This document shows, in pieces, positions 1 to 32,000 of a stretch of 32,000 nucleotides of DNA. The stretch is taken from positions 1 through 32,000 of the forward strand of contig PBNI01000030.1 of assembly GCA_002723045.1 (NCBI GenBank), in the 5' to 3' direction. The notes beneath the pieces were generated by a model, which was not told the DNA's origin, did not search any database, and worked only from the letters and a program-made list of their open reading frames with translations. Positions within the stretch are counted from its first letter, which is position 1, and each line of letters starts with the position of its first letter. Both the position numbers and the translations under genes were made by a program. The stretch comes from Methanobacteriota archaeon (GTDB lineage Archaea; Thermoplasmatota; Poseidoniia; Poseidoniales; Thalassarchaeaceae).

Positions 1-93
1 CCCTTGTTGTCCCGATAGTTCCGTCCTCCTTGGCCCCCCGGGCCCCTGCCGCGGTTGCCGCCGCCCTTGTTGTCCCGATAGTTCCGTCCGCCT
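1..93 (-). repeat. Direct coding repeat encoding the GGRNYRDNKG units of the Gar1 tail
   Basis: cccttgttgtcccgatagttccgtcc occurs at 1-26 and again at 65-90 (26/26 identical, period 64 nt). Confidence 0.9.
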
Positions 94-398
94 CTGCTGC
101 CTCCTCTTTCACGGAAACTCCCACCAGAATGCCTTCCCCTGGGACGTCTCTGACTAGGCTGCTCTCTCGGCGCGATCTCGACTGGTGACCCCACTGATGC
201 CCTGGCATCTATCCCATCATACAAGGGGTGAACGTGAATCAATGCCGATCCGACAGGACCAATCACCGTATCGACCCTCCCAATGATCTTCCCTCCAGAG
301 ATTCTAATCCGAGCTCCCAGTCGAGGGGGCCTCCCTTGGAAATCAACAAGCAGACCCCCCAGATGGGACTCACGATCCACTCTACCTGAGAAACTCAT
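1..398 (-). CDS. gar1: H/ACA RNP protein Gar1 homologue with a Gly/Arg-rich C-terminal tail (3' end cut by the window edge)
   Basis: Absent from the ORF track because it runs off the edge. My translation from ATG 398..396 reads MSFSGRVDRESHLGGLLVDFQGRPPRLGARIRISGGKIIGRVDTVIGPVGSALIHVHP..., which fits the archaeal Gar1 core pattern (G-x-V-x-D-v-x-G-P-v). It continues as ...RGGSRGGRNYRDNKGGGNRGRGPGGQGGRNYRDNKG. The ATG lies 1 nt after the TGA (402..400) of the upstream gene. Confidence 0.6.
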   Translation of the reverse strand, partial: MSFSGRVDRESHLGGLLVDFQGRPPRLGARIRISGGKIIGRVDTVIGPVGSALIHVHPLYDGIDARASVGSPVEIAPREQPSQRRPRGRHSGGSFRERGGSRGGRNYRDNKGGGNRGRGPGGQGGRNYRDNK

Positions 399-399
399 T

Positions 400-2451
400 T
401 CACAACCCCCTTCTTCTGAAGAGCACTGCCAAGGAAATTGCTACTACCAGAGAGGGCACTCCCAAAGACGGCAGTGCTCCATCGACCTCATCGGCGTCAT
501 CAGGTATTTCTGGATCTACTAGTTCTTCCATCAGTAAAGCAACATCTACGGTCGTGCTAGATGAAGTGCACTTGCCGGACTGGTCACAACCTGTGACATC
601 CACATTGATGACTCCAGAGGAAAACTCACTCATATCAATCCATTCGCTCTCCCAAGTATTGCCGGAGACCATAATCTGACCAATCTCCTGTCCATCAACC
701 TCAATCGTGAAAGTCACTGGCTCGCCATCCGGATCGCTATATTGCCCACCGACTCTCCACATAGTCCCATCAAACTCTCCCATTCCACTAATGGTCATAG
801 AGGGGGCTGTGCTTTCCTTCACGATACCAATGTCGATGATATGTTGCAGAGAGAATTGGCCAACCGACACCTCCATCCAGACATTGACTGGACCGGGAAC
901 GATGCCCTGTGGACTCAGGCTCACGACCTGCTGCGGGGAATCTCCTTTTTCGAATTCCTGAATCTCACTTGGTTGTCCACCTTGACTCAGTGCTAGACGC
1001 ACAGTCACGTCTCCACCCCATGAATCTGAAAATGAGATCTTCAGGGGGTGCTGGTCTTGGAGAATTACTTCGGGCGTCGAAATTGAAACAGGGACTCCCA
1101 CGTTCCATGTTCGATTCCCACTGGACTTGCCAGAAGCATCCTTTGCTTCGCATGAAACCTCTGTTACCCCATCCACATTGATCCACATTGACCCATCGAT
1201 GCTCTGTGAAATCTCATTTCCAGCCGAATTGCAGACGACATCTAGGTTGGAAACACCAGACTCATCATCGAACCAAGATGCAATCCCTTCCCAAGATGCT
1301 AACTTGTTCGCTCCTTCCCCGACAACTGGAATCCAAGTCCCATTAACTGGTGCTAGTTGGGTCCAAGTTGGAGCCTCATCAGTCGGAATTGGCGATGTAG
1401 TGAAGTCCGCGAAGACATCCTCTCCAAGAGGCCACTTCTCTCTTGAGAAGTTTGAGTCTAGGGAATAAGTCAGGCTGCCATCGTCATTTGCCAGCAACTC
1501 ATAGCTCGCAGTCCCATCTCCTATGCAACTTCCTCTTATCGGCGCTGTGTCGGTTCCAGGATTCTCCCCATCGAGACCTACGAACCTCCCTTCGCATTCC
1601 TCCCACATGTCCATCCTCAGGTCAGGCATCACTGGGAAAGTGAAGTCCAACCTAGCATTACTCATGTTCGATGAATTGAATGCGATGGTGAAGTCATTGG
1701 GGTCCGTAACACCATCAATCACCATCGTCGCGTTTAGCCAGAGCTCAATCCTGCACTCATCAGCTCCCAAGGACTCGTTGACATCAATGTCACAATCCCT
1801 CTCAGAAGACGGAATTACTGGTATTTCTATACATCCATCTTGGCTGAAACCCTGGCAGTCCCTTGATTGTGAGTGCCTCGTGGGCACTCCGTTGAAATGC
1901 CCGATGTTGGTCTGGTCGTCCTCCCACGTGGTGTTCATCCAACTAACTCCTTCCCCCCCTCTATGAGGGGAGCCATCTCGAATCCCTATTCTAGTGATGC
2001 TATACTCCAGACAATCTGCAGCAATGGAGACCATCGCGTCTATCTCATCAGTGGAGAGCCAACCATCCCCGCCAGAGGGAACAATACCTTCCAGGAAGGC
2101 ATCTAGGTCCTCCCTGATGTCATCAGCCAGTGTCCAGTTTATCCAGGCCCTAGCATCTACCTGGGCAGATTTCCAGTCGTCATTGACACGAACCTCGAAG
2201 ATTGCTTGGTTGTAGATGAAAATATCCTCGAATGTAATGGATCCGCATTGCTCTTCTAGGGAACCGCCACTCCCAAACTGCTCCATTTTTGTTTGTTCTT
2301 TCCTCAACTCTTCCGTCGGTAGATGGAACGTCGAAAATATCAGTATTACGATGACGCAAACTGACCCTAACCCCATCATCCGCATTCCAGTCACTATTGC
2401 CTTCCGGAGACCATAGGACATCATAGTTGCCATGATTGGGAACACAATCAT
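400..2451 (-). CDS. Cell-surface protein of unknown family, with an N-terminal hydrophobic segment and a C-terminal LPSLG-helix-RRR anchor
   Basis: 683-aa ORF with an ATGA start/stop overlap with the upstream gene at 2448-2451. N-terminal segment GLGSVCVIVILIFSTF; acidic body rich in Cys and N-x-S/T; C-terminus GALPSLGVPSLVVAISLAVLFRRRGL. I recognise no domain. Confidence 0.75.
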   Translation of the reverse strand: MIVFPIMATMMSYGLRKAIVTGMRMMGLGSVCVIVILIFSTFHLPTEELRKEQTKMEQFGSGGSLEEQCGSITFEDIFIYNQAIFEVRVNDDWKSAQVDARAWINWTLADDIREDLDAFLEGIVPSGGDGWLSTDEIDAMVSIAADCLEYSITRIGIRDGSPHRGGEGVSWMNTTWEDDQTNIGHFNGVPTRHSQSRDCQGFSQDGCIEIPVIPSSERDCDIDVNESLGADECRIELWLNATMVIDGVTDPNDFTIAFNSSNMSNARLDFTFPVMPDLRMDMWEECEGRFVGLDGENPGTDTAPIRGSCIGDGTASYELLANDDGSLTYSLDSNFSREKWPLGEDVFADFTTSPIPTDEAPTWTQLAPVNGTWIPVVGEGANKLASWEGIASWFDDESGVSNLDVVCNSAGNEISQSIDGSMWINVDGVTEVSCEAKDASGKSSGNRTWNVGVPVSISTPEVILQDQHPLKISFSDSWGGDVTVRLALSQGGQPSEIQEFEKGDSPQQVVSLSPQGIVPGPVNVWMEVSVGQFSLQHIIDIGIVKESTAPSMTISGMGEFDGTMWRVGGQYSDPDGEPVTFTIEVDGQEIGQIMVSGNTWESEWIDMSEFSSGVINVDVTGCDQSGKCTSSSTTVDVALLMEELVDPEIPDDADEVDGALPSLGVPSLVVAISLAVLFRRRGL

Positions 2452-3629
2452 CCGATATGGACAATTTCCCCAGTCCAGTGGAATGCTAGAAGATCTCCAT
2501 CAAGACCCTCGCCAAAGCCAACAATCATGCCTCCGCTGGAACCAATGTAACTTTCATTCCACGAGCCGTCCACTTCTTTCAATATCCACATTGAGCCGCT
2601 GCAGAAATCCCCGTAGAGGTATCCCCCATGTAGGTCGGTAGGCCCCCAATCCATCCAGAATCCACCAGTAATTGAGCAGTTCCCACCCGAATGAGAATAG
2701 GTAGCAATAGGACCAGCGAATGCATCTCGCATGCTCTCGTTAGCCTCACTACCGCCGCACGGAGTACTACTATCCAAGAGATAATCTCCCTCCATCTCAG
2801 CCCAACCTAAGTTTGCTGGATTCTCGAGAGAAACCAGATTGACTTCCTCCCAACAATCCTGACCAACGTCCGAGATCCAGAGCCTGCCATGACTGTCCAG
2901 ATCGAACCTCCAGGGATTCCGCAATCCGTGATGAAGTACGTATGGATCTCCAACAGGGTCGTCCAGAACGGGACTCACCTCGCCATCCAGATAGCTGAAT
3001 TGTAGGATCGTCCCGAGTTCAGTGGATGGGTTCTGACCGTTTTCTTCAGGATCATAGGCGTTTCCGCCATCGCCTACCCCCCATAGGAACTGGCTTCCTC
3101 CAATGTTCAGCAAATGCCCGCCGTTGTGGTTCCTGTATGGCTGCTCGATAGATTTGAGAACTTTGATGCTAGAAACGTCTAGTTCGCCTGAGGGGCTAAT
3201 TCCAGCGGAGGAAAGGACCAGATCTGACTCGTTCGGGCCATCACAAGGTCCATCCTCGACATAAGACAGCAAAATCGTCCTATTATCGCCAAAGCCATCT
3301 GCAAAGGCCATTCCTAGAAGACCCTGCTCAACATGGCACGTGCTGACCATCGAACTCAGATCGGCTATCTCCGATATCTCTGCCCCGTCCCAAGAGTGAA
3401 TTAGTCCAGATAACTCAACTATCCATATCTCGTCATTTGTCGGATGCTTCAGGGAGGAAATAGGGCTGGAGAATCCATCCAAGTACTTGTAACAGGACAA
3501 ATTGTAACTCTCTTGGATGGAGCAATCCCAACTCTCAGGTTCGGGCCAAACGAACCCGTCTTCTTCACCAAGGCATCCAGCAAATGAGGAAGTCACAACT
3601 AGCAGCGAGATAATTGCCCAACTTCTCAT
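2448..3629 (-). CDS. PQQ-dependent (soluble glucose/sorbosone) sugar dehydrogenase-like beta-propeller lipoprotein
   Basis: 393 aa. Signal plus lipobox-like LLVVTSSFAGC. Motifs YRNHNGGHLL, HGLRNPWRFDLD and LWISDVGQDCWEEVN are typical of the GSDH/YliI family. Confidence 0.8.
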   Translation of the reverse strand: MRSWAIISLLVVTSSFAGCLGEEDGFVWPEPESWDCSIQESYNLSCYKYLDGFSSPISSLKHPTNDEIWIVELSGLIHSWDGAEISEIADLSSMVSTCHVEQGLLGMAFADGFGDNRTILLSYVEDGPCDGPNESDLVLSSAGISPSGELDVSSIKVLKSIEQPYRNHNGGHLLNIGGSQFLWGVGDGGNAYDPEENGQNPSTELGTILQFSYLDGEVSPVLDDPVGDPYVLHHGLRNPWRFDLDSHGRLWISDVGQDCWEEVNLVSLENPANLGWAEMEGDYLLDSSTPCGGSEANESMRDAFAGPIATYSHSGGNCSITGGFWMDWGPTDLHGGYLYGDFCSGSMWILKEVDGSWNESYIGSSGGMIVGFGEGLDGDLLAFHWTGEIVHIG

Positions 3630-3638
3630 CCCTAGTCC

Positions 3639-4715
3639 CTACTTCTCTAGGTAGGCGCGGATGCCGGGGACATTTGAAACTGCGTCTGAGTAGGTGCCAA
3701 GATGTTCCTCTGCCGTGCTTGCAACCATTCCAGCCGTGTTAAGAACGTCATTCAGGATCTCCCGCCCCTCGCTATCATCGTCAAGAGCCAATAGCGCGTC
3801 TTGAATCCGGAGCATCGTCTCATCATCCATCCTCGCTGGGTCATACATTACTGGATGGCTGGGTGCCTGACCGAAAGAGGGGAGCATGACAATCTCATCC
3901 CTGTCTAGGCACCAGTCGGGACCATCGGGTACGTCATCCTCGTTCTCATCGCAATACAGTCGGTATGCCGTGTCCTTAACCAGGGCAATATCTCCATGAC
4001 CAGTCATCATGCACTTCAGTGCCCCTTTGTATCCAGAGTACTGAGTCCCTCCCTCTGGAATTTCCGAATCCTTATGGAAGAAGCTCGTTACTGTAGCTCT
4101 GAGGGATTCGATTTCCTCGGGATCGCCTTGAACTTCAGCATATCCATTCCCAATCAGATAACCCATTGGTATCAGCATGCCAGCGCTCTTCAGCCAACCC
4201 GTGTGGCACGACTTCTTGCCCTCCATGAGAGCGAATGGGTCGGTGTCAGGATCATCATCAAGGTATGCGGCTGCGATGTCTGAGTCGGCCCTTACCCATG
4301 CTGCAGCGTTGTAGTAGACCCTGCCATCCGGCTTCTTCTCGACGGCGACTACGTCCAAGTCGTACACCTGGTAACCCAACCATCCGGCAGCCCCATCGAC
4401 CATCGCGATCTCTGCATTGCCATTTGCAACCGCCTCTATCGCAGCCACTTCATCAGCTACTGGGTACACTACCACTTTCTCCCCAGTCAACTCGCTGAGC
4501 TTGTCAGCCATCTCTTGTGGATTTGCATCCCAGAATAGGTATGTGTCCTTCACTTCGTAAGCAATCCTGATACAGTCCTCATCATCACCGCACTCGTCGT
4601 AATCCACTGTGAATAATGCCCATAGAACGGCAGATGATAATAGCAGCCCAACAACCGCAATCGGAATACTCCTTCCCTGTAATGCCTCTCTAACTCTGTC
4701 AATCGCTGAACTCAT
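3639..4715 (-). CDS. Transferrin-like / PhnD-superfamily substrate-binding protein with an N-terminal membrane anchor (candidate Fe(III) binding protein)
   Basis: 358 aa. TM segment [19 protein letters not shown]. Motifs [68 protein letters not shown] and AMVDGAAG. Divergent to the phnC/phnE-like genes. Confidence 0.85.
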   Translation of the reverse strand: [358 protein letters not shown]

Positions 4716-4746
4716 ATTTAGACCCGAAACGCATTTTGTCCTTAAA

Positions 4747-4762
4747 TTTAGGGTTACCTAAA
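4747..4762. promoter_or_regulatory. Palindromic operator candidate TTTAGG-GTTA-CCTAAA (DtxR/IdeR iron-box-like)
   Basis: 6-4-6 inverted repeat centred in the 77-bp divergent intergenic region. It is flanked by A/T-rich TATA-like stretches (TTAAATTT on the left, AAATAT on the right), each about 27-35 nt from the respective ATG. The 17-mer ATTTAGGGTTACCTAAA (4746-4762) recurs exactly at 10382-10398. Confidence 0.6.
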
Positions 4763-4792
4763 TATCAAAAGTCAAATCAGACCCGAAAGACC

Positions 4793-5464
4793 ATGCCAGC
4801 GGTAGTTAGGATTAGCCATCTGGAAGTTGGCTTCCAAGGTCATAGCCTGCTTTCCATAGATGATTTTCATGTCAATCCAGGTGAAGTTCTCGCAATTACC
4901 GGCCCCTCGGGAATTGGAAAAACATCCCTCTTGAAAACTATAGCCGGTCTTCTGAATCCAATATCTGGAACAGTTCATGTTTGTGGAGCGACAATACCCC
5001 AGAGGCCAGAAAGAGGATCTATAGGATACATCCCACAGAAGCTAGGTCTGGTCAGGCACTCTAGTGTCTGGTCCAATGTCATGCTGGGTTCGAGAGCAGG
5101 AAATCCTAGATCAACATCCAGGGAGCATGCGATGAACGCTATCGAAGCCATGGGCCTGGGGGAGAAGAAGAACGAGCCGATTAAACGACTCTCAGGCGGC
5201 CAACAGAGGAGAGTAGCTACAGCCAGGACTCTGGCCCAACGTCCAAGACTTATTTTGGCTGATGAGTTCCTAAGCGAGTTGGACGAAGAAACATCAGAAA
5301 GGGTGGTAAAATCGGTACTGGACTATGTACGATCAAACGAAGCTGCCATGATTCTAGTCGAGCACGACGTCTCTCGAGCAAGGGAGATTTCTGATAGGCT
5401 TCTGGTTATAGATGATGGAAGGCTCAACCCGTTCATCACAGATACTTCGGTCATGGAGGTGTAG
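4793..5464 (+). CDS. ABC transporter ATP-binding protein, PhnC-like
   Basis: Walker A GPSGIGKTS, signature LSGGQQRR, Walker B LILADE, H-loop VEHD. I prefer ATG 4793 (MPAVVRISHLEV) over the TTG at 4736, because the extension would cover the operator and promoter. Confidence 0.85.
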   Translation: MPAVVRISHLEVGFQGHSLLSIDDFHVNPGEVLAITGPSGIGKTSLLKTIAGLLNPISGTVHVCGATIPQRPERGSIGYIPQKLGLVRHSSVWSNVMLGSRAGNPRSTSREHAMNAIEAMGLGEKKNEPIKRLSGGQQRRVATARTLAQRPRLILADEFLSELDEETSERVVKSVLDYVRSNEAAMILVEHDVSRAREISDRLLVIDDGRLNPFITDTSVMEV

Positions 5465-5488
5465 TTTTGGCAAAAATTTTGGCAAAAA
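5465..5488 (+). repeat. Perfect 12-nt tandem duplication TTTTGGCAAAAA x2 at the phnC stop / phnE start junction
   Basis: Read directly from the sequence. It encodes MAKI-LAKI and supplies two in-frame TTG codons (5467, 5479). Confidence 0.9.
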
Positions 5489-6327
5489 TTGACTCAGAAC
5501 TAAGGGAGTTGATAGTTTCCGTCGCAGTCCTACTATTAACATTCAGGATTCTACTGGAACTGACCTCCGGAATAGTCTGGGATTGGAATGGGTGGAGTGT
5601 AATTGAACCCCAATCTTACCCTCCTTGTGAAGCAAACAGGTTTCTACAGTTCACATGTTCAACAGCATGGATCGGAATGATTGAAACAATAAAGATTGCA
5701 ATACTCGCAACCTTCTTCGGTATGATCCTGTCATTGCCCATGGGCCTCCTTAGCTCAAGAAACCTGTTCCCGCAATACATCACCTATCCTTCCCGGGCTG
5801 TAGTCTCAGCATGTCGGAGCCTACCAAGTCTGATTTGGGCCATTATCTTCGTCATCTTGGTGGGACTAGGCCCCACAGCAGGAATAATGGCAATGACCAT
5901 TTACACAGTAGGCTATCTCGGAAAGATGCAGTACGAGGCAATTGAGGGGATGAATAGCGCGCCACTTGAGGCGGCGAACGCCATGGGCCTGACCAAAGCG
6001 GAGTTATCACTGTGGGTGGTTATCCCAGAAATGGCAAATCACCTAATTGCCCAGATGATTTTCATGTTCGAATACAACGTCAGATCTGGGACTGTAATAG
6101 GGATAGTCGGAGCAGGTGGAATTGGATATTACATCAACCTCTATCTGAAGTTCCTCCAATATGAAAAGGTTGGAGCTTATCTTCTGATAATCTTCTTGGT
6201 TGTGATGCTGATCGATTTGGTCTCCATCTATCTTCGCTCATTCTTCACCGACGAGTCCGAAAACAGCAAGCCCACTTGGACAGGAGTATTCTTGCCTCAG
6301 TACGAGAAAACTATCCTATCCGAATGA
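5467..6327 (+). CDS. ABC transporter permease, PhnE-like
   Basis: 286 aa, multi-TM. EAANAMGLTKAELSLWVVIPEMANHLIAQMIFMFEYNVRSGTVIGIVGAGGIGY matches the PhnE-type EAA loop and the NVR..GAGGIG signature. TTG start 3 nt after the phnC stop. Confidence 0.85.
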   Translation: MAKILAKIDSELRELIVSVAVLLLTFRILLELTSGIVWDWNGWSVIEPQSYPPCEANRFLQFTCSTAWIGMIETIKIAILATFFGMILSLPMGLLSSRNLFPQYITYPSRAVVSACRSLPSLIWAIIFVILVGLGPTAGIMAMTIYTVGYLGKMQYEAIEGMNSAPLEAANAMGLTKAELSLWVVIPEMANHLIAQMIFMFEYNVRSGTVIGIVGAGGIGYYINLYLKFLQYEKVGAYLLIIFLVVMLIDLVSIYLRSFFTDESENSKPTWTGVFLPQYEKTILSE

Positions 6328-6330
6328 GAA

Positions 6331-6558
6331 CTAGTAGTCTGCGACGATTCTGATGGCTCCACCGTCATAGAAGATCTGAATGTGATCCTTGGCCTTCGAG
6401 GAGAGGGCTGCCAGTGCCTCGTAGACTTCCTTCTCCTTGACGTTGAAAGCTTCCGCGGCCCTCTTCGTAGACCACGCAACTTCAACAAAGTCCGACGCGG
6501 AAATCCACTTCAGTAGCCTGGCCTCGAAGTCTGTAAGTTCACCCAGTGCCATAGTCAC
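6331..6558 (-). CDS. Small (75 aa) possible winged-helix DNA-binding protein
   Basis: ORF only. The helix-turn-helix-like stretch TKRAAEAFNVKEKEVYEALAALS is followed by a beta-hairpin-like IQIFYDGGAIRIV. I recognise no family. Confidence 0.45.
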   Translation of the reverse strand: MTMALGELTDFEARLLKWISASDFVEVAWSTKRAAEAFNVKEKEVYEALAALSSKAKDHIQIFYDGGAIRIVADY

Positions 6559-6649
6559 GGCACGGGGAGGGGGGAAATCAAGACTACCCCTATTCTAGGT
6601 AAACCACTCCGTAAATAGTCCAGCGAGAGGGTAAATCACAGAAATTTAT

Positions 6650-8557
6650 ATGTTCTGTTTGAGTGGAATATTTGTGCCTACAGGTCAGCCAATAGGCAAT
6701 ACTCTTCTCAGTACTATGATGCTTCTTCTCGTTTCGTTTTCAGGTTGCTTGCAAACAAATTCGGATAATTCAGAATTAGTAACACCAGGACAAGAAGAAC
6801 CATCACACGAAGAGCAGATGGAGGCAGCAATCCCCCTATCAATAGCATTCATCGTGGATGAGGTAACATTCGGCACCCAAAATGACCCTTCCTACATGGC
6901 CGAGAGATTTTCAGATGAGACTATCTTCGATGTTACCCCATATCCCGTTGAATCCGAAGAAGCGATGATCGAGTCTCTCAGGTTCGGTCATGTTGACCTT
7001 GCAATGATGGATGCAGCCTCATCTTGGATGAGTTGGAAGAACTACGACCTACAGGTTCTTCTTGCTGATCAGGAGAACTACGGCAGAACCTACTACAATT
7101 CCAATGCATGGGTCAAATCAGACAGCGAGATCGCCACTTACCACAGTGACGACGATCCGTTGACCGATCCATTTTCATTATTCGAGGGGAAGAAACCCTG
7201 TCACACAGGATGGTTCGACTCCGTGGGGATGCTTCTGCCCATGGGTTTCCTACTGGGCCTTGGATATGCTAATGTCGCTGGAAATCCAAACGATGTGGAA
7301 TCACTACTATTCACAATTCAAGACTTCCTGGATGATGAGCCCGCAATTCCACAAGCAGGCACAAAGTATTACGGATATTCAGGAGCCCTCAGATGCCTTT
7401 CAGATGGAACTGGAGACATCGCATTCCTCCAAGACTCAACAGTATCCGAACACTGTTCTGAAGACGATCAGAACAGGCCCTCGTGGTGTCTCGCAGAGGA
7501 TGAGTACACCGTACTTCCAACCTTTGGTAGGTCTCCCAGCAACGCATTAATGTTCAATCCCGACTTCCTCGATTCTGAAACTTCGCAGAAGATTTCCGAA
7601 GAATTTCTTAGGCTCAGCGGAATCAACGAAATGGACCAGACACTACGATCTCTGTTCGGAACCTCAGGTTTTACCTCTACCACTTCCTTCGAGCATTTGG
7701 ATGGATACTCCTCCCTCATTTACAACATTCCCGGATTGCAGGCATACTTCGAGGACCCTAGTAATTCCGAACAAGTCAATCTGAGTGTAGAAGAAATCGT
7801 AATCGGTGTAATTGGCCCTCTGTCAAACTCCACTGCATTTTCTTTCGAATTCTTGGCCGATTCAATTAGCGATGATGTGGGAATAAATGTGAGTATTTCA
7901 GAATTCGAGAATCATATTAGTCTGGTGGAAAACCTTTCAAATGGCGTCATAAACATTGCAATAACCGATGGAATCTCCTCTTGGAAGGCATGGAAGCATG
8001 ATGGCATGTCGGTTCTGGCGTCATTATTGAACGAACATGAGAGAGCATTTTCACAATCTCTTGCCATCGTCAAATCAGACAGCGAATTAGCCAGCTCATC
8101 AGATCCGTATACTTTGATGAGTGGCCTCTCTCCATGCTTTGCAGGCCCAAGTCATCCGAGCACACTATTGGCGACAGGACATCTGATTGGAGAGGGACTG
8201 ACTAACGATTTACCAGATATAGGAAACTCCACGATTTCTGAGATAATCCAATCAGTCTTCGATTCAAATTATAGCTTCCCCGGGGAGGAGGCAGAATTCC
8301 ATGGAACCAATGGCGCTCTTAGATGCCTATCAGAGGGAGGCGGCGACATTGCATTTGTTATCAACGATGGGCAAGCAATCTTCTGTAACGATGACTTACA
8401 GCCTACAGATGAAACGTGGTGTCTAGATTCAGAAGCATATGCCTCATTGCCGTCTCTCGGGGATCTTCCATATCGATCCTTCATCTACGACCCCACAATA
8501 TTGGATGTAGTATCACGCACAGCTATCCTAAACTCGATACTATCACTAAATTACTAG
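6650..8557 (+). CDS. Tandem two-lobe transferrin-like lipoprotein
   Basis: 635 aa; alternative start ATG 6716 (MMLLLVSFSGC lipobox-like). Lobe 1 (about 6820-7750): GKKPCHTGWFDSVGMLLPMG, YYGYSGALRCLSDGTGDIAFLQD, TYYNSNAWV, LAMMDAAS. Lobe 2 (about 7790-8554): LSPCFAGPSHPSTLLATGHLIG, FHGTNGALRCLSEGGGDIAFVIND, AITDGISS. Confidence 0.8.
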   Translation: MFCLSGIFVPTGQPIGNTLLSTMMLLLVSFSGCLQTNSDNSELVTPGQEEPSHEEQMEAAIPLSIAFIVDEVTFGTQNDPSYMAERFSDETIFDVTPYPVESEEAMIESLRFGHVDLAMMDAASSWMSWKNYDLQVLLADQENYGRTYYNSNAWVKSDSEIATYHSDDDPLTDPFSLFEGKKPCHTGWFDSVGMLLPMGFLLGLGYANVAGNPNDVESLLFTIQDFLDDEPAIPQAGTKYYGYSGALRCLSDGTGDIAFLQDSTVSEHCSEDDQNRPSWCLAEDEYTVLPTFGRSPSNALMFNPDFLDSETSQKISEEFLRLSGINEMDQTLRSLFGTSGFTSTTSFEHLDGYSSLIYNIPGLQAYFEDPSNSEQVNLSVEEIVIGVIGPLSNSTAFSFEFLADSISDDVGINVSISEFENHISLVENLSNGVINIAITDGISSWKAWKHDGMSVLASLLNEHERAFSQSLAIVKSDSELASSSDPYTLMSGLSPCFAGPSHPSTLLATGHLIGEGLTNDLPDIGNSTISEIIQSVFDSNYSFPGEEAEFHGTNGALRCLSEGGGDIAFVINDGQAIFCNDDLQPTDETWCLDSEAYASLPSLGDLPYRSFIYDPTILDVVSRTAILNSILSLNY

Positions 8558-8842
8558 ATGTTCCTCGATAATTTCACAACAATGGGCAGCGAATACACAG
8601 GTTGCTACGATATCTCGATCCACAAGATAGACGAGACATCCCCCAGAGGTGCGTGCGGCTCTGAGATTCTTTCCAATTCTCTGCATTCAACTGGAGTTTC
8701 CAGAACCACCTCGCAGAGTCAACTAGGTCACCTTTCCACGCTAATCGGCAATTTGCCAAACCAGTTGTTAGTCAATTTCTTAGTTGAAAATTAAGAATGA
8801 CCCATAACAACATACTAAGTGTACATTTTTCTTCATAAGAGC

Positions 8843-9259
8843 ATGAACAATGTAGACGTACATCTTGCTGACACAGATCGTTCTACTGCCAGTCGAATAT
8901 TCTGGTTCATTCTCGGCCTCACCTCAATGACACTGGGATTGATTGGTATCCCGGTTCCAGGCCTGCCAACCACCCCTTTCATGATTCTAGCAGCAGCTTG
9001 CTTCGCTCGTTCCAGTCAGAGATTCTATGATTGGGTAATCAATAACAAATTGTTCGGCACTCACGTTAAGAGCTACAGAGAGGGCAATGGAATCCCAAAG
9101 AGGAGTAAGCCGATGATCCTGGCAACAATGTGGACCTTTGTTTTGTTCGCGGTCCTAGTTGCCATTCCAGATGATGTTCCCATCTCCAAGGCCGCCACAC
9201 TGATTCTAGCATTAATCGGGACCATCTTCATTCTTAGGATTCCTAGTTCTGAACATTAG
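8843..9259 (+). CDS. YbaN/DUF454 family inner-membrane protein
   Basis: GLIGIPVPGLPTTPFMILAAACFARSSQRFYDWV is the DUF454 signature. Start uncertain (GTG 8819 or ATG 8843). The 3' end overlaps hemH by 17 nt, convergently. Confidence 0.75.
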   Translation: MNNVDVHLADTDRSTASRIFWFILGLTSMTLGLIGIPVPGLPTTPFMILAAACFARSSQRFYDWVINNKLFGTHVKSYREGNGIPKRSKPMILATMWTFVLFAVLVAIPDDVPISKAATLILALIGTIFILRIPSSEH

Positions 9260-10334
9260 AGAATCCCTTGTCGATCAACTTTGAAAGTCCTGATATCCAA
9301 TCTGGATTATCGTTGAGACATTTGACTACGGAGAAATGATTTCCACCATGACTGATGTAGTGCTCACGGACCTCAATGTCCAATTCCTCCAGCGTCTCTA
9401 AACCGTCAGCCAGGAATGCCGGAGAGACAACAACCACGTCTAGATCCTTCTTCGCCAAGTCTTCCACCACAGATAGAGTGGAGGGCTTCAGCCACTTCGC
9501 CGGCCCCAGCCTACTCTGGAAACTTATCGACCAAGCGTCATCAGACAATCCCAATTCGTCAACCACAGACTTTGCGGTCATACTGCAATGATGGGAGTAG
9601 CACATCGAGTTCGCCTCGTCCCTTCGGGCACAGCAACCGTCAACTTTCTGGCAGTATGAACCGGTTTTGTCAGCCCTCTTGACATGAGATATTGGCAGTC
9701 CGTGGAACGAGAATAGTAAGTGAGACCTCTCATTTAGGTGGGGTCTGATAGATCTCACCAGTGGCATGATGAACTCAGGCTCTTCTTCGAAGTGGCCCAG
9801 TTCGAAGAGATCCGGACTCCAACCAATTTCTCTCAATTGCCGAAAAGCCTCTTTCATAGAAGACTCAGTCGTGGCTTGAGCATGGTGTGGGAAAAGCGGA
9901 GCCAGTAGCAACTCCTCAACCCCTTCGGATCTGAGACTCTGCAAAGCAGATCCGATGCTCGGATTGCCATACCTCATCCCTACCTCGCACGCTACGTCCC
10001 CCATCTCCAATTGGAGCTTCTCAGCCATTCTTCTGGTATAGACTCGGAGAGGAGAATCACCATCCATCCAGATACTAGCATACCTTGGTGCTATGTTTCT
10101 CGGCCTAATCCTCAGAATTACCCCCCTAACCAGAAGATGCCTTAGTATGGTAGGAATGTCAATGACATCTGGATCCAGCAAGAATTCTCTCAAGTACTCC
10201 CTGACTGAACCCACGGTCGCCTCATCGGGCGTTCCAATGTTCATCAGCAGAACGCCTCTTTTTACCACAAACTCCACGCTCCAAAATCTAGTTATAATCG
10301 TAAGTTTCAGAAACTCTGTTTTCGAAAATAACAT
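9243..10334 (-). CDS. hemH: Ferrochelatase with an internal Cys-rich insert
   Basis: GVLLMNIGTPDEATVGSVREYLREFLLDPDVIDIP, SLRSEGVEELLLAPLFPHHAQATT and LLFSFHGLP are ferrochelatase-like. Start uncertain: GTG 10361, ATG 10334, or GTG codons near 10283-10295 just before VKRGVLLMN. Confidence 0.85.
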   Translation of the reverse strand: MLFSKTEFLKLTIITRFWSVEFVVKRGVLLMNIGTPDEATVGSVREYLREFLLDPDVIDIPTILRHLLVRGVILRIRPRNIAPRYASIWMDGDSPLRVYTRRMAEKLQLEMGDVACEVGMRYGNPSIGSALQSLRSEGVEELLLAPLFPHHAQATTESSMKEAFRQLREIGWSPDLFELGHFEEEPEFIMPLVRSIRPHLNERSHLLFSFHGLPISHVKRADKTGSYCQKVDGCCARRDEANSMCYSHHCSMTAKSVVDELGLSDDAWSISFQSRLGPAKWLKPSTLSVVEDLAKKDLDVVVVSPAFLADGLETLEELDIEVREHYISHGGNHFSVVKCLNDNPDWISGLSKLIDKGFSNVQN

Positions 10335-10382
10335 TTCTATTGAACAAATCAATATGGTCACTGCAGTAGAACAAAATTGAGA

Positions 10383-10398
10383 TTTAGGGTTACCTAAA
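10383..10398. promoter_or_regulatory. Second copy of the palindromic box TTTAGG-GTTA-CCTAAA
   Basis: Identical to 4747-4762. Lies in the hemH / lipoprotein divergent intergenic region, followed by the TATA-like TTATAA at 10401-10406. Confidence 0.6.
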
Positions 10399-10425
10399 AA
10401 TTATAAGACATACTTTGTGCGGAGG

Positions 10426-10441
10426 TTTAGGGTGCCCTAAA
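10426..10441. promoter_or_regulatory. Third box, perfect 7-2-7 palindrome TTTAGGG-TG-CCCTAAA, abutting the lipoprotein ATG
   Basis: Read directly; it ends 1 nt before ATG 10442. Confidence 0.55.
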
Positions 10442-11695
10442 ATGAATGGTAAACTACTAAGCTTAATGATGACAATACTGATGATGGCCTCAGCCCTTGC
10501 TGGGTGTGCAGGAGACGATGTTGACCTGGATGCAGAGGACGGGGGCTACGAATACGCCTCCAACGTCGACAACCACCGCATGCTGATGGGAGATGTCTGT
10601 GACATCAAGGATCTATCTGGAGCATACGACTGGGACGGCGTTAAGGACATCTATGAGAACGGAGAGCACGCAGAGAAGTCCGACGGTTCCTACAGGACCC
10701 TAATGGGCTTCGCTGATGCTTCGGGCAAGAACCACGCCTATGACGCATTCTATGGTGCAGACGGGTCATGGCATGACTTCGTGAACGCCGCCATTAGCGG
10801 TTCTGGGGCATTCGATGGAGAGTCCGACACAGTCAGAGACCAAGCCACAGAGAAGGGAATCCAGAACGGAGTCATGACTGCATACGCAATCCACGAGCTA
10901 AATGCCGCTATTATCAAGGCAGAGGCTGGAAACTGGGGCCCAGATGATGCTCAGCACGCCTGGGACGAAGGATGGGCATTCTATCACGGACCAGATGATT
11001 CTAACCACGACTACGACGGATGCGGTCCATACGCCACTGCCGACAAGAGGGCTGGAAACTTCGGGACCGCCAACTCTGGCGGCACCGCCGCAACTAACGT
11101 AGCTACATTGGCTGCAATGAATGCCGGCCTCACCGCTATGCAGAACGAGGACATGCAAGGGCTAGTCGACGCACGAGATGAGATTCTCAAGAACATCGTC
11201 ATCGTCTATTCACAGGCTTCCGTAAGGTACGCATCGAAGATGACAGACGACCTAGCCGCTGGAGACACCTCAGACTACGACAAGCACCAGGCAGAGGGCC
11301 ACTCCTTCTACAGGGTCATCGAGGCATACGTTGCTGAGTACACTTCGATCTGCTACAACATGGTCTCCCACACGGTATCCTCGGATACCTCACAGGCATC
11401 TTGCGAGGCATGGATGTACTTGGAGAACTACACGTCTTCCAACGACCCAGATGGGGAGGAGTTCACCGGCTGCTACAACTCTGTTACACACTCTCAGCAC
11501 GAGGGAATGTCACAGGAGGAGTGCGAGGCTTTCGGATGGTACGCAAACTACTACTCCGACAAGATCGTAGCAATGTTCGACCTATCCAACGATGGAGACG
11601 CTTCCGCAGATTACGAAGCTGACATCAGGGCTTGGCTACAGCCTGCATGGGATCATTACGGGATTACCGCAGGAGACATAGGAACTCTACAGTAA
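10442..11695 (+). CDS. Secreted lipoprotein of unknown function (candidate iron-regulated metal/haem-binding protein)
   Basis: ATG 10442 gives MNGKLLSLMMTILMMASALAGC (signal plus lipobox-like). Acidic, His/Trp/Tyr-rich and helix-looking. Internal duplicate: ICYNMVSHTVSSDTSQASCEAWMY and GCYNSVTHSQHEGMSQEECEAFGWY. Confidence 0.8.
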   Translation: MNGKLLSLMMTILMMASALAGCAGDDVDLDAEDGGYEYASNVDNHRMLMGDVCDIKDLSGAYDWDGVKDIYENGEHAEKSDGSYRTLMGFADASGKNHAYDAFYGADGSWHDFVNAAISGSGAFDGESDTVRDQATEKGIQNGVMTAYAIHELNAAIIKAEAGNWGPDDAQHAWDEGWAFYHGPDDSNHDYDGCGPYATADKRAGNFGTANSGGTAATNVATLAAMNAGLTAMQNEDMQGLVDARDEILKNIVIVYSQASVRYASKMTDDLAAGDTSDYDKHQAEGHSFYRVIEAYVAEYTSICYNMVSHTVSSDTSQASCEAWMYLENYTSSNDPDGEEFTGCYNSVTHSQHEGMSQEECEAFGWYANYYSDKIVAMFDLSNDGDASADYEADIRAWLQPAWDHYGITAGDIGTLQ

Positions 11696-11706
11696 GAGTA
11701 ACGTTG

Positions 11707-11759
11707 GCGGGGGGCGCATCACCCCAGCATCATTTTCGGTTTCCGCAAACCGGCCCCCC
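11707..11759 (+). terminator. Nested hairpin downstream of the lipoprotein gene
   Basis: Outer stem CGGGGGG (11707-11713) / CCCCCCG (11753-11759). Inner stem CGGTTT (11736-11741) / AAACCG (11746-11751) with loop CCGC. T4 tract at 11732-11735. Confidence 0.35.
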
Positions 11760-11815
11760 GTCAACAACACACCTATACTAGAACAGGAATATTGAACGAA
11801 ATTTTCGGTGTAAGG

Positions 11816-14164
11816 ATGAGAATAGGAATACTGCTTGTATCTATATTACTGATTTCCTTTATCTCTCCAGTAAGTACTTCCGAAGAAACCGAACAACAGA
11901 CGTTCACCCTTTCTGGAAACGTATTCTCCTCTAGTGGTAATCCTGCAAATTCGACTTCGATAAAGGTTGACTCCATGGAGTCAACATGGTCCTCCAACGG
12001 GGCTTACTCATTCGCGGGCATCACTCCGGGAGAGCACACCGTCAGAGCCTACTTCATGAATGATGGACACACTGTGGTGTACAGGAAGATAATTGTAGAA
12101 TCCGACATGGAACTTGATTGGTACGAGGGAAGAAATTGGATTACATTCGAAGTTTTAGAAGATGATACGAACATCCAAGATTCAGAACTCAACACAGTCG
12201 AACTGATTGAGACATCTGAGAATATTTCAACTCAGTCAGGAAGGGGTGAGTTCGGGCCATACCAAATTGGAGAATACTTCACACTGATGGCATACTACGG
12301 AGGAATTGACCAGTCCACGCAGTTTGTTCACTTCAGGATGGAAGCCGGATCTTCTTCAGAACACGGCCCTAATGATTTTCATTTCAATCATGGAAAGAAT
12401 AGTAGGTATGGCTTTCTGACCGATTTATATGGAAACCCCATCGAGGGAGCTTCCGTTATTTACGGATCAACTAGCTCGATAACAAACTCAGATGGATTCT
12501 TCCTTTTCCAGAATCTAGATGTCGGCACCATTCAGAACTTATCTGCTTCTAAATGGGGGTACCAAATAGTTGATCCGATTAGTACCGAGATTACGCACGG
12601 ACAAGGTTGGCTGAACATCACCTCGACAGTAGAGACAAACTTGCCCGACTACGCAAATTTCACCACTCAAATCATTACATCCCAACTGGAACAGATCACT
12701 ATTGATTGGAGTGGTGGGGCATATACTGATTTCTACTCCCTATACCTAGGGGAAGAGCTAGTTTACAGAGGTGAGATGGAGAGTTTTGATTTCCTACCCG
12801 AACAGTCAGGAAACTATCAATTCAGAATTGAATCGACAAATTCTAACGGCTCTAAGATCAATCCAAAGGATTTGCAGGTCATCGTTCTACCTAGCCAACC
12901 AAACTCCGATTTGTGGTCTCCGGGTATGAGTTGGAATTACTCTCTCGTTTCTACTCCAGAATTCTATCAAAACAAGACCTATACCTCGATTGGATCAGAG
13001 TCAATACTGGATTCATTCGGTAACAATCGCTCCTCGTATCTCCTCAGGGTTTCGGACGAAGACTACGAGGAGGGGGAGAAGGCCTTCCGATGGGTGGACT
13101 CGGAGGGCCTCATGACCATTCACACCTTCTGGGCAGATGCCCCTTCGTCGTCTTCTTACTACCAGGAGGGTTTCCTGGGTTGGAACTTCACAGATTCAAC
13201 AGGAATTCCAGTGAACCCCCTCCATCAAGTTGCAGACGGTGAACTCAATCTTCACTTCAATCGGACAAACATTATCGGAGTCCCTGGCCATCCAAACGGC
13301 TACGATGATACCACTAATTCTGTGATTGTAACTCATGGAGTCGAACTAACTACTGCTGCAGGCACATTCACCACGACTCATCTGGAAATCACTGACAACA
13401 ACGATGGCATCGTATCTTGGGAGATGTGGTACAATGAGACGGTTAGGAACTGGGTCAAGATCATAGATAGACTACCAGGTTCTCACTCAGACATGGTTAT
13501 CCGGGAGTTGACCTCATTCGAGGTCCCAATCACCCCCCAATTCATTACTGAAGATAATAGAAACTTTTCCGATGACGATGTAGAGATAGAATGGGCACAA
13601 TTCCCAGGGGCTCAGAGATACAAACTAATTGAGAACGGGCAAGTTGTATACATTGGAGAAGACTCTAGAATAAACCTCCCCAATAGACAGGACGGAGAGT
13701 ACAATTTCCAGATTATTGCAGAGATGACAACTGGTCAGATCATTCAAGGAGAAAAAATTTCTATTGAGGTATTCTTTGTTCTAGAACCCCCTGTATTTCT
13801 TTCCAATTCACATTCTACAATAACCTCGGATGAGTCAATCGTGACTTGGTCATCTGTGGAAGGAAGAGCCATGTATACCGTTTTGGTAATGCCAGAAGAC
13901 GGCCCATCTTACGAAGCATACAATGGTTACGAGAATCAGACATTGCTGGAGGATCTAGACACAGGAATCAATAGAATTCGGGTGAAGGCAACTCTGGAAA
14001 ACGGTAAGGCTTCAGAATTTTCAGACTCGATTTTCATCACATTCGAAAGGTCAGAGGACAACCTCCCCTCCCCATCAGCTCTTTCCACGCTCCTCCTCCT
14101 TGTTTTCGTATCCAGATTTTCAACAACAAGGAGGAATGAAAGTTGGCAACACGATCTAAAATAG
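11816..14164 (+). CDS. Cell-surface protein with carboxypeptidase-regulatory-like and FN3-like repeats and a C-terminal LPSPS-helix-RR anchor
   Basis: ATG 11816 is preceded by GGTGTAAGG. Signal MRIGILLVSILLISFISPVSTS. CarboxypepD_reg-like segments FTLSGNVFSSSGNPANS...GAYSFAGITPGEHTV and GFLTDLYGNPIEGASVIYG...SDGFFLFQNLDVG. Three FN3-like units (IDWSGGAYTDFYSLY.., VEIEWAQFPGAQRYKL.., IVTWSSVEGRAMYTVL..). Its 3' end overlaps the next gene by 22 nt. Confidence 0.75.
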   Translation: MRIGILLVSILLISFISPVSTSEETEQQTFTLSGNVFSSSGNPANSTSIKVDSMESTWSSNGAYSFAGITPGEHTVRAYFMNDGHTVVYRKIIVESDMELDWYEGRNWITFEVLEDDTNIQDSELNTVELIETSENISTQSGRGEFGPYQIGEYFTLMAYYGGIDQSTQFVHFRMEAGSSSEHGPNDFHFNHGKNSRYGFLTDLYGNPIEGASVIYGSTSSITNSDGFFLFQNLDVGTIQNLSASKWGYQIVDPISTEITHGQGWLNITSTVETNLPDYANFTTQIITSQLEQITIDWSGGAYTDFYSLYLGEELVYRGEMESFDFLPEQSGNYQFRIESTNSNGSKINPKDLQVIVLPSQPNSDLWSPGMSWNYSLVSTPEFYQNKTYTSIGSESILDSFGNNRSSYLLRVSDEDYEEGEKAFRWVDSEGLMTIHTFWADAPSSSSYYQEGFLGWNFTDSTGIPVNPLHQVADGELNLHFNRTNIIGVPGHPNGYDDTTNSVIVTHGVELTTAAGTFTTTHLEITDNNDGIVSWEMWYNETVRNWVKIIDRLPGSHSDMVIRELTSFEVPITPQFITEDNRNFSDDDVEIEWAQFPGAQRYKLIENGQVVYIGEDSRINLPNRQDGEYNFQIIAEMTTGQIIQGEKISIEVFFVLEPPVFLSNSHSTITSDESIVTWSSVEGRAMYTVLVMPEDGPSYEAYNGYENQTLLEDLDTGINRIRVKATLENGKASEFSDSIFITFERSEDNLPSPSALSTLLLLVFVSRFSTTRRNESWQHDLK

Positions 14165-15237
14165 CCATTTTCCAGTCAGGCATCATCTTTCTATGTGCTA
14201 TTGGGGCATGGCAGTTTTCATCCATTATCTCCGAAACCGATGAATCTGGGTCAATTTCTGTAGTTGATTCCAACGGTGTAGGGCACTTCTTTGATGAATC
14301 TCCAGATAGAGTTGTTCTGACAAATACTTACGCTGCGAGCGTGATGAGAATGTTGGGGATAGACAACTCCGTGATTGTTGGAGTATCTGGCGACTTCTAC
14401 GACGAGACTCTGTGGCCAGAACTCTCTCAAAGGGATATGGTACAGCAATCTGCACATTCTGAGATTGATTTCGAGGCGCTCTTGGATTCCCGACCGGACG
14501 TCTACATCGTTTTCGCAACAAATGGAATGGTCGATACCAATGCAATCAGAGAGAAACTTGAACCTGTAGGGATTAGAGTCCTAGCCCTGGATTTCTACAA
14601 GTACGATTCACTAAGAATAGAGATTGGGGTGATGGCAGAGTTATTTGGCAAGCAAGTAGAGGCCGAGACACTGTTTTCTGAGTTTGACACTATCGAGGCC
14701 CTAGTCACAAACCGAACTTCACAGCTCACAGAATCTCAGAGGCCGATTGTAGTTATGGAGCACCATGCATCACTAACTCGAGATCCCGTGGTTCTAACTG
14801 GCACTTCTCAATGGACCGACATGATACACAAGGCAGGCGCGAAAAACGTGTTCGCCGATCTCCCAGGGCATACCACCCATGTAGACATGGAAGCGATTCT
14901 GGATGCAAACCCCGACGTGCTAATGTTCGATGGAATCGTTTTCGACATCGGATTCAATTCCTTCGACAATGAAAGTAAATGCGATACCCATTTCGATTTC
15001 ATCAAAGAGAGGCCCGGTTTCGACAACCTAAACGCCGTTAGCAACGATCGAATGGCTATAATGTCGGGAGAATTTGCAGGCCCAATGATGATTCATGGCC
15101 TCCCAACTCTAGCCAAACTAATCCATCCAGAGATTTTTTCTGATATCGACGCTGACTACTTCCTGGACGAATATTTCTCCAATTACCATGGAATCGAAAG
15201 AATGGGGAAGTTCGTTTGTACTTCAGGGGGCGACTAA
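14143..15237 (+). CDS. ABC substrate-binding protein, cluster A-2 (FecB/HmuT/BtuF type; Fe-siderophore, haem or corrinoid)
   Basis: TTG start 8 nt after a strong AGGAGG (14129-14134). N-terminal anchor IAIFQSGIIFLCAIGAW. PDRVVLTNTYAASVMRMLGI...SRPDVYIVF...IRVLALDF is typical of the Peripla_BP_2 family. Confidence 0.8.
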   Translation: MATRSKIAIFQSGIIFLCAIGAWQFSSIISETDESGSISVVDSNGVGHFFDESPDRVVLTNTYAASVMRMLGIDNSVIVGVSGDFYDETLWPELSQRDMVQQSAHSEIDFEALLDSRPDVYIVFATNGMVDTNAIREKLEPVGIRVLALDFYKYDSLRIEIGVMAELFGKQVEAETLFSEFDTIEALVTNRTSQLTESQRPIVVMEHHASLTRDPVVLTGTSQWTDMIHKAGAKNVFADLPGHTTHVDMEAILDANPDVLMFDGIVFDIGFNSFDNESKCDTHFDFIKERPGFDNLNAVSNDRMAIMSGEFAGPMMIHGLPTLAKLIHPEIFSDIDADYFLDEYFSNYHGIERMGKFVCTSGGD

Positions 15238-15240
15238 GCA

Positions 15241-16278
15241 ATGGAAACGATATCAGAGAAACATATTGCAAACTCGAAATTTCAGATTTTAATGATTGCC
15301 GCACTATCCCTCGCCACACTCATTTTCGCACTACTGGCAATGGGGTGGGGGTCATCTTCAAACCTTGACATGACGGCAACAATGAGAATCCTCCTTGGTT
15401 TGGATGAAGCAGATGATTTACAGTCAGACATTCTTTGGAAACTAAGACTCCCAAGGATATTGATGGCAATTATCGCGGGAGTGGCTCTTGCTACTGCTGG
15501 AGCACTAATGCAAGGCTGCCTAGGAAACCCACTCGTCTCCCCTCTGACTCTTGGAGTGGCTTCTGGTGCTGCTTTAGGGGCCGCATTCGCCATTATTCTG
15601 GATTTTTCTGTCCTACCAGACTTGGCAATAGTGGCGAACTCCTTTCTTTTCTCATTACTTGTCGTCGGAATAATAATTCAACTAGGAAAAATGCGATCCA
15701 TTTCCGCTGAATCCTATATTTTAGTTGGTATTGCAATCACTTTCATTGCAGGTGCCATCGTTTCGACAATGCAGTACTTTGCCACAGATGCACAACTATC
15801 TCAATTGACACATTGGTCATTCGGAAGCCTATCAAGACCAACTCTTTCCAATGTAATTTGGATAGGGGCAGCAGTGGTATCTCTGTTGCCAATGGCAATG
15901 TTGTGGTCTTGGGATTTGAATGCGATGTCCTTGGGGGGGGATGACTTTGCCATCTCCACTGGAGTAGATCCCGAATCTACTAGGAAGAACATACTGATCC
16001 TCTCAGCCTTGATGACATCAATAGTGATCTCGTTTACTGGACTGATTGGATTTGTAGGACTAGCCGCGCCGCACATGAGTCGCCTGATCATTGGTAATGA
16101 CTACAGGAAATTGATACCATGCTCCGCTGTCTTCGGAGCTTTCCTGATGCTCTTTGCAGATACCGTCGGAAGAATTCTATTCGCACCAATTGTGATTCCC
16201 GTGGGAATAATGCTATCCATAATCGGTGGGCCACTTTTTATGTATCTTCTACTGAAGTATAGGGGGGCGGGGTTCTGA
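15241..16278 (+). CDS. FecCD-family ABC permease (HmuU/BtuC-like)
   Basis: LRLPRILMAIIAGVALATAGALMQGCLGNPLVSPLTLGVASGAALGAA is the family signature; multi-TM. Confidence 0.9.
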   Translation: METISEKHIANSKFQILMIAALSLATLIFALLAMGWGSSSNLDMTATMRILLGLDEADDLQSDILWKLRLPRILMAIIAGVALATAGALMQGCLGNPLVSPLTLGVASGAALGAAFAIILDFSVLPDLAIVANSFLFSLLVVGIIIQLGKMRSISAESYILVGIAITFIAGAIVSTMQYFATDAQLSQLTHWSFGSLSRPTLSNVIWIGAAVVSLLPMAMLWSWDLNAMSLGGDDFAISTGVDPESTRKNILILSALMTSIVISFTGLIGFVGLAAPHMSRLIIGNDYRKLIPCSAVFGAFLMLFADTVGRILFAPIVIPVGIMLSIIGGPLFMYLLLKYRGAGF

Positions 16279-17060
16279 CAAGTTTACTTCAGGTAAAGGA
16301 TCTAAGTTTTAGATGGGGCGATAGAGAAGTTCTAAGGAATATAAATTTCGAAGTTGAGCCAAATCAGACAATAGCCATCCTTGGAAAAAATGGAGTCGGG
16401 AAAACCACATTGATCAAATGCCTCAACCGAGTCCTAATTCCTCATTCAGGAACCGTCAAATTTTCTTCACGAGATATTTCAGAAATGAGTCTAATGGAAC
16501 TATCCAAAATGTCTTCTTATGTCCCACAATCAGTCAGAACCAGCTTTTCAATGGACGTTTTTGATGTTGTTCTTCTCGGCCGGAGGCCACATATCTCGTG
16601 GAGAGTTTCATCAGAGGATAGAGAAGCAGTTAGCCGCACTCTGAGTCTTCTGGGACTGGAGGAATTTGCCTTCAGAAAGTTCGACAAACTTTCTGGTGGA
16701 GAGAGGCAGAGAGTAATAGTTGCCAAGGCTGTAGCACAAGACCCCTCCCTCTTTCTTTTCGATGAACCGACCAGTGACCTAGATTTACGAAATCAGATTG
16801 AGGTAATGAAGAGAATAGTCGAGATTGTTTCAGATAAAAAATCTGAGAAATCTGCTATTGTTTCCATTCATGATATCAATATAGCAGCAAGATTCTCTGA
16901 AAGAATTATCCTATTGCACGAAGGAGAAGTAAAGGCAGATGGTTCTCCATCAGACGTCCTAAACGAAGACAATATTGCAGAAGTATTCGGAGTAACTTGC
17001 GAAATCGTAGACCAAACAGATGACTCGCCAATGAGGGTCTTGATCAAAGATGAGGTGTAG
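16275..17060 (+). CDS. ABC ATP-binding protein (FecE/HmuV-like) with a non-canonical or disrupted start
   Basis: The frame is open from 16263 and encodes ..LLQVKDLSFRWGDREVLRNINFEVEPNQTIAILGKNGVGKTTL. The first in-frame ATG/GTG/TTG is TTG 16410, after Walker A. CTG 16275 overlaps the permease TGA (cTGA). Signature LSGGERQR, Walker B LFLFDEP, H-loop SIHD. Confidence 0.8.
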   Translation: MTSLLQVKDLSFRWGDREVLRNINFEVEPNQTIAILGKNGVGKTTLIKCLNRVLIPHSGTVKFSSRDISEMSLMELSKMSSYVPQSVRTSFSMDVFDVVLLGRRPHISWRVSSEDREAVSRTLSLLGLEEFAFRKFDKLSGGERQRVIVAKAVAQDPSLFLFDEPTSDLDLRNQIEVMKRIVEIVSDKKSEKSAIVSIHDINIAARFSERIILLHEGEVKADGSPSDVLNEDNIAEVFGVTCEIVDQTDDSPMRVLIKDEV

Positions 17061-17115
17061 TAGAAGGATATTATGAAAAATTGGCACATTGGTCCTAGCA
17101 GAAATAGAATAGAAA

Positions 17116-17595
17116 ATGGAGAAGAAAAGAGGCAATAAAATGAGAGATAGAAACTTGCTAGTAATTTTTGGAACAGAGACTGGAAACGCTGAGGAGTTGG
17201 CCGAAGACGCGGCCATTATGGCAGCAAAGCATGATCTTGAAGCCAGCGTAATGGATATGGAGGACATAACTCCAGATGATATCTCAGGTTCGAAGAGATT
17301 GATTGTTGTATGCAGCACTTGGGGTGAAGGGGAGCAACCCGTTAACGCCCAAGATTTGTACGATTCAGTCTCCGAATCTGACGACACTGCCATGGAAGGA
17401 GTTAATTTTGGAGTCCTAGCCCTCGGAGACACGGCATTCGAGTTCTTTTGCGAGTCGGGAAAGGAATGGGATTCAATACTCGAAGAGAAAGGCGGAACGC
17501 GGATCAAGGAGAGAATTGACTGTGATACTGACTATGATGACTATGCAGAAGAATGGATACAAGAAACTCTCCAAATATTGAAGGAAATCGAATAG
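17116..17595 (+). CDS. Flavodoxin
   Basis: LLVIFGTETGNAEELAED (FMN phosphate loop), VVCSTWGEGEQP, GVLALGDTAFEFFCESGK. Alternative start ATG 17140. Confidence 0.8.
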   Translation: MEKKRGNKMRDRNLLVIFGTETGNAEELAEDAAIMAAKHDLEASVMDMEDITPDDISGSKRLIVVCSTWGEGEQPVNAQDLYDSVSESDDTAMEGVNFGVLALGDTAFEFFCESGKEWDSILEEKGGTRIKERIDCDTDYDDYAEEWIQETLQILKEIE

Positions 17596-17607
17596 GAGAT
17601 ATGGAAA

Positions 17608-18444
17608 ATGAGCGAGAAAGAAAATGGCGGATCAAGTATACCCAGACATGCACCTCCAAAGGGAGCCAGAACACAAGAACAAGAACTCCTCTATGACCCA
17701 AATATTCCGACTCCCACTCACTCAGAGTTGGCGAGAACAATGGTTAGCAAGATTGGCACAGGCACCTTGTGCACAATGTCTACTGAGCCAGATGGGTATC
17801 CCTATGGTTCGTTCGTCACCTTTGCAATCCTTGAAGGGAACCCAATCTTCCTGATTAGCTCTCTAGCTGAGCACACCAAGAACCTCACTGCCTCTTCCAA
17901 GTCCTCGCTACTAGTCGCGGAAGCGGGTGAAGGAAACCCCCTTGCTCTGGGTAGGGTAACACTCATTGGAGACTGCTCAAGACTGTCCGACGGAGAGGTT
18001 GACTCAGCTAGGATTGAATTCCTGGAAAAGCATGAAAGTGCCTCATTCTACGTAGATTTCAAAGATTTTCATTTTTACAGATTGCAAGTCTCCTCCGTTA
18101 GGTACATTGGTGGTTTTGGCAGAATGTCATGGGTCGACGAGCAGAGTTGGTTTGAAGCAGAGTCTGACCCCCTCTCTCCTTTCTCGAATGACATTATTGA
18201 ACATATGAACGAAGATCACAGAGATGCAATGATGATTTGCTGCCAGAATCTCAGTAAAGCAAAAGATGCCTCAGATGCAGTAATGACTGGTATTGACAGA
18301 TACGGGTTTGAGATGTCTGCAATTACTTCTGACGGCCCAAGGCCAATCAGGCTAGCATTCAGAAACGAGGCAACGAATTCCGAGGAAGCAAGGTCAGAGA
18401 TAGTCTCATTGGTTAAGGATGCTAGAAAAATTTCAGAGACATAG
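17608..18444 (+). CDS. HugZ/HOZ-like protein: pyridoxamine-5'-phosphate-oxidase-like split barrel plus a DUF2470-like C-terminal domain (candidate haem-degrading or haem-binding)
   Basis: ARTMVSKIGTGTLCTMSTEPDGYPYGSFVTFAILEGNPIFLISSLAEHTKNL (split-barrel N-terminal part). IIEHMNEDHRDAMMICCQ...MTGIDRYGFEM (DUF2470-like). GGAG lies upstream of the ATG. Confidence 0.55.
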   Translation: MSEKENGGSSIPRHAPPKGARTQEQELLYDPNIPTPTHSELARTMVSKIGTGTLCTMSTEPDGYPYGSFVTFAILEGNPIFLISSLAEHTKNLTASSKSSLLVAEAGEGNPLALGRVTLIGDCSRLSDGEVDSARIEFLEKHESASFYVDFKDFHFYRLQVSSVRYIGGFGRMSWVDEQSWFEAESDPLSPFSNDIIEHMNEDHRDAMMICCQNLSKAKDASDAVMTGIDRYGFEMSAITSDGPRPIRLAFRNEATNSEEARSEIVSLVKDARKISET

Positions 18445-18459
18445 AATTCTGCTAAACTC

Positions 18460-20244
18460 CTAAGGCACCAAAAGCACGTTCTCATAAGACCTATCGACTA
18501 GAGGAACTATGAGTTCTGAGAGCGATGTTAGGACGTGGACGGTGCAGGCATTTCCACAGGCCGGAGCTAGGTAGTCCTCACCAGAATCAGTAAGAATAAA
18601 CTTGAGCCCATCTCCAGGACTTACAATAGCATCAATCGCTTGGAATTCCATCATCATAGTGATTTCCTGACCAGGAACAACAGTTTGAGGTTCCGAGCCT
18701 CCCTCGTGGTACCGAACATCCATAGTTGCGTGACCCAGTCTTACGCCCGTTCGTAGGTTTTGCATTTCGATAAAAACCTGCCCTCCATCGAACGAAGGCA
18801 CCGCTGAAAGATGCAACGAGACCAAACCTGAAATGTGCATTCGAAAATCCGGATTTATTTCTGGGCACTCCACTGTAATGCTTTGTCCACCGCCTACCAC
18901 GGGTATTCCTCCCCCGATCACAGAAATTCCACCAACGAAAGCACCATCGTTTCCACAGTCTCCCATGTCCACAAAATAATCCTCGGAGTCTCTTGGGGGC
19001 CAACTTTGCTCTATTCGCCACTCCCCATCGTTCCTTTGAATCTGTGCGACCAAATCCGGCTTGGGCCCCCTTTCCTGTAAATAGTACTCGAACCACTCAA
19101 ACAAATCCTGAGCCCAATCCCATCTAGTCATATTAGCCAGAGCCTCCATCCCATAACCACTATCGCTCTCTTCGTGTTTTGACCACTGGTCAGGGTAGTC
19201 GTGCCCCCATTGCCCTAGCATCCCCCTTACCTCAAAACCAGCATCAACATATTCGGAATACCAATTGGTTCCAGGAGGGCCTCCAAAGACCTGATGAGGG
19301 TCTACGTTCCAATCCTGCATCCCTTGGACCCAGTAAATACTGCCATTCCAATTCATGAATGCCTTGTCTATGTGGCTCCTCTCTTCGTAGTAGTTTTCCA
19401 TATAGGGATCCATCTCTCCACCGATATATGTCACAGGACCAGCAAACAGACCTTCTGCAATGTCCGGACAAACGTTGTCAAAGTCATCAGAATCATAGTC
19501 AACGGTGCTGGAGAAGTAATTCATGTGCATAATCTGTGATCTCGCCTCTGCGCTTCCGTTCTTGTACAATAGTGGATGTAGGGCTGTAGTCCCCGATATT
19601 GGCACTATAGTCTTCAGATGTTCGCTCCCCATTGCCGCAGCTTCCCATTGAGTCGCACCTTCGTAGGATTTCCCATAGAGTCCGACATTCCCATTGCTCC
19701 AATCCCGTGTTCCTAACCACTCTACCGCAGCATGAATTCCCAGACCTTCTCCGTTACCCCTGTAGTCGAAGCACCCGCTGCTCTCTTCAGTACCAAACAC
19801 CGCTACTTGGGCGAATGCATAACCATGGGGAACAAAGTTCTCGAAGATGAATTCTCCTCTACCAGCACTGACAATACTGGTGGGAGCCGACTCGTCTCCG
19901 GGTGTTCCGTAGGAGAAATAAGGAGAAATAACAGCAATTACAGGAACTTTCTCGCCTTCTTCAGTGTTGCTTGGCAACCAGTATGATAGATGAACTTCAG
20001 CCGAACTGGGACCAGTCTCCCAGACCGAAGATGTATCTACTTCTATCAACGCCTCCTGGACATCTAGGGAGTGGAATGGCCCAGGTTCCAGAACCTTGCT
20101 GAAAGATCCGCTAGTGTCCCAACTAATCTCATGCCTATCCCAAATGTCTGGGTAATGATCATCAGTTTTCACTTCTGAACCTAAGCATCCAGAAAATACT
20201 CCACTAAGTAGCAGTGCGACTACTGCTACTGAATGCGCTCTCAT
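18460..20244 (-). CDS. CocE/NonD / X-Pro dipeptidyl-peptidase (S15) family hydrolase, lipoprotein-like signal
   Basis: Signal LLLSGVFSGC. NVGLYGKSYEGATQWEAA (GxSYxG nucleophile elbow); GYAFAQVAVFGTEESSGCFDYRG. Confidence 0.75.
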   Translation of the reverse strand: MRAHSVAVVALLLSGVFSGCLGSEVKTDDHYPDIWDRHEISWDTSGSFSKVLEPGPFHSLDVQEALIEVDTSSVWETGPSSAEVHLSYWLPSNTEEGEKVPVIAVISPYFSYGTPGDESAPTSIVSAGRGEFIFENFVPHGYAFAQVAVFGTEESSGCFDYRGNGEGLGIHAAVEWLGTRDWSNGNVGLYGKSYEGATQWEAAAMGSEHLKTIVPISGTTALHPLLYKNGSAEARSQIMHMNYFSSTVDYDSDDFDNVCPDIAEGLFAGPVTYIGGEMDPYMENYYEERSHIDKAFMNWNGSIYWVQGMQDWNVDPHQVFGGPPGTNWYSEYVDAGFEVRGMLGQWGHDYPDQWSKHEESDSGYGMEALANMTRWDWAQDLFEWFEYYLQERGPKPDLVAQIQRNDGEWRIEQSWPPRDSEDYFVDMGDCGNDGAFVGGISVIGGGIPVVGGGQSITVECPEINPDFRMHISGLVSLHLSAVPSFDGGQVFIEMQNLRTGVRLGHATMDVRYHEGGSEPQTVVPGQEITMMMEFQAIDAIVSPGDGLKFILTDSGEDYLAPACGNACTVHVLTSLSELIVPLVDRSYENVLLVP

Positions 20245-20284
20245 GGTACCTCCACTAATCCATAGGGCAAATAATTGGCGTTGC

Positions 20285-21307
20285 TCACTTCACTTCGTAT
20301 GCCCCGGCCATCTTTCTGACCGCTTCCTCTACCTCGATGTCCCCATCGAGGAGGCTCCCCAGTGTGCTCAGGAATGGAGTGGGACGGCCCATTCTTTCAG
20401 ATCTGTTCAGAAACATTCTGGTCGCTCTAACACCCTCTGCAACCATGTGCATCTCCTCGAGGGACTCCTCCAGGCTCTTCCCCGAACCGAGCTTCTCACC
20501 TAGAGTCCGGTTCCTGCTCCGGGGGCTGGTTGCCGTGACGTACAGGTCCCCTATCCCAGCCGGTCCGAATGCTGTCTTCGGGTCGGCCCCCATCTTCTCG
20601 AGCAGCCCGATCCCCTCGCTGTACCCGGAGAGGACCAGGGCCGCCTTGAGGTTGTCACCGCCTATTGTGTCCTTGAGTCCGTCTACGAGCCCGCATGCCA
20701 GTGCTACGCAGTTCTTGTACGCCCCCCACAGCTCCGCTCCATTGGGGTCCTCCGCGGGCGTAAGGATCAGGGAGTCTGTCGAGAGGCGTTCTGCGACCCT
20801 CTCCGCAATTCGGATGTCGTGGCAGGCAACAAGAGCGTTCGTGATTACGCCACGAGCGACTTCGGGGGCTATGGTCGGGCCAGTCATAACCACTACTTGG
20901 TTGGACAATCCTGCGTCAGAGAGCCTCCTCTCGATCGCATCCGAGATCATCCCGGACCCGCCTTCGTCCGATGGTGCTAGGCCCTTCGCCAGATCGACTA
21001 GCAGATGGGATGGCCTGAGGCTTGGTATGAGCATGTCAACAACCTCCAGTATGACCGAGCTTGGGAGGGCCAGAACCAGAATCTCGCAACTCTCGGTGAC
21101 ATCCGATATCTCCATCGTGCAATCCATCTCTGGGATCTGGTGTCCCGGCAGGTACTTCTTGTTCTCGTGGACCGTCATCATCGACTCGTACACATCCTGC
21201 TCCACCGTCCAGCCCAGGACGTTGTGCCCGTCGTTGCACCACACTAGTGCGAGGGCCGTTCCCCAGTTGCCAAGCCCGAGAACCCCTATTCGTGCCATTT
21301 TAGCCAT
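20285..21307 (-). CDS. gpsA: NAD(P)H-dependent glycerol-3-phosphate dehydrogenase
   Basis: IGVLGLGNWGTALA (Rossmann fold), MTGPTIAPEVARGVIT, GAYKNCVALACGLVDGL, GIGDLYVTATSPRSRNRTLGEKLGSG and VAEGVRAT all parallel E. coli GpsA as I recall it. Confidence 0.9.
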   Translation of the reverse strand: MAKMARIGVLGLGNWGTALALVWCNDGHNVLGWTVEQDVYESMMTVHENKKYLPGHQIPEMDCTMEISDVTESCEILVLALPSSVILEVVDMLIPSLRPSHLLVDLAKGLAPSDEGGSGMISDAIERRLSDAGLSNQVVVMTGPTIAPEVARGVITNALVACHDIRIAERVAERLSTDSLILTPAEDPNGAELWGAYKNCVALACGLVDGLKDTIGGDNLKAALVLSGYSEGIGLLEKMGADPKTAFGPAGIGDLYVTATSPRSRNRTLGEKLGSGKSLEESLEEMHMVAEGVRATRMFLNRSERMGRPTPFLSTLGSLLDGDIEVEEAVRKMAGAYEVK

Positions 21308-21399
21308 CTGCGCGGCGCATAGACCATGTTATGACCCTATGGGGGCCTTTGACACGGATGCGTTGACTTCTTGGTGGGTAATTATTCGCACGGGGCATA

Positions 21400-21484
21400 G
21401 CAGGGGTACCCGAGTGGTCAAAGGGGCTGGGTTTAGGTCCCAGTGCGTAGTGCTTCGCAGGTTCAAATCCTGCCCCCTGCACCA
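21400..21484 (+). tRNA. tRNA-Leu (anticodon UAG), class II, CCA encoded
   Basis: Acceptor GCAGGGG / CCCCTGC. Anticodon stem CTGGG / CCCAG with loop TTTAGGT (TAG at 21434-21436). 13-nt variable arm. T arm GCAGG-TTCAAAT-CCTGC. Discriminator A plus CCA. Confidence 0.9.
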
Positions 21485-24400
21485 TCACTTGATCCTGATC
21501 TTCTTCGAGCGGATGCTGGATATCCCCCGGCTCTTCCAGCCAACCACCCTGTAGCCCATTATGCCGATGAAGGATATCGAGATGGCTATGATTGCCCAGT
21601 TCTCGGTGGTGAAGGGCCTGAATGGGTCTCTCGACCATTGCTCGTCTCCGAGGACCCCGTCCTCAAGGTCAGGGATGCCATCGTTGTCGTCGTCGTCGTC
21701 CAACAGGTCTGGAATGTCGTCACCGTCGAAGTCAGGTGCCTCCGAGCCATCGAAGCCACCGCCGTCGGAGTCAACCTCGTCCACGACTATATCGTCTCCC
21801 AGCAGGGCCTGAATCGGGCACCCAAGATCGTTTCCTGGAATGGCTAGGAGGTTGAGGTAGTCCTCGGTGCTGGGGCCGATGCCAGTCAATAGTGGGCATT
21901 CGTCGGCGTTATTCCCAACTCCATCGCGATCGCTGTCCATCCACTCTGTCGGGTCGTCGGGGAAGGCATCGGAGTTCGGCCCTTGGTCCGCATGTCCGTC
22001 ACCGTCCGAGTCGGACCACCTCCAGTCATCTAGCGGGAACGCATCGGTGCCGTCCGCACCATCGCTGTTCATGGTGCAAGGAACCGGATTTAGCCAGCCA
22101 TCGCCGTCACAGTCCGTGTCTACGTTGTTCCCTATGCTGTCCCCGTCGGTGTCATCCGTCTCGTTTGCATCGAATGGGAAGGCATCCCCCTTGGCGGAGG
22201 CGAAGCAGTCCGGGATGCTGTCCCCGTCCTGGCTCGGGCCGCTGTTCGATGGGGGGACAAGGTCAGGTCTCCAGTATGTCGTGTCATCGCATCTGCCGTC
22301 GTTGTCGTCATCCGCATCGGAATTGTCTCCGATACCATCGCCATCGGCATCCGACCACTCGTTGCCGTCGTTGGGGAACACGTCGAAGATGTCCCTTATT
22401 CCGTCCCCGTCGTCGTCTTGGTCCGCGTTGTCGCCGATCCCATCGCCGTCTTTGTCCTCCCACTCGCTCTGGTCCGAGGGGAACGGGTCATCCGTGTCGT
22501 TGACGCCGTCGTTGTCGTCGTCCACGTCGATGCTGTCTGGTATCCTGTCTCCATCCGAGTCGGCGGAGACGTCGGGATCCAACCAGTCGTAGTCCTCGTT
22601 GTTCGGGACGCCGTCGTTGTCTGCATCGGTATCGAACTGGTCCGGGATGCCATCCCCATCGAAGTCAGAGAAGCACAAGTCGAAGAATGTGGAGGCTTCC
22701 TCCAATGTCGATTGGCCGCTCGGGCAAGGTGTCTGGGAAGTGGATTGTGCCTCCGGAACGTAGTAGCCCCTGGATGCTGCTGTGCATGCGGATTGCCCCT
22801 TCAGGCTGGCGTAGTAACCGGCAACACAACCAGTCTGGGTGGTCTGACCAGACTGTGGGACCATGAAGCCCCTGTCCGCTAGAATGCAAGTCGTTTGGGA
22901 TGGGTCTGGCTGATATGATCCCGGTGCACATGGCAACTGCTCCTTGGACCCATGACCCAGGTCGACAGAAGTGGGGCTGTCTCTGTTGGAAGAGGTCCCG
23001 TCACCAATCTGGCCGGCTTCGTTGGCCCCCCAGCAATGCAGGCTAGCATCAACTAGGATGACGCAGGAATGCCTCTGGCCCACTGAGACCGATGTCGCGT
23101 TCTCGCTCAGGCTGACTATTGTCGGTACCGTTCTGCCAATCTGCGATCCATCGCCTAGTTGACCGTTGCTGTTGTCCCCCCAGCATGCGACCTCTCCCGA
23201 GTCGAAAAGGGCGCAGCTGTGGAATAGTCCAACTTGGACGGATGAAAGCAATTGGTTGGTGCTCAGCGGTACTGCCATAGGTGAGTTTGAGTTTCCATTG
23301 CCGCCGTTCCCTAATTGCCCGTATGCGTTGTAGCCCCAGCAGAACATGGACCCATCATTCATGCCAAGACAGGTATGCATTGACCCCGCATCGAGGGAAA
23401 CCGCGCTACTGTTGCTTGGGATTGAGATTTCTACTGGAGTAGACCTATCGGAGTTAGTCCCGTCCCCAAGCTGACCGTTCCAGTTGTCCCCCCAGCACAT
23501 CACTGTTCTGTCTGACATTATTGCACAGGTGTGGTATGACCCCGTGGAGACCAATATCGCTGATTCTCCACCCAAGTCCGAGAGAACTGGGCTTGACCTA
23601 TCTTCTGTGGTCCCGTCCCCCAGCTGCCCGTTGCTGTTCTGGCCCCAGCACTTGACGCTGTGATCGTTCAGGACCGCGCAGGTGTGGGATTCCCCGGACG
23701 AGATTCCGAGCGCACTCTTCCCATGGCCCAGATCGACTGCCACCGGGGATGTCCTCTCTATTTCGGTCCCATCCCCCAGCTGCCCGAACTCATTGGAGCC
23801 CCAGCAGCGGACTGAACCGTCATCGAACACCGAGCACGTGTGGTAAGAGCCTGCTGAGACCCCTATCGCTTTCCTGCCTAGTGGCATGGAAGACTTCTCA
23901 GGCTCTAGGCTCGGTGCCCTGGAGCCATCACCCAGCTGACCGTTGCCGTTGTCCCCCCAGCAGCTGACCGAGCCGTCGTCCAGGATCGCACAGGAATGCG
24001 ATGCCCCAGATGTCATCTGTAGGAGGACTGGTACGCTGTGACCAGATTCCGCCCATTTGCAGGCATCAACTGAGCTCTGGCCAAACAGGTCATTGTACTG
24101 GCCAGCAGGACAGGGCGTTCCCTCGGCGGCTCCCGATGCCGGAACGTAGTATCCCGGTTCCGCGTCATCGCAAGAGGTCTGGCCAGAGAGCCTCTGGAAT
24201 TCCCCAACGTCACATTCGACTTCTGAGCTCTGCCCGTACAAGACAACGTAGTGCCCTGGGTTCGCTGGAGTCATCACGGTGTTCCCTGTGCCGCTAACGA
24301 AGTATCCTGGTGTGGCCTGTCTGCAGGTGAACCTGCCATAGTAACCAGAAGAGCAGTCAGCCGCTACGGTGGGATTGCTGTCATCGCTATCCTCGGTGGA

Positions 24401-27400
24401 TGGGAAACCATCGCCATCGCCATCCGAGCCGATTCCGACTTCGAAGATGTTCAGATCCCCATTATTGTTCCAGTCCCTCTCTGATGAGCTGATGTAACTC
24501 CATCTGGTGATTGCGAACTCTTCTGGCTCGTTACCAAGGGACAGTGCTCCTGTGCTACTGCTACCTCCCCAGCACCTAGCCAGGTCGTTGCTACCGACCA
24601 CACATGTGTATGAGCCTCCGGATGATATTGACAGCGCACCTAAGTTCTGGCCCAGATCGACTGCCGCTGGAGTTGAGACTTGCTCGGAGTTGCTTCCATC
24701 GCCCACTTGGCCATCGGCGCTCCCTCCCCAGCAATGCAGTGAATCGCTAGAATCCACGGCACATGTGTGATCACGACCAGAGTCTATTGAAATTGCACCC
24801 GCTAGCGAGACCCCGACCGTGGCAGCATCGTTCTGTTGGTTGGTCCCGCCATCACCCAGTTGTCCCTTGCTATTGTCCCCCCAGCATTTGACGTTGTTTC
24901 CTTGGAGCAGTGAGCAGGTATGGGAACCGCCCGCGGATATGGCCACGGCATTTCCTCCTACTGTGACAGATGCTGGGCTGCTAGATGAGGCTGTGGACCC
25001 AATTCCAAGTTGTCCATTATCGTTGGAGCCCCAGCATTTCAGAGCCCAACTCTCGGTAATTGCGCATGTGTGACTGCCTCCTGCTGAGACTGCTAGCACA
25101 TTCTCCCCAATTGTCACTGACACTGGGGTGCTACTGTCGGTGTTCGTCCCGTCCCCAAGCTGGCCGTTAGTATTCCTGCCCCAGCACTGTAGGCTCGCAT
25201 CATCCATTATCGCACATGTGTGCCAGTCTCCTGAGGAAATCTGCACCGGTACTCCAGACAGGCTAGCCCCCACGGGTGAAATTGAGTGCGAATTAGTCCC
25301 ATCACCAAGCTGCCCGTAGTTGTTCCTGCCCCAGCACTGCAACTCCCCGTTGTCGAGTATTGAGCACGTGTGATCCTTGCCCGAGCTGATCGACGTTGCA
25401 GTTCTGGCCGCATCGAGGCTAACTTCCGTCATAGTCAGCCTATCTGTCGTGGTCCCATCCCCCAGCTGCCCGAACTCATTGGAGCCCCAGCACTGGAGGG
25501 ACGCATCGTCCAGTATCGCGCACAGGTGATCGTTCCCGACGGTCATCGTGGTTTCTGTGAAGATCGAACCCGATTGGAAACCGGGTTCGTTATACCCATC
25601 TGAAACTGGATGCCGCATATCGGTTAGCACCCCATCGCTAGCCGCCAAGTAGTACTTCTGCGACCCATCTACCACATTCGCCCCTGTCACGATGACCTCC
25701 CAGTCTCCAGCATCCGGTGAATCGACAGAAATGCCGACTAGATTGTTTACGTCATCGTTCGTATACGTCTGCAGGACACCCGTCGGGCTCTTCAGGAAAA
25801 TGTCCAAGTCATTCCTGAGTTGAGTTCCCGCTGAAGGAGAATTCTCGACCTCGTTCCACGAAAGAACGACCCTCAAACTGGAAATGCCGGAATCAGGAAC
25901 GCTCAATTTGAAAGAGTGACTATCCGATGTCGTAATATCGATTCCTTCGGAGATACCACTGCCCATGGCTCTCTCTAGATCCACCCTGCCCCATCCCTCG
26001 TGACTGTTCGGCGCCTTCTCTGCGGCACCATTCTGACCATCACCTCCAGAGCTGTACTGGCCGTCCATATCATGCGCCGAGGCGCTCAGAATAGCCTTCA
26101 CTAGTGCAGACTCAGGACAGTTGTCACTAGCAGAGCTGTATGCAAGGTTGCAGTCGTATCCATGCGAGTTCAGGTGCTCGATTACAAGTGCAACACTACC
26201 AGCAGTGATTGGTGTGGCCATCGAAGTTCCACGCTTCACCGTGTAATAGTCTCCGAGATCCGCGCCCGTGTCCCTGAGGGAGGTTTTTGTCGAGTGTATC
26301 CAAGTTCCAGGTGCTACTATGTCCGGCTTGATCCGACCATCGCTAGTGGGACCTCTGTTGGAGAAAGCCGCCATGCCTTCTGCGTTGTCCCCTTCCAGAT
26401 CGTTCTTGATCGGGGTGCCATACCAATCGCAATTCCCACATACGCTGAAGTAACTTCGTGAATGCATTGCCAGCGTGTTCCTAACGTTCTCCGAAGCTCC
26501 GACAGATAGGATGTTCTTTGCTGTCGCTTGCCTATTCAGGGCTCCCAGGTTAACCTCGCCGTCTTGGCCGCCTGGGCAATTTGTAGAGCCGAACGATGTG
26601 TAGTAGCAGTCCCTGCCATCATTACCCATCGCGAATAGGATAGTCAGGTCCTGGTAGTTATTTGCCGCAGCATCCAACTCCATCGTGTCTGTTGAGTAGT
26701 ACGCCCAGCATGAGGAGGTTGATCCGCATGCATCTGGCCCTACTCCCCATGAATTGGTGTGGACCCTGGCTCCAGCACCATGGGCCTCTGCATATGCGCT
26801 TTCGTAAGTGGGAGGGGCAAGTGAGCCGTCATTATTGCCATAGCCCACTGCTTGCATGAATAGTTGTGCTCCGGGGGCCATGCCGCTATTGTCCTCGCCA
26901 TCTCCCGAGTTGCTGCCATCCCCTAGTACGGAACCAGCAACATGTGTGCCGTGCCCGTTGTAGTCGTTAGGGCCACCAGTTCCATCGGGGCACGTCCCAC
27001 AGCCGTTGTATGAAACGACACCCATTATCCTGCCAGAGAAGTCTGCGTGAATTCCCGAGTTCAAGGTATTGCAATTGGAGAGGCTATTGCATTCTACAGC
27101 AGTGTCTAGGCCCGAGTCCATCACTGCAACGATTACTCCATCCCCAGTAACGGCCCCGCCATGGCTAACCATGTTCGATGATTCCCCCACCCAATCTGCC
27201 CCGATGATCTGAGAGGCCTCTTGGTTGTCGAACTCTGGAGAATAAATAGGCTCGATCCACTCGATGAATGGCTGTTCGGATAGCATACCGATTTCCTTCG
27301 AATCAACTAGAACATCTGCGAACCTTTCGAGTCTATAGTCAATCAATTCGACGCCAGTCTTGAGCAAATCAGTAATGTGGCCAGACCCGGAGAGAAGGAC

Positions 27401-27979
27401 TCGGACCAGGTACTTCCCGCCCTCCTCTGAGTCATCTTTGCTTTCACCTTGTAGAATCGGAAACGCGTCAGGAGCAATCTTATCGATATCAGCTAGACGA
27501 AATGCTCCAATTACTCCTGCTTCATTAAGAGTCGCAGGACTCAGACGAGGAACATCGCAATGGAATCCTTGAGGGGCATAGAAGGTCCTGCATTCGATGC
27601 CCATTTCTTCGAGTTCTTCTTTCCAGTCCGAGGGCAGGGGGTAATCGTGACCTAGTGCATGCCAGCCTGAGATAACAGACTCCCCCGTCACTTGCTCCCA
27701 CTGCTCGATCGGGACATAGCTTGCCGTCCTGTAGTATAGTGCGGCCTTGCCAGTATTCCCTTCGCCCCAATTCCAACCATGTGATGGATCTTCGAAATCC
27801 ACTGCACTTTGATCAAATGGCATGAAACTGGGTACCTCAATAGACTCCTTTGACTCGGGCCTTTCTTCCAGTTCTGGACGGTCTGTCCCAAACTGACTGA
27901 TTGACAGAATGGTGGGGAGAATCATGACTGCCACCAGTACCAGAGACAGGCGTGACCTCACCGCGTTGCCACTGGACAT
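21485..27979 (-). CDS. Giant surface protein: subtilase (S8) plus P-domain, 7-blade RCC1 propeller, Cys-rich repeats, second 7-blade RCC1 propeller, Cys-rich repeats, thrombospondin type 3 repeats, and a C-terminal TM anchor
   Basis: I prefer ATG 27979 (MSSGNAVRSRLSLVLVAVMILPTILS signal); the ORF is open to 28075. Catalytic triad motifs: VAVMDSGLD (Asp codon 27116-27118), HGTHVAGS (His 26951-26953), GTSMATP (Ser 26222-26224). NDLDIFLKSPTG is P-domain-like. There are 14 CWGxNxxGQLGDG units. C-terminal NWAIIAISISFIGIMGY plus a basic tail. Confidence 0.85.
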   Translation of the reverse strand: MSSGNAVRSRLSLVLVAVMILPTILSISQFGTDRPELEERPESKESIEVPSFMPFDQSAVDFEDPSHGWNWGEGNTGKAALYYRTASYVPIEQWEQVTGESVISGWHALGHDYPLPSDWKEELEEMGIECRTFYAPQGFHCDVPRLSPATLNEAGVIGAFRLADIDKIAPDAFPILQGESKDDSEEGGKYLVRVLLSGSGHITDLLKTGVELIDYRLERFADVLVDSKEIGMLSEQPFIEWIEPIYSPEFDNQEASQIIGADWVGESSNMVSHGGAVTGDGVIVAVMDSGLDTAVECNSLSNCNTLNSGIHADFSGRIMGVVSYNGCGTCPDGTGGPNDYNGHGTHVAGSVLGDGSNSGDGEDNSGMAPGAQLFMQAVGYGNNDGSLAPPTYESAYAEAHGAGARVHTNSWGVGPDACGSTSSCWAYYSTDTMELDAAANNYQDLTILFAMGNDGRDCYYTSFGSTNCPGGQDGEVNLGALNRQATAKNILSVGASENVRNTLAMHSRSYFSVCGNCDWYGTPIKNDLEGDNAEGMAAFSNRGPTSDGRIKPDIVAPGTWIHSTKTSLRDTGADLGDYYTVKRGTSMATPITAGSVALVIEHLNSHGYDCNLAYSSASDNCPESALVKAILSASAHDMDGQYSSGGDGQNGAAEKAPNSHEGWGRVDLERAMGSGISEGIDITTSDSHSFKLSVPDSGISSLRVVLSWNEVENSPSAGTQLRNDLDIFLKSPTGVLQTYTNDDVNNLVGISVDSPDAGDWEVIVTGANVVDGSQKYYLAASDGVLTDMRHPVSDGYNEPGFQSGSIFTETTMTVGNDHLCAILDDASLQCWGSNEFGQLGDGTTTDRLTMTEVSLDAARTATSISSGKDHTCSILDNGELQCWGRNNYGQLGDGTNSHSISPVGASLSGVPVQISSGDWHTCAIMDDASLQCWGRNTNGQLGDGTNTDSSTPVSVTIGENVLAVSAGGSHTCAITESWALKCWGSNDNGQLGIGSTASSSSPASVTVGGNAVAISAGGSHTCSLLQGNNVKCWGDNSKGQLGDGGTNQQNDAATVGVSLAGAISIDSGRDHTCAVDSSDSLHCWGGSADGQVGDGSNSEQVSTPAAVDLGQNLGALSISSGGSYTCVVGSNDLARCWGGSSSTGALSLGNEPEEFAITRWSYISSSERDWNNNGDLNIFEVGIGSDGDGDGFPSTEDSDDSNPTVAADCSSGYYGRFTCRQATPGYFVSGTGNTVMTPANPGHYVVLYGQSSEVECDVGEFQRLSGQTSCDDAEPGYYVPASGAAEGTPCPAGQYNDLFGQSSVDACKWAESGHSVPVLLQMTSGASHSCAILDDGSVSCWGDNGNGQLGDGSRAPSLEPEKSSMPLGRKAIGVSAGSYHTCSVFDDGSVRCWGSNEFGQLGDGTEIERTSPVAVDLGHGKSALGISSGESHTCAVLNDHSVKCWGQNSNGQLGDGTTEDRSSPVLSDLGGESAILVSTGSYHTCAIMSDRTVMCWGDNWNGQLGDGTNSDRSTPVEISIPSNSSAVSLDAGSMHTCLGMNDGSMFCWGYNAYGQLGNGGNGNSNSPMAVPLSTNQLLSSVQVGLFHSCALFDSGEVACWGDNSNGQLGDGSQIGRTVPTIVSLSENATSVSVGQRHSCVILVDASLHCWGANEAGQIGDGTSSNRDSPTSVDLGHGSKEQLPCAPGSYQPDPSQTTCILADRGFMVPQSGQTTQTGCVAGYYASLKGQSACTAASRGYYVPEAQSTSQTPCPSGQSTLEEASTFFDLCFSDFDGDGIPDQFDTDADNDGVPNNEDYDWLDPDVSADSDGDRIPDSIDVDDDNDGVNDTDDPFPSDQSEWEDKDGDGIGDNADQDDDGDGIRDIFDVFPNDGNEWSDADGDGIGDNSDADDDNDGRCDDTTYWRPDLVPPSNSGPSQDGDSIPDCFASAKGDAFPFDANETDDTDGDSIGNNVDTDCDGDGWLNPVPCTMNSDGADGTDAFPLDDWRWSDSDGDGHADQGPNSDAFPDDPTEWMDSDRDGVGNNADECPLLTGIGPSTEDYLNLLAIPGNDLGCPIQALLGDDIVVDEVDSDGGGFDGSEAPDFDGDDIPDLLDDDDDNDGIPDLEDGVLGDEQWSRDPFRPFTTENWAIIAISISFIGIMGYRVVGWKSRGISSIRSKKIRIK
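21660..22670 (-). repeat. Coding array of thrombospondin type 3-like Ca-binding repeats (DxDxDG..D)
   Basis: More than a dozen DFDGDG / DADNDG / DKDGDG / DSDGDG-type units. Confidence 0.75.
22950..24010 (-). repeat. Coding tandem array: RCC1-like blades 8-14
   Basis: Seven further CWG units, from SCWGDNGNG to HCWGANEAG. Confidence 0.8.
24530..25560 (-). repeat. Coding tandem array: RCC1-like blades 1-7
   Basis: Seven CWG(S/R/D/G)N..GQLGDG units at about 150-nt spacing; ccccagca recurs on the + strand. Confidence 0.8.
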
Positions 27980-27981
27980 AC

Positions 27982-28002
27982 TCCTCCTACGAAGTAGGAG
28001 GA
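27982..28002 (-). promoter_or_regulatory. Perfect 9-bp hairpin pairing GGAGGA with UCCUCC immediately 5' of the giant gene's ATG
   Basis: TCCTCCTAC-gaa-GTAGGAGGA on the + strand. On the mRNA strand it reads UCCUCCUAC-UUC-GUAGGAGGA-GU-AUG. Confidence 0.35.
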
Positions 28003-28083
28003 CATTAAAATTGCCTCCGATCTTAATCTTCGACTCCTCCAAATTCACCTCACCTTCCAGTACCCTCGTTCGCAAAATCTATT

Positions 28084-30252
28084 GTGAAAAATATCACATA
28101 CGCCCGACCCGCTCGTCTGTTTCCAATGGGCGAAGACATCCTTCCTTCAGCGTCCCTCGAGGATGAGGAAAAACAACTTACTGGAGCATCTTCTAACTCC
28201 GAAGCTGAAGAAAGGATTGACGTAGAATTAGATAGGATTAGGGATAGGAGGGAGAACCCGGGTCAGAGCTTTCTGTACAATACGGTTGTTCCCCAGAAAT
28301 TCGACGACTACACATTGGTCTTTGGATTGATTGCTGGACTCATTTTCTTCGGGTCCATCACTATCGCCTCATCGGGCCTAATCCTCGGCAATTCTATTGT
28401 GATTGACGATACTTTATCGGGAACTCCACTAGATCCAAACGATTGCGTCGACAAAAGAGGAGAGGTTTGGATTGATACGTGGGTAGATCATGATGATTTG
28501 CAAATCGAAAGTCACAATGTCCCACCATCTTCTTCTGCAATTTTTGTCTATGTCTGGAACGCATCCTCAATGGGGACAGAAGGAACCCCTCCCGACGCCG
28601 TTATCGATTCTCTAGTTGGTGGCTTGGGAGATCTGGAGTTGGAACTAAACAAGGAAGATTTGGCTGACGGCGAGTACGTCCTCAGAATACTGGTGCTTTA
28701 TTCGGAAAACAGCTCTTATGACTGGTCCGATCTCTCCGCTGCGGAACTATCTGAGAAGCTAAATGACTCGTCTACCAAAGAGGACAGGTATGGAATCGCC
28801 ACTAAGGATTTGGAAATAGAGTTGCATACTAGTGAGTCTTCCTCCATCTTCGGATCCGGTGAAAATCATAGGAAGATGGAGGAATTCGACGATGAAAAAA
28901 GAGCCTGTTTAACTATCCAGAGAATGGGGGTCTGGGGCTGGGGGCTGATGGGTGCAGAGTGGGTTGGAGGTAGGGAGACTGCTATGCTTACAGGGGGGAA
29001 CGCAGAAATTCCGCCTTGGTACATGGCGATAGTATCACTTGGGATGTCCGTGTTCTTCCTTTGTGTCCAGTATCCACTTATGCACAGGTTGTACCATAGA
29101 GAGACAGACGATCTTCTATCAAGTGAGCAGATGAAAAGACTGATTTGCAGAACGATTGAAAATGCCTGCAAAAGGCTTCAGATAAATCCTGATCTGGAAT
29201 CAATTAGAGTCCAGGATAGGGCAATTTCAGTCGATGTTTTCCTGCGGTATAGAACCACGAGGAAAACCATCATGTCTCCGATTGAGGTGAAAGGTACAAT
29301 CATCAAAGATATTCTCAACGAGTTCCGAATATTCGGAGAGATGAGGCCGCTTCAGATAAAGACGGTTTGCACAGACTCAAATGCAGACTCTGGAGAGACA
29401 CCAGATTTCGACACATTGGGCACCGTCAGTCTAGCCGATGACTACAGTGTCTTCTTTTCCTCAATAGGCCAGTTTGGTAAACTAGAGGAGTCATTCAGAG
29501 AAAGCATGTCGAGATGGTTCAGGAAACACGACGTAGCAGACTATGGATCTGCAATTATGGCCGATGAGGATGCCGTGTTCGTTAGGGTAATCTACAGGCC
29601 AGTAATGAAGTTCGCATATTTCCTATTCAAGCCCACTTACGAGCACTTGCAGGGTGATCTGAGAACACAACTCGGATCAGACTTGGAACATCTCTTGGAA
29701 GGGAGGGAACTGGTAGTTAGTGCTAGAAATGAGAAATCAACACTTGGAGATAGAGCGGTCGCCGGAAGAGTCGAGCAGGGTTCAGAAGAGCACACAGGGG
29801 AAGCAATGGTGGCTAAGCGAGACGGTATTCCAGGCGCCCTGTTGCAGAACCCATTCATGGGCGACATCCTATCATCGGTTGAGTACGTGGCTCACAAGAA
29901 TAGGAAAAGAATCGACAAGTATGGCTTCTGGGGGCTGATAGTTTTCGTCTGGATACCTTTCATGGCTAGTGGCGTACTAGTGGGGGCAATGCTGGGTCTT
30001 GTGGCCCGAATGAGATTCCAGAGGGTCCTAGCTGCATGCTTTATCGGAGGTACGGCCGCATCGGTCACTTGGGCATATACTGCACGAGGTATTATCGAGG
30101 TGATGGAGAGGTATCACGCAGAGGCTTTCATCCCTTTCATCATCCTCCTGGCTATAGGATTCACATGGCTCAAAATTAGGGATAACAAAAGACACAGAAG
30201 GGAAGAGTTGTTCAAGGATTCCATGTCATTCTTTGCCGGGGCTTCGGAGTAG
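28084..30252 (+). CDS. Multi-pass membrane protein of unknown function; C-terminus resembles the small multidrug-export (COG2426-like) membrane domain
   Basis: 722 aa. GTG 28084 or ATG 28123 as start. TM segments LVFGLIAGLIFFGSITIASSGLIL and MAIVSLGMSVFFLCVQ. C-terminal GLIVFVWIPFMASGVLVGAMLGLVARM. The family call is weak. Confidence 0.6.
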   Translation: MKNITYARPARLFPMGEDILPSASLEDEEKQLTGASSNSEAEERIDVELDRIRDRRENPGQSFLYNTVVPQKFDDYTLVFGLIAGLIFFGSITIASSGLILGNSIVIDDTLSGTPLDPNDCVDKRGEVWIDTWVDHDDLQIESHNVPPSSSAIFVYVWNASSMGTEGTPPDAVIDSLVGGLGDLELELNKEDLADGEYVLRILVLYSENSSYDWSDLSAAELSEKLNDSSTKEDRYGIATKDLEIELHTSESSSIFGSGENHRKMEEFDDEKRACLTIQRMGVWGWGLMGAEWVGGRETAMLTGGNAEIPPWYMAIVSLGMSVFFLCVQYPLMHRLYHRETDDLLSSEQMKRLICRTIENACKRLQINPDLESIRVQDRAISVDVFLRYRTTRKTIMSPIEVKGTIIKDILNEFRIFGEMRPLQIKTVCTDSNADSGETPDFDTLGTVSLADDYSVFFSSIGQFGKLEESFRESMSRWFRKHDVADYGSAIMADEDAVFVRVIYRPVMKFAYFLFKPTYEHLQGDLRTQLGSDLEHLLEGRELVVSARNEKSTLGDRAVAGRVEQGSEEHTGEAMVAKRDGIPGALLQNPFMGDILSSVEYVAHKNRKRIDKYGFWGLIVFVWIPFMASGVLVGAMLGLVARMRFQRVLAACFIGGTAASVTWAYTARGIIEVMERYHAEAFIPFIILLAIGFTWLKIRDNKRHRREELFKDSMSFFAGASE

Positions 30253-30305
30253 TGAGTCACTAAAGAGGGATGTTAATTTGGAATAATTCGATTATGGTGA
30301 AATAG

Positions 30306-30986
30306 ATGGAAACGATATTGAAAATGCGCAACATTAGACGGCATTATGTGATGCCATCCGGGACTGTGAAGGCCCTCGATGGAATCGATTTGGAAGTTAG
30401 TGAAGGAGAGCGAATCATCCTCTTAGGACCTTCGGGTTCTGGGAAGACCACCCTCCTAAACTGCCTCTCTGCTTTGGATAGCCCAACCTCTGGAAGCTAC
30501 TCTTTCTCAGGATCATTAGTGCCTTCAAACGACTCAGAGAAAATGACAAAATTCAGGAGGGACAACATAGGATACGTCTTCCAATTCTTCAATCTCCTCC
30601 AGGATCTAACCGTTCTGGAGAATCTCCTGCTTATCCAGGAACTAGCCGGGAGTAGGGATGAGGCGAGGGCTAGAGAATTACTAGGCTTGGTCGGCCTTGC
30701 TGATGAAATCGATCGATTTCCTGCGGAGATTAGCGGAGGCCAGCAGCAGCGGGTCGCTATTGCAAGAAGCCTAGCCAAGACTCCTCGCCTTCTACTAGGT
30801 GATGAACTAACTGGAAACCTAGACTCGAAGACCTCCACTGCAGTCATGGAAGTACTAGTCAAGGCATGTGAAGCAGAGGGAATAACCTGCGTTTTCGTAA
30901 CCCATGACGAGTCCTTGGTCGAATTCGCAACCCGGGTAATCAGAATCGATAGCGGTAAGATTCTCTCTGACGAGAATGTAGAGTGA
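30306..30986 (+). CDS. ABC ATP-binding protein, MacB/LolD-type
   Basis: GPSGSGKTTLLN, GYVFQFFNLL, ISGGQQQRVAIARSL, LLLGDELTGNLD, VTHD. Confidence 0.9.
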   Translation: METILKMRNIRRHYVMPSGTVKALDGIDLEVSEGERIILLGPSGSGKTTLLNCLSALDSPTSGSYSFSGSLVPSNDSEKMTKFRRDNIGYVFQFFNLLQDLTVLENLLLIQELAGSRDEARARELLGLVGLADEIDRFPAEISGGQQQRVAIARSLAKTPRLLLGDELTGNLDSKTSTAVMEVLVKACEAEGITCVFVTHDESLVEFATRVIRIDSGKILSDENVE

Positions 30987-30987
30987 G

Positions 30988-32000
30988 ATGCATATGCTAG
31001 TCCTCCTAACCAAGCGACTCGCGAGGAGCCTACTGAGGACGAAGCTCAGGCTTGCTGCAGTATCTGCAATGGTCATGGTCGCAGTTTTCGCTGGGATTTC
31101 ATTCGCCGCTTACGCTCACACCGTTTCTGGGATGTACGATGAAATCTACGAAGACAGCGACCAAGGTGTCAATCTTCCAGATGTATGGGTGGAGAATCCT
31201 AGCGGAACATGGGACGCCAATATGTCGAATATGATCTGTGAGGAGATCTCCAACGAATGGCCGGACTCATCACTAGTCCTGAATGACTGCGAACCACGAC
31301 TGAGACTGGACGGGACAATGTTCCATAGCATAATCGAAGACGCATCAGAGTCAGAAAAACTAGTCCCAGCTGTTTGGCACGGAATAGACGAGGGCCGTAT
31401 CGATAGGGTGTGGATCCCTGAACACGACTGCTGTTCCGGAAGACTGGCTTCTTCAGATTCCGAGATTGTAATCGACCAAAGAGTAGCATCAGGCATGGAG
31501 ATTGAATTGGGGGACAATGTCTCTATAGGCGCAGGATCAGGGAGGATGTCTTTCACAGTAGTCGGGATAGGTTTCCAATCCAACCACCTCTACTTCGCAC
31601 CAGAGGGGTCACTGTTTCCGGCAGAACCCGGGACATTCGCTACTGGATACCTCTCCTCCAGTGGTCTTGAGAGACTTGCAAACATAAGTTCAGGATCCTC
31701 CAACATTATCCTGATTGACGTATTGGGGACCCCTGATTATGACATACCTACTACGGATGAAGATGAAGGCACAGATCTTTCTCCCCTAGTCTCTTCAATT
31801 GATGAGACGATTTCTAACTTGGAAGACAACCCGTCATTGGTTTACGATCGTTCACAAGTCTTCTCCGTGGAGATTCTTCGCGCCGATGCCGAAGGTGCTA
31901 TGTTGTTCTACGTCCCAGTAACAGGGATGATAGCGGCTATAGCTGGAATCACGATCTTCCTAAGCCTGCAGAGACTTGTCCAGTCCCAGTCAAGAGAGAT
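30988..32000 (+). CDS. FtsX/MacB-type ABC permease with a large extracytoplasmic domain (3' end cut by the window edge)
   Basis: Absent from the ORF track because it runs off the edge. My translation from ATG 30988 reads MHMLVLLTKRLARSLLRTKLRLAAVSAMVMVAVFAGISFAAY..., has no stop to 32000, and ends ..AAIAGITIFLSLQRLVQSQSRE (FtsX-type helix plus an RxxxREIG-like start). Confidence 0.75.
   Translation, partial: MHMLVLLTKRLARSLLRTKLRLAAVSAMVMVAVFAGISFAAYAHTVSGMYDEIYEDSDQGVNLPDVWVENPSGTWDANMSNMICEEISNEWPDSSLVLNDCEPRLRLDGTMFHSIIEDASESEKLVPAVWHGIDEGRIDRVWIPEHDCCSGRLASSDSEIVIDQRVASGMEIELGDNVSIGAGSGRMSFTVVGIGFQSNHLYFAPEGSLFPAEPGTFATGYLSSSGLERLANISSGSSNIILIDVLGTPDYDIPTTDEDEGTDLSPLVSSIDETISNLEDNPSLVYDRSQVFSVEILRADAEGAMLFYVPVTGMIAAIAGITIFLSLQRLVQSQSRE

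What the first reader, a model, noticed from the sequence alone, without database searches (positions are those of the whole stretch)
2448..18444. About 16 kb of contiguous iron- and haem-related genes: a candidate iron-acquisition supercluster
Genes with a plausible iron link occur in sequence across this stretch. They are a transferrin-like binding protein with a PhnC/E-type ABC pair, a two-lobe transferrin-like lipoprotein, ferrochelatase, an uncharacterised lipoprotein behind iron-box-like operators, and a FecB/FecCD/FecE-type ABC importer led by an anchored surface protein. Flavodoxin (the classic low-iron substitute for ferredoxin) and a HugZ-like protein follow. Individually most of these are ordinary. 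Their clustering, together with a shared palindromic operator in two of the promoters, suggests one regulon for Fe(III) and haem scavenging. I am not aware of such a system being characterised in planktonic archaea.
Basis: partly seen in the sequence, partly recalled or inferred. Interest (0 to 1): 0.75.

Follow-up and report, generated by a model that had tools for sequence, protein, structure and literature searches.

The report
Archaeal transferrin-like iron uptake island
This stretch of a Marine Group II (Poseidoniales) archaeal genome is most likely an iron-acquisition island: a transporter usually annotated as a phosphonate transporter has a binding protein that carries the iron site of animal transferrin, and it shares a conserved DNA operator with a relative of algal low-iron (FEA1) proteins.

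Summary
HMM searches confirm the genes, and the "uncharacterised lipoprotein" is a FEA1-related lipoprotein, the family that includes the algal low-iron protein ISIP2a. The 16-nt box is real. TTAGG-N4-CCTAA occurs 167 times in 1.38 Mb from 88 related loci, against about 0.4 expected. It lies upstream of the transferrin-like binding-protein gene in 72 of 74 cases and upstream of FEA1 in 31 of 31. It follows these genes through rearrangements and never precedes neighbours such as GpsA.

The single-lobe binding protein is about 30% identical to the human transferrin N-lobe. It keeps Asp-Tyr-Tyr-His, the anion-site Thr and one transferrin disulfide in 84 of 84 relatives. Its family profile hits only transferrins among the 60 best solved structures (5e-36).

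The best reading is a carbonate-assisted Fe(III) ABC importer plus accessory iron proteins, controlled by a DtxR-box-like operator.

The "one regulon" idea is only partly supported. The surface-protein/Fec-type importer and the HugZ-like (HOZ) gene form an accessory insertion found in six related loci. It has no box and its cargo is unresolved, with haem favoured. The window's two-lobe protein has degenerate iron sites, and the flavodoxin is MioC/CysJ-like.

No paper in the searchable library describes this system. MGII genomics calls it phosphonate transport. No biochemistry exists.

The parts
400..2451 (-). 683-aa secreted, C-terminally anchored protein of unknown function. It is the third gene of the transferrin-like operon.
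   Evidence: It overlaps the GSDH-like gene by 4 nt. It has no Pfam or NCBIfam family. Relatives occur in 47 related loci, and the operator lies upstream wherever this gene comes first in its unit.
2448..3629 (-). GSDH-like (PQQ sugar dehydrogenase fold) beta-propeller lipoprotein. It is the second gene of the operon.
   Evidence: Pfam GSDH 66 bits. Only distant matches to soluble glucose dehydrogenase and HHIP in the PDB, at about 1e-6. It lies next to the transferrin-like gene in nearly all MGIIb loci.
3639..4715 (-). Single-lobe transferrin-like substrate-binding protein, held in the membrane by an N-terminal helix. Predicted to be the Fe(III)/carbonate receptor of the ABC importer.
   Evidence: Pfam Transferrin and Phosphonate-bd. 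The best PDB sequence matches are all transferrins. D, Y, Y, H, T and the C118-C194 disulfide are conserved in 84 of 84 relatives. Type II binding-protein fold.
4747..4762 (.). Operator box A, TTTAGGGTTACCTAAA. It sits midway between the divergent start codons at 4715 and 4793.
4793..5464 (+). PhnC-like ABC ATPase (223 aa from the ATG at 4793).
   Evidence: ABC_tran domain. Best NCBIfam match is PhnC, at 132 bits against a cutoff of 266. Start codon taken.
5467..6327 (+). PhnE-family ABC permease.
   Evidence: TIGR01097 PhnE at 216.8 bits against a cutoff of 216.7.
6331..6558 (-). Conserved 75-aa ORF of unknown function, convergent with PhnE. It marks the left edge of the variable island.
   Evidence: Conserved at 44-98% identity in MGIIa and MGIIb. 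No family or PDB match.
6650..8557 (+). Two-lobe transferrin/PhnD-like lipoprotein with degenerate metal sites.
   Evidence: Two domains. At the six transferrin site columns, lobe 1 has D,Y,T,D,Y,N and lobe 2 has D,S,A,S,T,R. No box upstream.
8819..9259 (+). DUF454 (YbaN-like) membrane protein, convergent with and overlapping ferrochelatase.
   Evidence: Pfam DUF454 122 bits. It travels with HemH in relatives.
9243..10334 (-). Ferrochelatase (HemH), divergent from FEA1.
   Evidence: Pfam 308 bits; TIGR00109 at 232 bits against a cutoff of 125. The box lies within 250 bp upstream in 6 of 7 loci.
10383..10398 (.). Operator box B1.
   Evidence: Paired boxes about 43 bp apart precede FEA1 in most relatives.
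10426..10441 (.). Operator box B2, directly abutting the FEA1 start codon.
10442..11695 (+). FEA1-related lipoprotein (Fea1/ISIP2a family). The predicted fold is all-alpha.
   Evidence: NF038033 at 368 bits; Pfam Fea1 at 68 bits. AlphaFold model with pLDDT 84 and no PDB fold match. Bacterial relatives lie next to FbpA-type ferric transporters.
11703..11765 (+). Conserved GC-rich hairpin at the 3' end of FEA1. It is terminator-like, and the accessory module is inserted just downstream of it.
   Evidence: -33.7 kcal/mol, z = -4.1. The stem is conserved in L002 and L001 while the loop differs.
11816..14164 (+). Anchored surface protein with Ig-like/CarboxypepD_reg domains. First gene of the accessory module.
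   Evidence: Its end overlaps the start of the next gene. In relatives it is found only together with the Fec-type genes.
14143..15237 (+). Peripla_BP_2 (FecB/IsdE/BtuF class) binding protein. Ligand unresolved.
15241..16278 (+). FecCD-family permease.
   Evidence: Pfam FecCD 276 bits. It matches BtuC, FhuB and FecCD models, all below their cutoffs.
16272..17060 (+). ABC ATPase of the Fec/Hmu/Btu class. It is intact, with a non-canonical start.
17116..17595 (+). Short flavodoxin-fold FMN protein (MioC/CysJ-like).
   Evidence: In 15 related loci it lies next to FEA1 or the transferrin-like gene.
17608..18444 (+). HOZ-family (homologue of HugZ) haem-binding split-barrel protein with a DUF2470 domain.
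   Evidence: PDB 5bnc 'heme binding protein MSMEG_6519' at 1e-47; AtHOZ1 at 2e-32. Family described in PMC11602992.

Best explanation
The region is a variable iron-acquisition island of a Marine Group II (Poseidoniales, MGIIb) archaeon. Its core works as follows.

1. A membrane-anchored, single-lobe transferrin homologue binds Fe(III) through Asp, two Tyr and His. A synergistic (bi)carbonate is held by Thr, Lys and a helix N-terminus.
2. It delivers the iron to a PhnE/PhnC-type ABC importer that descends from phosphonate transporters.
3. A FEA1-related lipoprotein is a further member of the same control circuit. So are a GSDH-like beta-propeller lipoprotein and a 683-aa surface protein, both co-transcribed with the binding protein. 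They probably concentrate or process iron at the cell surface.
4. A dimeric repressor, not yet identified, binds TTTAGG-N4-CCTAAA operators. This sequence has the half-site and spacing of one DtxR/IdeR dimer site. The operators overlap the promoters of the units that start with the transferrin-like gene, PhnC and FEA1. The repressor would shut these units off when iron is sufficient.
5. In this genome the island also carries an accessory module downstream of the FEA1 terminator. It consists of a surface protein, a Fec-type ABC importer, a small flavodoxin and a HOZ haem-binding protein. It most likely imports haem and releases its iron.

Shown here: homology, site conservation, operator conservation and synteny. 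Inferred: Fe(III) binding, the synergistic anion, repression by iron, and haem as the cargo.
For: Transferrin identity
- Pfam Transferrin is above its threshold.
- Single-sequence and profile searches of the PDB return only transferrins in the top 60. The best values are 2e-18 and 5e-36. No PhnD, PtxB or AioX appears there.
- The protein is 29-30% identical to the human transferrin N-lobe, against 17% to E. coli PhnD.
- D63, Y188, H249, T120 and the C118-C194 disulfide are kept in 84 of 84 relatives, and Y95 in 83 of 84.

Iron context
- The neighbouring lipoprotein is a FEA1-family member.
- In relatives, the same operator also precedes a Dps/ferritin operon and an M28-ZIP (ZupT-like) transporter gene.
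- Bacterial FEA1-related lipoproteins lie next to FbpA/HitA-type ferric binding proteins (8e-74 to 7w3w) and FbpB-like permeases.

Operator
- 167 sites in 1.375 Mb, against 0.4 simulated.
- It lies upstream of the transferrin-like gene in 72 of 74 cases, FEA1 in 31 of 31, and PhnC-like genes in 38 of 50. The other 12 PhnC-like genes follow the binding protein in the same operon.
- It precedes GpsA in 0 of 25 cases and the S15 peptidase in 0 of 10.
- The arms are invariant and the 4-nt spacer varies freely. It is present in both MGII families.
- It equals positions 1-14 of the DtxR consensus TTAGGTTAGCCTAACCTAA (PMC7762939).

Synteny
- The same gene set recurs, in a different order, in lineages whose binding protein is 59-60% identical.

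Haem module
- The HOZ protein matches a haem-binding protein at 1e-47.
- It is the last gene of the Fec-type transporter operon in the window, L015 and L082. In L007, L060 and L062 it sits, with flavodoxin, in the transferrin-like operon.
Against: - No protein of this archaeal family has been tested biochemically.
- By Pfam the Phosphonate-bd model scores higher than Transferrin (86 against 56 bits). The permease just reaches the PhnE cutoff.
- The predicted fold matches PtxB, AioX and PhnD as well as it matches transferrin.
- The anion-site Arg is Lys in all members.
- A GDPD-like phosphodiesterase gene lies immediately upstream of the binding-protein gene in 42 related loci, and GpsA is a frequent neighbour. 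Both hint at phosphorus metabolism.
- No DtxR-family gene, nor any other regulator, was found in the window or the loci.
- The same palindrome also occurs in other organisms in front of unrelated genes such as glycosyltransferases.
- DtxR-family regulators and ZIP transporters can serve Mn or Zn rather than Fe.
- The Fec-type module has no box. Its subunits score equally poorly against haem, siderophore, corrinoid and F420-0 models.
Confidence: 0.68

Rival explanations
1. The core is what the annotations say: a PhnCDE-type importer for phosphonates or another phosphorus oxyanion. The iron genes nearby are coincidental occupants of a variable island.
For: - Pfam Phosphonate-bd is the top hit, at 86 bits.
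- PhnE just reaches its equivalog cutoff, and PhnC is the best ATPase match.
- Foldseek ranks PtxB and AioX level with transferrin.
- A GDPD-like gene lies upstream of the binding-protein gene in 42 loci, and GpsA is nearby.
- MGII genomics lists phosphonate transport as a core trait (PMC6336850).
Against: - The binding protein fails the PhnD equivalog badly: 23.6 bits against a cutoff of 261.
- Its family profile finds only transferrins among the top 60 solved structures.
- Five of the six transferrin site residues are kept, and only one of the six matches the PhnD pattern.
- No C-P lyase, phosphonatase or PhnY/Z gene appears in the window or in any annotated neighbourhood.
- The operator links it to FEA1, ferritin and ZIP genes.
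Confidence: 0.12
2. The operator and importer belong to a regulon for a different metal, manganese or zinc. The regulator would be MntR-like or another DtxR-family protein, and the transferrin-like protein would bind that metal.
For: - DtxR-family regulators include Mn sensors, and DtxR is activated in vitro by several divalent metals.
- The regulon member found in three relatives is ZupT-like, a family named for zinc.
- Transferrins bind many metals, as shown by PDB entries with Ti, Bi, Cr, Al and Ru.
Against: - The Asp-Tyr-Tyr-His plus anion site is the hard-ligand set typical of Fe(III).
- Ferritin/Dps, ferrochelatase, FEA1, a HOZ haem protein and a Fec-type importer all point to iron.
- Bacterial FEA1 relatives pair with FbpA ferric binding proteins.
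Confidence: 0.08
3. For the accessory module only (11816-17060 and 17608-18444): it imports a corrinoid or a ferric siderophore rather than haem. The HOZ protein would then be a haem sensor or chaperone unrelated to the cargo.
For: - The best NCBIfam matches for the permease and the ATPase are BtuC and a corrinoid ATPase, both below cutoff.
- The closest PDB relatives of the binding protein are generic iron/siderophore binding proteins at about 1e-15.
- Some HOZ proteins are non-enzymatic haem sensors (PMC11602992).
- The surface protein has no NEAT or other known haem-receptor domain.
Against: - HOZ is the terminal gene of this transporter operon in the window and in the L015/L082 arrangement. 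In L007, L060 and L062 it lies in the same cluster, inside the transferrin-like operon.
- In every related locus the module is placed inside the iron island, next to FEA1 or flavodoxin.
Confidence: 0.35
4. The palindrome is a general promoter element or a mobile repeat, not a regulator-binding site.
For: - Its A/T-rich flanks overlap TATA-like sequences.
- It also occurs in unrelated high-GC contigs before varied genes.
Against: - In 1.375 Mb of Poseidoniales DNA, 159 of 167 copies lie within 250 bp upstream of the same few gene families. The other eight also lie next to such genes.
- None precedes GpsA or the S15 peptidase, and only one precedes flavodoxin.
- Invariant arms with a free 4-nt spacer are the signature of a dimeric DNA-binding protein.
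Confidence: 0.04

Closest known systems
Eukaryotic transferrins (serum transferrin, lactoferrin, ovotransferrin; Pfam PF00405)
   Same: - About 30% sequence identity to a transferrin lobe.
- The same type II binding-protein fold.
- The same Asp-Tyr-Tyr-His ligands.
- The same anion-site Thr and helix N-terminus.
- The conserved C118-C194 disulfide and the CHTG...SAG...IP.G motif.
   Different: - Single lobe, anchored by an N-terminal membrane helix.
- Encoded next to an ABC permease and ATPase, so it would hand iron to a transporter rather than to a receptor with endocytosis.
- The anion-site Arg is Lys.
- Most transferrin disulfides are absent.
- It is archaeal.
PhnCDE phosphonate ABC transporter (and the PtxB/HtxB/AioX oxyanion binding proteins)
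   Same: The permease is PhnE-family, the ATPase is closest to PhnC, and the binding protein has the same fold and matches Pfam Phosphonate-bd.
   Different: - The binding protein is far below the PhnD cutoff.
- It carries the transferrin residues, not the PhnD residues, in the ligand pocket.
- No phosphonate catabolism genes are linked.
- It is co-regulated with iron genes.
FbpABC/HitABC/FutABC ferric-ion ABC importers ('bacterial transferrins')
   Same: The proposed job is the same: a periplasmic or surface binding protein captures free Fe(III) with Tyr ligands and a synergistic anion and feeds an ABC permease. In bacteria, FEA1-related lipoproteins lie beside such systems.
   Different: FbpA belongs to a different binding-protein family (SBP_bac_6/8) and resembles transferrin by convergence. 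The MGII protein is a sequence homologue of transferrin itself, and its permease is PhnE-type rather than FbpB-type.
FEA1 (Chlamydomonas) and ISIP2a/phytotransferrin (diatoms)
   Same: The window protein is a member of the same Pfam family (PF07692) and of NCBIfam 'FEA1-related lipoprotein'. It is surface-exposed and lies in an iron context. A green-algal multi-repeat homologue scores 1e-77.
   Different: It has a single domain and is a prokaryotic lipoprotein. It is linked to an ABC importer rather than to endocytosis or FTR1/FOX1. The predicted fold is an all-alpha bundle with no transferrin-like features.
DtxR/IdeR iron boxes
   Same: TTAGG-N4-CCTAA is identical in half-site and spacing to positions 1-14 of the DtxR consensus TTAGGTTAGCCTAACCTAA. 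It is positioned over promoters, as a repressor site would be.
   Different: It is a 16-bp site for a single dimer, not the 19-bp overlapping double palindrome. No DtxR-family gene was found nearby, and the regulator is unknown.
Haem uptake loci of monoderm bacteria (Isd/Hta/Hmu with IsdG or HugZ-type degraders)
   Same: The arrangement is alike: an anchored surface protein, a Peripla_BP_2 binding protein, a FecCD permease, an ATPase, and a HugZ-homologue (HOZ) haem-binding protein.
   Different: There are no NEAT or HtaA domains. The subunits are below every haem equivalog cutoff. The HOZ domain order (barrel, then DUF2470) follows MSMEG_6519 and plant HOZ, not H. pylori HugZ. The ligand is untested.

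Membership tests
Transferrin family (PF00405) | Family HMM matched above the curated threshold | tested here: met
   56.2 bits against a cutoff of 20.3 for 3639-4715, and 68.9 bits for the two-lobe protein. The family profile scores 5e-36 against lactoferrin.
Transferrin family (PF00405) | Iron ligands Asp63, Tyr95, Tyr188 and His249 (human N-lobe numbering) | tested here: met
   D in 84 of 84, Y in 83 of 84, Y in 84 of 84 and H in 84 of 84 single-lobe relatives, and in the window protein. Not met by the window's two-lobe protein.
Transferrin family (PF00405) | Synergistic-anion site: Thr120, Arg124 and the helix N-terminus (Ala126-Gly127) | tested here: inconclusive
   Thr in 84 of 84, Ala in 83 of 84 and Gly in 84 of 84 are kept, but Arg124 is Lys in 84 of 84.
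Transferrin family (PF00405) | Two homologous lobes in one chain | tested here: not met
   The operator-controlled binding protein has a single lobe. Two-lobe forms with both sites complete do exist in other MGII lineages, for example P0007 and P0010.
Transferrin family (PF00405) | Reversible Fe(III) binding that depends on carbonate | not testable with these tools
   This needs purified protein.
PhnCDE phosphonate transporter | Binding protein reaches the PhnD equivalog score | tested here: not met
   TIGR03431 at 23.6 bits against a cutoff of 261.1; TIGR01098 at 38 bits against 112.
PhnCDE phosphonate transporter | Permease and ATPase reach the PhnE and PhnC equivalog scores | tested here: inconclusive
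   PhnE scores 216.8 against 216.7, exactly at threshold. PhnC scores 132.1 against 266.1, below threshold.
PhnCDE phosphonate transporter | Linked phosphonate catabolism genes (C-P lyase, PhnWX, PhnYZ) | tested here: not met
   None in the window or in the annotated 20-kb neighbourhoods L001-L008. The rest of the genome was not seen.
FEA1/ISIP2a family (PF07692; NF038033) | Family HMMs matched above the curated thresholds | tested here: met
   Pfam at 68.1 bits against 25; NCBIfam at 367.8 bits against 250.
FEA1/ISIP2a family (PF07692; NF038033) | Induced by iron deficiency and binds iron | not testable with these tools
   The only evidence is indirect: the operator lies upstream in 31 of 31 loci, and bacterial relatives lie next to FbpA.
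DtxR/IdeR-regulated operator | Palindrome with TTAGG/CCTAA half-sites at the DtxR spacing | tested here: met
   TTAGG-N4-CCTAA equals positions 1-14 of TTAGGTTAGCCTAACCTAA.
DtxR/IdeR-regulated operator | Full 19-bp double palindrome, and a DtxR-family repressor in the genome | tested here: not met
   The conserved element is 16 bp. There is no DtxR homologue in the window or in 88 loci. The whole genome was not available.
Haem ABC uptake system with a HugZ-type degrader | Subunits reach the haem-specific equivalog scores (IsdE, haem ATPase, HugZ) | tested here: not met
   IsdE at 37.6 bits against 298.7; haem ATPase at 163 against 261; HugZ at 70 against 240.
HOZ (homologue of HugZ) haem-binding split-barrel family | Full-length similarity to structurally characterised haem-binding members | tested here: met
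   5bnc (MSMEG_6519) at 1e-47 over residues 33-273; AtHOZ1 at 2e-32; PtHOZ1 (9bl1) at 9e-32.
Flavodoxin as ferredoxin substitute (long-chain FldA/IsiB) | Reaches the long-chain flavodoxin model score | tested here: not met
   TIGR01752 at 37.7 bits against 146.75. The best similarity is to the CysJ FMN domain and to MioC. The Flavodoxin_1 fold itself is matched, at 102 bits.

The most novel reading that the evidence does not exclude
Poseidoniales encode prokaryotic members of the transferrin family proper. These include forms with two complete lobes. They work as substrate-binding proteins of ABC importers.

They would be the missing functional link between PhnD-type oxyanion binding proteins and eukaryotic transferrin. 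The alternative is an ancient transfer of the gene in one direction or the other.

They would give one of the ocean's most abundant archaeal groups a carbonate-dependent route for taking up inorganic Fe(III). That route would be comparable to diatom phytotransferrin uptake and, like it, sensitive to seawater carbonate chemistry. The 'phosphonate transport' listed as a core MGII trait would then in fact be iron transport.
Probability: 0.35. Interest if true: 0.85.

Novelty: new variant of a known kind. Interest (0 to 1): 0.72.

Why it matters
Marine Group II archaea are among the most abundant heterotrophs in the surface ocean, they are uncultured, and nothing is known about how they obtain iron.

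- If the reading is right, a trait recorded as phosphonate transport in MGII genomics is really Fe(III) uptake. That changes how these organisms are placed in both the iron and the phosphorus budgets.
- It would show that transferrin, long treated as a eukaryotic invention, has close functional relatives in archaea that feed ABC transporters.
- The order-wide operator gives a ready sequence marker for an iron-responsive regulon in an uncultured lineage.
- The variable content of the island (ferritin, ZIP, ferrochelatase, haem module) gives a genomic readout of adaptation to different iron regimes.
- All of this can be tested directly with recombinant protein and existing metatranscriptomes.

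Tried and rejected
- **Exact-sequence look-up of a window protein.** Not on record, so the source contig was not identified. The closest relatives are L009 and L010, whose binding protein is 96-97% identical.
- **Fold comparison to separate transferrin from PhnD.** The two tie at about 1e-12, so this was uninformative.
- **The 75-aa ORF as a possible regulator.** It has no Pfam, NCBIfam or PDB match, so it is left as unknown.
- **Search for a DtxR homologue with the C. diphtheriae sequence.** Nothing in the window or loci.
- **Metagenome-wide scan for GTTTAGG-N4-CCTAAAC to widen the regulon.** Most of the 120 hits were chance matches in unrelated organisms. The MGII-like hits only re-found known members, plus one more ZIP-like gene. 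High-GC contigs with several boxes put the motif before an FbpA-like binding protein but also before glycosyltransferases, so nothing was concluded from them.
- **Search for a box or any shared motif upstream of the surface-protein/Fec module.** None was found, apart from a one-mismatch box in L015.
- **The idea that the ATPase at 16410 is truncated.** Rejected, because the reading frame with the Walker A motif continues upstream.
- **The idea that the FEA1-like protein has a transferrin fold.** Rejected for this protein, because the confident model is all-alpha.
- **McQuaid et al. 2018.** The paper could not be read. Its conclusion is cited only through a review.
- **An error of mine.** My first PhnC query was one base out of frame. 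I redid it and use only the corrected counts.

Full report
**What is in the window**

ORF listing and HMM scans give this map.

| Coordinates | Strand | Gene |
|---|---|---|
| 400-2451 | - | 683-aa secreted and anchored protein with no family |
| 2448-3629 | - | GSDH-like beta-propeller lipoprotein |
| 3639-4715 | - | Binding protein matching both Pfam Phosphonate-bd and Transferrin |
| 4793-5464, 5467-6327 | + | PhnC-like ATPase and PhnE-family permease |
| 6331-6558 | - | Conserved 75-aa ORF |
| 6650-8557 | + | Two-lobe transferrin/PhnD-like lipoprotein |
| 8819-9259 | + | DUF454 |
| 9243-10334 | - | Ferrochelatase |
| 10442-11695 | + | Lipoprotein matching NCBIfam 'FEA1-related lipoprotein' (368 bits, cutoff 250) and Pfam Fea1 |
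| 11816-14164 | + | Anchored surface protein with Ig-like domains |
| 14143-17060 | + | Peripla_BP_2, FecCD and an ABC ATPase |
| 17116-17595 | + | Small flavodoxin-fold protein |
| 17608-18444 | + | CREG/PNPOx plus DUF2470 protein |

An S15 peptidase, GpsA and a 2196-aa subtilase/RCC1 giant protein follow.

The ATPase is not truncated, because its Walker A motif lies upstream of the listed TTG. The organism is a Marine Group II archaeon. The nearest genome-collection relatives, at 96-97% identity for the binding protein, are Candidatus Poseidoniales and Thalassarchaeaceae MAGs.

**The box**

TTTAGGGTTACCTAAA occurs exactly at 4747 and 10383, and TTTAGGGTGCCCTAAA at 10426. Chance expectation is 0.13. 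There is no further copy in the window even with two mismatches. Box A lies midway between the divergent start codons of the binding protein (4715) and PhnC (4793). Boxes B1 and B2 lie between ferrochelatase and FEA1, and B2 abuts the FEA1 ATG.

I collected 88 related loci, 1.375 Mb in all. Eight came from exact-protein look-ups and 80 are species-level genome loci. In these, TTAGG-N4-CCTAA occurs 167 times, against 0.4 in second-order Markov simulations.

- 159 of the 167 lie within 250 bp upstream of the same few genes.
- The box precedes the transferrin-like gene in 72 of 74 cases and FEA1 in 31 of 31, usually as a pair of boxes about 43 bp apart.
- It precedes ferrochelatase in 6 of 7 cases, where that gene is divergent from FEA1.
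- It precedes PhnC-like genes in 38 of 50 cases. In the other 12 the ATPase simply follows the binding protein in one operon.
- It never precedes GpsA (0 of 25), the S15 peptidase (0 of 10) or the Fec-type genes (0 of 6). It precedes flavodoxin once in 15 cases.

The arms, and the flanking T and A, are invariant or nearly so, while the four central bases vary freely. This is the signature of a dimeric DNA-binding protein.

The box moves with its genes when the gene order changes. In L001 it precedes the binding-protein gene, FEA1 and a fused PhnC-PhnE gene, all in new positions. It is present in both MGII families. The element equals positions 1-14 of the DtxR consensus 5'-TTAGGTTAGCCTAACCTAA-3' (PMC7762939). 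I did not find the regulator itself.

**The binding protein is a transferrin homologue**

- A phmmer search of the PDB returns only transferrins, lactoferrins and ovotransferrins among the best 60 matches (best 2e-18).
- A profile of 14 diverse MGII members raises this to 5e-36, still with no PhnD, PtxB or AioX in the top 60.
- Aligned to the human N-lobe, the window protein is 29-30% identical over 279 columns.
- Across 84 single-lobe relatives (49-93% identical to the window protein), Asp63 is D in 84 of 84, Tyr95 is Y in 83 of 84, Tyr188 is Y in 84 of 84 and His249 is H in 84 of 84.
- The anion-site Thr120 is kept in 84 of 84, Ala126 in 83 of 84 and Gly127 in 84 of 84. Arg124 is Lys in all 84. 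Lys206 is kept.
- The transferrin disulfide C118-C194 is conserved in 84 of 84.
- E. coli PhnD has G, Y, G, S, H and D in the six site columns and is only 17% identical.
- The AlphaFold model (pLDDT 74) has the type II binding-protein fold. It matches PtxB, AioX and PhnD as well as it matches transferrins, all near 1e-12, so the fold does not discriminate.
- NCBIfam rejects PhnD identity: 23.6 bits against a cutoff of 261. The permease sits exactly on the PhnE cutoff.

I read this as a PhnCDE-derived transporter whose binding protein has the transferrin iron site.

**Independent links to iron**

- In L001, L041 and L042 a Dps/ferritin gene lies in an operon that shares the boxed divergent promoter with FEA1.
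- In L038, L063 and L068 a fusion of an M28 peptidase-like domain with a ZupT-like ZIP transporter has a box 44-58 bp upstream.
- FEA1-related lipoproteins also occur in marine bacteria such as SAR202, Chloroflexi and Acidimicrobiia. In two bacterial contigs they lie beside an FbpA/HitA-type ferric binding protein (8e-74 to PDB 7w3w, with the NHYY motif) and an FbpB-like double permease.
- So in bacteria the FEA1 relative partners a classical Fe(III) ABC importer. In MGII the same position is taken by the transferrin-like/PhnCE system.

**Synteny and the nature of the 'supercluster'**

The operon of binding protein, GSDH-like protein and 683-aa protein is nearly universal in MGIIb. So is the PhnC-PhnE pair, which is followed by the convergent 75-aa ORF.

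Between that small ORF and GpsA lies a variable island. Its content in relatives is:

- L009 and L012 (binding protein 93-96% identical): flavodoxin only.
- L010 and L013: the two-lobe protein, FEA1, flavodoxin and S15.
- L002-L004 and L011: the above plus DUF454 and ferrochelatase.
- L015, L018 and L082: the surface-protein/Fec-type module, with or without HOZ.

The window carries the fullest set seen.

In L007, L060 and L062 the binding protein is only 59-60% identical. The same families are all present within 12 kb, in a different order: FEA1, surface protein, Fec-type genes, GSDH-like protein, PhnCE, HOZ, flavodoxin and the transferrin-like gene. Recurrence despite rearrangement argues for functional coupling.

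Regulation is another matter. FEA1 ends in a strong hairpin (-33.7 kcal/mol, z = -4.1). Its stem is conserved in L002 and L001. Homology between the window and L002 ends just after the hairpin, where the accessory module begins. That module has no box and no motif shared across lineages. 'One regulon' is therefore shown for the Fe(III) core and not for the haem-like module.

**The accessory module**

The 278-aa protein belongs to the HOZ family. It matches the haem-binding protein MSMEG_6519 at 1e-47 over its full length, and the Arabidopsis and poplar HOZ1 proteins at about 1e-32. [quoted passage not shown]

It is the last gene of the transporter operon in the window and in L015 and L082. In L007, L060 and L062 it sits with flavodoxin inside the transferrin-like operon. 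The transporter subunits fall below every specific cutoff, whether for haem, hydroxamate, dicitrate, corrinoid or F420-0. I favour haem, at roughly 55-60%, but siderophore or corrinoid uptake is not excluded.

The flavodoxin resembles MioC and the CysJ FMN domain rather than long-chain FldA. I think a reductase-partner role is more likely than replacement of ferredoxin.

**The two-lobe protein and FEA1**

The window's two-lobe lipoprotein has D,Y,T,D,Y,N in lobe 1 and D,S,A,S,T,R in lobe 2, and has no box. Its role is open. Other MGII lineages do encode two-lobe proteins in which both lobes carry the full site.

The FEA1-like protein gives a confident model from a 93-sequence alignment (pLDDT 84, pTM 0.81). 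The model is an all-alpha bundle with no significant PDB match, and it is not a binding-protein fold. Whatever it does, it does not work as a structural transferrin.

**What argues against the iron reading**

- Nothing has been measured.
- Phosphonate-bd is the stronger Pfam hit.
- A GDPD-like gene lies just upstream of the binding-protein gene in 42 loci.
- The anion-site Arg is replaced by Lys.
- The regulator is unknown.
- The same palindrome occurs in other organisms before unrelated genes.
- DtxR-type regulators and ZIP transporters can serve other metals.

I put the phosphonate rival at about 0.12 and another-metal regulon at about 0.08.

**Literature**

None found a paper that links MGII/Poseidoniales with transferrin-like or FEA1-type iron uptake. 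[quoted passage not shown] A review reports that McQuaid et al. (2018) traced ISIP2a and transferrin to phosphonate-binding periplasmic proteins, but I could not read the original paper. Database names for these proteins range from 'PhnD/SsuA/transferrin family substrate-binding protein' to 'melanoma-associated antigen p97'.

**Verdict**

The finding is a new variant of a known kind of system: an Fe(III) ABC importer under a metal-repressor operator. It is notable because the receptor is a true transferrin homologue in an abundant, uncultured archaeal order, because a published core trait is probably mis-assigned, and because the operator defines a testable regulon.

Noticed in passing
P0007, P0010, P0012, P0017, P0023 (relatives found); compare window 6650-8557: Some MGII lineages encode two-lobe transferrin-like proteins in which both lobes keep the full D-Y-T-K-Y-H set. 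This is an independent lobe duplication that parallels eukaryotic transferrin. The window's own two-lobe protein is degenerate.
   Followed up: partly
L038 7607-9928; also L063 and L068: A 773-aa fusion of an M28 peptidase-like ectodomain with a ZupT-like ZIP metal transporter has the operator 44-58 bp upstream. In L038 it lies directly before the transferrin-like gene.
   Followed up: partly
window 10442-11695 (model m90ec7164ce3b): The FEA1-family domain is confidently predicted as an all-alpha bundle with no solved structural relative. It does not have a periplasmic-binding-protein fold. This sits awkwardly with the proposal that Fea1/ISIP2a domains share an origin with transferrin.
   Followed up: partly
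42 related loci, e.g. L023 9179-9757, L005 9365-9940, L007 9339-9911; absent from the window: A short (~190 aa) GDPD-like phosphodiesterase gene lies immediately upstream of the transferrin-like gene. In some lineages it shares an operon with ferritin. It has no obvious iron role and is the main hint towards phosphorus metabolism.
   Followed up: partly
window 6331-6558 (-): A conserved 75-aa ORF has no detectable family. It is always convergent with PhnE in both MGII families and marks the left boundary of the variable island, with GpsA as the right boundary.
   Followed up: partly
window 11703-11765: A strong hairpin (-33.7 kcal/mol) follows the FEA1 stop codon. Its stem is conserved in L002 and L001 while the loop differs. 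The accessory-module insertion starts just downstream of it.
   Followed up: yes
window 18460-20244 (-): The S15 (X-Pro dipeptidyl-peptidase family) lipoprotein gene is inverted relative to its orientation in L002, L010 and L011. The HOZ gene is inserted next to it.
   Followed up: no
L124 (4 copies), L148 (3 copies), L153/L157/L177 (pairs 28 bp apart): The same TTTAGG-N4-CCTAAA palindrome occurs in several copies in contigs from unrelated organisms, some of them high in G+C. It lies before an FbpA-like binding protein but also before glycosyltransferases and a DUF3793 gene. A related regulator family may therefore be widespread and not always linked to iron.
   Followed up: partly
window 21485-28075 (-): A 2196-aa protein combines an S8 subtilase domain with about 13 RCC1 repeats and with ephrin-receptor-like and thrombospondin type 3 repeats. 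It is conserved next to GpsA in close relatives.
   Followed up: no
window 144-398 (-): A small Gar1-like protein (H/ACA RNP component; weak match, E = 0.006) follows the 683-aa surface-protein gene in 40 related loci and in the window. In relatives it has an Arg/Gly-rich tail. It looks like a housekeeping gene embedded at the edge of the iron operon.
   Followed up: partly

What the first reader, a model, noticed from the sequence alone, without database searches (positions are those of the whole stretch)
3639..6327. Transferrin-lobe-like binding protein coupled to a PhnC/PhnE-type ABC importer
The N-terminal part of the 358-aa protein looks PhnD-like ([36 protein letters not shown]), and its partner genes are PhnC/PhnE-like. 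Its core motifs, however, track human serum transferrin N-lobe as I recall it. The pairs are [20 protein letters not shown] vs [43 protein letters not shown] vs [31 protein letters not shown] vs [17 protein letters not shown] vs FYYAVAVV, and AMVDGAAG vs VTLDAGL. In this by-eye alignment all four Fe(III) ligands (Asp63, Tyr95, Tyr188, His249) and the carbonate-anchoring Thr120 are kept, while Arg124 is Lys. Published work proposes that transferrins and algal phytotransferrins descend from PhnD-like binding proteins. This gene looks like a prokaryotic form still wired to its ABC transporter, that is, a monolobal transferrin feeding an importer rather than a receptor-endocytosis route.
Basis: partly seen in the sequence, partly recalled or inferred. 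Interest (0 to 1): 0.85.

Follow-up and report, generated by a model that had tools for sequence, protein, structure and literature searches.

The report
Archaeal transferrin-like iron-uptake ABC system
A marine archaeon (Marine Group II) has a membrane-anchored, single-lobe relative of blood transferrin that keeps the full iron- and carbonate-binding residue set, sits beside an ABC importer so far annotated as a phosphonate transporter, and shares a metal-repressor-type DNA switch with known low-iron genes, so it most likely imports iron, not phosphonate.

Summary
The window comes from a Marine Group II (Poseidoniales) archaeon. Gene 3639-4715(-) encodes a 358-aa, N-terminally anchored binding protein, divergent from a PhnC-like ATPase and a PhnE-like permease.

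HMMER alignment to a verified human transferrin N-lobe places D107, Y135, T172, K176, Y229 and H287 on Asp63, Tyr95, Thr120, Arg124, Tyr188 and His249. All six are invariant in 30 homologues.

A family profile scores 65.8 bits on the human transferrin N-lobe and 10.4 bits on E. coli PhnD. PhnD shares only the Tyr95-equivalent residue. Pfam places the protein between the two families (Phosphonate-bd 86 bits, Transferrin 56 bits).

New evidence: a palindrome, TTTAGG-N4-CCTAAA, lies 31-32 nt from both divergent start codons and twice upstream of a FEA1-related lipoprotein gene. Across 1.44 Mb of Poseidoniales loci it occurs 172 times (about 1.5 expected). 170 of these lie beside starts of transferrin-like, PhnC-like or FEA1 genes, or less often DtxR-like, flavodoxin and a few other genes.

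The palindrome tracks the ligand set. It precedes 67/70 ligand-complete monolobal and 10/10 ligand-complete bilobal genes, and 0/20 degenerate bilobal paralogues.

Best reading: an iron-repressed Fe(III) importer. Iron binding itself is untested.

The parts
3639..4715 (-). Monolobal transferrin-like substrate-binding protein (358 aa). It has an N-terminal membrane helix (residues about 16-35) followed by a type-II binding-protein fold. Ligand-equivalent residues are D107, Y135, T172, K176, Y229 and H287, with a Cys170/Cys235 pair.
   Evidence: ORF. Pfam Transferrin 56.2 bits and Phosphonate-bd 86.4 bits, both above cut-off. PDB hits are all transferrins. Ligand columns are invariant. AF2 model pLDDT 88.7 with helix 16-35. 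Foldseek hits transferrins and AioX/PtxB equally.
4747..4762 (.). Operator-like palindrome TTTAGGGTTACCTAAA. It lies 32 nt from the SBP start codon (4715, minus strand) and 31 nt from the ATPase ATG (4793). This is where archaeal TATA/BRE elements of leaderless genes would lie.
   Evidence: The same motif lies upstream of 70/71 SBP genes in other Poseidoniales, typically 31-32 nt from the ATG. There are 172 exact hits against about 1.5 expected in 1.44 Mb.
4793..5464 (+). ABC transporter ATPase, PhnC-like. The longest ORF starts at TTG 4736, but that extension contains the operator, so ATG 4793 is the likely start.
   Evidence: Pfam ABC_tran 109 bits. The best NCBIfam model is PhnC at 132 bits, below its cut-off of 266. 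37 of the 172 exact motif hits lie beside PhnC-like gene starts.
5467..6327 (+). ABC transporter permease, PhnE-type.
   Evidence: TIGR01097 PhnE 216.8 bits against a cut-off of 216.7. Pfam BPD_transp_1. Nearest solved relatives are MetI-type permeases.
2448..3629 (-). GSDH-family (PQQ-dependent dehydrogenase-like) beta-propeller lipoprotein. It starts 9 nt after the SBP stop and is probably co-transcribed. Its role is unknown.
   Evidence: Pfam GSDH 66 bits. Present in 29/34 loci with at least 8 kb of flank and directly downstream of the SBP gene.
6334..6552 (-). Small conserved ORF (72 aa) of unknown function. It lies just after the PhnE-like gene on the opposite strand in both MGII families.
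   Evidence: No Pfam family. Recurs in 14/34 loci and in the same position.
6650..8794 (+). Bilobal transferrin-like lipoprotein paralogue with degenerate sites. The N-lobe has D,Y,T,Y but Lys/Arg124->Asp and His249->Asn. The C-lobe has lost the set. There is an in-frame TAG at 8555-8557 where close relatives have GAG. No operator lies upstream.
   Evidence: AF2 pLDDT 71.7. The Foldseek top 50 are all full-length transferrins, best melanotransferrin at 4.6e-26. TAG vs GAG. 0/20 degenerate bilobals have the operator.
10383..10398 (.). Second copy of the identical 16-mer TTTAGGGTTACCTAAA, upstream of the FEA1-related gene.
10426..10441 (.). Third operator copy, TTTAGGGTGCCCTAAA, abutting the FEA1-related gene's ATG at 10442.
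   Evidence: The same two-operator layout occurs upstream of Fea1 in L002, L011 and L045.
10442..11695 (+). FEA1-related lipoprotein. It belongs to the family of Chlamydomonas FEA1 and diatom ISIP2a phytotransferrin and is a co-regulated partner.
   Evidence: Pfam Fea1 68 bits. NCBIfam NF038033 367.9 bits against a cut-off of 250. 51 of the 172 exact motif hits lie beside Fea1 gene starts.

Best explanation
This is an iron-repressed, high-affinity Fe(III) uptake system of Marine Group II archaea.

Proposed steps:
1. The 358-aa protein is a true, monolobal member of the transferrin lineage, tethered to the outer face of the membrane by an N-terminal helix.
2. It is inferred to bind Fe(III) through Asp107, Tyr135, Tyr229 and His287. 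A synergistic carbonate is inferred to be held by Thr172, Lys176 and the N-terminus of the helix at Ala178/Gly179.
3. It is inferred to dock on a homodimeric PhnE-type permease powered by a PhnC-like ATPase, which takes the iron into the cell.
4. A dimeric metal-dependent repressor, most likely of the DtxR/IdeR family, is inferred to bind the palindrome TTTAGG-N4-CCTAAA. The palindrome sits over the promoter elements of both divergent genes and of the FEA1-related gene. When iron is plentiful it would shut off all three.

Shown here: homology, ligand conservation, gene linkage, the shared palindrome, and its correlation with the ligand set.
Inferred: Fe(III)/carbonate binding, the transported species, repressor identity and iron responsiveness, and the role of the co-transcribed GSDH-like lipoprotein.
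For: (1) Transferrin-type site.
- All four Fe ligands, the carbonate Thr, the basic residue and the Cys118-Cys194 pair align to hTf.
- They are invariant in 30 homologues.
- 127 of 202 lobes scored show D-Y-T-K-A-G-Y-K-H. Lys at the Arg124 position also occurs in several eukaryotic transferrins in the set.

(2) Not PhnD-like at the site.
- E. coli PhnD has G, Y, G, S, S, G, E, N, D in those columns.
- The family profile scores PhnD at 10.4 bits and hTf at 65.8 bits.
- A profile search of 1.84 billion representative proteins returns only 574 hits: archaeal relatives, ichthyosporean and animal/algal transferrins. It does not reach the generic PhnD family.

(3) Regulon.
- The palindrome occurs 3 times in the window, only at the SBP/ATPase and FEA1 promoters.
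- It occurs 172 times against about 1.5 expected in 91 sequences. 170 hits lie beside starts of Tf-like (96), Fea1 (51), PhnC-like (37), DtxR-like, flavodoxin and a few other genes; one of the two left unassigned precedes a ZIP-domain gene.
- It precedes 70/71 SBP genes.

(4) Repressor.
- In L010, three copies lie between a Fe_dep_repress/Fe_dep_repr_C/FeoA gene and a bilobal Tf-like gene.
- That regulator carries Met and Cys-x-x-Glu-His where DtxR has Met10 and Cys102/Glu105/His106 (site residues from my knowledge).
- The half-sites TTAGG/CCTAA equal the outer pentamers of the DtxR consensus TTAGGTTAGCCTAACCTAA (PMC7762939).

(5) The operator tracks the ligand set: 67/70 complete monolobals, 10/10 complete bilobals, 0/20 degenerate bilobals.

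(6) The neighbourhood is iron-themed: FEA1-related gene, ferrochelatase, Peripla_BP_2/FecCD/ATPase importer, flavodoxin, HugZ-like protein. The same themes recur in relatives.

(7) A survey of tropical single-cell genomes, in which 80% of the archaea were MGII, found no phosphonate-consuming archaea.
Against: - No biochemical data exist. Fe(III)/carbonate binding is inferred from residue identity only.
- The 3-D convergence of the four ligands could not be checked, because no coordinates are returned.
- Foldseek ranks AioX, PtxB and ArrX (oxyanion binders of the PhnD family) level with transferrins at about 1e-13 to 1e-14.
- Pfam Phosphonate-bd outscores Transferrin (86.4 vs 56.2 bits).
- The permease reaches the PhnE equivalog cut-off. 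No Fe(III) importer with a PhnE-type permease is known to me.
- A truncated GDPD-family gene lies directly upstream of the SBP gene in many lineages and GpsA is often nearby. This hints at organophosphate metabolism, although the operator lies between GDPD and the SBP gene.
- The DtxR-family regulator's best NCBIfam match is MntR-type (99 bits, below cut-off), so manganese responsiveness is not excluded.
- The regulator gene is adjacent in only one fetched locus.
- Published MGII genomics lists the system as phosphonate transport (PMC6336850).
Confidence: 0.7

Rival explanations
1. It is an ordinary PhnCDE-type importer of phosphonate, phosphite or phosphate, as currently annotated. The resemblance to transferrin would then only reflect shared ancestry of the fold and the anion site.
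For: Pfam Phosphonate-bd is the top hit at 86.4 bits. The permease meets TIGR01097 PhnE (216.8 vs 216.7) and PhnC is the best ATPase model. GDPD and GpsA are frequent neighbours. JGI and NCBI names and Tully 2019 call it phosphonate transport. Foldseek finds AioX/PtxB/ArrX as strongly as transferrins.
Against: The PhnD equivalog scores 23.6 against 261 and TIGR01098 scores 38 against 112. E. coli PhnD shares only one of the site residues and scores 10.4 bits against the family profile. The Asp/Tyr/Tyr/His set is invariant. The genes share an operator with the FEA1-related gene, and in individual loci with flavodoxin, ZIP and DtxR-like genes, and with no gene identified as phosphate-related. 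The operator is lost exactly where the ligands are lost. No phosphonate catabolism gene is in the window. Archaeal phosphonate consumers were absent in GORG-Tropics.
Confidence: 0.12
2. It is a metal-regulated binding-protein/ABC system for another substrate. Candidates are Mn, another hard cation (Al, Ti, Ga-like), or a ferric complex with a different synergistic anion such as phosphate, oxalate or citrate, rather than Fe(III)-carbonate.
For: DtxR-family regulators include Mn sensors, and the best NCBIfam match of the L010 regulator is MntR-type. A ZIP-domain gene carries the operator in L041. Lys replaces Arg124. The PhnE ancestry of the permease could suit an anion-containing species. From my knowledge, transferrin sites bind many trivalent and tetravalent metals in vitro; PDB titles list Ti, Yb, Ru, Cr and Bi complexes.
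Against: The regulator carries the Met and Cys/Glu/His pattern of Fe-sensing DtxR/IdeR rather than the Asp/Glu pattern of MntR (from my knowledge). The co-regulated partners are of the FEA1 low-iron family, plus flavodoxin in one locus. Lys at position 124 occurs in several eukaryotic transferrins in the set. Carbonate is the abundant candidate anion in seawater (inference).
Confidence: 0.13
3. The protein binds iron at the cell surface but does not feed the adjacent ABC transporter. It might act as a sequestering or storage shuttle, a sensor like AioX, or a donor to the FEA1-related protein or another permease.
For: In some lineages the SBP gene lies with GDPD and GSDH but with no ABC genes within 10 kb (L008). 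PhnC/E-like genes are found in only 22/34 loci with at least 8 kb of flank. AioX, a structural relative, is a sensor partner.
Against: SBP and ATPase genes are divergent from one shared operator in this window. In Poseidoniaceae the ligand-complete bilobal gene is followed directly by PhnC/E-like genes. 37 of the 172 exact motif hits lie beside PhnC-like gene starts. No sensor kinase is adjacent.
Confidence: 0.05

Closest known systems
Eukaryotic transferrins (serum transferrin / lactoferrin N-lobe; Pfam PF00405)
   Same: Homologous fold. Same Asp/Tyr/Tyr/His ligand columns. Same Thr120 and helix-5 anion site, and the same Cys118-Cys194 pair and 'SCHTG' motif. Bilobal forms also exist in MGII.
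   Different: Monolobal, membrane-anchored and prokaryotic. Encoded next to an ABC importer instead of working through receptor endocytosis. Lacks the Cys-rich insert shared by animal and ichthyosporean proteins. No equivalent of the Lys206-Lys296 pair: K247 is present but Asn lies at the 296-equivalent position (read by eye from the sequences, not tested by alignment). The MGII bilobals arose by a separate duplication in an NJ tree, and the modelled lobe packing differs (rmsd about 23 A, low pTM).
PhnCDE phosphonate ABC transporter (E. coli PhnD; PF12974, TIGR03431)
   Same: Same binding-protein family in the wide sense. The N-terminal half is most alike. The anion site at a helix N-terminus (PhnD S127-T128-S129) aligns with Tf R124-S125-A126 and SBP K176-S177-A178. 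The partners are PhnC/PhnE-like.
   Different: The PhnD equivalog is far below cut-off. Only the Tyr93/Tyr95-equivalent site residue is shared. There are no C-P lyase or phosphonatase neighbours. The promoter carries a metal-repressor-type operator.
FbpABC / FutABC / HitABC ferric-ion ABC importers ('bacterial transferrin' FbpA)
   Same: The proposed mechanism is the same: a binding protein captures free Fe(III) with a synergistic anion and two Tyr plus His and a carboxylate, then delivers it to an ABC permease under an iron repressor (from my knowledge).
   Different: Different binding-protein and permease families; no Pfam or NCBIfam hit to them. FbpA's site is regarded as convergent with transferrin's, whereas here the site is homologous.
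Phytotransferrin ISIP2a / FEA1 (PF07692)
   Same: A cell-surface protein for carbonate-dependent Fe(III) uptake in marine microbes (PMC7676907). A FEA1-related lipoprotein is co-regulated with this system.
   Different: ISIP2a works by endocytosis in eukaryotes. The FEA1-related gene here is a separate protein, not the binding protein under study.
Ichthyosporean membrane-anchored transferrin-like proteins (Amoebidium, Abeoforma, Ichthyophonus)
   Same: These are the closest eukaryotic relatives by profile score: about 100-175 bits per lobe, against about 45-90 for the animal and algal lobes scored. Same D-Y-T-K/R-Y-H set, except in one Ichthyophonus protein (P0154) with His at the Tyr95 position.
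   Different: Eukaryotic signal peptide, C-terminal anchor and the Cys-rich insert shared with animal transferrins. No ABC partner is expected.
DtxR/IdeR iron boxes
   Same: Palindromic operator with the same outer pentamers TTAGG...CCTAA. A DtxR-family gene is adjacent in L010.
   Different: Here 4 bp lie between the TTAGG and CCTAA pentamers; in the 19-bp DtxR box 9 bp do. The centre is variable. Binding is untested.

Membership tests
Transferrin family (PF00405) | Profile match above the curated threshold | tested here: met
   PF00405 scores 56.2 bits against a cut-off of 20.3, E 4.3e-15. All 120 listed homologues carry PF00405.
Transferrin family (PF00405) | Fe(III) ligands Asp63, Tyr95, Tyr188, His249 at homologous positions | tested here: met
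   D107, Y135, Y229 and H287 by HMMER and MAFFT alignment to the verified hTf N-lobe. Invariant in 30 homologues.
Transferrin family (PF00405) | Synergistic-anion site: Thr120, Arg124, helix-5 N-terminus (Ala126, Gly127) | tested here: met
   T172, K176, A178 and G179 are invariant. Lys at the Arg124 position is also found in several eukaryotic transferrins in the set.
Transferrin family (PF00405) | Conserved Cys118-Cys194 pair of the second subdomain | tested here: met
   C170 and C235 align to C118 and C194 and are invariant. Disulfide formation itself is not testable here.
Transferrin family (PF00405) | Two-subdomain type-II binding-protein fold with the four ligands converging on one cleft site | tested here: inconclusive
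   The fold is confirmed: AF2 pLDDT 88.7, Foldseek to the hTf N-lobe about 1e-13. Ligand geometry could not be measured because no coordinates are returned. PhnD-family oxyanion binders score equally.
Transferrin family (PF00405) | Reversible Fe(III) plus carbonate binding | not testable with these tools
   Needs purified protein (spectroscopy, ITC).
Transferrin family (PF00405) | Bilobal secreted glycoprotein acting through a receptor | tested here: not met
   358 aa, one lobe, N-terminal membrane helix. ABC importer genes are adjacent. Monolobal eukaryotic transferrins are known (from my knowledge), so this is not strictly defining.
PhnD phosphonate-binding protein (TIGR03431 / TIGR01098 / PF12974) | Profile match above the curated threshold | tested here: inconclusive
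   The broad Pfam PF12974 model is met (86.4 vs 27). The NCBIfam PhnD equivalog is not met (23.6 vs 261.1) and the subfamily TIGR01098 is not met (38 vs 112.05).
PhnD phosphonate-binding protein (TIGR03431 / TIGR01098 / PF12974) | Phosphonate-contacting residues of E. coli PhnD (Tyr93, Ser127-Thr128-Ser129, Asp205 and others, from my knowledge of the 2-AEP complex) | tested here: not met
   Aligned columns: PhnD Y93 = Y135 (shared); S127/T128/S129 = K176/S177/A178; E158 = Y229; D205 = H287; G65 = D107.
PhnD phosphonate-binding protein (TIGR03431 / TIGR01098 / PF12974) | Encoded with PhnC and PhnE | tested here: met
   PhnE TIGR01097 scores 216.8 vs 216.7. PhnC is the best ATPase model but below cut-off (132 vs 266).
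PhnD phosphonate-binding protein (TIGR03431 / TIGR01098 / PF12974) | Association with phosphonate catabolism (C-P lyase, PhnWX, PhnA, PhnYZ) or phosphate-starvation control | tested here: not met
   No such gene is in the 32-kb window or in flanks of relatives. The promoter carries a DtxR-box-like palindrome shared with FEA1. Archaeal consumers were absent in GORG-Tropics.
FbpA/FutA ferric-binding proteins | Sequence membership in the FbpA/FutA binding-protein families | tested here: not met
   No Pfam or NCBIfam hit to these families at E<=1. The resemblance is functional only.
DtxR/IdeR-controlled regulon | Palindromic operator overlapping the promoter, recurring at iron genes and at the regulator's own gene | tested here: met
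   172 hits against about 1.5 expected, 170 at the gene starts listed. Positioned 31-32 nt from start codons. Three copies lie next to the DtxR-family gene in L010. The outer pentamers match the DtxR consensus.
DtxR/IdeR-controlled regulon | Fe(II)-dependent binding of the regulator to the operator | not testable with these tools
   Needs EMSA or footprinting. The regulator has the Met and Cys-x-x-Glu-His pattern, but its best NCBIfam match is MntR-type, below cut-off.

The most novel reading that the evidence does not exclude
The transferrin iron/carbonate site arose in archaeal ABC-importer binding proteins, and these proteins are the prokaryotic stock from which eukaryotic transferrins came.

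Supporting pattern:
- There is a graded series: TGSSG-type binding proteins of Nitrosopumilus and Heimdallarchaeota that already carry Asp/Tyr/Thr/Tyr/His; then 'SCHTG'-plus-disulfide proteins of Thermoplasmatota, including MGII; then membrane-anchored proteins of ichthyosporeans (unicellular relatives of animals); then animal transferrins.
- MGII independently reinvented the bilobal form.

If so, the 'phosphonate transporter' counted as a core MGII trait is really the main inorganic-iron uptake route of the most abundant archaea of the surface ocean. It would be carbonate-dependent, like diatom phytotransferrin.
Probability: 0.35. Interest if true: 0.9.

Novelty: new variant of a known kind. 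Interest (0 to 1): 0.8.

Why it matters
Three consequences follow if this holds.

1. Annotation. It would correct a published and database annotation. 'Transport of phosphonates' is listed as a core trait of Marine Group II archaea (PMC6336850). The evidence here points to iron uptake instead, which changes how these abundant surface-ocean heterotrophs are placed in iron and phosphorus budgets.

2. Evolution. It supplies a living example of the proposed intermediate between PhnD-like binding proteins and transferrins. This intermediate is still wired to an ABC importer and carries the full ligand set. The origin of transferrin becomes testable by biochemistry on a simple soluble domain.

3. 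Ecology. If binding needs carbonate, as in transferrin and diatom phytotransferrin, archaeal iron uptake would share their sensitivity to ocean acidification.

The operator motif also gives a ready handle for defining the iron regulon of an uncultured group.

Tried and rejected
- **Structure as a discriminator.** Foldseek against PDB gives AioX, PtxB, ArrX and transferrins all at about 1e-13 to 1e-14 with TM about 0.5, because of hinge differences. It cannot separate the two families.
- **Ligand geometry** could not be measured, since models are not returned as coordinates.
- **Literature.** Ten full-text searches found no paper on an archaeal or MGII transferrin. Several apparent hits were the word 'transferring'. 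McQuaid 2018 itself is not held, so I cannot say whether its trees included such archaeal sequences.
- **MGII expression.** The coastal MGII metatranscriptome paper does not mention phosphonate or iron genes.
- **Nitrosopumilus iron papers** gave nothing on the TGSSG-type binding proteins.
- **FEA1-related protein.** It has no solved relative by sequence, and the 120 homologues listed were all 86-92% identical. That is too shallow for a useful AF2 model, so I spent the second model on the bilobal paralogue instead.
- **Palindrome as two back-to-back TATA boxes.** I considered this and rejected it as the whole explanation. The same 16-mer recurs at non-divergent promoters (Fea1, GDPD-to-SBP spacers), its centre varies while the arms are fixed, and it is absent from all other promoters in 1.44 Mb.
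- **Ferrochelatase as a regulon member.** Not claimed. Its likely true start is about 140 nt from the nearest operator, and the association comes from an over-long ORF call.

Full report
**What is there**

The window carries a 358-aa ORF at 3639-4715(-). It is divergent from an ABC ATPase (longest ORF from 4736; probable ATG at 4793) and a permease at 5467-6327(+). Homologues carry source names such as Candidatus Thalassarchaeaceae, Poseidoniales and Thermoplasmatota. The window therefore comes from a Marine Group II (MGII) archaeon.

The protein has an N-terminal helix (AF2 helix 16-35) followed by a binding-protein fold, modelled at mean pLDDT 88.7.

**Check of the observation**

The protein matches transferrins and lactoferrins in the PDB at E 1.7e-18, and the best 60 hits are all transferrin-family chains. 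A profile of 30 homologues reaches E 1.3e-38.

HMMER alignment of that profile to the human N-lobe and a MAFFT alignment give these pairings:

| MGII protein | Human transferrin |
|---|---|
| D107 | Asp63 |
| Y135 | Tyr95 |
| T172 | Thr120 |
| K176 | Arg124 |
| A178/G179 | Ala126/Gly127 |
| Y229 | Tyr188 |
| K247 | Lys206 |
| H287 | His249 |
| C170/C235 | Cys118/Cys194 |

All are invariant across 30 homologues of 49-87% identity. Lys at the Arg124 position also occurs in several eukaryotic transferrins recovered here, so it is not an anomaly.

The partner genes are PhnC/PhnE-like. The permease scores 216.8 bits on the PhnE equivalog (cut-off 216.7). PhnC is the best ATPase model at 132 bits (cut-off 266).

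**Transferrin or PhnD?**

Pfam gives Phosphonate-bd 86.4 bits and Transferrin 56.2 bits, both above threshold. Three results show that it reflects an intermediate position rather than PhnD identity.

First, curated PhnD models fail badly: TIGR03431 scores 23.6 against 261, and TIGR01098 scores 38 against 112.

Second, the family profile scores the human N-lobe at 65.8 bits and E. coli PhnD at 10.4 bits. A profile search of 1.84 billion representative proteins returns only 574 hits, which are archaeal relatives and eukaryotic transferrins. It does not reach the huge generic PhnD family.

Third, Pfam scores form a gradient:

| Protein | Phosphonate-bd (bits) | Transferrin (bits) |
|---|---|---|
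| E. coli PhnD | 268 | none |
| Nitrosopumilus-type (P0242, P0226) | 151-171 | none to 22 |
| This protein | 86 | 56 |
| Other Thermoplasmatota | 54-86 | 63-80 |
| Ichthyosporean proteins | 47-92 | 113-216 |
| Human transferrin N-lobe | 24 | 584 |

At the site itself, E. coli PhnD has G, Y, G, S, S, G, E, N, D in the transferrin ligand and anion columns. It shares only the Tyr95-equivalent residue (Tyr93). Its Ser127-Thr128-Ser129 anion motif aligns with transferrin Arg124-Ser125-Ala126, and its Asp205 aligns with His249. That these PhnD residues contact 2-aminoethylphosphonate is from my memory of the PhnD structure paper. The same structural positions are thus used in both families, and the MGII protein carries the transferrin identities.

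Foldseek cannot separate the families. AioX, PtxB, ArrX and transferrins all score about 1e-13 to 1e-14.

**A shared operator links the system to iron genes**

The 77-bp spacer between the two divergent start codons contains the palindrome TTTAGGGTTACCTAAA (4747-4762). It lies 32 nt from the binding-protein ATG and 31 nt from the ATPase ATG. This is where TATA/BRE elements of leaderless archaeal genes lie (inference).

The identical 16-mer and a close variant occur at 10383-10398 and 10426-10441. These lie upstream of, and abutting the ATG of, a gene that is a FEA1-related lipoprotein (Pfam Fea1 68 bits; NCBIfam NF038033 367.9 bits against a cut-off of 250). FEA1/ISIP2a is the low-iron-induced, Fe(III)-binding 'phytotransferrin' family of algae (PMC7676907). 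These three are the only matches in the 32-kb window.

I then fetched 80 loci from species-representative genomes and 10 from metagenomes.
- In 1.44 Mb, TTAGG-N4-CCTAA occurs 172 times against about 1.5 expected from base composition.
- 170 of the 172 lie beside a gene start: transferrin-like genes (96), Fea1 (51), PhnC-like (37), and a few others, among them DtxR-like and flavodoxin genes; one of the two left unassigned precedes a gene with a ZIP-transporter domain.
- 70 of 71 monolobal binding-protein genes have it, usually 31-32 nt before the ATG.
- The arms are fixed (flanking T 95%, A 96%) while the 4-bp centre varies, as expected for a dimeric repressor site.

In locus L010, three copies lie between a bilobal transferrin-like gene and a divergent gene with Fe_dep_repress, Fe_dep_repr_C and FeoA domains. 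That regulator has Met in 'SAEMM' and 'ACRMEHV', where DtxR has Met10 and Cys102-x-x-Glu105-His106. The assignment of these as the Fe-sensing site, against Asp/Glu in MntR, is from my knowledge. Its best NCBIfam match is nevertheless an MntR-type model below cut-off, so metal specificity is not settled.

The half-sites equal the outer pentamers of the DtxR consensus TTAGGTTAGCCTAACCTAA (PMC7762939), with a shorter spacer.

**The operator tracks the ligand set**

MGII genomes also encode bilobal proteins of this family.
- Where both lobes keep D-Y-T-K-Y-H, 10 of 10 genes have the operator. These are mainly Poseidoniaceae, where the bilobal gene is followed directly by PhnC/E-like genes.
- Where the set is degenerate, 0 of 20 have it.
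- Ligand-complete monolobals have it in 67 of 70 cases.

This correlation between an intact Asp/Tyr/Tyr/His set and the metal-type operator is the strongest indirect evidence that the residues serve the regulated, metal-related function.

**Neighbourhood**

The window from 2.4 to 18.4 kb is iron-themed. In order it holds:
- a GSDH-like lipoprotein, probably co-transcribed with the binding protein and present in 29/34 well-flanked loci;
- the importer;
- the degenerate bilobal paralogue;
- DUF454;
- ferrochelatase;
- the FEA1-related gene;
- a large surface protein;
- a Peripla_BP_2/FecCD/ATPase importer;
- flavodoxin;
- a HugZ-like protein.

Relatives show the same themes.

Against this, a truncated GDPD-family gene often lies directly upstream of the binding-protein gene, and GpsA is often near. 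The operator lies between GDPD and the binding-protein gene, so GDPD need not belong to the regulon.

No phosphonate catabolism gene is present. A single-cell genome survey in which 80% of archaea were MGII found no phosphonate-consuming archaea (bioRxiv 10.1101/2020.11.04.368217). Yet 'transport of phosphonates' is listed as a core MGII trait (PMC6336850).

**Evolutionary placement**

Lobes were scored against the family profile.
- The D-Y-T-(K/R)-Y-H set plus the Cys pair occurs in other Thermoplasmatota lipoproteins, in ichthyosporean proteins (Amoebidium, Abeoforma, Ichthyophonus), and in animal and algal transferrins.
- The ichthyosporean proteins are membrane-anchored. They score about 100-175 bits per lobe, against about 45-90 for the animal and algal lobes scored. 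They share the Cys-rich insert of animal transferrins.
- More distant binding proteins from Nitrosopumilus and a Heimdallarchaeota MAG have a PhnD-like 'TGSSG' anion motif and no Cys pair, but already carry Asp/Tyr/Thr/Tyr/His.

A neighbour-joining tree (269 columns, 200 bootstraps) supports the 'SCHTG' clade at 83%. It places eukaryotic transferrins (64%) among Thermoplasmatota proteins with weak support (19-24%). It shows the MGII bilobals arising inside MGII, so their duplication is separate from the eukaryotic one. The direction of transfer is not resolved.

**Mechanism proposed**

Shown: homology, site conservation, gene linkage, the common operator, and the operator-ligand correlation.

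Inferred:
1. At low iron, the repressor leaves the palindrome.
2. The anchored protein captures inorganic Fe(III) with carbonate.
3. It docks on the PhnE-type permease dimer, and the PhnC-like ATPase drives release and import.
4. The FEA1-related lipoprotein and the GSDH-like lipoprotein assist at the surface in ways not yet known.

I put this at 0.7. The rivals are an ordinary phosphonate/phosphite/phosphate importer (0.12), another metal or another synergistic anion (0.13), and an iron binder that does not feed this transporter (0.05).

**Novelty**

Automated names already hint at the relationship: NCBI uses 'PhnD/SsuA/transferrin family', and one JGI entry reads 'melanoma-associated antigen p97'. 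Ten full-text searches found no paper describing an archaeal transferrin homologue or an iron role for this MGII system. The library lacks most subscription journals, and McQuaid 2018 could not be read.

I rate it a new variant of known kinds (the transferrin family; binding-protein-dependent ferric import), with interest 0.8.

Noticed in passing
window 6650-8794 (+), stop at 8555-8557: The bilobal transferrin-like paralogue has an in-frame TAG where two close relatives (L074, L013) have GAG (Glu). The frame then continues for 78 more codons homologous to their C-terminal extension. This is a nonsense mutation, an assembly error or read-through; which one is undecided.
   Followed up: partly
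window 6650-8557 and loci L013-L057: Degenerate bilobal paralogues keep the fold and the Cys pair but have lost the His, the basic residue, or the whole ligand set. They also lack the operator (0/20). Their function is unknown. This recalls iron-free transferrin relatives such as the melanotransferrin C-lobe or the inhibitor of carbonic anhydrase.
   Followed up: partly
window 2448-3629 (-): A GSDH-family (PQQ-dehydrogenase-like) beta-propeller lipoprotein starts 9 nt after the binding-protein gene. It is present in 29/34 well-flanked loci and lies directly downstream in every locus inspected. Its role is unknown; a surface reductase or ligand-processing role would be speculation.
   Followed up: partly
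window 6334-6552 (-): A 72-aa ORF with no Pfam family sits right after the PhnE-like gene on the opposite strand, in both Thalassarchaeaceae and Poseidoniaceae loci (14/34).
   Followed up: partly
window 10442-11695 (+): A FEA1-related lipoprotein (algal low-iron / phytotransferrin family) in an archaeon, with two operator copies upstream. At least 734 homologues were found among the candidates scored; the 120 listed are 86-92% identical, and the few that carry names are Poseidoniales or Thalassarchaeaceae.
   Followed up: partly
window 14143-18444 (+): A Peripla_BP_2 / FecCD / ATPase importer (siderophore- or haem-type) is followed by flavodoxin (17116-17595) and a PNPOx/CREG + DUF2470 protein weakly like HugZ haem oxygenase (70 bits against a cut-off of 240). 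No operator copy was found here.
   Followed up: partly
window 9243-10361 (-): Ferrochelatase lies divergent from the FEA1-related gene. Its likely true start (Met about 40 codons in) is about 140 nt from the nearest operator, so co-regulation is not claimed.
   Followed up: partly
L041 7563-9928: An operator copy lies 31 nt upstream of a 773-aa fusion of a Peptidase_M28 domain and a ZIP metal-transporter domain.
   Followed up: partly
L092/L093 6113-10706: A Nitrosopumilus 'phosphate/phosphite/phosphonate' binding protein (P0242) carries Asp/Tyr/Thr/Tyr/His at the transferrin ligand columns. It sits after CbtB-CbtA (cobalt-transporter family) and a small wHTH gene, and before its own ABC genes. 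A Heimdallarchaeota relative (P0219) has the same residue set.
   Followed up: partly
L002 4339-4920, L008, L009, L011, L045: A short (about 190 aa) protein matching only the N-terminal half of the GDPD family lies directly upstream of the binding-protein gene in many lineages, often after GpsA. It is absent at that position in this window.
   Followed up: partly
window 20001-28075: G+C rises to 0.55-0.59, against 0.45-0.52 elsewhere. This coincides with a 2196-aa ORF (21485-28075, minus strand) that combines a subtilase domain with many RCC1 repeats.
   Followed up: no

What the first reader, a model, noticed from the sequence alone, without database searches (positions are those of the whole stretch)
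4716..4792. Palindromic DtxR/IdeR-like box centred in a 77-bp divergent promoter, flanked by a 10-nt direct repeat
TTTAGG-GTTA-CCTAAA (4747-4762) lies midway between the transferrin-like gene (ATG 4715, minus strand) and the phnC-like gene (ATG 4793). It has the TTAGG-N4-CCTAA arrangement found in the first 14 nt of the corynebacterial/mycobacterial iron-box consensus TTAGGTTAGCCTAACCTAA (from memory). A/T-rich TATA-like stretches abut both arms at about 27-35 nt from each ATG. One bound dimer could therefore occlude both promoters of near-leaderless transcripts. Separately, AGACCCGAAA occurs at 4720-4729 and 4779-4788. These copies lie about 30 nt either side of the dyad and 4-5 nt from each start codon, but in direct rather than inverted orientation. 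I cannot explain this repeat.
Basis: partly seen in the sequence, partly recalled or inferred. Interest (0 to 1): 0.7.

Follow-up and report, generated by a model that had tools for sequence, protein, structure and literature searches.

The report
Iron-repressor operator in archaeal divergent promoter
A 16-bp palindrome lying exactly midway between two back-to-back iron-uptake genes of a Marine Group II archaeon is very probably the docking site of a DtxR-type iron repressor, a site type used widely in archaea. The 10-nt repeat beside it looks like coincidence.

Summary
TTTAGGGTTACCTAAA sits at 4747-4762, centred in the 77-bp spacer between a transferrin-like binding-protein gene and an ABC ATPase gene. 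Two more boxes lie at 10383 and 10426.

The window comes from a Marine Group II (Poseidoniales) archaeon, so the promoters are of the TATA/BRE type.

- In 141 kb of MGII DNA chosen by protein homology, TTTAGG-N4-CCTAAA occurs 18 times. Every occurrence lies just upstream of an iron-island gene. All other spacings and arrangements occur 0 times.
- The box ends 30-31 nt before the start codon in seven orthologues. An A/T-rich octamer follows it directly.
- A tandem-box scan of 185,579 species genomes returned at least 120 loci, about 109 of them archaeal. DtxR-family genes frequently lie directly beside the boxes.
- The geometry equals the ChIP-seq motif of Haloferax TroR and the single-dimer IdeR 'half site'.

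Best reading: an iron-loaded DtxR-family dimer sits on the BRE/TATA of both promoters and represses them together. I did not retrieve the MGII regulator gene itself. Published data report a DtxR-family (troR) assignment in 220 of 250 MGII genomes.

The direct repeat AGACCCGAAA is real but not conserved, and it is unremarkable at window scale.

This is a new member of a known kind, of moderate interest.

The parts
4747..4762 (.). Box 1: TTTAGG-GTTA-CCTAAA, two inverted CCTAA(A) repeats with a 4-bp spacer. Proposed single-dimer DtxR-family operator shared by two divergent promoters.
   Evidence: It is conserved in orthologues L103, L005 and L001 and in L007-L010.
4739..4746 (-). A/T-rich octamer abutting the left arm (minus strand TTTAAGGA). 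Probable TATA box of the binding-protein gene, with the box arm at the BRE position.
   Evidence: Inference from position. The box ends 30-31 nt before the ATG in 7 orthologues, and the first 8 nt after it are always A/T-rich. ATAAA is conserved in L103, L005 and L001; the window reads TTAAA.
4763..4770 (+). A/T-rich octamer abutting the right arm (TATCAAAA). Probable TATA box of the ABC ATPase gene.
   Evidence: yATCAAAAG is conserved in 4 close relatives. It lies 30 nt before ATG 4793.
4720..4729 (+). Left copy of the 10-nt direct repeat AGACCCGAAA, at -14 to -5 of the minus-strand ATG. Probably not functional.
   Evidence: Exact. The position drifts in L103, L005 and L001. Chance expectation is 3.6 such repeats per window.
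4779..4788 (+). Right copy of the 10-nt direct repeat AGACCCGAAA, at -14 to -5 of ATG 4793. Probably not functional.
3639..4715 (-). Transferrin-like / PhnD-family substrate-binding protein (358 aa). Regulated gene 1.
   Evidence: Pfam PF12974 and PF00405. The nearest solved relatives are lactoferrin and ovotransferrin, E 1e-18. Homologues come from MGII archaea.
4793..6327 (+). ABC ATPase (4793-5464) and PhnE-type permease (5467-6327). Regulated operon 2.
10383..10398 (.). Box 2: TTTAGGGTTACCTAAA, identical to box 1. It lies between the ferrochelatase gene (minus strand) and the FEA1-lipoprotein gene (plus strand) and is followed by TATA-like AATTATAA.
   Evidence: The distal/proximal box pair upstream of FEA1 is conserved in L008, L009, L010 and many GTDB MGII loci.
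10426..10441 (.). Box 3: TTTAGGGTGCCCTAAA (7-2-7 palindrome), abutting ATG 10442 of the FEA1-related lipoprotein. It lies at the expected transcription start.
   Evidence: It starts 27 nt after the end of box 2.
10442..11695 (+). FEA1-related lipoprotein (low-iron-inducible family). Regulated gene.
   Evidence: NCBIfam NF038033, E 6e-110, and Pfam PF07692.
9243..10361 (-). Ferrochelatase, the divergent partner of FEA1 at box 2. The likely true start is TTG 10352, 30 nt from the box.
   Evidence: Pfam PF00762. The spacing argument comes and is an inference.

Best explanation
The palindrome is the operator of a DtxR-family (IdeR/TroR-type) iron-sensing repressor in a Marine Group II archaeon. 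It is the single-dimer form of the site: two inverted CCTAA(A) repeats 4 bp apart. One recognition helix reads each arm, one helical turn apart.

In this spacer the box lies back-to-back against the A/T-rich TATA boxes of two divergent promoters that give leaderless or nearly leaderless transcripts. Each arm therefore occupies the BRE position of one promoter. When intracellular Fe(II) is sufficient, the metal-loaded dimer binds and keeps TBP/TFB off both promoters. This switches off the transferrin-like binding protein on one side and the ABC ATPase/permease on the other. Under iron limitation the repressor falls off and both are expressed.

The same repressor controls the FEA1/ferrochelatase spacer through box 2, which lies on the TATA, and box 3, which lies on the transcription start.

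Shown here: the motif, its conservation, its fixed position, its restriction to genes of the iron island, and its association with DtxR genes in other lineages. Inferred: the identity of the MGII protein, the metal dependence, the direction of regulation and the start sites.

The 10-nt direct repeat is not part of the mechanism.
For: (1) The organism is MGII. The best homologues are Poseidoniales, Thalassarchaeaceae or 'Euryarchaeota archaeon' MAGs.

(2) In 140,983 bp of MGII DNA selected only by binding-protein homology, TTTAGG-N4-CCTAAA occurs 18 times. Spacers 0-3 and 5-10, everted arrangements and direct arrangements occur 0 times. All 18 sites lie just upstream of a start codon, before the Tf-like binding protein, the ABC ATPase, FEA1, ferrochelatase or the 683-aa protein family.

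(3) The box ends 30-31 nt before the binding-protein ATG in 7 orthologues of 63-93% identity. This holds even where the upstream gene differs. The next 8 nt are A/T-rich, while the rest of the spacer diverges.

(4) Among 86 unique MGII sites, which were collected by requiring exact arms, only the inner 4 nt vary. In the independent set, relaxing to 2 mismatches adds only 2 sites. This is protein-type readout, not RNA covariation.

(5) The tandem pattern, with a chance expectation near 0, hit at least 120 loci. My tally from record titles and protein labels is about 109 archaeal: 36 Halobacteria, 34 MGII, 21 Bathyarchaeia, 9 Methanobacteriales and 7 MGIII-like.

(6) In non-MGII loci, 24 of 148 box-flanking ORFs are DtxR family (PF01325 + PF02742 + FeoA domain). 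Others include siderophore aminotransferase, Peripla_BP_2, FTR1, Nramp, FeoB and flavodoxin.

(7) In MGIII, the sister group, dtxR lies divergent from FEA1 with 3 boxes between them.

(8) L213 carries dtxR divergent from a Tf-SBP/phnC/phnE operon whose binding protein is 59-64% identical to MGII ones in the aligned tblastx segments. Five boxes lie in that spacer.

(9) Box-adjacent DtxRs from four lineages share the recognition helix xPASVTEMLxKL.

(10) Haloferax TroR ChIP-seq gives TTTAGGC-NNN-CCTAAA. Tandem sites there mediate iron-dependent repression (PMC10783522).

(12) A DtxR-family KO (troR) is reported in 140/158 + 80/92 MGII genomes (Tully 2019, Suppl. Data 10).
Against: No DtxR-family gene lies in the window or in any MGII locus I hold.

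A HMMER scan of 1.84 billion representatives with the MGIII DtxR found no obvious abundant marine group that could be the MGII orthologue. A metagenome scan for the PASVTEM helix also found none. The MGII reader of the box is therefore known only from a published KO table.

No transcription start sites, expression data or binding data exist. The TATA/BRE assignment rests on spacing, and my survey of other MGII promoters was biased by its tie-break rule.

Other iron-type genes in the window have no box: the second transferrin-like gene, the FecCD cluster, flavodoxin and the HugZ-like gene.
Confidence: 0.8

Rival explanations
1. The box is a real operator, but in MGII it is read by a different protein. 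One candidate is the 73-aa winged-helix protein encoded in the island (6331-6552, minus strand). Another is a regulator family unrelated to DtxR.
For: No MGII DtxR sequence could be retrieved. The 73-aa ORF is conserved in 21 MGII iron-island loci. In L001 and L103 it is the divergent neighbour of FEA1 across the boxes. AlphaFold gives a winged-helix fold that weakly resembles ArsR/SmtB, MarR and the CodY C-terminal domain.
Against: The operator arms are identical to those found beside DtxR genes in MGIII, Bathyarchaeia, Thermoplasmata and Meiothermus, and to the TroR ChIP motif.

The 73-aa protein has no sequence similarity to DtxR. Its putative recognition helix is acidic. The model is of modest confidence (pLDDT 72) and the fold matches are not significant (best E 0.02). 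Its own promoter in the window has no box. Tully 2019 lists troR as MGII core.
Confidence: 0.1
2. The palindrome is nothing more than two back-to-back core promoter elements (BRE/TATA) of a bidirectional archaeal promoter, with no dedicated regulator.
For: Each arm is continuous with an A/T-rich stretch at the position expected for the TATA box of a leaderless gene. TTTA/TAAA resembles TATA-box sequence.
Against: The motif is absent from about 30 other promoters in the same MGII loci. It occurs abutting the FEA1 ATG, where it cannot be that gene's TATA box. It is present in unidirectional promoters (L008-L010). It occurs in a 66% GC genome beside feoA/dtxR.
Confidence: 0.03
3. The 10-nt direct repeat is functional. 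It could be a target-site duplication left by a small mobile promoter cassette. It could be a second regulator's paired sites. It could also give complementary 5' leaders to the two divergent mRNAs.
For: There are two exact copies, placed symmetrically at -14 to -5 of both start codons. Within a 77-bp stretch alone, such a repeat is unlikely.
Against: The repeat is not conserved. At the same positions L103 has AGACTCGGAA and AGTTCCAGAA, L005 has TGGCCCGATA and ACACCCCAAA, and L001 has neither, while the box and TATA flanks are conserved.

3.6 such repeats are expected per window. The 49 bp between the copies has no terminal inverted repeats, and orthologues share it without any duplication. 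If the transcripts are leaderless, the repeats are not transcribed. The RNA fold of the spacer is unremarkable (z = -0.43).
Confidence: 0.05
4. The palindrome acts as an RNA hairpin, for example an attenuator, a terminator or a processing site.
For: A 7-bp stem with a 4-nt loop is predicted.
Against: The fold is no better than shuffles (z = -0.43). In the independent MGII set, relaxing the arms to 2 mismatches adds only 2 sites, so the arms show almost no change, compensatory or otherwise, while the loop varies. The box lies upstream of the expected start sites. Rfam finds nothing here.
Confidence: 0.01

Closest known systems
Haloferax volcanii TroR (DtxR family) cis-regulatory motif, TTTAGGC-NNN-CCTAAAANAN (PMC10783522)
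   Same: The arms and the 4-bp spacing (TTTAGG-N4-CCTAAA) are identical. It occurs singly or in tandem (about 30 bp apart there; 27-37 bp gaps in MGII FEA1 promoters). It lies upstream of iron-uptake genes. In Haloferax it represses in iron-replete cells. My tandem scan found many haloarchaeal loci, several beside class-III aminotransferase genes (PF00202) of the kind found in siderophore clusters.
   Different: The phylum and the regulon differ. The MGII regulon holds transferrin-like binding proteins, a PhnCE-type ABC transporter, FEA1 and a 683-aa unknown protein, rather than siderophore synthesis genes. [quoted passage not shown] In MGII it directly abuts the TATA box 30-31 nt from the ATG. 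The MGII protein is unidentified and nothing has been tested experimentally.
[quoted passage not shown]
   Same: The architecture is the same. It predicts one dimer per box.
   Different: It is bacterial and described as an unusual minor class of site. In MGII, and apparently in archaea generally, it is the standard form. The MGII arms are extended to TTTAGG/CCTAAA.
Canonical 19-bp DtxR/IdeR iron box TTAGGTTAGSCTAACCTAA (Corynebacterium, Mycobacterium)
   Same: It uses the same CCTAA repeat unit. It acts by promoter occlusion by a metal-loaded repressor.
   Different: The 19-bp box has four repeats and binds two dimers. It overlaps a bacterial -10 element or start site. The MGII box has only two repeats and lies on an archaeal BRE/TATA.
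Comparative reconstruction of archaeal DtxR-family regulons (Leyn and Rodionov, J Bacteriol 2015). Recalled from memory; the paper could not be opened.
   Same: It describes palindromic DtxR-family motifs upstream of metal transporters and of the regulators' own genes in many archaeal orders.
   Different: As far as I recall it did not cover the uncultured MGII or MGIII lineages. This is unverified.

Membership tests
DtxR/IdeR/TroR-family operator, single-dimer form | Two inverted CCTAA repeats separated by 4 bp | tested here: met
   TTTAGG-GTTA-CCTAAA at 4747-4762. Only the N4 spacer occurs in 141 kb of MGII DNA: 18 sites against 0 for all other spacers and arrangements. The definition comes from PMC10317159, and the motif matches the TroR motif in PMC10783522.
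DtxR/IdeR/TroR-family operator, single-dimer form | Located in promoters of metal (iron) acquisition genes | tested here: met
   Upstream of the transferrin-like binding proteins, the ABC ATPase, the FEA1 lipoprotein and ferrochelatase in the window and in 41 MGII loci. In other lineages it lies upstream of FeoB, FTR1, Nramp, Peripla_BP_2 and siderophore genes.
DtxR/IdeR/TroR-family operator, single-dimer form | Motif co-occurs with DtxR-family genes, with autoregulatory placement | tested here: met
   24 of 148 box-flanking ORFs in non-MGII loci carry PF01325 + PF02742. MGIII has dtxR beside FEA1 with 3 boxes. L213 and L131 are further examples. This was not seen in MGII proper.
DtxR/IdeR/TroR-family operator, single-dimer form | A DtxR-family regulator is encoded in the same genome | tested here: inconclusive
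   None is present in the 32-kb window or in the MGII loci I hold. Searches seeded with the MGIII protein did not yield an MGII orthologue. The literature reports the troR KO in 220 of 250 MGII genomes (PMC6336850, Suppl. Data 10).
DtxR/IdeR/TroR-family operator, single-dimer form | Operator overlaps core promoter elements so that binding blocks initiation | tested here: inconclusive
   There is a fixed 30-31 nt from the box edge to the ATG, with an A/T-rich octamer directly after the box. The proximal FEA1 box lies where the start site is expected. No start sites have been mapped.
DtxR/IdeR/TroR-family operator, single-dimer form | Fe(II)/Mn(II)-dependent binding and iron-responsive expression | not testable with these tools
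   This needs EMSA or footprinting, or expression data.
Canonical two-dimer 19-bp DtxR/IdeR iron box | 19-bp palindrome made of four CCTAA repeats | tested here: not met
   Only two repeats are present. The flanks of box 1 (ccttaaa / tatcaaa) carry no further CCTAA or TTAGG. Isolated half sites in MGII DNA are not above chance: 36 seen against about 69 expected.
Miniature mobile element with target-site duplication (considered for the direct repeat) | Terminal inverted repeats, further copies elsewhere, and absence from the orthologous empty site | tested here: not met
   The 49-bp interior has no terminal inverted repeats by inspection. AGACCCGAAA has no further copies beyond chance. Orthologues carry the same interior without the duplication.

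The most novel reading that the evidence does not exclude
In Marine Group II the pan-archaeal iron box is read by a non-canonical regulator. I could find no abundant marine orthologue of the MGIII/Bathyarchaeia-type DtxR with its PASVTEM recognition helix. That would mean the operator was kept while its reader was replaced.
Probability: 0.1. Interest if true: 0.6.

Novelty: new member of a known kind. Interest (0 to 1): 0.4.

Why it matters
Marine Group II archaea are among the most abundant planktonic archaea in the surface ocean. They are uncultured, and I found no description of their iron regulation in the searchable literature.

The box gives a sequence-level handle on their iron regulon. 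That regulon holds transferrin-like binding proteins with a PhnCE-type ABC transporter, FEA1 (phytotransferrin-family) lipoproteins, ferrochelatase and a conserved 683-aa protein of unknown function.

It also argues that the 'phosphonate transporter', listed among MGII core traits (PMC6336850), is really an iron-regulated system, probably for ferric-iron uptake. That would change how MGII are placed in marine phosphorus and iron budgets.

The tandem-box scan shows the same operator in Halobacteria, Bathyarchaeia, MGII, MGIII and Methanobacteriales. A single PWM could therefore annotate iron regulons across much of the uncultured Archaea.

Tried and rejected
**Bacterial reading of the locus.** I dropped this once homologues showed an MGII archaeon. 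I therefore did not use the sigma-70 promoter/terminator scanner.

**Looking for the regulator in the window.** Pfam and NCBIfam scans of all sizeable ORFs found no DtxR, Fur or other metal sensor.

**Hunting the MGII DtxR gene.**
- A homologue search with the MGIII protein returned 120 listed hits of 67% identity or more, probably all MGIII.
- A HMMER scan of 1.84 billion representatives, followed by cluster look-ups, found the nearest other clusters in a 66% GC lineage (L131), an orphan lineage (L213), and Woesearchaeota, Methanothermobacter and a probable haloarchaeon.
- A metagenome scan gave MGIII, then hits of about 30% identity whose sample origin I did not check.
- P0248 proved to be an orphan with 4 hits. 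P0438 and P0440 gave uninformative contexts.

**The 73-aa island protein as a 'mini-DtxR'.** There is no sequence similarity, only a generic winged-helix fold.

**RNA structure.** The fold is not significant and Rfam finds only a tRNA in the window.

**Direct repeat as TSD, second operator or complementary leaders.** Rejected on non-conservation and window-scale chance.

**Survey of A/T-rich octamer positions in about 30 other MGII promoters.** Many centre near -23 to -33, but my tie-break favoured -27. I do not rely on this survey.

**Leyn and Rodionov 2015.** The paper could not be opened.

Full report
**1. The observation.**
The sequence is as described. The minus-strand start codon ends at 4715 and the plus-strand ATG begins at 4793, leaving a 77-bp spacer. 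TTTAGG-GTTA-CCTAAA occupies 4747-4762, centred on the spacer. AGACCCGAAA occurs at 4720-4729 and 4779-4788.

The pattern TTAGGN4CCTAA, allowing one mismatch, has exactly three hits in the 32-kb window. All three are perfect, against 0.64 expected from shuffles. The other two hits are at 10384 and 10427. They lie in the spacer between a ferrochelatase gene and an FEA1-related lipoprotein gene. The first is the identical 16-mer. The second, TTTAGGGTGCCCTAAA, abuts the FEA1 ATG.

A position weight matrix scores these three sites at 26-29 bits and the next best site in the window at 2 bits.

**2. What the locus is.**
The window is an iron-acquisition island. It encodes:
- a transferrin-like/PhnD-family binding protein;
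- an ABC ATPase and a PhnE-type permease;
- a second, longer transferrin-like protein;
- ferrochelatase;
- an FEA1-related lipoprotein;
- a Peripla_BP_2/FecCD/ABC set;
- flavodoxin;
- a HugZ-like protein.

The closest solved relatives of the binding protein are lactoferrin and ovotransferrin lobes (E 1e-18), not PhnD.

Homologues of the binding protein come from Marine Group II (Poseidoniales/Thalassarchaeaceae) archaea. The nearest species-level genome in the GTDB collection that I found is an uncultured Poseidoniales MAG with a 92% identical binding protein (L103).

**3. Conservation.**
I fetched orthologous MGII loci by exact-protein look-up. In these loci plus the window, 140,983 bp chosen without reference to the motif, TTTAGG-N4-CCTAAA occurs 18 times. 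The same arms with spacers 0-3 or 5-10, everted or direct, occur 0 times. Isolated half sites are not above chance.

Every one of the 18 sites lies just upstream of a start codon. The genes concerned are the Tf-like binding protein, the ABC ATPase, FEA1, ferrochelatase or a conserved 683-aa protein without Pfam domains.

Anchored on the true start codon of the binding protein, the box ends 30 or 31 nt upstream in all seven orthologues (63-93% identity). This includes those where the upstream neighbour is a co-directional GDPD gene rather than the divergent ABC ATPase. The first eight bases after the box are always A/T-rich, and the rest of the spacer is not conserved.

In the four closest relatives the conserved block is ATAAA-box-yATCAAAAG; the window itself reads TTAAA on the left.

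At FEA1 there are typically two boxes. The distal one is followed by a TATA-like octamer. The proximal one starts 27-37 nt after the end of the distal box and lies within 0-2 nt of the ATG in the clearest cases.

Among 86 unique MGII sites only the four inner bases vary. Those sites were selected for exact arms. In the independent set, however, relaxing to two mismatches adds only two sites. Invariant arms with a free centre indicate sequence-specific protein readout, not RNA pairing. The spacer's RNA fold is no better than shuffles (z = -0.43).

**4. Which protein family.**
A scan of one genome per species (185,579 species) for two boxes 10-40 bp apart has a chance expectation of essentially zero.

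By record title and protein labels, my tally is:
- about 36 Halobacteria;
- 34 MGII;
- 21 Bathyarchaeia;
- 9 Methanobacteriales;
- 7 MGIII-like;
- about 10 bacteria.

Among 148 ORFs immediately flanking the boxes in the non-MGII loci, 24 carry the DtxR-family domain set (PF01325, PF02742, FeoA-type domain). The rest include siderophore aminotransferases, Peripla_BP_2, FTR1, Nramp, FeoB and flavodoxin.

In MGIII, the sister lineage of MGII, the dtxR gene is the divergent neighbour of FEA1, with three boxes between them.

Contig L213 has a binding protein that is 59-64% identical to Thalassarchaeaceae ones in the aligned tblastx segments. There, dtxR is divergent from a Tf-SBP/phnC/phnE operon with five boxes in the spacer.

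A 66% GC contig has a perfect box abutting feoA, divergent from dtxR.

The box-adjacent DtxR proteins from MGIII, Bathyarchaeia, Meiothermus and Methanomethylophilaceae share an invariant recognition helix, xPASVTEMLxKL.

**5. Match to experiment.**
In Haloferax volcanii, ChIP-seq of the DtxR-family regulator TroR gave the motif TTTAGGC-NNN-CCTAAAANAN. Tandem copies about 30 bp apart at the siderophore promoter mediate TroR- and iron-dependent repression, and either copy suffices (PMC10783522). That is the same TTTAGG-N4-CCTAAA.

The IdeR review (PMC10317159) describes the 19-bp actinobacterial box as four CCTAA repeats bound by two dimers. The MGII box is the single-dimer form.

**6. Mechanism proposed.**
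One Fe(II)-loaded DtxR-family dimer binds box 1. Each arm lies where the BRE of one of the two divergent promoters should be, and its outer A/T run merges into the TATA-like octamer. Bound repressor should therefore exclude TBP/TFB from both promoters at once.

By analogy with FEA1, where the proximal box begins 27-28 nt after the distal box, the start sites of the binding-protein and ATPase genes should fall at or within a few nt of their start codons. The transcripts would then be leaderless.

Repression in iron-replete cells and derepression under iron limitation are inferred from the behaviour of DtxR, IdeR and TroR. They are not shown here.

**7. The gap.**
I did not find the MGII regulator gene. 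None lies in the window or in any MGII locus I hold.

Searches seeded with the MGIII protein returned MGIII sequences and then unrelated lineages.

The only positive evidence is published. Tully (2019), Supplementary Data 10 (sheet 'MGII Core'), lists the KO 'troR; DtxR family transcriptional regulator' in 140/158 and 80/92 MGII genomes.

A conserved 73-aa winged-helix protein in the island (6331-6552, minus strand) is a weak alternative reader. It has no similarity to DtxR, and its own promoter lacks a box.

**8. The direct repeat.**
It is exact, but I regard it as non-functional.

At the corresponding positions:
- L103 (92% orthologue) has AGACTCGGAA and AGTTCCAGAA;
- L005 (93%) has TGGCCCGATA and ACACCCCAAA;
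- L001 (87%) has no resemblance.

The box and TATA flanks in the same alignment are conserved.

A Markov model of the window gives 3.6 (sd 2.5) exact 10-mers repeated within 100 nt. The pattern itself is not enriched. The repeats lie between the putative TATA and the start site, so they are probably not transcribed.

The symmetric placement remains a curiosity.

**9. Verdict.**
The element is a new member (the MGII iron regulon) of a known kind (the single-dimer DtxR/TroR-type operator).

Its main value is practical. It defines the iron regulon of an abundant uncultured archaeal group. It also suggests that their 'phosphonate transporter' (PMC6336850) is an iron-regulated transferrin-type uptake system.

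Noticed in passing
window 3639-6327: The MGII 'phosphonate transporter' consists of a PhnC-like ATPase, a PhnE permease and a PhnD/transferrin-like binding protein. It is under the iron box. The binding protein's nearest solved relatives are lactoferrin and ovotransferrin (E 1e-18), not PhnD. It is probably a ferric-iron uptake system, although Tully 2019 lists phosphonate transport as an MGII core trait.
   Followed up: partly
window 400-2451 (minus strand): This 683-aa protein has no Pfam or NCBIfam match. It is conserved next to the GSDH-like gene. In many MGII genomes it is the divergent partner of box-controlled FEA1 or Tf-like genes, so it is a likely member of the iron regulon of unknown function.
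   Followed up: partly
window 6331-6552 (minus strand): This 73-aa ORF, tail-to-tail with phnE, is conserved at 47-99% identity in 21 MGII iron-island loci. AlphaFold (pLDDT 72) gives a stand-alone winged helix with weak resemblance to ArsR/SmtB, MarR and the CodY C-terminal domain. It has no Pfam family.
   Followed up: partly
window 10352-10361: The ferrochelatase ORF is listed from GTG 10361. An in-frame TTG at 10352 lies exactly 30 nt from box 2, the spacing seen at the other box-controlled genes. The orthologue in L005 is 11 aa shorter. The start is probably TTG 10352 or later.
   Followed up: no
window 10415-10442: The FEA1 ORF is listed from TTG 10415, which would place box 3 inside the coding region. 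ATG 10442 is followed by a signal-peptide-like sequence (MNGKLLSLMMTILMMASALA) and is the start supported by orthologues.
   Followed up: partly
window 6553-6649, 14100-14143, 17061-17115: The second transferrin-like gene, the Peripla_BP_2/FecCD/ABC cluster and flavodoxin have no box in this genome (next best PWM score 2 bits). Orthologues of the second transferrin-like gene carry double boxes in other MGII genomes (L043, L046, L072, L078, L079).
   Followed up: partly
L213 4410-4640: On this 52% GC contig, dtxR is divergent from a Tf-SBP/phnC/phnE operon. Five boxes (two perfect, three with one mismatch) lie in the 231-bp spacer, and a ZIP transporter gene is next door. Its DtxR (P0248) is an orphan with only 4 relatives in 5.8 billion proteins.
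   Followed up: partly
L096 and L116 (MGIII), about 100 bp upstream of dtxR: In Marine Group III, dtxR is divergent from FEA1 with three boxes. Two of them overlap at a 15-bp offset (TTTAGGTCACCCTAATTTAGGGTAGCCTAAA). The third, in L116, is the perfect 16-bp palindrome TTTAGGGTACCCTAAA.
   Followed up: partly
L131 9901-9916: In a 66% GC genome of unknown lineage, a perfect A/T-rich box TTTAGGGCAGCCTAAA abuts the feoA start. It lies in the spacer between feoAB and a DtxR-family gene.
   Followed up: no
L108: This 4-kb contig is binned as a Rhodobiaceae bacterium MAG. It carries an FEA1 homologue 52% identical to the window's, with a box upstream. It is probably a mis-binned archaeal contig.
   Followed up: no
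Bathyarchaeia loci (e.g. L016, L017, L023, L031): In Bathyarchaeia the gene most often found divergent from the box-flanked dtxR is serine hydroxymethyltransferase (14 loci). That is an unexpected partner for an iron regulator.
   Followed up: no
window 20000-27000: G+C rises from about 46% to 57-60% across a 2196-aa protein (subtilase plus many RCC1 repeats, 21485-28075, minus strand). tRNA-Leu lies at 21400-21484. I did not examine whether this reflects amino-acid composition or foreign origin.
   Followed up: no
window 1-80 and 5465-5481: A repeat of at least 26 nt with a 63-nt period lies at the very start of the window. A 12-nt tandem duplication (TTTTGGCAAAAATT region) lies at the phnC stop / phnE start junction.
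   Followed up: no

What the first reader, a model, noticed from the sequence alone, without database searches (positions are those of the whole stretch)
6650..8557. Tandem two-lobe transferrin-like lipoprotein with a ligand-depleted second lobe
The 635-aa protein contains two consecutive copies of the same fold joined near 7750-7790. Lobe 1 keeps Asp (MMDAAS), Tyr (TYYNSNAWV), Tyr (YYGYSGALRC) and Thr (CHTG). It replaces the His with Asn (SPSNALM) and has Asp at the Arg124 position. Lobe 2 keeps the scaffold motifs (NGALRCLSEGGGDIAFV, AITDGISS) but has lost both Tyr (AFSQSLAIV, HGTNGA) and the His (LPYRSF). A bilobal transferrin architecture with a degenerate lobe is familiar from animal transferrins such as melanotransferrin and insect transferrins. 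Seeing an apparently independent lobe duplication in a prokaryotic lipoprotein is unexpected. The gene has no adjacent transporter of its own, so it may hand cargo to the nearby PhnC/E-type system or act as a surface store or sensor.
Basis: partly seen in the sequence, partly recalled or inferred. Interest (0 to 1): 0.8.

Follow-up and report, generated by a model that had tools for sequence, protein, structure and literature searches.

The report
Archaeal two-lobe transferrin-like iron-binding lipoprotein
This marine archaeal gene encodes a surface lipoprotein made of two transferrin-like lobes, probably the iron-capturing part of the neighbouring ABC importer; the family is common in Marine Group II archaea, evolved its two lobes independently of animals, and this copy is cut short by a premature stop codon.

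Summary
The tandem duplication is real: N-half against C-half gives E=4e-38 at 32% identity. Lobe 1 has Asp, Tyr, Tyr and Thr, with His→Asn and Lys/Arg→Asp. Lobe 2 keeps only the Asp.

Three corrections.
1. The 635-aa ORF is truncated. Codon 636 is TAG where relatives have GAG or GAA, and the frame runs on to 8794, encoding the conserved end of lobe 2. A 99.88%-identical metagenome contig has GAG.
2. The gene is not an orphan. In nearly every fetched locus with enough flank it lies beside the same PhnC/PhnE-type ATPase and permease.
3. It is not a one-off. About 700-aa two-lobe homologues occur in 216 loci of species-representative genomes, nearly all Poseidoniales. In 47 of 80 both lobes keep the full transferrin site.

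A lobe tree places both archaeal lobes together (187/200 bootstraps), nested among archaeal single-lobe proteins and apart from animal lobes (200/200). The duplication is therefore independent. Lobe 2 is under purifying selection (dN/dS 0.08–0.28).

Best reading: an Fe(III)-binding protein of an ABC importer, in an iron-acquisition gene cluster. Pipelines label it a phosphonate-binding protein. In this lineage a single-lobe paralogue keeps the canonical site.

It is a new variant of a known kind. Iron binding is untested.

The parts
6650..8557 (+). It is the 5' 89% of the gene and ends at a premature TAG.
6674..6748 (+). Probable true start (GTG 6674), signal peptide and lipobox-like FSG-C (Cys33 at 6746-6748). 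A TTTATA at 6646-6651 lies ~25 nt upstream, consistent with a leaderless archaeal transcript (inference).
   Evidence: Homologues start at the equivalent MP..., and L008 has a stop in the upstream extension. Sequence. Gly-Cys is invariant in 44 sequences.
6821..7759 (+). Lobe 1 (residues ~58-370). Transferrin-like, with Asp121, Tyr149, Thr186 and Tyr243 kept. Asn298 replaces the His and Asp190 replaces the anion-anchoring Lys/Arg.
   Evidence: AF2 model of the 96%-identical P0001
7760..7798 (+). Inter-lobe linker (…FEDPSNSEQVNLSV…). It has low pLDDT in the model.
7799..8791 (+). Lobe 2 (residues ~384-714, read through the TAG). The scaffold is kept and only the Asp (D440) of the metal/anion set remains. 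Under purifying selection.
8555..8557 (+). In-frame TAG at codon 636. Relatives have GAG or GAA (Glu). It is a single G→T difference, private to this assembly.
   Evidence: TAG is the ordinary stop of 11 of 21 window ORFs.
8549..8656 (+). Lobe-2-specific insert of ~35 aa, absent from lobe 1 and from single-lobe proteins. It contains the near-invariant TGCYD.S.H … CGSEI motif, predicted as a small β-sheet. It is the most conserved part of lobe 2, and the TAG lies at its start.
8558..8794 (+). Post-TAG continuation (78 codons plus TAA). It encodes the conserved C-terminal helices of lobe 2. dN/dS against relatives is 0.02-0.07.
3639..4715 (-). Single-lobe paralogue (358 aa) with the complete transferrin site D-Y-T-K-Y-H.
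4736..5464 (+). ABC ATPase. Its best NCBIfam match is PhnC, below the cut-off.
5467..6327 (+). ABC permease, PhnE-type (216.8 bits, cut-off 216.7).
6331..6558 (-). Small conserved 75-aa ORF between the permease and the two-lobe gene. Function unknown. The two-lobe gene is therefore its own transcription unit.
10415..11695 (+). FEA1-related lipoprotein, an algal-type iron-assimilation protein family. In most related loci it lies directly next to the two-lobe gene.

Best explanation
The gene is the Poseidoniales (Marine Group II archaea) version of a ~700-aa surface lipoprotein built from two transferrin-like lobes. It is the substrate-binding protein of the adjacent PhnC/PhnE-type ABC importer.

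The ancestral and commonest form has the full transferrin site in each lobe: Asp, Tyr, Tyr and His for Fe(III), and Thr plus Lys for carbonate. It most likely captures inorganic Fe(III) at the cell surface and passes it to the permease.

In the window's lineage a single-lobe paralogue (3639..4715) keeps that site, and the two-lobe protein has diverged.
- Lobe 1 keeps Asp and both Tyr but has His→Asn and Lys→Asp. It probably binds metal differently, perhaps with the carboxylate replacing carbonate.
- Lobe 2 has lost three of four metal ligands and the anion Thr. It probably no longer binds metal. It is kept as a scaffold or docking module that carries a conserved lobe-2-specific insert.

In this assembly codon 636 is TAG instead of GAG. 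The gene as written would give a product lacking the last 78 residues.

Shown: architecture, homology, residue states, synteny, independent duplication, purifying selection, the TAG.
Inferred: iron as ligand, carbonate dependence, the roles of lobe 1 and lobe 2.
For: - Duplication: E=4e-38.
- Pfam Transferrin and Phosphonate-bd both match above their cut-offs.
- PDB sequence hits are only transferrin-family proteins. This holds for the whole protein (1e-20), the single-lobe profile (2e-37) and lobe 2 alone.
- AF2 model of the 96%-identical P0001: pLDDT 84.9, pTM 0.80. Its best Foldseek match is melanotransferrin at 1.5e-24, aligned along the whole length.
- Ligand columns were validated against real animal transferrins in the same alignment.
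- Ligand patterns over 119 two-lobe and 85 single-lobe proteins and over 80 genome loci.
- The gene lies next to the ATPase and permease in nearly every locus that has enough flank.
- The neighbourhood is about iron. It holds a FEA1-related lipoprotein (368 bits, cut-off 250), ferrochelatase, flavodoxin, a Peripla_BP_2/FecCD transporter and a PNPOx+DUF2470 protein. From my own knowledge, that last domain pair is the one found in HugZ-type haem-degrading proteins.
- dN/dS is 0.04-0.08 for lobe 1 and 0.08-0.28 for lobe 2.
- A single-lobe canonical paralogue is nearby in 16 of 33 loci with altered sites and in 0 of 47 loci with both lobes canonical. Fisher p=4e-8, not corrected for phylogeny.
- TAG.
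Against: - No binding experiment exists for any member. Iron is inferred from residues and gene neighbourhood only.
- The transporter is of the phosphonate type. The permease just reaches the PhnE equivalog cut-off, and automated pipelines name the protein a phosphate/phosphonate-binding protein.
- With Asp replacing the carbonate-anchoring Lys and Asn replacing His, lobe 1 of this lineage may not bind iron at all.
- I could not inspect model coordinates, so site geometry and the position of the insert are unknown.
- The tree is neighbour-joining on 305 columns with a simple distance correction. Separate monophyly of lobe 1 (129/200) and lobe 2 (158/200) is only moderately supported.
Confidence: 0.6

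Rival explanations
1. It is what pipelines call it: a phosphonate, phosphite or phosphate substrate-binding protein (PhnD-like) of a PhnCDE transporter, used for phosphorus acquisition.
For: - Pfam PF12974 matches at 74.9 bits.
- The permease reaches the PhnE equivalog cut-off, and the ATPase's best match is PhnC.
- JGI names homologues 'ABC-type phosphate/phosphonate transport system substrate-binding protein'.
- Tully 2019 lists phosphonate transport as a core MGII trait (PMC6336850).
Against: - The protein scores far below the NCBIfam cut-offs for PhnD (44.6 against 261.1) and for the phosphate/phosphite/phosphonate SBP subfamily (55.1 against 112).
- All listed PDB sequence hits and Foldseek top hits are transferrin-family proteins and none is PhnD (each list shows only the best 50-60).
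- The canonical lobes carry the complete Asp/Tyr/Tyr/His + Thr/Lys set, as animal transferrins do.
- No C-P lyase or phosphonatase gene appeared among the window ORFs scanned. The neighbours are iron genes.
Confidence: 0.12
2. The altered lobes have been neofunctionalised rather than merely degraded. They would bind another cation or a small organic ligand, as saxiphilin and the inhibitor of carbonic anhydrase do among animal transferrins.
For: - Altered sets are lineage-specific but conserved within lineages. Examples: lobe 1 DYYTDYN in 39 proteins, and lobe 2 NYSSDDD in 55 proteins, which is rich in carboxylates.
- Lobe 2 is under purifying selection.
- A canonical single-lobe copy is present where the two-lobe protein has diverged.
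- Saxiphilin appears among the PDB hits of lobe 2.
Against: - The window's lobe 2 replaces ligands with Ser/Ala/Thr/Arg, which is not an obvious new metal site.
- The most conserved part of lobe 2 is the C-terminal insert, not the cleft.
- No candidate ligand is suggested by the neighbourhood.
Confidence: 0.25
3. In this particular genome the gene is a pseudogene. The TAG is a real nonsense mutation, and the truncated product is unstable because it lacks the insert and the terminal helices of lobe 2.
For: - TAG is at codon 636, where all relatives have Glu.
- TAG is a normal stop here (11 of 21 ORFs), so no recoding is involved.
- A second oddity in the window is the ATPase at 16410, whose Walker A lies upstream of any canonical start.
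Against: - The post-TAG 234 nt are intact and in frame, with dN/dS 0.06 against the closest relatives.
- A 99.88%-identical contig (4 differences in 3359 nt) has GAG.
- The change is therefore either very recent or a consensus or sequencing error. The two cannot be told apart without reads.
Confidence: 0.4
4. It is a surface iron store or sensor that does not deliver to a transporter.
For: - The gene has its own promoter region and is separated from the permease by an oppositely oriented small ORF.
- Its lobes are degenerate.
Against: - Adjacency to the ATPase and permease is conserved across the order. In most loci the two-lobe protein is the only binding protein of the operon.
- No signalling domain is present.
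Confidence: 0.08

Closest known systems
Animal bilobal transferrins, especially those with a non-binding lobe (melanotransferrin, insect transferrin-1) or a changed function (saxiphilin, inhibitor of carbonic anhydrase)
   Same: - Two tandem lobes of the same type II binding-protein fold.
- The same Asp/Tyr/Tyr/His + Thr/(Arg,Lys) columns.
- Best sequence and fold matches.
- One lobe degenerates in some lineages.
   Different: - The duplication is independent.
- It is an archaeal lipoprotein beside an ABC importer, not a secreted or GPI-anchored protein taken up through a receptor.
- Lobe 2 has a conserved ~35-aa insert.
- Lys rather than Arg is the usual residue at the anion position.
- Only ~16-19% identity.
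PhnD-type phosphonate-binding proteins with PhnC/PhnE
   Same: - The same Pfam family match (PF12974), and the same type of permease and ATPase.
[quoted passage not shown]
   Different: - Far below the PhnD cut-offs.
- Two lobes.
- Transferrin metal ligands are present.
- The neighbourhood is iron genes rather than phosphonate catabolism genes.
Algal phytotransferrin (ISIP2a), FEA1, and multi-domain algal transferrin-like proteins
   Same: - Surface-anchored proteins of marine microbes proposed to bind Fe(III).
- Domain multiplication has happened repeatedly (PMC7676907).
- A FEA1-related lipoprotein lies next to the gene.
   Different: - The window protein matches Pfam Transferrin and Phosphonate-bd. 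The Pfam Fea1 model (PF07692), whose family is linked to ISIP2a in PMC7676907, does not appear among its matches.
- Delivery is presumably by an ABC importer rather than endocytosis.
Multi-lobe, membrane-anchored transferrin-like proteins of unicellular holozoans (Chromosphaera, Creolimax, Amoebidium, Ichthyophonus, Sphaeroforma, Corallochytrium)
   Same: - They are the best non-archaeal matches to the archaeal single-lobe profile, at 100-150 bits per lobe over the full length. Animal lobes score ~60-80 bits.
- Every lobe checked in Chromosphaera, Creolimax, Amoebidium and Ichthyophonus keeps D-Y-T-K/R-Y-H, usually with Lys as in archaea.
- They share the C-terminal HLG.Y…VPG motif.
   Different: - They are eukaryotic, with 2-5 lobes and a C-terminal transmembrane anchor.
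- They group with animal lobes, not with archaeal ones (200/200).
ABC importers with two substrate-binding domains in one polypeptide (GlnPQ type; from my own knowledge, not tested)
   Same: Two complete binding modules in tandem serve one transporter.
   Different: In GlnPQ the domains are fused to the permease and both bind substrate. Here the tandem protein is a separate lipoprotein, and in this lineage one module looks inactive.
Bacterial ferric-binding proteins FbpA/FutA ('bacterial transferrins')
   Same: Proposed job: bind Fe(III) outside the cell and feed an ABC importer.
   Different: They belong to a different binding-protein family. One search lists only Transferrin and Phosphonate-bd for this protein. 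They also have one lobe and a different ligand set (my own knowledge).

Membership tests
Transferrin family (Pfam PF00405, transferrin-like domain) | Sequence match above the curated Pfam threshold | tested here: met
   68.9 bits against a cut-off of 20.3 for the 635-aa ORF. Lobe 2 alone scores only 16.3 bits, below the cut-off.
Transferrin family (Pfam PF00405, transferrin-like domain) | Lobe fold closest to solved transferrins | tested here: met
   Model pLDDT 84.9, pTM 0.80. The top 50 Foldseek PDB hits are all transferrins (some in complexes), best 1.5e-24. TM-scores are only 0.3-0.4 because the lobes are oriented differently.
Transferrin family (Pfam PF00405, transferrin-like domain) | Fe(III) ligand tetrad Asp-Tyr-Tyr-His in a lobe | tested here: not met
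   Lobe 1 has 3 of 4 (His→Asn) and lobe 2 has 1 of 4 (Asp only). The tetrad is complete in the 358-aa paralogue and in both lobes of 47 of 80 related loci.
Transferrin family (Pfam PF00405, transferrin-like domain) | Synergistic-anion site: Thr plus Arg/Lys at the helix N-terminus | tested here: not met
   Lobe 1 keeps Thr but has Lys→Asp. Lobe 2 has Thr→Ala and no basic residue. The paralogue has Thr and Lys.
Transferrin family (Pfam PF00405, transferrin-like domain) | Two lobes descended from the same duplication as animal transferrins | tested here: not met
   Archaeal lobes 1+2 form a clade in 187/200 bootstraps, animal N+C lobes in 200/200, and eukaryotes split from archaea in 200/200.
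Transferrin family (Pfam PF00405, transferrin-like domain) | Reversible carbonate-dependent Fe(III) binding | not testable with these tools
   Needs recombinant protein.
PhnD phosphonate-binding protein | Score above the NCBIfam equivalog or subfamily cut-off | tested here: not met
   TIGR03431: 44.6 against 261.1. TIGR01098: 55.1 against 112.05.
PhnD phosphonate-binding protein | Pfam Phosphonate-bd (PF12974) match | tested here: met
   74.9 bits against a cut-off of 27.
PhnD phosphonate-binding protein | Encoded with PhnC and PhnE | tested here: inconclusive
   The permease scores 216.8 against 216.7 for the PhnE equivalog. The ATPase scores 132 against 266 for PhnC.
PhnD phosphonate-binding protein | Phosphonate catabolism genes in the neighbourhood | tested here: not met
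   None among the window ORFs scanned against Pfam. The neighbours are iron-related.
Lipid-anchored substrate-binding protein of an ABC importer | N-terminal signal peptide with a lipobox Cys | tested here: met
   ...LLLVSFSG-C. Gly-Cys is invariant in 44 homologues. Lipidation itself is not testable.
Lipid-anchored substrate-binding protein of an ABC importer | Conserved adjacency to an ATPase and a permease | tested here: met
   The order is two-lobe gene, ATPase, permease (or the rearranged order in the window's clade) in nearly every locus with enough flank. Exceptions are L078, where the pair lies ~7 kb away, and short or end-cut contigs.
FbpA/FutA ferric-binding proteins | Match to their binding-protein families | tested here: not met
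   One search lists only two Pfam families for this protein at E≤0.01, Phosphonate-bd and Transferrin.

The most novel reading that the evidence does not exclude
The operon that genome surveys of Marine Group II archaea count as 'phosphonate transport' is really a transferrin-type, carbonate-dependent Fe(III) uptake system. This archaeal family has single-lobe members in other Thermoplasmatota, Heimdallarchaeota and Nitrosopumilus. It would be a living example of the prokaryotic stock from which eukaryotic transferrins arose: a transferrin still working as the binding protein of a PhnCE-type ABC importer. On this reading the multi-lobe architecture and later lobe degeneration evolved convergently in archaea, unicellular holozoans and animals.
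Probability: 0.3. Interest if true: 0.8.

Novelty: new variant of a known kind. Interest (0 to 1): 0.6.

Why it matters
Marine Group II archaea are among the most abundant planktonic archaea, are uncultured, and have an essentially uncharacterised iron economy.

- If this family binds Fe(III), a trait currently read as phosphonate uptake (PMC6336850) becomes iron uptake. That would change how their niche and their competition with phytoplankton for inorganic iron are interpreted.
- The family gives a prokaryotic, ABC-coupled transferrin with the full animal ligand set, in single-lobe and two-lobe forms. It also offers natural series of ligand loss. This makes a tractable system for asking why transferrins became bilobal and what a 'dead' lobe is kept for.
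- The close similarity to multi-lobe proteins of unicellular relatives of animals makes the origin of transferrin directly testable by phylogenetics.

Tried and rejected
- **Recoding of the TAG (pyrrolysine or programmed read-through).** Rejected. TAG ends 11 of 21 ORFs in the window, and relatives simply have GAG or GAA.
- **Gene conversion between lobes.** I considered this because lobes 1 and 2 are 64-69% identical in P0042 and P0053 but 28-31% identical in the window's clade. It is not needed. The lobe-1 and lobe-2 subtrees have the same branching order, with long lobe-2 branches. One old duplication with uneven rates explains the data.
- **Filing the protein as PhnD.** Rejected on NCBIfam cut-offs and on the PDB and Foldseek hit lists.
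- **Exact look-ups of the window's truncated protein (627 and 635 aa).** Not on record.
- **P0001's contig.** It has no DNA on file.
- **Literature.** No held paper mentions transferrin together with Poseidoniales, MGII or Marine Group II. Word-start searches returned only 'transferring'. McQuaid 2018 is not held.
- **Bacterial promoter and terminator scan.** Not run, because the organism is an archaeon.
Full report
**1. What is in the sequence**

ORF 6650..8557 (+) of 635 aa exists. Its N-half (residues 1-375) and C-half (376-635) align at E=4e-38, with 32% identity over 246 residues. The internal duplication is far beyond chance. The protein matches both Pfam Transferrin (68.9 bits, cut-off 20.3) and Phosphonate-bd (74.9 bits, cut-off 27). 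Against all solved structures its only sequence relatives are transferrins, led by melanotransferrin and lactoferrin at 1e-20. Lobe 2 alone also finds only lactoferrin, melanotransferrin, saxiphilin and similar proteins.

**2. The ORF is cut short**

Lobe 2 looked ~60 residues shorter than lobe 1. The stop at 8555-8557 is TAG. The same frame then continues for 78 codons to TAA at 8792-8794. This tail is homologous to the C-terminal end of the single-lobe paralogue: GSEILSNSLHSTGVSRTTSQSQLGHLSTLIGNLP against GREILNDVLNTAGMVASTAEEHLGTYSDAVSNVP, E=3e-6.

- A search with the read-through product found more than 235 homologues. Nearly all are ~700 aa and cover 95-100% of it. They have a near-invariant Glu where the window has the stop.
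- The DNA of five relatives has GAG or GAA at that codon.
- A metagenome contig (L085) is 99.88% identical to window 7898..11256, with four differences in 3359 nt. It has GAG.
- TAG is the ordinary stop of 11 of 21 ORFs in the window, so recoding is not an explanation.
- The post-TAG codons show dN/dS of 0.02-0.07 against relatives. The change is therefore very recent or an assembly error.
- The likely true start is GTG 6674. Homologues begin there, one relative (L008) has a stop in the upstream extension, and a TTTATA lies ~25 nt upstream. This gives 706 codons, as in the 96%-identical P0001.

**3. Residues of the binding site**

I aligned 73 lobes, including genuine animal transferrins: axolotl and fish serotransferrin, Trichoplax and crinoid melanotransferrin, and a scorpion transferrin. 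The animal lobes read D-Y-T-(K/R)-Y-H in the columns that I know, from the transferrin literature, to be the Fe and carbonate ligands. In human transferrin these are Asp63, Tyr95, Thr120, Arg124, Tyr188 and His249.

| Protein or lobe | Residues in those columns |
|---|---|
| 358-aa paralogue | D-Y-T-K-Y-H |
| Window lobe 1 | D-Y-T-D-Y-N |
| Window lobe 2 | D-S-A-(S/H)-T-R |

The profile-to-lactoferrin alignment shows the same correspondences motif by motif.

**4. The family**

A scan of one genome per species found 216 loci. Essentially all are Poseidoniales, from both MGIIa and MGIIb, plus one MGIII. The closest is a Poseidoniales MAG at 97% identity.

Among 80 fetched loci, 47 have the full D-Y-T-Y-H set in both lobes. 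The other 33 have lineage-specific alterations:
- The window type: lobe 1 DYYTDYN with lobe 2 DFS..TR.
- A common type with lobe 1 intact and lobe 2 NYSSDDD.
- Several others.

Single-lobe proteins of 348-367 aa are also abundant and almost always canonical (78 of 85).

Lobe 2 of every two-lobe protein carries a ~35-aa insert with the near-invariant motif TGCYD.S.H…CGSEI. Lobe 1 and single-lobe proteins lack it. It is the best conserved part of lobe 2 and is predicted as a small β-sheet. Its role is unknown.

**5. History of the duplication**

In a neighbour-joining tree (305 columns, 200 bootstraps):

| Grouping | Bootstrap support |
|---|---|
| Archaeal lobes 1 and 2 together | 187/200 |
| That group nested among Poseidoniales single-lobe proteins | 194/200 |
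| Animal N and C lobes together | 200/200 |
| Eukaryotic sequences split from archaeal ones | 200/200 |
| Archaeal lobe 1 alone | 129/200 |
| Archaeal lobe 2 alone | 158/200 |

Within the lobe-1 and lobe-2 subtrees the branching order is the same. Lobe-2 branches are much longer, and longest in the window's clade. This fits one duplication in an ancestor of Poseidoniales, independent of the animal one, followed by accelerated change of lobe 2 in some lineages. Lobe 2 is still constrained: its dN/dS is 0.08-0.28, against 0.04-0.08 for lobe 1.

**6. Context and likely function**

It lies just downstream of an ATPase (4736..5464) and a PhnE-type permease (5467..6327).
- Across the order the usual arrangement is FEA1-like lipoprotein, two-lobe gene, ATPase, permease.
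- In most loci the two-lobe protein is the only binding protein of the operon.
- The window's clade is rearranged: single-lobe paralogue (−), ATPase, permease, small 75-aa ORF (−), two-lobe gene.

The surrounding 15 kb is an iron-acquisition island. It holds a FEA1-related lipoprotein (368 bits, cut-off 250), ferrochelatase, a Peripla_BP_2/FecCD/ATPase transporter, flavodoxin and a PNPOx+DUF2470 protein. From my own knowledge, that domain pair is the one found in HugZ-type haem-degrading proteins.

The binding proteins fall far below the NCBIfam cut-offs for PhnD. I therefore think the family captures Fe(III), probably with carbonate, at the archaeal surface and hands it to a PhnCE-type importer. 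That is an inference from residues and neighbourhood. No member has been tested.

Two statements from the literature frame this. Tully 2019 lists 'transport of phosphonates' as a core MGII trait (PMC6336850). [quoted passage not shown]

**7. The window's lineage**

A canonical single-lobe paralogue lies nearby in 16 of 33 loci whose two-lobe protein has altered sites. It lies nearby in none of the 47 loci with both lobes canonical (p=4e-8, not corrected for shared ancestry). This suggests a division of labour: the single-lobe copy keeps the standard site and the two-lobe protein is free to change.

In lobe 1 the paired changes Lys→Asp and His→Asn occur in 39 proteins. I suspect the new carboxylate takes the place of carbonate, but this is speculation. 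Lobe 2 has lost too much to bind iron in the known way. Its conservation points to a structural or docking role, or to an unknown ligand.

**8. Relatives outside Poseidoniales**

An exhaustive HMMER search of 1.84 billion representatives found only 546 clusters at E≤1e-3.
- After Thermoplasmatota, the best matches are multi-lobe, membrane-anchored proteins of unicellular relatives of animals: Chromosphaera (5 lobes), Creolimax (3), Amoebidium and Ichthyophonus (2 each), Sphaeroforma and Corallochytrium.
- These score 100-150 bits per lobe, against ~60-80 for animal lobes. Every lobe checked in Chromosphaera, Creolimax, Amoebidium and Ichthyophonus has the full ligand set.
- Single-lobe relatives occur in Heimdallarchaeota and Nitrosopumilus.
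- This is a lead on the origin of transferrin, not a result. My tree is unrooted in effect and uses a simple method.

**9. Novelty and verdict**

Databases already give these proteins the generic name 'PhnD/SsuA/transferrin family substrate-binding protein'. I found no paper in the held library that mentions transferrin together with Poseidoniales, MGII or Marine Group II.

- The thing itself is a new variant of a known kind: a prokaryotic, ABC-coupled, independently bilobal transferrin-like protein with lineage-specific lobe degeneration.
- The gene is interrupted in this assembly, it does have a transporter, and the family is widespread rather than exceptional.
- Interest is moderate to high. 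It rests mainly on the possible reinterpretation of a core MGII transporter and on the evolutionary link to eukaryotic transferrins.

Noticed in passing
window 6331..6558 (-): A 75-aa ORF (MTMALGELTDFEARLLKW…) with no Pfam match. A 73-74 aa ORF sits in the same place, after the permease on the opposite strand, in L001, L003 and the P0001 contig. It is a conserved small gene, possibly a regulator of the operon.
   Followed up: partly
window 16263..17060 (+): In the ABC ATPase of the FecCD-type transporter, the Walker A motif (GKNGVGKT) is encoded upstream of the first ATG/GTG/TTG in the frame. This means either a non-canonical start or a second point defect in this assembly.
   Followed up: partly
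window 20000..27000: G+C rises from ~0.46 to 0.57-0.60 over the 2196-aa ORF 21485..28075 (-). Similar giant ORFs (2109-2241 aa) flank the locus in L001 and L003.
   Followed up: no
L047 8073..12495: Two two-lobe genes lie in tandem before the ATPase and permease. By tblastn, both lobes of the first resemble the single-lobe query, while the second gene's lobe 2 is more diverged.
   Followed up: no
L017 (PARX01000028.1): This contig is labelled as a Rhodobacteraceae MAG, but it carries the typical archaeal locus (FEA1, two-lobe gene, ATPase, permease, GSDH, single-lobe gene). It is probably mis-binned.
   Followed up: no
P0244, P0252, P0253, P0257, P0264, P0274, P0283 (unicellular holozoans); P0254 (Bryopsis): These are membrane-anchored proteins with 2-5 transferrin-like lobes (14 matched stretches in the green alga). 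They are the closest non-archaeal relatives of the archaeal single-lobe profile, and the lobes checked in four of the holozoan species keep D-Y-T-K/R-Y-H.
   Followed up: partly
P0341 (Heimdallarchaeota), P0376 (Nitrosopumilus), P0353, P0382: Single-lobe relatives reading D-x-Y-T-G-Y-H. The metal ligands are complete, but Gly sits at the anion-anchoring Lys/Arg position.
   Followed up: no
window 8796..10344 compared with L004 and L086: DUF454 and ferrochelatase are inserted between the two-lobe gene and the FEA1-like gene in the window, L084 and L085. They are absent at that place in L004 and L086.
   Followed up: no
window 2448..3629 (-) and related loci: A GSDH-type (glucose/sorbosone dehydrogenase-like) gene always accompanies the single-lobe paralogue as a pair, including where the pair sits on the other side of the operon. 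Its link to the system is unknown.
   Followed up: no

Follow-up and report, generated by a model that had tools for sequence, protein, structure and literature searches.

MDR1 of Archaeoglobus fulgidus, a repressor of the DtxR family, reportedly binds to palindromic operators located over the start site and blocks the recruitment of the polymerase, an observation ascribed to Bell et al. in 1999. A comparative study by Leyn and Rodionov from 2015 is said to have predicted archaeal FetR, MntR and ZntR regulons, among the targets of which are metal-uptake transporters; to our knowledge, Marine Group II genomes were outside this study. The locus analyzed here resembles these systems in its palindromic putative operators and in its metal-uptake targets, a likeness by description.

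For TroR, the DtxR-family iron regulator of Haloferax volcanii, a ChIP-seq motif of TTTAGGC-NNN-CCTAAAANAN has been published, which is often present in more than one copy per promoter and was described ~100 nt 5' of start codons (Martinez-Pastor et al., NAR 2024, PMC10783522). The siderophore operon has two copies located ~30 bp apart, either of which alone is enough for iron-dependent repression, and TroR also activates dpsA, besides repressing uptake genes (PMC10783522). A paper on the Halobacterium network gives no motif sequence. We scanned 30 kb of plasmid pHV3 around the TroR-controlled siderophore operon for the palindrome described below, TTTAGG-N4-CCTAAA, and recovered three exact boxes and one with a single mismatch, as compared to 0.07 expected. 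Two of the exact boxes are located 54 nt 5' of the first gene of the operon and ~300 nt further upstream. The third is found 5 nt from the ATG of an adjacent gene for the substrate-binding protein of an ABC transporter, with the 1-mismatch copy 36 nt away.

The DNA studied here is a stretch of 32,000 nucleotides from a Methanobacteriota archaeon (GCA_002723045.1 PBNI01000030.1:1-32000), hereafter referred to as the window. It derives from a member of Marine Group II (Poseidoniales) and contains an island of iron-uptake genes. Homologs to the Fea1-like protein of the window are named [quoted passage not shown] and “Candidatus Poseidoniales archaeon”, and one Tara Oceans scaffold is 99.94% identical to the window. 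Marine Group II, which is uncultured, comprises the most abundant planktonic archaea of the surface oceans, and production is iron-limited over much of the ocean. Given the Marine Group II origin, the promoters were read in archaeal terms, with BRE and TATA elements and short leaders. A sigma-70 promoter scan of the window was uninformative, the organism being archaeal, and the sole match in an Rfam search of the window was a tRNA-Leu.

The island contains a gene for a Fea1-like lipoprotein (“low iron-inducible periplasmic protein”; 10442..11695, plus strand), which was identified by a match to Pfam PF07692 Fea1 (E = 9.7e-19) and has the lipobox LAGC. It is followed on the plus strand (11792..18444) by genes with Pfam assignments to CarboxypepD_reg, a Peripla_BP_2/FecCD/ABC importer, flavodoxin and CREG/DUF2470 (HugZ-like). 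These genes are co-directional with short gaps, and no box with up to 2 mismatches was found among them. The gene order after the boxes is shared with four other loci (L016, L027, L060, L065), and a flavodoxin gene is located directly 3' of the Fea1-like gene in a further three (L001, L005, L074). The genes in 11792..18444 are probably co-transcribed from the Fea1 promoter as a single iron-controlled unit. Two further units diverge from a box at 4747. The leftward unit (400..4715, minus strand) consists of three putatively co-transcribed genes, for a transferrin-like/phosphonate-bd binding protein (3639-4715) and a GSDH-like protein (2448-3629), both assigned by Pfam, and a 683-aa surface protein (400-2451), which has no Pfam match, an N-terminal TM segment and a C-terminal anchor. 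The rightward unit (4793..6327, plus strand) consists of genes for an ABC ATPase (4793-5464) and a permease (5467-6327), also assigned by Pfam. A second transferrin-like binding protein followed by DUF454, and a ferrochelatase (hemH) on the minus strand, are also encoded in the island. Fea1/ISIP2a-like and transferrin-like proteins are better known from eukaryotic algae and animals.

An earlier note on this DNA had reported that a 17-mer, ATTTAGGGTTACCTAAA, recurs exactly at 4746-4762 and 10382-10398, that the second copy is followed by TTATAA at 10401-10406, and that another box, TTTAGGGTGCCCTAAA at 10426-10441, is located 43 nt away, centre to centre, and ends directly at the ATG at 10442-10444. 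All of these features were recovered as reported. In the promoter of the Fea1-like gene, the first gene 3' of both boxes, the palindrome of box 1 (10383..10398, TTTAGG-GTTA-CCTAAA) is exact and is located 2 nt 5' of the TATA-like element, in the BRE/TATA position. This element, AATTATAAGA (10399..10408, plus strand), is assigned a TATA function on the basis of its sequence and conservation. A CGGAGG element (10420..10425, plus strand) precedes box 2 (10426..10441, TTTAGG-GTGC-CCTAAA), which is likewise exact and covers the predicted start site and a short leader, abutting the ATG at 10442. The twin box (4747..4762, TTTAGG-GTTA-CCTAAA, exact) is located in the middle of a 77-nt gap between divergent genes, 31 and 32 nt from its two flanking start codons, and its half-sites merge into outward TATA-like stretches, TAAATATC to the right and TAAATTTA on the other strand.

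When 3 or fewer mismatches are allowed, the 17-mer has three matches in the window, as compared to 0.02 expected from dinucleotide-preserving shuffles, and its recurrence is thus beyond chance, as had been estimated. The 16-bp palindrome TTTAGGNNNNCCTAAA (TTTAGG-N4-CCTAAA), searched with up to 2 mismatches, identified only the two 17-mer sites and box 2 in the window, each with 0 mismatches. With 3 mismatches allowed, 9 matches were obtained against 9.1 expected, and no weak box above chance level was found 5' of the flavodoxin, FecCD or other genes of the window. The relaxed matches being at chance level, the window has three strong sites, with none detectable that are weaker. Less can be made of the exact identity of the two 17-mers, on which the earlier note had placed weight. 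The flanks of the two copies diverge immediately outside the 17-mer, and other spacers (GTAA, GTTG, TTTA) are found at the same promoters in close relatives, for which reason it is incidental that the copies are identical over all 17 bases, spacer GTTA and 5' A included. As judged from these sequences, the conserved unit is two half-sites of six bases with a free 4-base spacer, and not a duplicated 17-mer.

In a scan that included a single genome for each species, 71 Poseidoniales loci with an ortholog of the Fea1-like protein (41-98% protein identity) were identified, of which 68 have a readable region upstream of the Fea1-like gene; the promoter counts refer to these 68. An exact TTTAGG-N4-CCTAAA was identified at the position of box 1 in every one of them (68/68), with an A/T-rich, TATA-like element 2-4 nt later. 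The hexamer or octamer differs in sequence among the orthologs (e.g., ATATAC, ATAAAC, TATGTA), all of which have it at one and the same offset from box 1. In the alignment of close relatives, box 1 and AATTATAAGA are invariant (seven relatives for the TATA-like element), and the only intergenic blocks conserved among the seven are GAGA-box 1-AAAATTATAAGA, CGRAGG and box 2. The earlier proposal of a TATA-like element is thereby supported. A second box is present in 49 of the 68 promoters, the other 19 having a single box. The distance between the centres of box 1 and box 2 is 43-45 nt in 38 cases, 34 nt in 10 and 53 nt in one; the 34-nt spacing is confined to one clade, in which the second box has TTTCGG. 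That orthologous promoters might lack the boxes had been named beforehand as the outcome that would count against them, and instead the boxes were retained.

Across the orthologs, box 2 is located 0-54 nt from the ATG but keeps a constant distance to box 1 and the TATA element, which indicates that the boxes are tied to the promoter and not to the start codon. The contact with the start codon that had drawn attention to box 2 is thus real in the window, where it abuts ATG 10442, but follows from the leader being very short. The CGGAGG-type element just 5' of box 2 is kept in most orthologs (family pattern CG[GA]A[AG]G / YCGR, 22-27 nt after box 1), and a similar YCGR element is found at the same offset after the single boxes of the binding-protein promoters. 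At 16 nt from the ATG, CGGAGG is too far away for a Shine-Dalgarno site; it probably corresponds to the initiator or TSS region.

In total, 159 exact boxes were identified in 1.10 Mb (all Poseidoniales loci and the window). Control palindromes with 59 other base orders of the half-site had at most 2 matches each in the same 1.10 Mb, and spacers of 0-11 nt other than 4 had at most 3. The four central bases take 59 distinct values, with the half-sites exact. Such a pattern, in which the half-sites are invariant and the spacer is free, is the signature of a DNA-binding protein that acts as a dimer.

The boxes share with the TroR operator the same 16-bp palindrome, its frequent occurrence in tandem and its location in iron-uptake promoters. 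They differ in that the window comes from Poseidoniia and not from Halobacteria, in that the regulon includes Fea1-like proteins, transferrin-like binding proteins, FTR1 and ZIP as compared to siderophore synthesis in Haloferax, and in a tandem spacing of 43-45 or 34 nt as compared to ~30. Moreover, the boxes are located 0-60 nt 5' of the start codons, as compared to ~100 nt in Haloferax, since the leaders are very short here. The idea of palindromic operators in the promoters of iron genes has thus gained a precedent, the motif being that of an experimentally characterized iron repressor, together with conservation in all Fea1-like promoters. Bacterial DtxR/IdeR boxes have the TTAGG/CCTAA half-site core in common with those described here, as well as the iron-dependent repression of uptake genes, but their outer TTAGG/CCTAA cores are 9 nt apart instead of 4, and they are found in a sigma-70 context, whereas the promoters in the window are archaeal (TATA/BRE). 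Neither the 19-bp DtxR/IdeR box TTAGGTTAGSCTAACCTAA nor the Fur box GATAATGATAATCATTATC had any match with up to 3 mismatches in the window.

Three arrangements of box and promoter were observed. In the first, the box merges into a TATA-like run (CCTAAA-TTTAT...), with a YCGR element 20-27 nt and the ATG 26-33 nt after the box. This arrangement is found at the binding-protein promoters and at box 1 of the Fea1-like promoter, where a TATA-like run follows the box. In the second, the box is located directly 3' of a conserved CCATATAT(T/G)GG, as in the non-divergent ABC promoters, each of which has its own box. The third is that of box 2, located on the predicted start site. Archaeal repressors exclude TBP/TFB or RNA polymerase at such positions. 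With start sites predicted, and TATA elements assigned by sequence and conservation, the box positions would be those of archaeal repressors.

Many rearrangements of the island notwithstanding, the boxes remain associated with one set of genes, namely those for the Fea1-like protein, the first transferrin-like binding protein, the ABC ATPase/permease operon and the 683-aa protein. Within the ~1.1 Mb, exact boxes precede only a few gene families, all of which are iron-related or of unknown function. The binding-protein gene has a box 26-33 nt 5' of its ATG in ~25 other species, and the divergent single-box arrangement at 4747 recurs in two loci (L005 and L080). The 683-aa gene, which is the last gene of the binding-protein unit in the window, has its own box 25-53 nt from the start in other genomes. 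In one locus (L034), a box precedes the gene for an M28-ZIP fusion transporter. A metagenome scan with the stricter pattern TTTAGGG-NN-CCCTAAA again identified Fea1-like, binding-protein, ABC and 683-aa genes on Marine-Group-II-like contigs, and added FTR1 iron permeases, with a box 30 nt from the ATG, as well as another M28-ZIP gene. ZIP and FecCD-type transporters are not strictly iron-specific. Among viral contigs, which served as a negative control, 0 of 72 matches were near a homolog of the window genes or a DtxR gene.

The claim that the boxes are located in promoters of iron-related genes therefore holds for the Fea1-like, binding-protein and ABC genes, but probably not for hemH. This gene adjoins the Fea1-like gene in the clade of the window only (the window, L012, L013, L016 and L080), its place being taken elsewhere by the 683-aa gene, a GDPD-like gene, DUF3592, DUF454 or a small ORF. 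In the near-identical L072, hemH is annotated as starting at GTG 10268, which puts its start ~115 nt away from box 1. Adjacent to the Fea1-like gene in one clade only, and with a probable start so far from the box, hemH is probably a bystander outside the control of these boxes.

That the boxes are functional, conserved binding sites for the regulator of an iron regulon is very likely. We also consider it probable, at a lower level of confidence, that all three are operators for a metal-sensing repressor dimer of the DtxR family (TroR/FetR type), which would control an iron-acquisition regulon in Marine Group II. In this organism, we infer the start sites, repression as opposed to activation, iron as the signal and to which family the regulator belongs. 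Under iron-replete conditions, the iron-loaded repressor dimer would bind to the boxes. Ending 2 nt before the TATA element, box 1 occupies the BRE/TATA-proximal position, and a dimer bound there would hinder TFB/TBP; with box 2 over the predicted start and a very short leader, a dimer at the second site would block the recruitment of RNA polymerase or initiation. A cooperative or roadblock action of the two putative operators, as suggested previously, is plausible. When iron is scarce, the repressor would leave, which would allow transcription of the Fea1-like gene and probably, along with it, of the importer, flavodoxin and HugZ-like genes.

Since the half-sites of the box at 4747 run into both TATA-like elements, a single dimer would cover the two of them and shut both of the divergent, nearly leaderless promoters. 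A more elaborate proposal is that Marine Group II has a compact iron-starvation regulon, comprised of Fea1/ISIP2a-like and transferrin-like binding proteins and the 683-aa surface protein, in which the half-sites of a TroR-type operator also serve as TATA boxes for divergent promoters with almost no leader, the repressor and TBP being in competition for the same bases. We put this forward tentatively, as being somewhat more doubtful than not. If it is true, the iron stimulon could be predicted in an uncultured lineage with the exact 16-mer as a marker, and this stimulon would in turn provide a readout of iron stress in metatranscriptomes.

The search for a gene encoding such a repressor covered the window, 10 kb beyond either end and ~1.4 Mb of related loci, in none of which was a DtxR-family gene (PF01325/PF02742) identified. 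The search was performed with BLASTP and an HMM (C. diphtheriae DtxR and two metagenome DtxR proteins) against all ORFs and six-frame translations of the window and ~200 loci. Two loci do link the box to a DtxR gene. In an archaeal contig (L168), TTTAAATA, TTTAGGGTTCCCTAAA and TT are followed by the ATG of a 168-aa Fe_dep_repress/Fe_dep_repr_C protein, with FeoA next, and the order of elements (TATA, then box) is that of the second promoter arrangement. In the other (L085), the box is found 18 nt 5' of a bacterial-type DtxR gene. No exact box was found in the promoters of three DtxR paralogs from methanogens; autoregulation is thus not general, and the link between box and DtxR gene rests on two loci. 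Searches with the L168 protein returned only methanogen or ANME relatives as homologs. A profile search of 1.84 billion representatives yielded 12,042 members, of which 150 were listed; among these 150, the 10 most acidic were not recognisably from Marine Group II, and those with names were from methanogens or Bipolaricaulota.

The lack of a DtxR gene in any of the related loci searched speaks for a reading in which the boxes are true operators but the regulator that binds to them is not of the DtxR family. A candidate is encoded in the island itself, namely a winged-helix-like (predicted) protein of 73 aa (6334-6552, minus strand), the ORF of which is located beside the iron ABC permease gene in 33 of the 71 loci and belongs to a family of which all members found are Marine Group II sequences. 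The model of the protein shows an H-S-H-H-S-S winged-helix topology at modest confidence (pLDDT 65), with ScpB, CzrA/ArsR and MarR as the nearest folds, but none of these matched at E <= 0.001. With no Cys, one His and a pI of 5.0, the protein has no obvious metal site. Furthermore, the ORF was not detected in the examined stretches of four loci (L007, L009-L011), all of which keep the boxes, and the motif itself is identical to that of a DtxR-family protein from another archaeal class. We regard a regulator of another family as unlikely, although it is the strongest of the alternatives considered. The 73-aa protein could also be an additional lineage-specific component.

A second alternative, to which we assign a slightly lower probability, accepts DtxR-type sites but takes at least box 1 for an activator site, or the response for one to manganese or zinc instead of iron. 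The activation of dpsA by TroR favors an activating role, and means that the sign of the regulation is here inferred from position only. Box 1 is also located upstream of a TATA element, where archaeal activators can sit. However, box 2 and the boxes of the ABC promoters are found between the TATA element and the start, or on the start, which are repressor positions. As for the metal, some members of the DtxR family sense Mn or Zn, and the regulon contains a ZIP transporter, but iron-specific functions dominate this regulon (Fea1, transferrin-like, FTR1 and the flavodoxin of the downstream operon).

It could also be imagined that box 2, which is probably transcribed and abuts the AUG, acts in the RNA as a leader hairpin that masks the start codon. 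This reading was rejected and is very improbable: the fold of 10420-10470 is no better than that of shuffled sequences (z = -0.86), with a minimum-energy fold that does not include the palindrome, the half-sites are invariant and their arms never covary, and box 1 as well as many single boxes, being located 5' of the TATA element, would not be part of the transcript. Finally, the A/T-rich outer ends of the half-sites, which merge with TATA-like sequence, might suggest a chance recurrence or a generic promoter element of the organism, but this least credible reading is refuted by the shuffle expectation, the control palindromes and the restriction of exact boxes to a small set of genes.

Returning to the DtxR-type operator, the type of switch is known, and its description in the Marine Group II lineage, along with that of the regulon, is apparently new; no paper on iron regulation in Marine Group II was found in the literature collection searched. 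It extends the TroR motif from haloarchaea to a different archaeal class, and a motif common to haloarchaea and Marine Group II implies that this operator type is old and widespread. Operator and conserved regulon together provide a listing, from sequence alone, of iron-responsive genes in Marine Group II, including that of the 683-aa surface protein, and predict the transcripts expected to increase in metatranscriptomes when iron is limiting.

The exact 16-mer was also encountered inside genes. Boxes at hemA-like genes in two loci (L094 and L119) are located within the N-terminal coding sequence and are explained by the codons for the peptide L-G-x-P-K, for which reason hemA was rejected as a member of the regulon. 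The same codons can give rise to the 16-mer in other coding sequences, and such coincidences include a box inside the DtxR gene of L134, where the peptide is FLGHPK, and a box in a primer for troR of T. denticola.

The genes preceded by the TTTAGG-N4-CCTAAA box consistently include one for a protein of 683 amino acids, which is located at positions 400–2451 on the minus strand of the window and is also found in L002, L015, L098 and other compared loci. The protein has no Pfam match, and its layout consists of an N-terminal transmembrane segment, an ectodomain rich in cysteine, an Ig-like region and an anchor at the C-terminus. Its steady membership in the regulon and this layout make it a candidate for a surface protein under iron control. 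On metagenome contigs resembling Marine Group II, boxes were also identified upstream of two further kinds of small gene. The first codes for a Zn-ribbon protein of 92–94 amino acids, rich in cysteine and lysine, with the box located 13 nt upstream (L092, 58–336; L155, 5154–5438). The second codes for a GIY-YIG-like protein of 107–124 amino acids, with the box located 63–95 nt upstream (L120, L129, L159, L182); L182 contains three boxes and two such genes.

Not every exact match to the 16-mer is located in a promoter. The peptide L-G-x-P-K, when encoded by TTA GGN NNN CCT AAA, yields the exact 16-mer inside genes, as observed in coding DNA of L134 (11162–11177), L094 (9820–9835) and L119 (334–349). 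Among the encoding peptides is FLGHPK, which is conserved in the DtxR-family proteins themselves, and the 16-mer is therefore a trap for motif scans.

In the Fea1-like promoters of one clade (L053, L059–L061, L063, L066, L069, L070), the left half of the second box reads TTTCGG rather than TTTAGG, and the two boxes are spaced by 34 nt, as compared to 43–45 nt elsewhere. This combination is a lineage-specific operator variant. The twin box at 4747–4762 is flanked by a direct repeat, AGACCCGAAA, at positions 4720–4729 and 4780–4789, each copy of which is placed exactly 30 nt from the centre of the box. The two copies have the same orientation despite the divergence of the flanking genes, and L005 and L080 keep the repeat in part. 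Of the two copies, the one on the right fits the YCGR element, the short conserved sequence that follows most boxes after 20–27 nt.

Between the ABC permease gene and the gene for the second transferrin-like binding protein, a conserved ORF of 73 amino acids is located on the minus strand (6334–6552). No Pfam match was obtained for this ORF, and its 237 family matches were solely to Marine Group II sequences. A structure model (pLDDT 65) predicts a winged-helix topology, and 33 of the 71 loci with a Fea1-like ortholog carry the ORF next to the iron ABC operon. The neighboring transferrin-like gene (6674–8794) contains an in-frame stop at 8555–8557, which removes about 78 C-terminal residues; in the near-identical contigs L072–L075 the protein has 706 amino acids, of which a single residue differs from the window. 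The stop reflects either a nonsense variant at the strain level or an error in sequencing.

Just 3' of the Fea1-like stop codon, a T-run is enclosed by an inverted repeat that is G-rich and imperfect (TTGGCGGGGGGCG ... GGCCCCCCGTCAA, 11704–11762). As a possible attenuator or terminator, this repeat could determine how abundant Fea1-like transcripts are relative to the downstream ones. A 5.3-kb block with genes for a CarboxypepD_reg protein and a Peripla_BP_2/FecCD/ABC importer (11792–17060) separates the Fea1-like gene from flavodoxin. The block was recovered from the same place in L016 and L027; L001, L005 and L074 lack it, with flavodoxin directly after the Fea1-like gene. This is presence/absence variation inside what we infer to be an operon.

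Towards the right of the window (20000–28100), the G+C content climbs from about 0.46 to 0.55–0.60 across a gene for a 2196-aa protein (21485–28075, minus strand). A tRNA-Leu gene is located at 21400–21484. At the position of the large gene, L076–L079 contain a 2187-aa gene with matches to Peptidase_S8, RCC1 and WD40.

Follow-up and report, generated by a model that had tools for sequence, protein, structure and literature searches.

Marine Group II archaea (Poseidoniales) are abundant in the sea. To our knowledge, and as far as our literature searches went, no haem-uptake system has been characterised in archaea so far. The DNA studied here (the window, a stretch of 32,000 nucleotides) originates from a member of Marine Group II and contains a string of genes that had been predicted to encode a haem-uptake operon resembling the Isd system. 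What does the transporter encoded in this string import, and what is the role of the large surface protein that leads it? Our analysis indicates that the gene set is most likely an iron-regulated haem-uptake operon and that its surface protein belongs to a family without earlier description. The MG-IIb subclades have been predicted to be haem auxotrophs (10.1101/2021.01.11.426183).

Results

Organization of the operon

All six open reading frames of the original prediction were found, tightly packed on the plus strand. They encode a surface protein (782 amino acids, 11816-14164), a substrate-binding protein with an N-terminal membrane anchor (364 amino acids, 14143-15237), a FecCD-family permease (345 amino acids, 15241-16278), an ABC ATPase (261 amino acids, 16275-17060), a short-chain flavodoxin recognised by Pfam and NCBIfam (159 amino acids, or 151 from 17140; 17116-17595) and a HOZ-like protein (278 amino acids, 17608-18444). 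Their Pfam matches are, in this order, CarboxypepD_reg/Y_Y_Y, Peripla_BP_2, FecCD, ABC_tran, Flavodoxin_1 and CREG_beta-barrel+PNPOx_N+DUF2470, the second to fourth of which agree with the predicted FecB/FecCD/FecE-class transporter. The predicted 22-nt overlap of the surface-protein and binding-protein genes (14143-14164) is real, as independent gene calls reproduced it, and it is a sign of translational coupling together with a 4-nt overlap of the permease and ATPase genes.

The latter overlap depends on the predicted CTG start of the ATPase at 16275, which overlaps the permease stop codon (CTGA). The canonical-start frame opens only at 16410, with no in-frame ATG, GTG or TTG before it; counting from 16275 places the beginning of the ABC_tran domain at residue 20, and an in-frame TAG lies at 16260-16262, 5' of the proposed start. 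The CTG start is well supported because the homologous gene has ATG in one relative (L007, with an ATGA overlap) and TTG in another (L009), and an independent assembly (L001) likewise has CTG. For the surface protein, an alternative TTG start at 11792 gives 790 amino acids in place of the 782 counted from ATG.

The operon arrangement is kept in 77 species-representative genomes, in which surface-protein identity is 36-87%, and it is therefore not due to chance. The order surface protein, binding protein, permease, ATPase was unbroken in 69/69, 65/65 and 64/64 genomes; the linkage of the surface-protein gene to the transporter thus held in all 69 relatives and extends to another archaeal order, so the original prediction withstood its synteny check. 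The HOZ gene lies directly 3' of the ATPase gene in 54 of 58 genomes, and somewhere downstream in 47/48, whereas the flavodoxin gene takes the directly 3' position in only 31 of 58. Of the six genes whose co-occurrence was to be checked, the surface protein/transporter block is therefore constant and the HOZ gene holds in most genomes, but the flavodoxin is optional. In three genomes (L009, L062 and L082) flavodoxin and HOZ genes lie within another operon, that of the transferrin/PhnD-like transporter. The link of HOZ is thus with the iron island and not strictly with the FecCD-type transporter.

Probable iron regulation

The six-gene operon belongs to a larger, probably iron-regulated gene island. 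Its upstream neighbour on the plus strand (10442-11695) encodes a FEA1-related lipoprotein of 417 amino acids (NF038033, 367.8 bits, above the cut-off of 250); such a gene precedes that of the surface protein in 34/55 genomes and is a probably co-regulated neighbour outside the transporter. Two TTAGG-N4-CCTAA palindromes (10384-10397 and 10427-10440) lie just 5' of the FEA1-related gene, which heads the gene string in this genome, and a third (4748-4761) lies between a transferrin/PhnD-like binding-protein gene and a PhnC-like ATPase gene. In 1.26 Mb the palindrome had 122 matches, against about 1.5 expected, and it sits upstream of Fea1, surface-protein, transferrin-like binding-protein and PhnC-like genes. 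It also occurs four times in the locus of Methanomassiliicoccus luminyensis, beside the gene of a DtxR-family (Fe_dep_repress/FeoA) regulator that adjoins the operon there. The palindrome presumably resembles the bacterial iron box, and we regard it as a putative operator of a DtxR-family repressor; no gene for such a regulator was found in the 32,000-nt window.

The surface protein and its central domain

The surface protein begins with a signal peptide and CarboxypepD_reg-like beta domains. These are followed by one FN3-like domain, a central domain (residues ~360-575; 12893-13540, plus strand), two further FN3-like domains, a C-terminal membrane helix and a basic tail. In the AF2 model (pLDDT 80.8) the protein is all-beta, with a helix at residues 754-767 (14075-14116, plus strand) that forms the transmembrane anchor. 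All 297 full-length homologues came from Marine Group II. Signal peptide and C-terminal anchor were present in all homologues compared, and the hydrophobic helix with its R/K tail in 44/44 aligned homologues, at whose C-termini no conserved sorting motif was found. The 'LPSPS' signal that had been read there is thus not a conserved motif, and the C-terminus is a plain membrane anchor instead. The predicted CarboxypepD_reg-like part and three FN3-like units were recovered, but the central domain, the best-conserved region in the homologue alignment, had been overlooked. As predicted, no NEAT-like motif was present (no NEAT match in Pfam at E<=0.01), and the surface protein contained no known haem-binding domain.

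The central domain comprises ~210 residues; among 1.84 billion protein clusters (1.84e9 representatives), just 36 contain it. It matched no family in the Pfam search, and relatives gave sub-threshold matches to DUF3108. Modelled alone by AF2 it reached a pLDDT of 89.2 and a pTM of 0.85; the fold search gave no match at E<=1e-3 and a weak one to YmcC/LolA-like half-barrels (E 3e-3, TM ~0.5). Residues W367, G370, M371, W373, W426, W456, G516, F518, W535, Y539, V547, K548, D551, L565 and P574 are invariant in all groups, while H480, H492 and H557 are invariant in Marine Group II but not kept in the ChuW-linked relatives described below. Only this domain, two FN3 domains and the anchor are common to all family members, including a minimal form of 438 amino acids. 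We propose the central domain as the ligand-binding core.

The transporter

The family profile of the binding protein matched its best PDB relative at 2e-29, IsdE at 2.5e-11 and BtuF at only E~5e-3, which sets it apart from BtuF, a point on which the original prediction could have failed. The closest solved relatives (9hrj, the YiuA-like 6b2x and MolA 3psa) are of unclear or non-haem specificity, and Gram-negative haem-binding proteins were not matched in the PDB comparison. The permease matched Pfam FecCD at 4e-82. None of the three components reached any curated NCBIfam cut-off: the binding protein scored 37.6 bits with the IsdE model TIGR03659 (cut-off 298.65), the permease 194 bits with its best match, BtuC (cut-off 334), and the ATPase 215.2 bits with its best match, NF010068 'heme ABC transporter ATP-binding protein' (cut-off 261), followed by a corrinoid ATPase, also below cut-off. 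An assignment to the BtuFCD importers was rejected on the BtuF and BtuC values.

The HOZ-like protein and flavodoxin

The 278-amino-acid protein had been described as HugZ-like. The split barrel and DUF2470 of that description are present, but the protein is of the HOZ/MSMEG_6519 type and not HugZ proper. A member of the HugZ family should score above 240 bits over the whole protein and have DUF2470 N-terminal and the split barrel C-terminal. Here the HugZ family model (NCBIfam TIGR04109) gave 70.1 bits, and membership was rejected; it aligned only with the DUF2470 part, where residues 196-275 match profile positions 2-78, which puts the two domains in the opposite order. Pfam placed CREG_beta-barrel/PNPOx_N at residues 38-182 and DUF2470 at 194-268, which is the HOZ order, and the PDB matches were the haem-degrading MSMEG_6519 (5bnc, 1.2e-47 across residues 33-273), AtHOZ1 (2.3e-32), PtHOZ1 (8.5e-32) and HugZ (3gas, only 1e-4).

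In the alignment, His89 falls on the histidine of the 'AVHTK' segment of AtHOZ1, which we take to be the propionate-contacting His135, assuming an offset of 29 residues between chain and full-length numbering. The H-x4-H of the DRI domain is kept, 'EHMNEDH' aligning with 'SHMNKDH' of AtHOZ1. The haem-site histidine (AtHOZ1 His135/HugZ His136) and the DRI pair were defined in PMC11602992, according to which FecCD, transferrin and BPD transporter genes occur beside prokaryotic HOZ-like genes, and some members of the family act as haem sensors, not as enzymes. From its sequence, we propose that the HOZ-like protein degrades or handles haem. The flavodoxin, which resembles the CysJ/MioC FMN domain, is a proposed electron donor, optional in relatives.

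Enzyme exchange outside Marine Group II

Five loci were found outside Marine Group II, in M. luminyensis (L088/L092), three metagenome contigs and one MAG labelled Dehalococcoidia. In 5/5 the same binding-protein subfamily adjoins ChuW/HutW, the anaerobic haem-degrading radical-SAM enzyme, and all five enzymes score above the curated cut-off of 400 bits (TIGR04107; 490.2 in M. luminyensis, 458.1 in L090, 503 in L093, 508 in L094 and 474.5 in L095). M. luminyensis also has HutX (TIGR04108, 154.3 bits, cut-off 110); neither gene occurs in the 32,000-nt window. The binding proteins of these ChuW/HutX operons are 40-44% identical to the 364-amino-acid protein, and the permease, compared for M. luminyensis, shows 48% identity. 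A surface-protein homologue was seen in four of the five loci (M. luminyensis, L090, L093 and L095), with 27-32% identity and at full length where present; in L094 the binding-protein subfamily occurs with ChuW, DUF454 and flavodoxin. A second, FhuD-like system lies next door in M. luminyensis, and its binding protein is only 24% identical to the 364-amino-acid protein.

In bacteria, ChuW/HutW- and HutX-type enzymes belong to operons for the uptake of exogenous haem. Since the transporter block stays constant while the haem-degrading enzyme changes, haem is indicated as the substrate. We consider this exchange the decisive evidence; the replacement of the split-barrel protein by ChuW/HutW and HutX in anaerobic relatives lends independent support to the substrate favoured by the original prediction.

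Discussion

It is probable, in our judgement, that these genes form an iron-regulated operon for acquisition and utilisation of haem in a Marine Group II archaeon. The surface protein would be exported and kept at the cell surface via its C-terminal helix, where we infer that its conserved, aromatic-rich half-barrel domain captures haem and hands it to the membrane-anchored binding protein. The FecCD-type permease and ATPase, whose class is clear from Pfam, would then import haem, as comparative genomics suggests. By analogy with characterised homologues, the cytoplasmic HOZ-like protein may bind haem, open the ring oxidatively and free the iron, with electrons supplied by the flavodoxin where it is encoded. 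Under iron-replete conditions a regulator, presumably of the DtxR family, probably represses transcription from the TTAGG-N4-CCTAA boxes. Anaerobic relatives appear to have kept the uptake block and exchanged the oxygen-dependent enzyme for ChuW/HutW and HutX.

The transporter class is generic, and it might import a ferric chelate (a siderophore or other iron complex), the HOZ-like protein being merely co-regulated to recycle the cell's own haem in iron starvation and flavodoxin being the usual low-iron substitute for ferredoxin. The annotation of the closest solved binding proteins as iron or siderophore binders fits this explanation, as do the iron island, in which FEA1-like and transferrin-like genes share an operator, and the three genomes with HOZ and flavodoxin in the other transporter operon. 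However, we consider it unlikely: anaerobic relatives always join this binding-protein subfamily to ChuW/HutW, and in M. luminyensis to HutX too, M. luminyensis already has a separate, adjoining FhuD-like system of low identity, and HOZ directly follows the ATPase in nearly all genomes. Marine Group II archaea, like methanogens, depend on corrinoids, and BtuC and a corrinoid ATPase were the best and second-best matches of permease and ATPase, both below cut-off. Import of vitamin B12 or another non-haem tetrapyrrole is nevertheless highly improbable, given the marginal BtuF match, the neighbouring haem-specific enzymes (HOZ, ChuW, HutX), an operator common to iron-uptake genes, the lack of an adjacent cobalamin-related gene and a search for regulatory RNA that found neither a cobalamin riboswitch nor any other element.

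Even if haem is imported, the surface protein might not bind it and could be a structural accessory, such as a stalk that holds the binding protein in position below the surface layer or across it, or it could serve as an adhesin tethering the cell to haem-rich particles. We regard such a role as doubtful, though conceivable. It would suit a protein built mostly of generic Ig/FN3/CarboxypepD_reg-like modules, lacking known haem-binding domains and having candidate ligand histidines that are not kept in every group. On the other hand, the minimal form still keeps the central domain with two FN3 domains and the anchor, and no other region is as well conserved as this domain, which has many invariant Trp, Tyr and Met residues. 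The LolA/YmcC-like fold class that it weakly matches typically carries hydrophobic ligands.

The proposed haem-uptake operon resembles the bacterial haem ABC importers (HmuTUV/ChuTUV with ChuW-ChuX, Vibrio HutWXZ, Campylobacter ChuZ and Helicobacter HugZ) in its class-III binding protein, FecCD-type permease and ATPase, followed by a putative haem-degrading enzyme and probably under iron control; genuine equivalogs of ChuW/HutW and HutX occur in the anaerobic archaeal relatives. Unlike in these importers, all archaeal transporter parts score below curated haem-transporter cut-offs, there is no outer-membrane receptor, and the operon is led by a surface-protein family that was not encountered in bacteria. 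In its HOZ-type, reversed domain order the aerobic enzyme also differs from HugZ/ChuZ.

With the Gram-positive relays (Staphylococcus Isd with NEAT receptors, IsdE/IsdF and IsdG/I; Corynebacterium HtaA-HmuTUV-HmuO) it shares an anchored surface protein encoded directly 5' of a lipid- or membrane-anchored binding protein and FecCD-type importer, a putative haem-degrading enzyme in the cluster and a single-membrane envelope. However, Pfam found no NEAT or HtaA/CR domain in the archaeal protein, which is held by a membrane helix only and has neither a sortase signal nor another conserved sorting signal, and the degrading enzyme is from a different family. Membership of the Isd system was rejected on the lack of a NEAT domain, a sorting signal and an IsdE-type binding protein (37.6 bits against 298.65). 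The likeness to Gram-positive surface relays is analogy, not homology.

The flavodoxin has a parallel in the Fusobacterium nucleatum hmu operon, which encodes the radical-SAM enzyme HmuW and the flavodoxin HmuF (PMC10404700). The archaeal flavodoxin differs from the one described there in being CysJ/MioC-like, in accompanying an oxygen-dependent HOZ-type enzyme and in being missing from about half of Marine Group II genomes; the likeness lies in a flavodoxin-superfamily protein encoded beside the degrading enzyme in a haem-uptake operon, as also in the ChuW-DUF454-flavodoxin arrangement of L094. Compared with the haem-binding split-barrel proteins of the HOZ family in PMC11602992 (MSMEG_6519, AtHOZ1, PtHOZ1B), in which archaea are mentioned 0 times, the present protein is an archaeal member of predicted activity, and it shares with that family the split barrel followed by DRI/DUF2470, the conserved histidine, the H-x4-H pair and, as in the prokaryotes described there, a gene that adjoins FecCD, transferrin-like and BPD transporter genes.

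Results

Gene order and conservation in Marine Group II

The six plus-strand genes of the original prediction, from the surface protein to the split-barrel protein, are present at 11816-18444 of the window, and the genes of the surface protein and the binding protein do overlap by 22 nt, as claimed. Pfam matched the 782/790-aa surface protein (11816-14164) to CarboxypepD_reg with a weak Y_Y_Y/FN3-like match, the 364-aa binding protein to Peripla_BP_2 (6e-28), the 345-aa permease to FecCD (4e-82) and the product of the fourth gene, the ATPase, to ABC_tran. The last two products matched Flavodoxin_1 (159 aa, 17116-17595) and CREG_beta-barrel/PNPOx_N plus DUF2470 (278 aa, 17608-18444).

The CTG start proposed for the ATPase at 16275 is well supported. 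An in-frame TAG at 16260-16262 is followed by no ATG, GTG or TTG in this frame until 16410, and the same CTG is found in an independent assembly (L001 12343). The start is credible because the ABC domain, which begins 20 residues past 16275, reaches back to it and because relatives carry an ATG (in an ATGA overlap) or a TTG at the homologous position. Since the real start is a CTG, automatic gene calls shorten the ATPase to 191 aa and lose the Walker A region (window 16275-16410; L001 12343).

At least 106 metagenome blocks contain contigs that encode an identical binding protein. For the surface protein, 297 homologues were found, every one of full length (about 770-820 aa); where named, they are labelled Euryarchaeota, Poseidoniales or Thalassarchaeaceae. 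The window's surface protein is 50% identical to a homologue labelled Thalassarchaeaceae (MG-IIb), compared with 36-46% for those labelled Poseidoniaceae. A scan of species-representative genomes gave 77 loci, nearly all under Poseidoniales or older or broader archaeal names. Four bear other labels, namely a Verrucomicrobiales MAG (two contigs), a Rhodobiaceae MAG and a "marine group III" MAG (L040, L055, L083, L030); these hold a typical Marine Group II locus and are probably binning or labelling errors.

Sixteen window proteins were mapped onto the 77 loci by tblastn, and only contigs reaching far enough were counted. The surface-protein gene is clearly syntenic in relatives: the binding-protein gene lies directly 3' of it in 69/69 genomes, and the permease and the ATPase keep their places relative to it in 65/65 and 64/64. 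The split-barrel gene directly follows the ATPase in 54 of 58 genomes and lies somewhere downstream in 47 of 48. Of the six genes first proposed as a set, the surface protein and the transporter are thus constant, while flavodoxin is an optional member (directly 3' of the ATPase in 31/58). Several loci (L008 at 15948-17640, L019, L022, L023, L041, L043, L050, L060-L061, L064-L067, L069-L070) carry a second, divergent variant in place of the usual split-barrel protein, only about 30% identical to that of the window; in L008 a PKD-domain protein is inserted ahead of it.

Iron island and putative operator

The operon lies in an island with a FEA1-related lipoprotein, two transferrin/PhnD-like binding proteins with a PhnC/PhnE-like ABC system, a DUF454 protein and a ferrochelatase. 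Fea1 is an iron-assimilation domain of algae that is induced by low iron. The FEA1-related gene (10442-11695, +; Pfam Fea1; NF038033, 367.8 bits, above the cut-off) directly precedes the surface-protein gene in 34 of 55 genomes. The transferrin/PhnD-like system (3639-4715, -; 4736-6327, +; 6650-8557, +), whose two binding proteins match Pfam Transferrin and Phosphonate-bd, is possibly a ferric-iron importer.

Three copies of the palindrome TTAGG-N4-CCTAA lie in the window, two of them a short way ahead of the FEA1-related gene (10384-10397 and 10427-10440) and the third between the gene of a transferrin/PhnD-like binding protein and the PhnC-like gene (4748-4761). Across 80 loci (1.26 Mb), 122 copies were observed against about 1.4-1.6 expected, 45 of them upstream of Fea1, 24 upstream of the transferrin-like binding-protein gene, 9 upstream of the PhnC-like gene and 12 upstream of the surface-protein gene in genomes without Fea1 ahead of it. 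The methanogen Methanomassiliicoccus luminyensis has four identical boxes in 21 kb, where 0 are expected (L092 9931-9979 and 16319-16376); two precede its candidate haem operon and two its FhuD-like operon, beside a DtxR-family gene. The palindrome resembles the bacterial DtxR/IdeR iron box. It is shared by iron-uptake promoters of Marine Group II and M. luminyensis and probably serves a DtxR-family repressor as operator. In the window no box stands directly ahead of the surface-protein gene. Since the nearest boxes precede the FEA1-related gene, the operon may be transcribed by read-through from it. A G/C-rich inverted repeat (CGGGGGGC…GCCCCCCG) between the two genes (11700-11760) might serve for attenuation or as a hairpin for processing. 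An Rfam scan of the window for riboswitches returned only a tRNA (21400-21481).

The ferrochelatase gene (9243-10361, -) is divergent in the window; in L008 (8846-9880) it is immediately upstream and co-directional. It was rejected as a part of the operon and treated as context, as it adjoins in some genomes only (4 of 26 with wide flanks). Two speculative roles for the enzyme are the insertion of metal into scavenged porphyrin and the reverse reaction; its place beside the island is intriguing given the haem auxotrophy predicted for MG-IIb subclades by Kim et al. (10.1101/2021.01.11.426183). Genes of a small DUF454 (YbaN-like) membrane protein adjoin these operons in three settings unrelated to one another (window 8819-9259, +; L091 1065-1463; L094 4373-4861), and the protein may have a role in haem handling. 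On the other side, a frequent opposite-strand neighbour (for example L007, L010, L012-L015, L024, L028, L080, L086) encodes an S15 (X-Pro dipeptidyl) peptidase whose signal is lipoprotein-like (…FSGC; 18460-20244, -); as a speculation, this enzyme could help to release haem from haemoproteins. Farther on, G+C is 55-60% at 20001-27000 compared with 43-47% in the operon; this region includes the tRNA gene and the gene of a 2196-aa secreted S8 peptidase/RCC1-repeat protein (21485-28075, -).

The 278-aa protein resembles plant and mycobacterial HOZ-like proteins

In a PDB search the closest solved relative of the 278-aa protein was the mycobacterial haem-binding protein MSMEG_6519 (1.2e-47, residues 33-273), followed by Arabidopsis AtHOZ1 (2.3e-32), poplar PtHOZ1 (8.5e-32) and PA4388; HugZ matched at only 1e-4. 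HugZ proper was rejected, the curated HugZ model scoring 70 bits where 240 are required and aligning with the DUF2470 part only. The low score is due to the domain order, in which the split barrel precedes DUF2470/DRI. Grosjean et al. (PMC11602992) have defined such an architecture as HOZ-like; they describe MSMEG_6519 as a haem-degradation protein and report that prokaryotic HOZ-like genes adjoin FecCD, transferrin and BPD transporter genes. The protein called HugZ-like in the original prediction thus belongs to the HOZ-like group and not to HugZ proper. His89 aligns with the conserved histidine of the AtHOZ1 "AVHTK" segment, taken to be the propionate-contacting His135 of PMC11602992 (HugZ His136) under an assumed offset between PDB-chain and full-length numbering, and the DRI domain retains its H-x4-H pair. 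The haem activity of the protein is predicted.

One uptake block with two haem enzymes

None of the three transporter proteins reaches the cut-off of any curated NCBIfam family. The best match of the ATPase is a haem ABC ATPase (215 bits; cut-off 261) and that of the permease is BtuC (194 bits; cut-off 334). The leading models for the binding protein are an archaeal PGF-CTERM-anchored binding protein, the binding protein of a putative F420-0 transporter, FhuD-like proteins and IsdE, which score 37-53 bits where about 300-390 are required. Its family profile matched 9hrj (2e-29), YiuA-like 6b2x, 4mo9 and MolA (3psa) in the PDB, with IsdE at 2.5e-11 and BtuF at about 5e-3. Such comparisons, taken alone, would neither fix the substrate of the transporter nor back B12.

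With the window's binding protein as query, a word-indexed search gave homologues from Marine Group II alone (at least 65% identity) and no outgroup. Outgroups were obtained by an exhaustive profile search with the central domain of the surface protein (residues 360-575) and by a second search that started from the M. luminyensis binding protein. Among 1.84 billion cluster representatives the profile found only 36 clusters at E<=1e-3, one of which includes WP_020424289.1 of M. luminyensis, a cultured methanogen. Divergent members retain the central domain, two FN3-like domains and the C-terminal anchor; the N-terminal CarboxypepD_reg-like domains are present in some and absent in others. In M. 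luminyensis (L092, GCA_000308215.1) a divergently transcribed DtxR-family regulator is followed by the surface-protein homologue, a Peripla_BP_2 binding protein, a FecCD permease, a radical-SAM protein identified as a ChuW/HutW equivalog (490 bits; cut-off 400), an ABC ATPase and a HemS/ChuX-like protein identified as a HutX equivalog (154 bits; cut-off 110). Three metagenomic loci with full-length surface-protein homologues (L090, L093, L095) have the order surface protein, binding protein, FecCD and ChuW (458, 503 and 474.5 bits). A Dehalococcoidia-labelled contig (L094) starts with the gene of the binding protein, after which come FecCD, ATPase, ChuW (508 bits), DUF454 and flavodoxin, the DUF454 gene lying between those of ChuW and flavodoxin. 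The window's binding protein is 40-44% identical to those of L090, L092, L093 and L095, 29% to that of L094, and only 24% to the second, FhuD-like binding protein of the M. luminyensis locus.

One uptake block is thus paired with an oxygen-dependent haem enzyme in the aerobic marine archaea and with an oxygen-independent haem-degrading enzyme in the five loci outside Marine Group II, one from a cultured anaerobe and the others presumably anaerobic. Because the same block goes with either haem enzyme, the substrate is indicated to be haem; this is our strongest argument, and the exchange is a clear non-orthologous displacement that tracks oxygen. The main rival is that the transporter imports a ferric chelate and that HOZ is merely co-regulated with it. 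Three genomes favour this reading, as their flavodoxin and HOZ genes lie inside the transferrin/PhnD-like operon instead of the FecCD-type one (L009 at 16547-20616, L062, L082), but the linkage to ChuW and HutX speaks against it, and we consider it unlikely. Import of corrinoids, to which the BtuC match of the permease might point, was also graded unlikely and is the far less probable of the two. Haem import followed by iron release by the HOZ-like protein is the best explanation and probably the correct one.

Central domain and anchoring of the surface protein

AlphaFold models the surface protein as all-beta (pLDDT 80.8), with a signal peptide, N-terminal prealbumin-like domains, one FN3-like domain, the central domain, two further FN3-like domains and a helix at 754-767. 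A PDB fold search with the whole 782-aa model was uninformative, returning only generic multi-Ig/FN3 proteins (TM about 0.1). The central domain, the best-conserved region, has no Pfam family match and is modelled well alone (pLDDT 89, pTM 0.85). Foldseek found a weak likeness to half-barrels of the YmcC (DUF3108-type), LolA, RseB and ependymin-like kinds (top E 3e-3, TM about 0.5), and distant relatives give sub-threshold DUF3108 matches.

Most of the residues that the HOZ-linked and ChuW-linked groups share without exception are aromatic (W367, W373, W426, W456, W535, F518, Y539); M371 and K548 are invariant too. We infer that this set would be in keeping with a pocket that takes up a flat, hydrophobic ligand and in which Met, Tyr or Lys might coordinate iron. 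Histidines invariant in Marine Group II lie in low-confidence loops of the full-length model; H480, H492 and H557 were rejected as universal haem ligands, being missing from the ChuW-linked relatives.

A sortase- or PGF-CTERM-like sorting signal at the C-terminus, where the original prediction noted an LPSPS-helix-RR signal, was also rejected, since the "LPSPS" motif is not conserved in homologues. As only the C-terminal helix and basic tail are shared, the surface protein is membrane-anchored and not wall-sorted.

Discussion

The archaea of Marine Group II, still uncultured, rank among the most abundant surface-ocean microbes. To our knowledge, no archaeal haem-uptake system has been characterised, and literature searches for haem transport in Marine Group II or in archaea found nothing specific. 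In the mechanism that we propose, the surface protein would capture haem through its half-barrel central domain and pass it to the ABC importer. A haem-capturing role is plausible, if somewhat short of an even chance. That this protein, which is without described relatives, founds a new family of cell-surface haem receptors, found mainly in Thermoplasmatota and handing haem from the central half-barrel to the ABC importer, is rated about as likely or slightly less so.

If these proposals are true, archaea would with this operon have their first described haem-acquisition machinery, and it would account for the haem supply of haem-auxotrophic Marine Group II lineages in the open ocean. A conserved, iron-regulated haem importer would explain how Marine Group II obtains both haem and iron, and would place the group in the marine haem cycle. 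The hypothesis is directly testable in the gut methanogen M. luminyensis, because this cultured organism carries the surface protein beside ChuW/HutX and a DtxR-type regulator.

The likeness of the Marine Group II system to Isd, described in the original prediction as analogous but unrelated, is one of placement and logic and not of descent. Systems that combine an ABC haem importer with a linked enzyme for haem degradation are already known. The archaeal host, the obligatory and previously undescribed surface-protein family and the oxygen-dependent swap of enzymes appear to be new.
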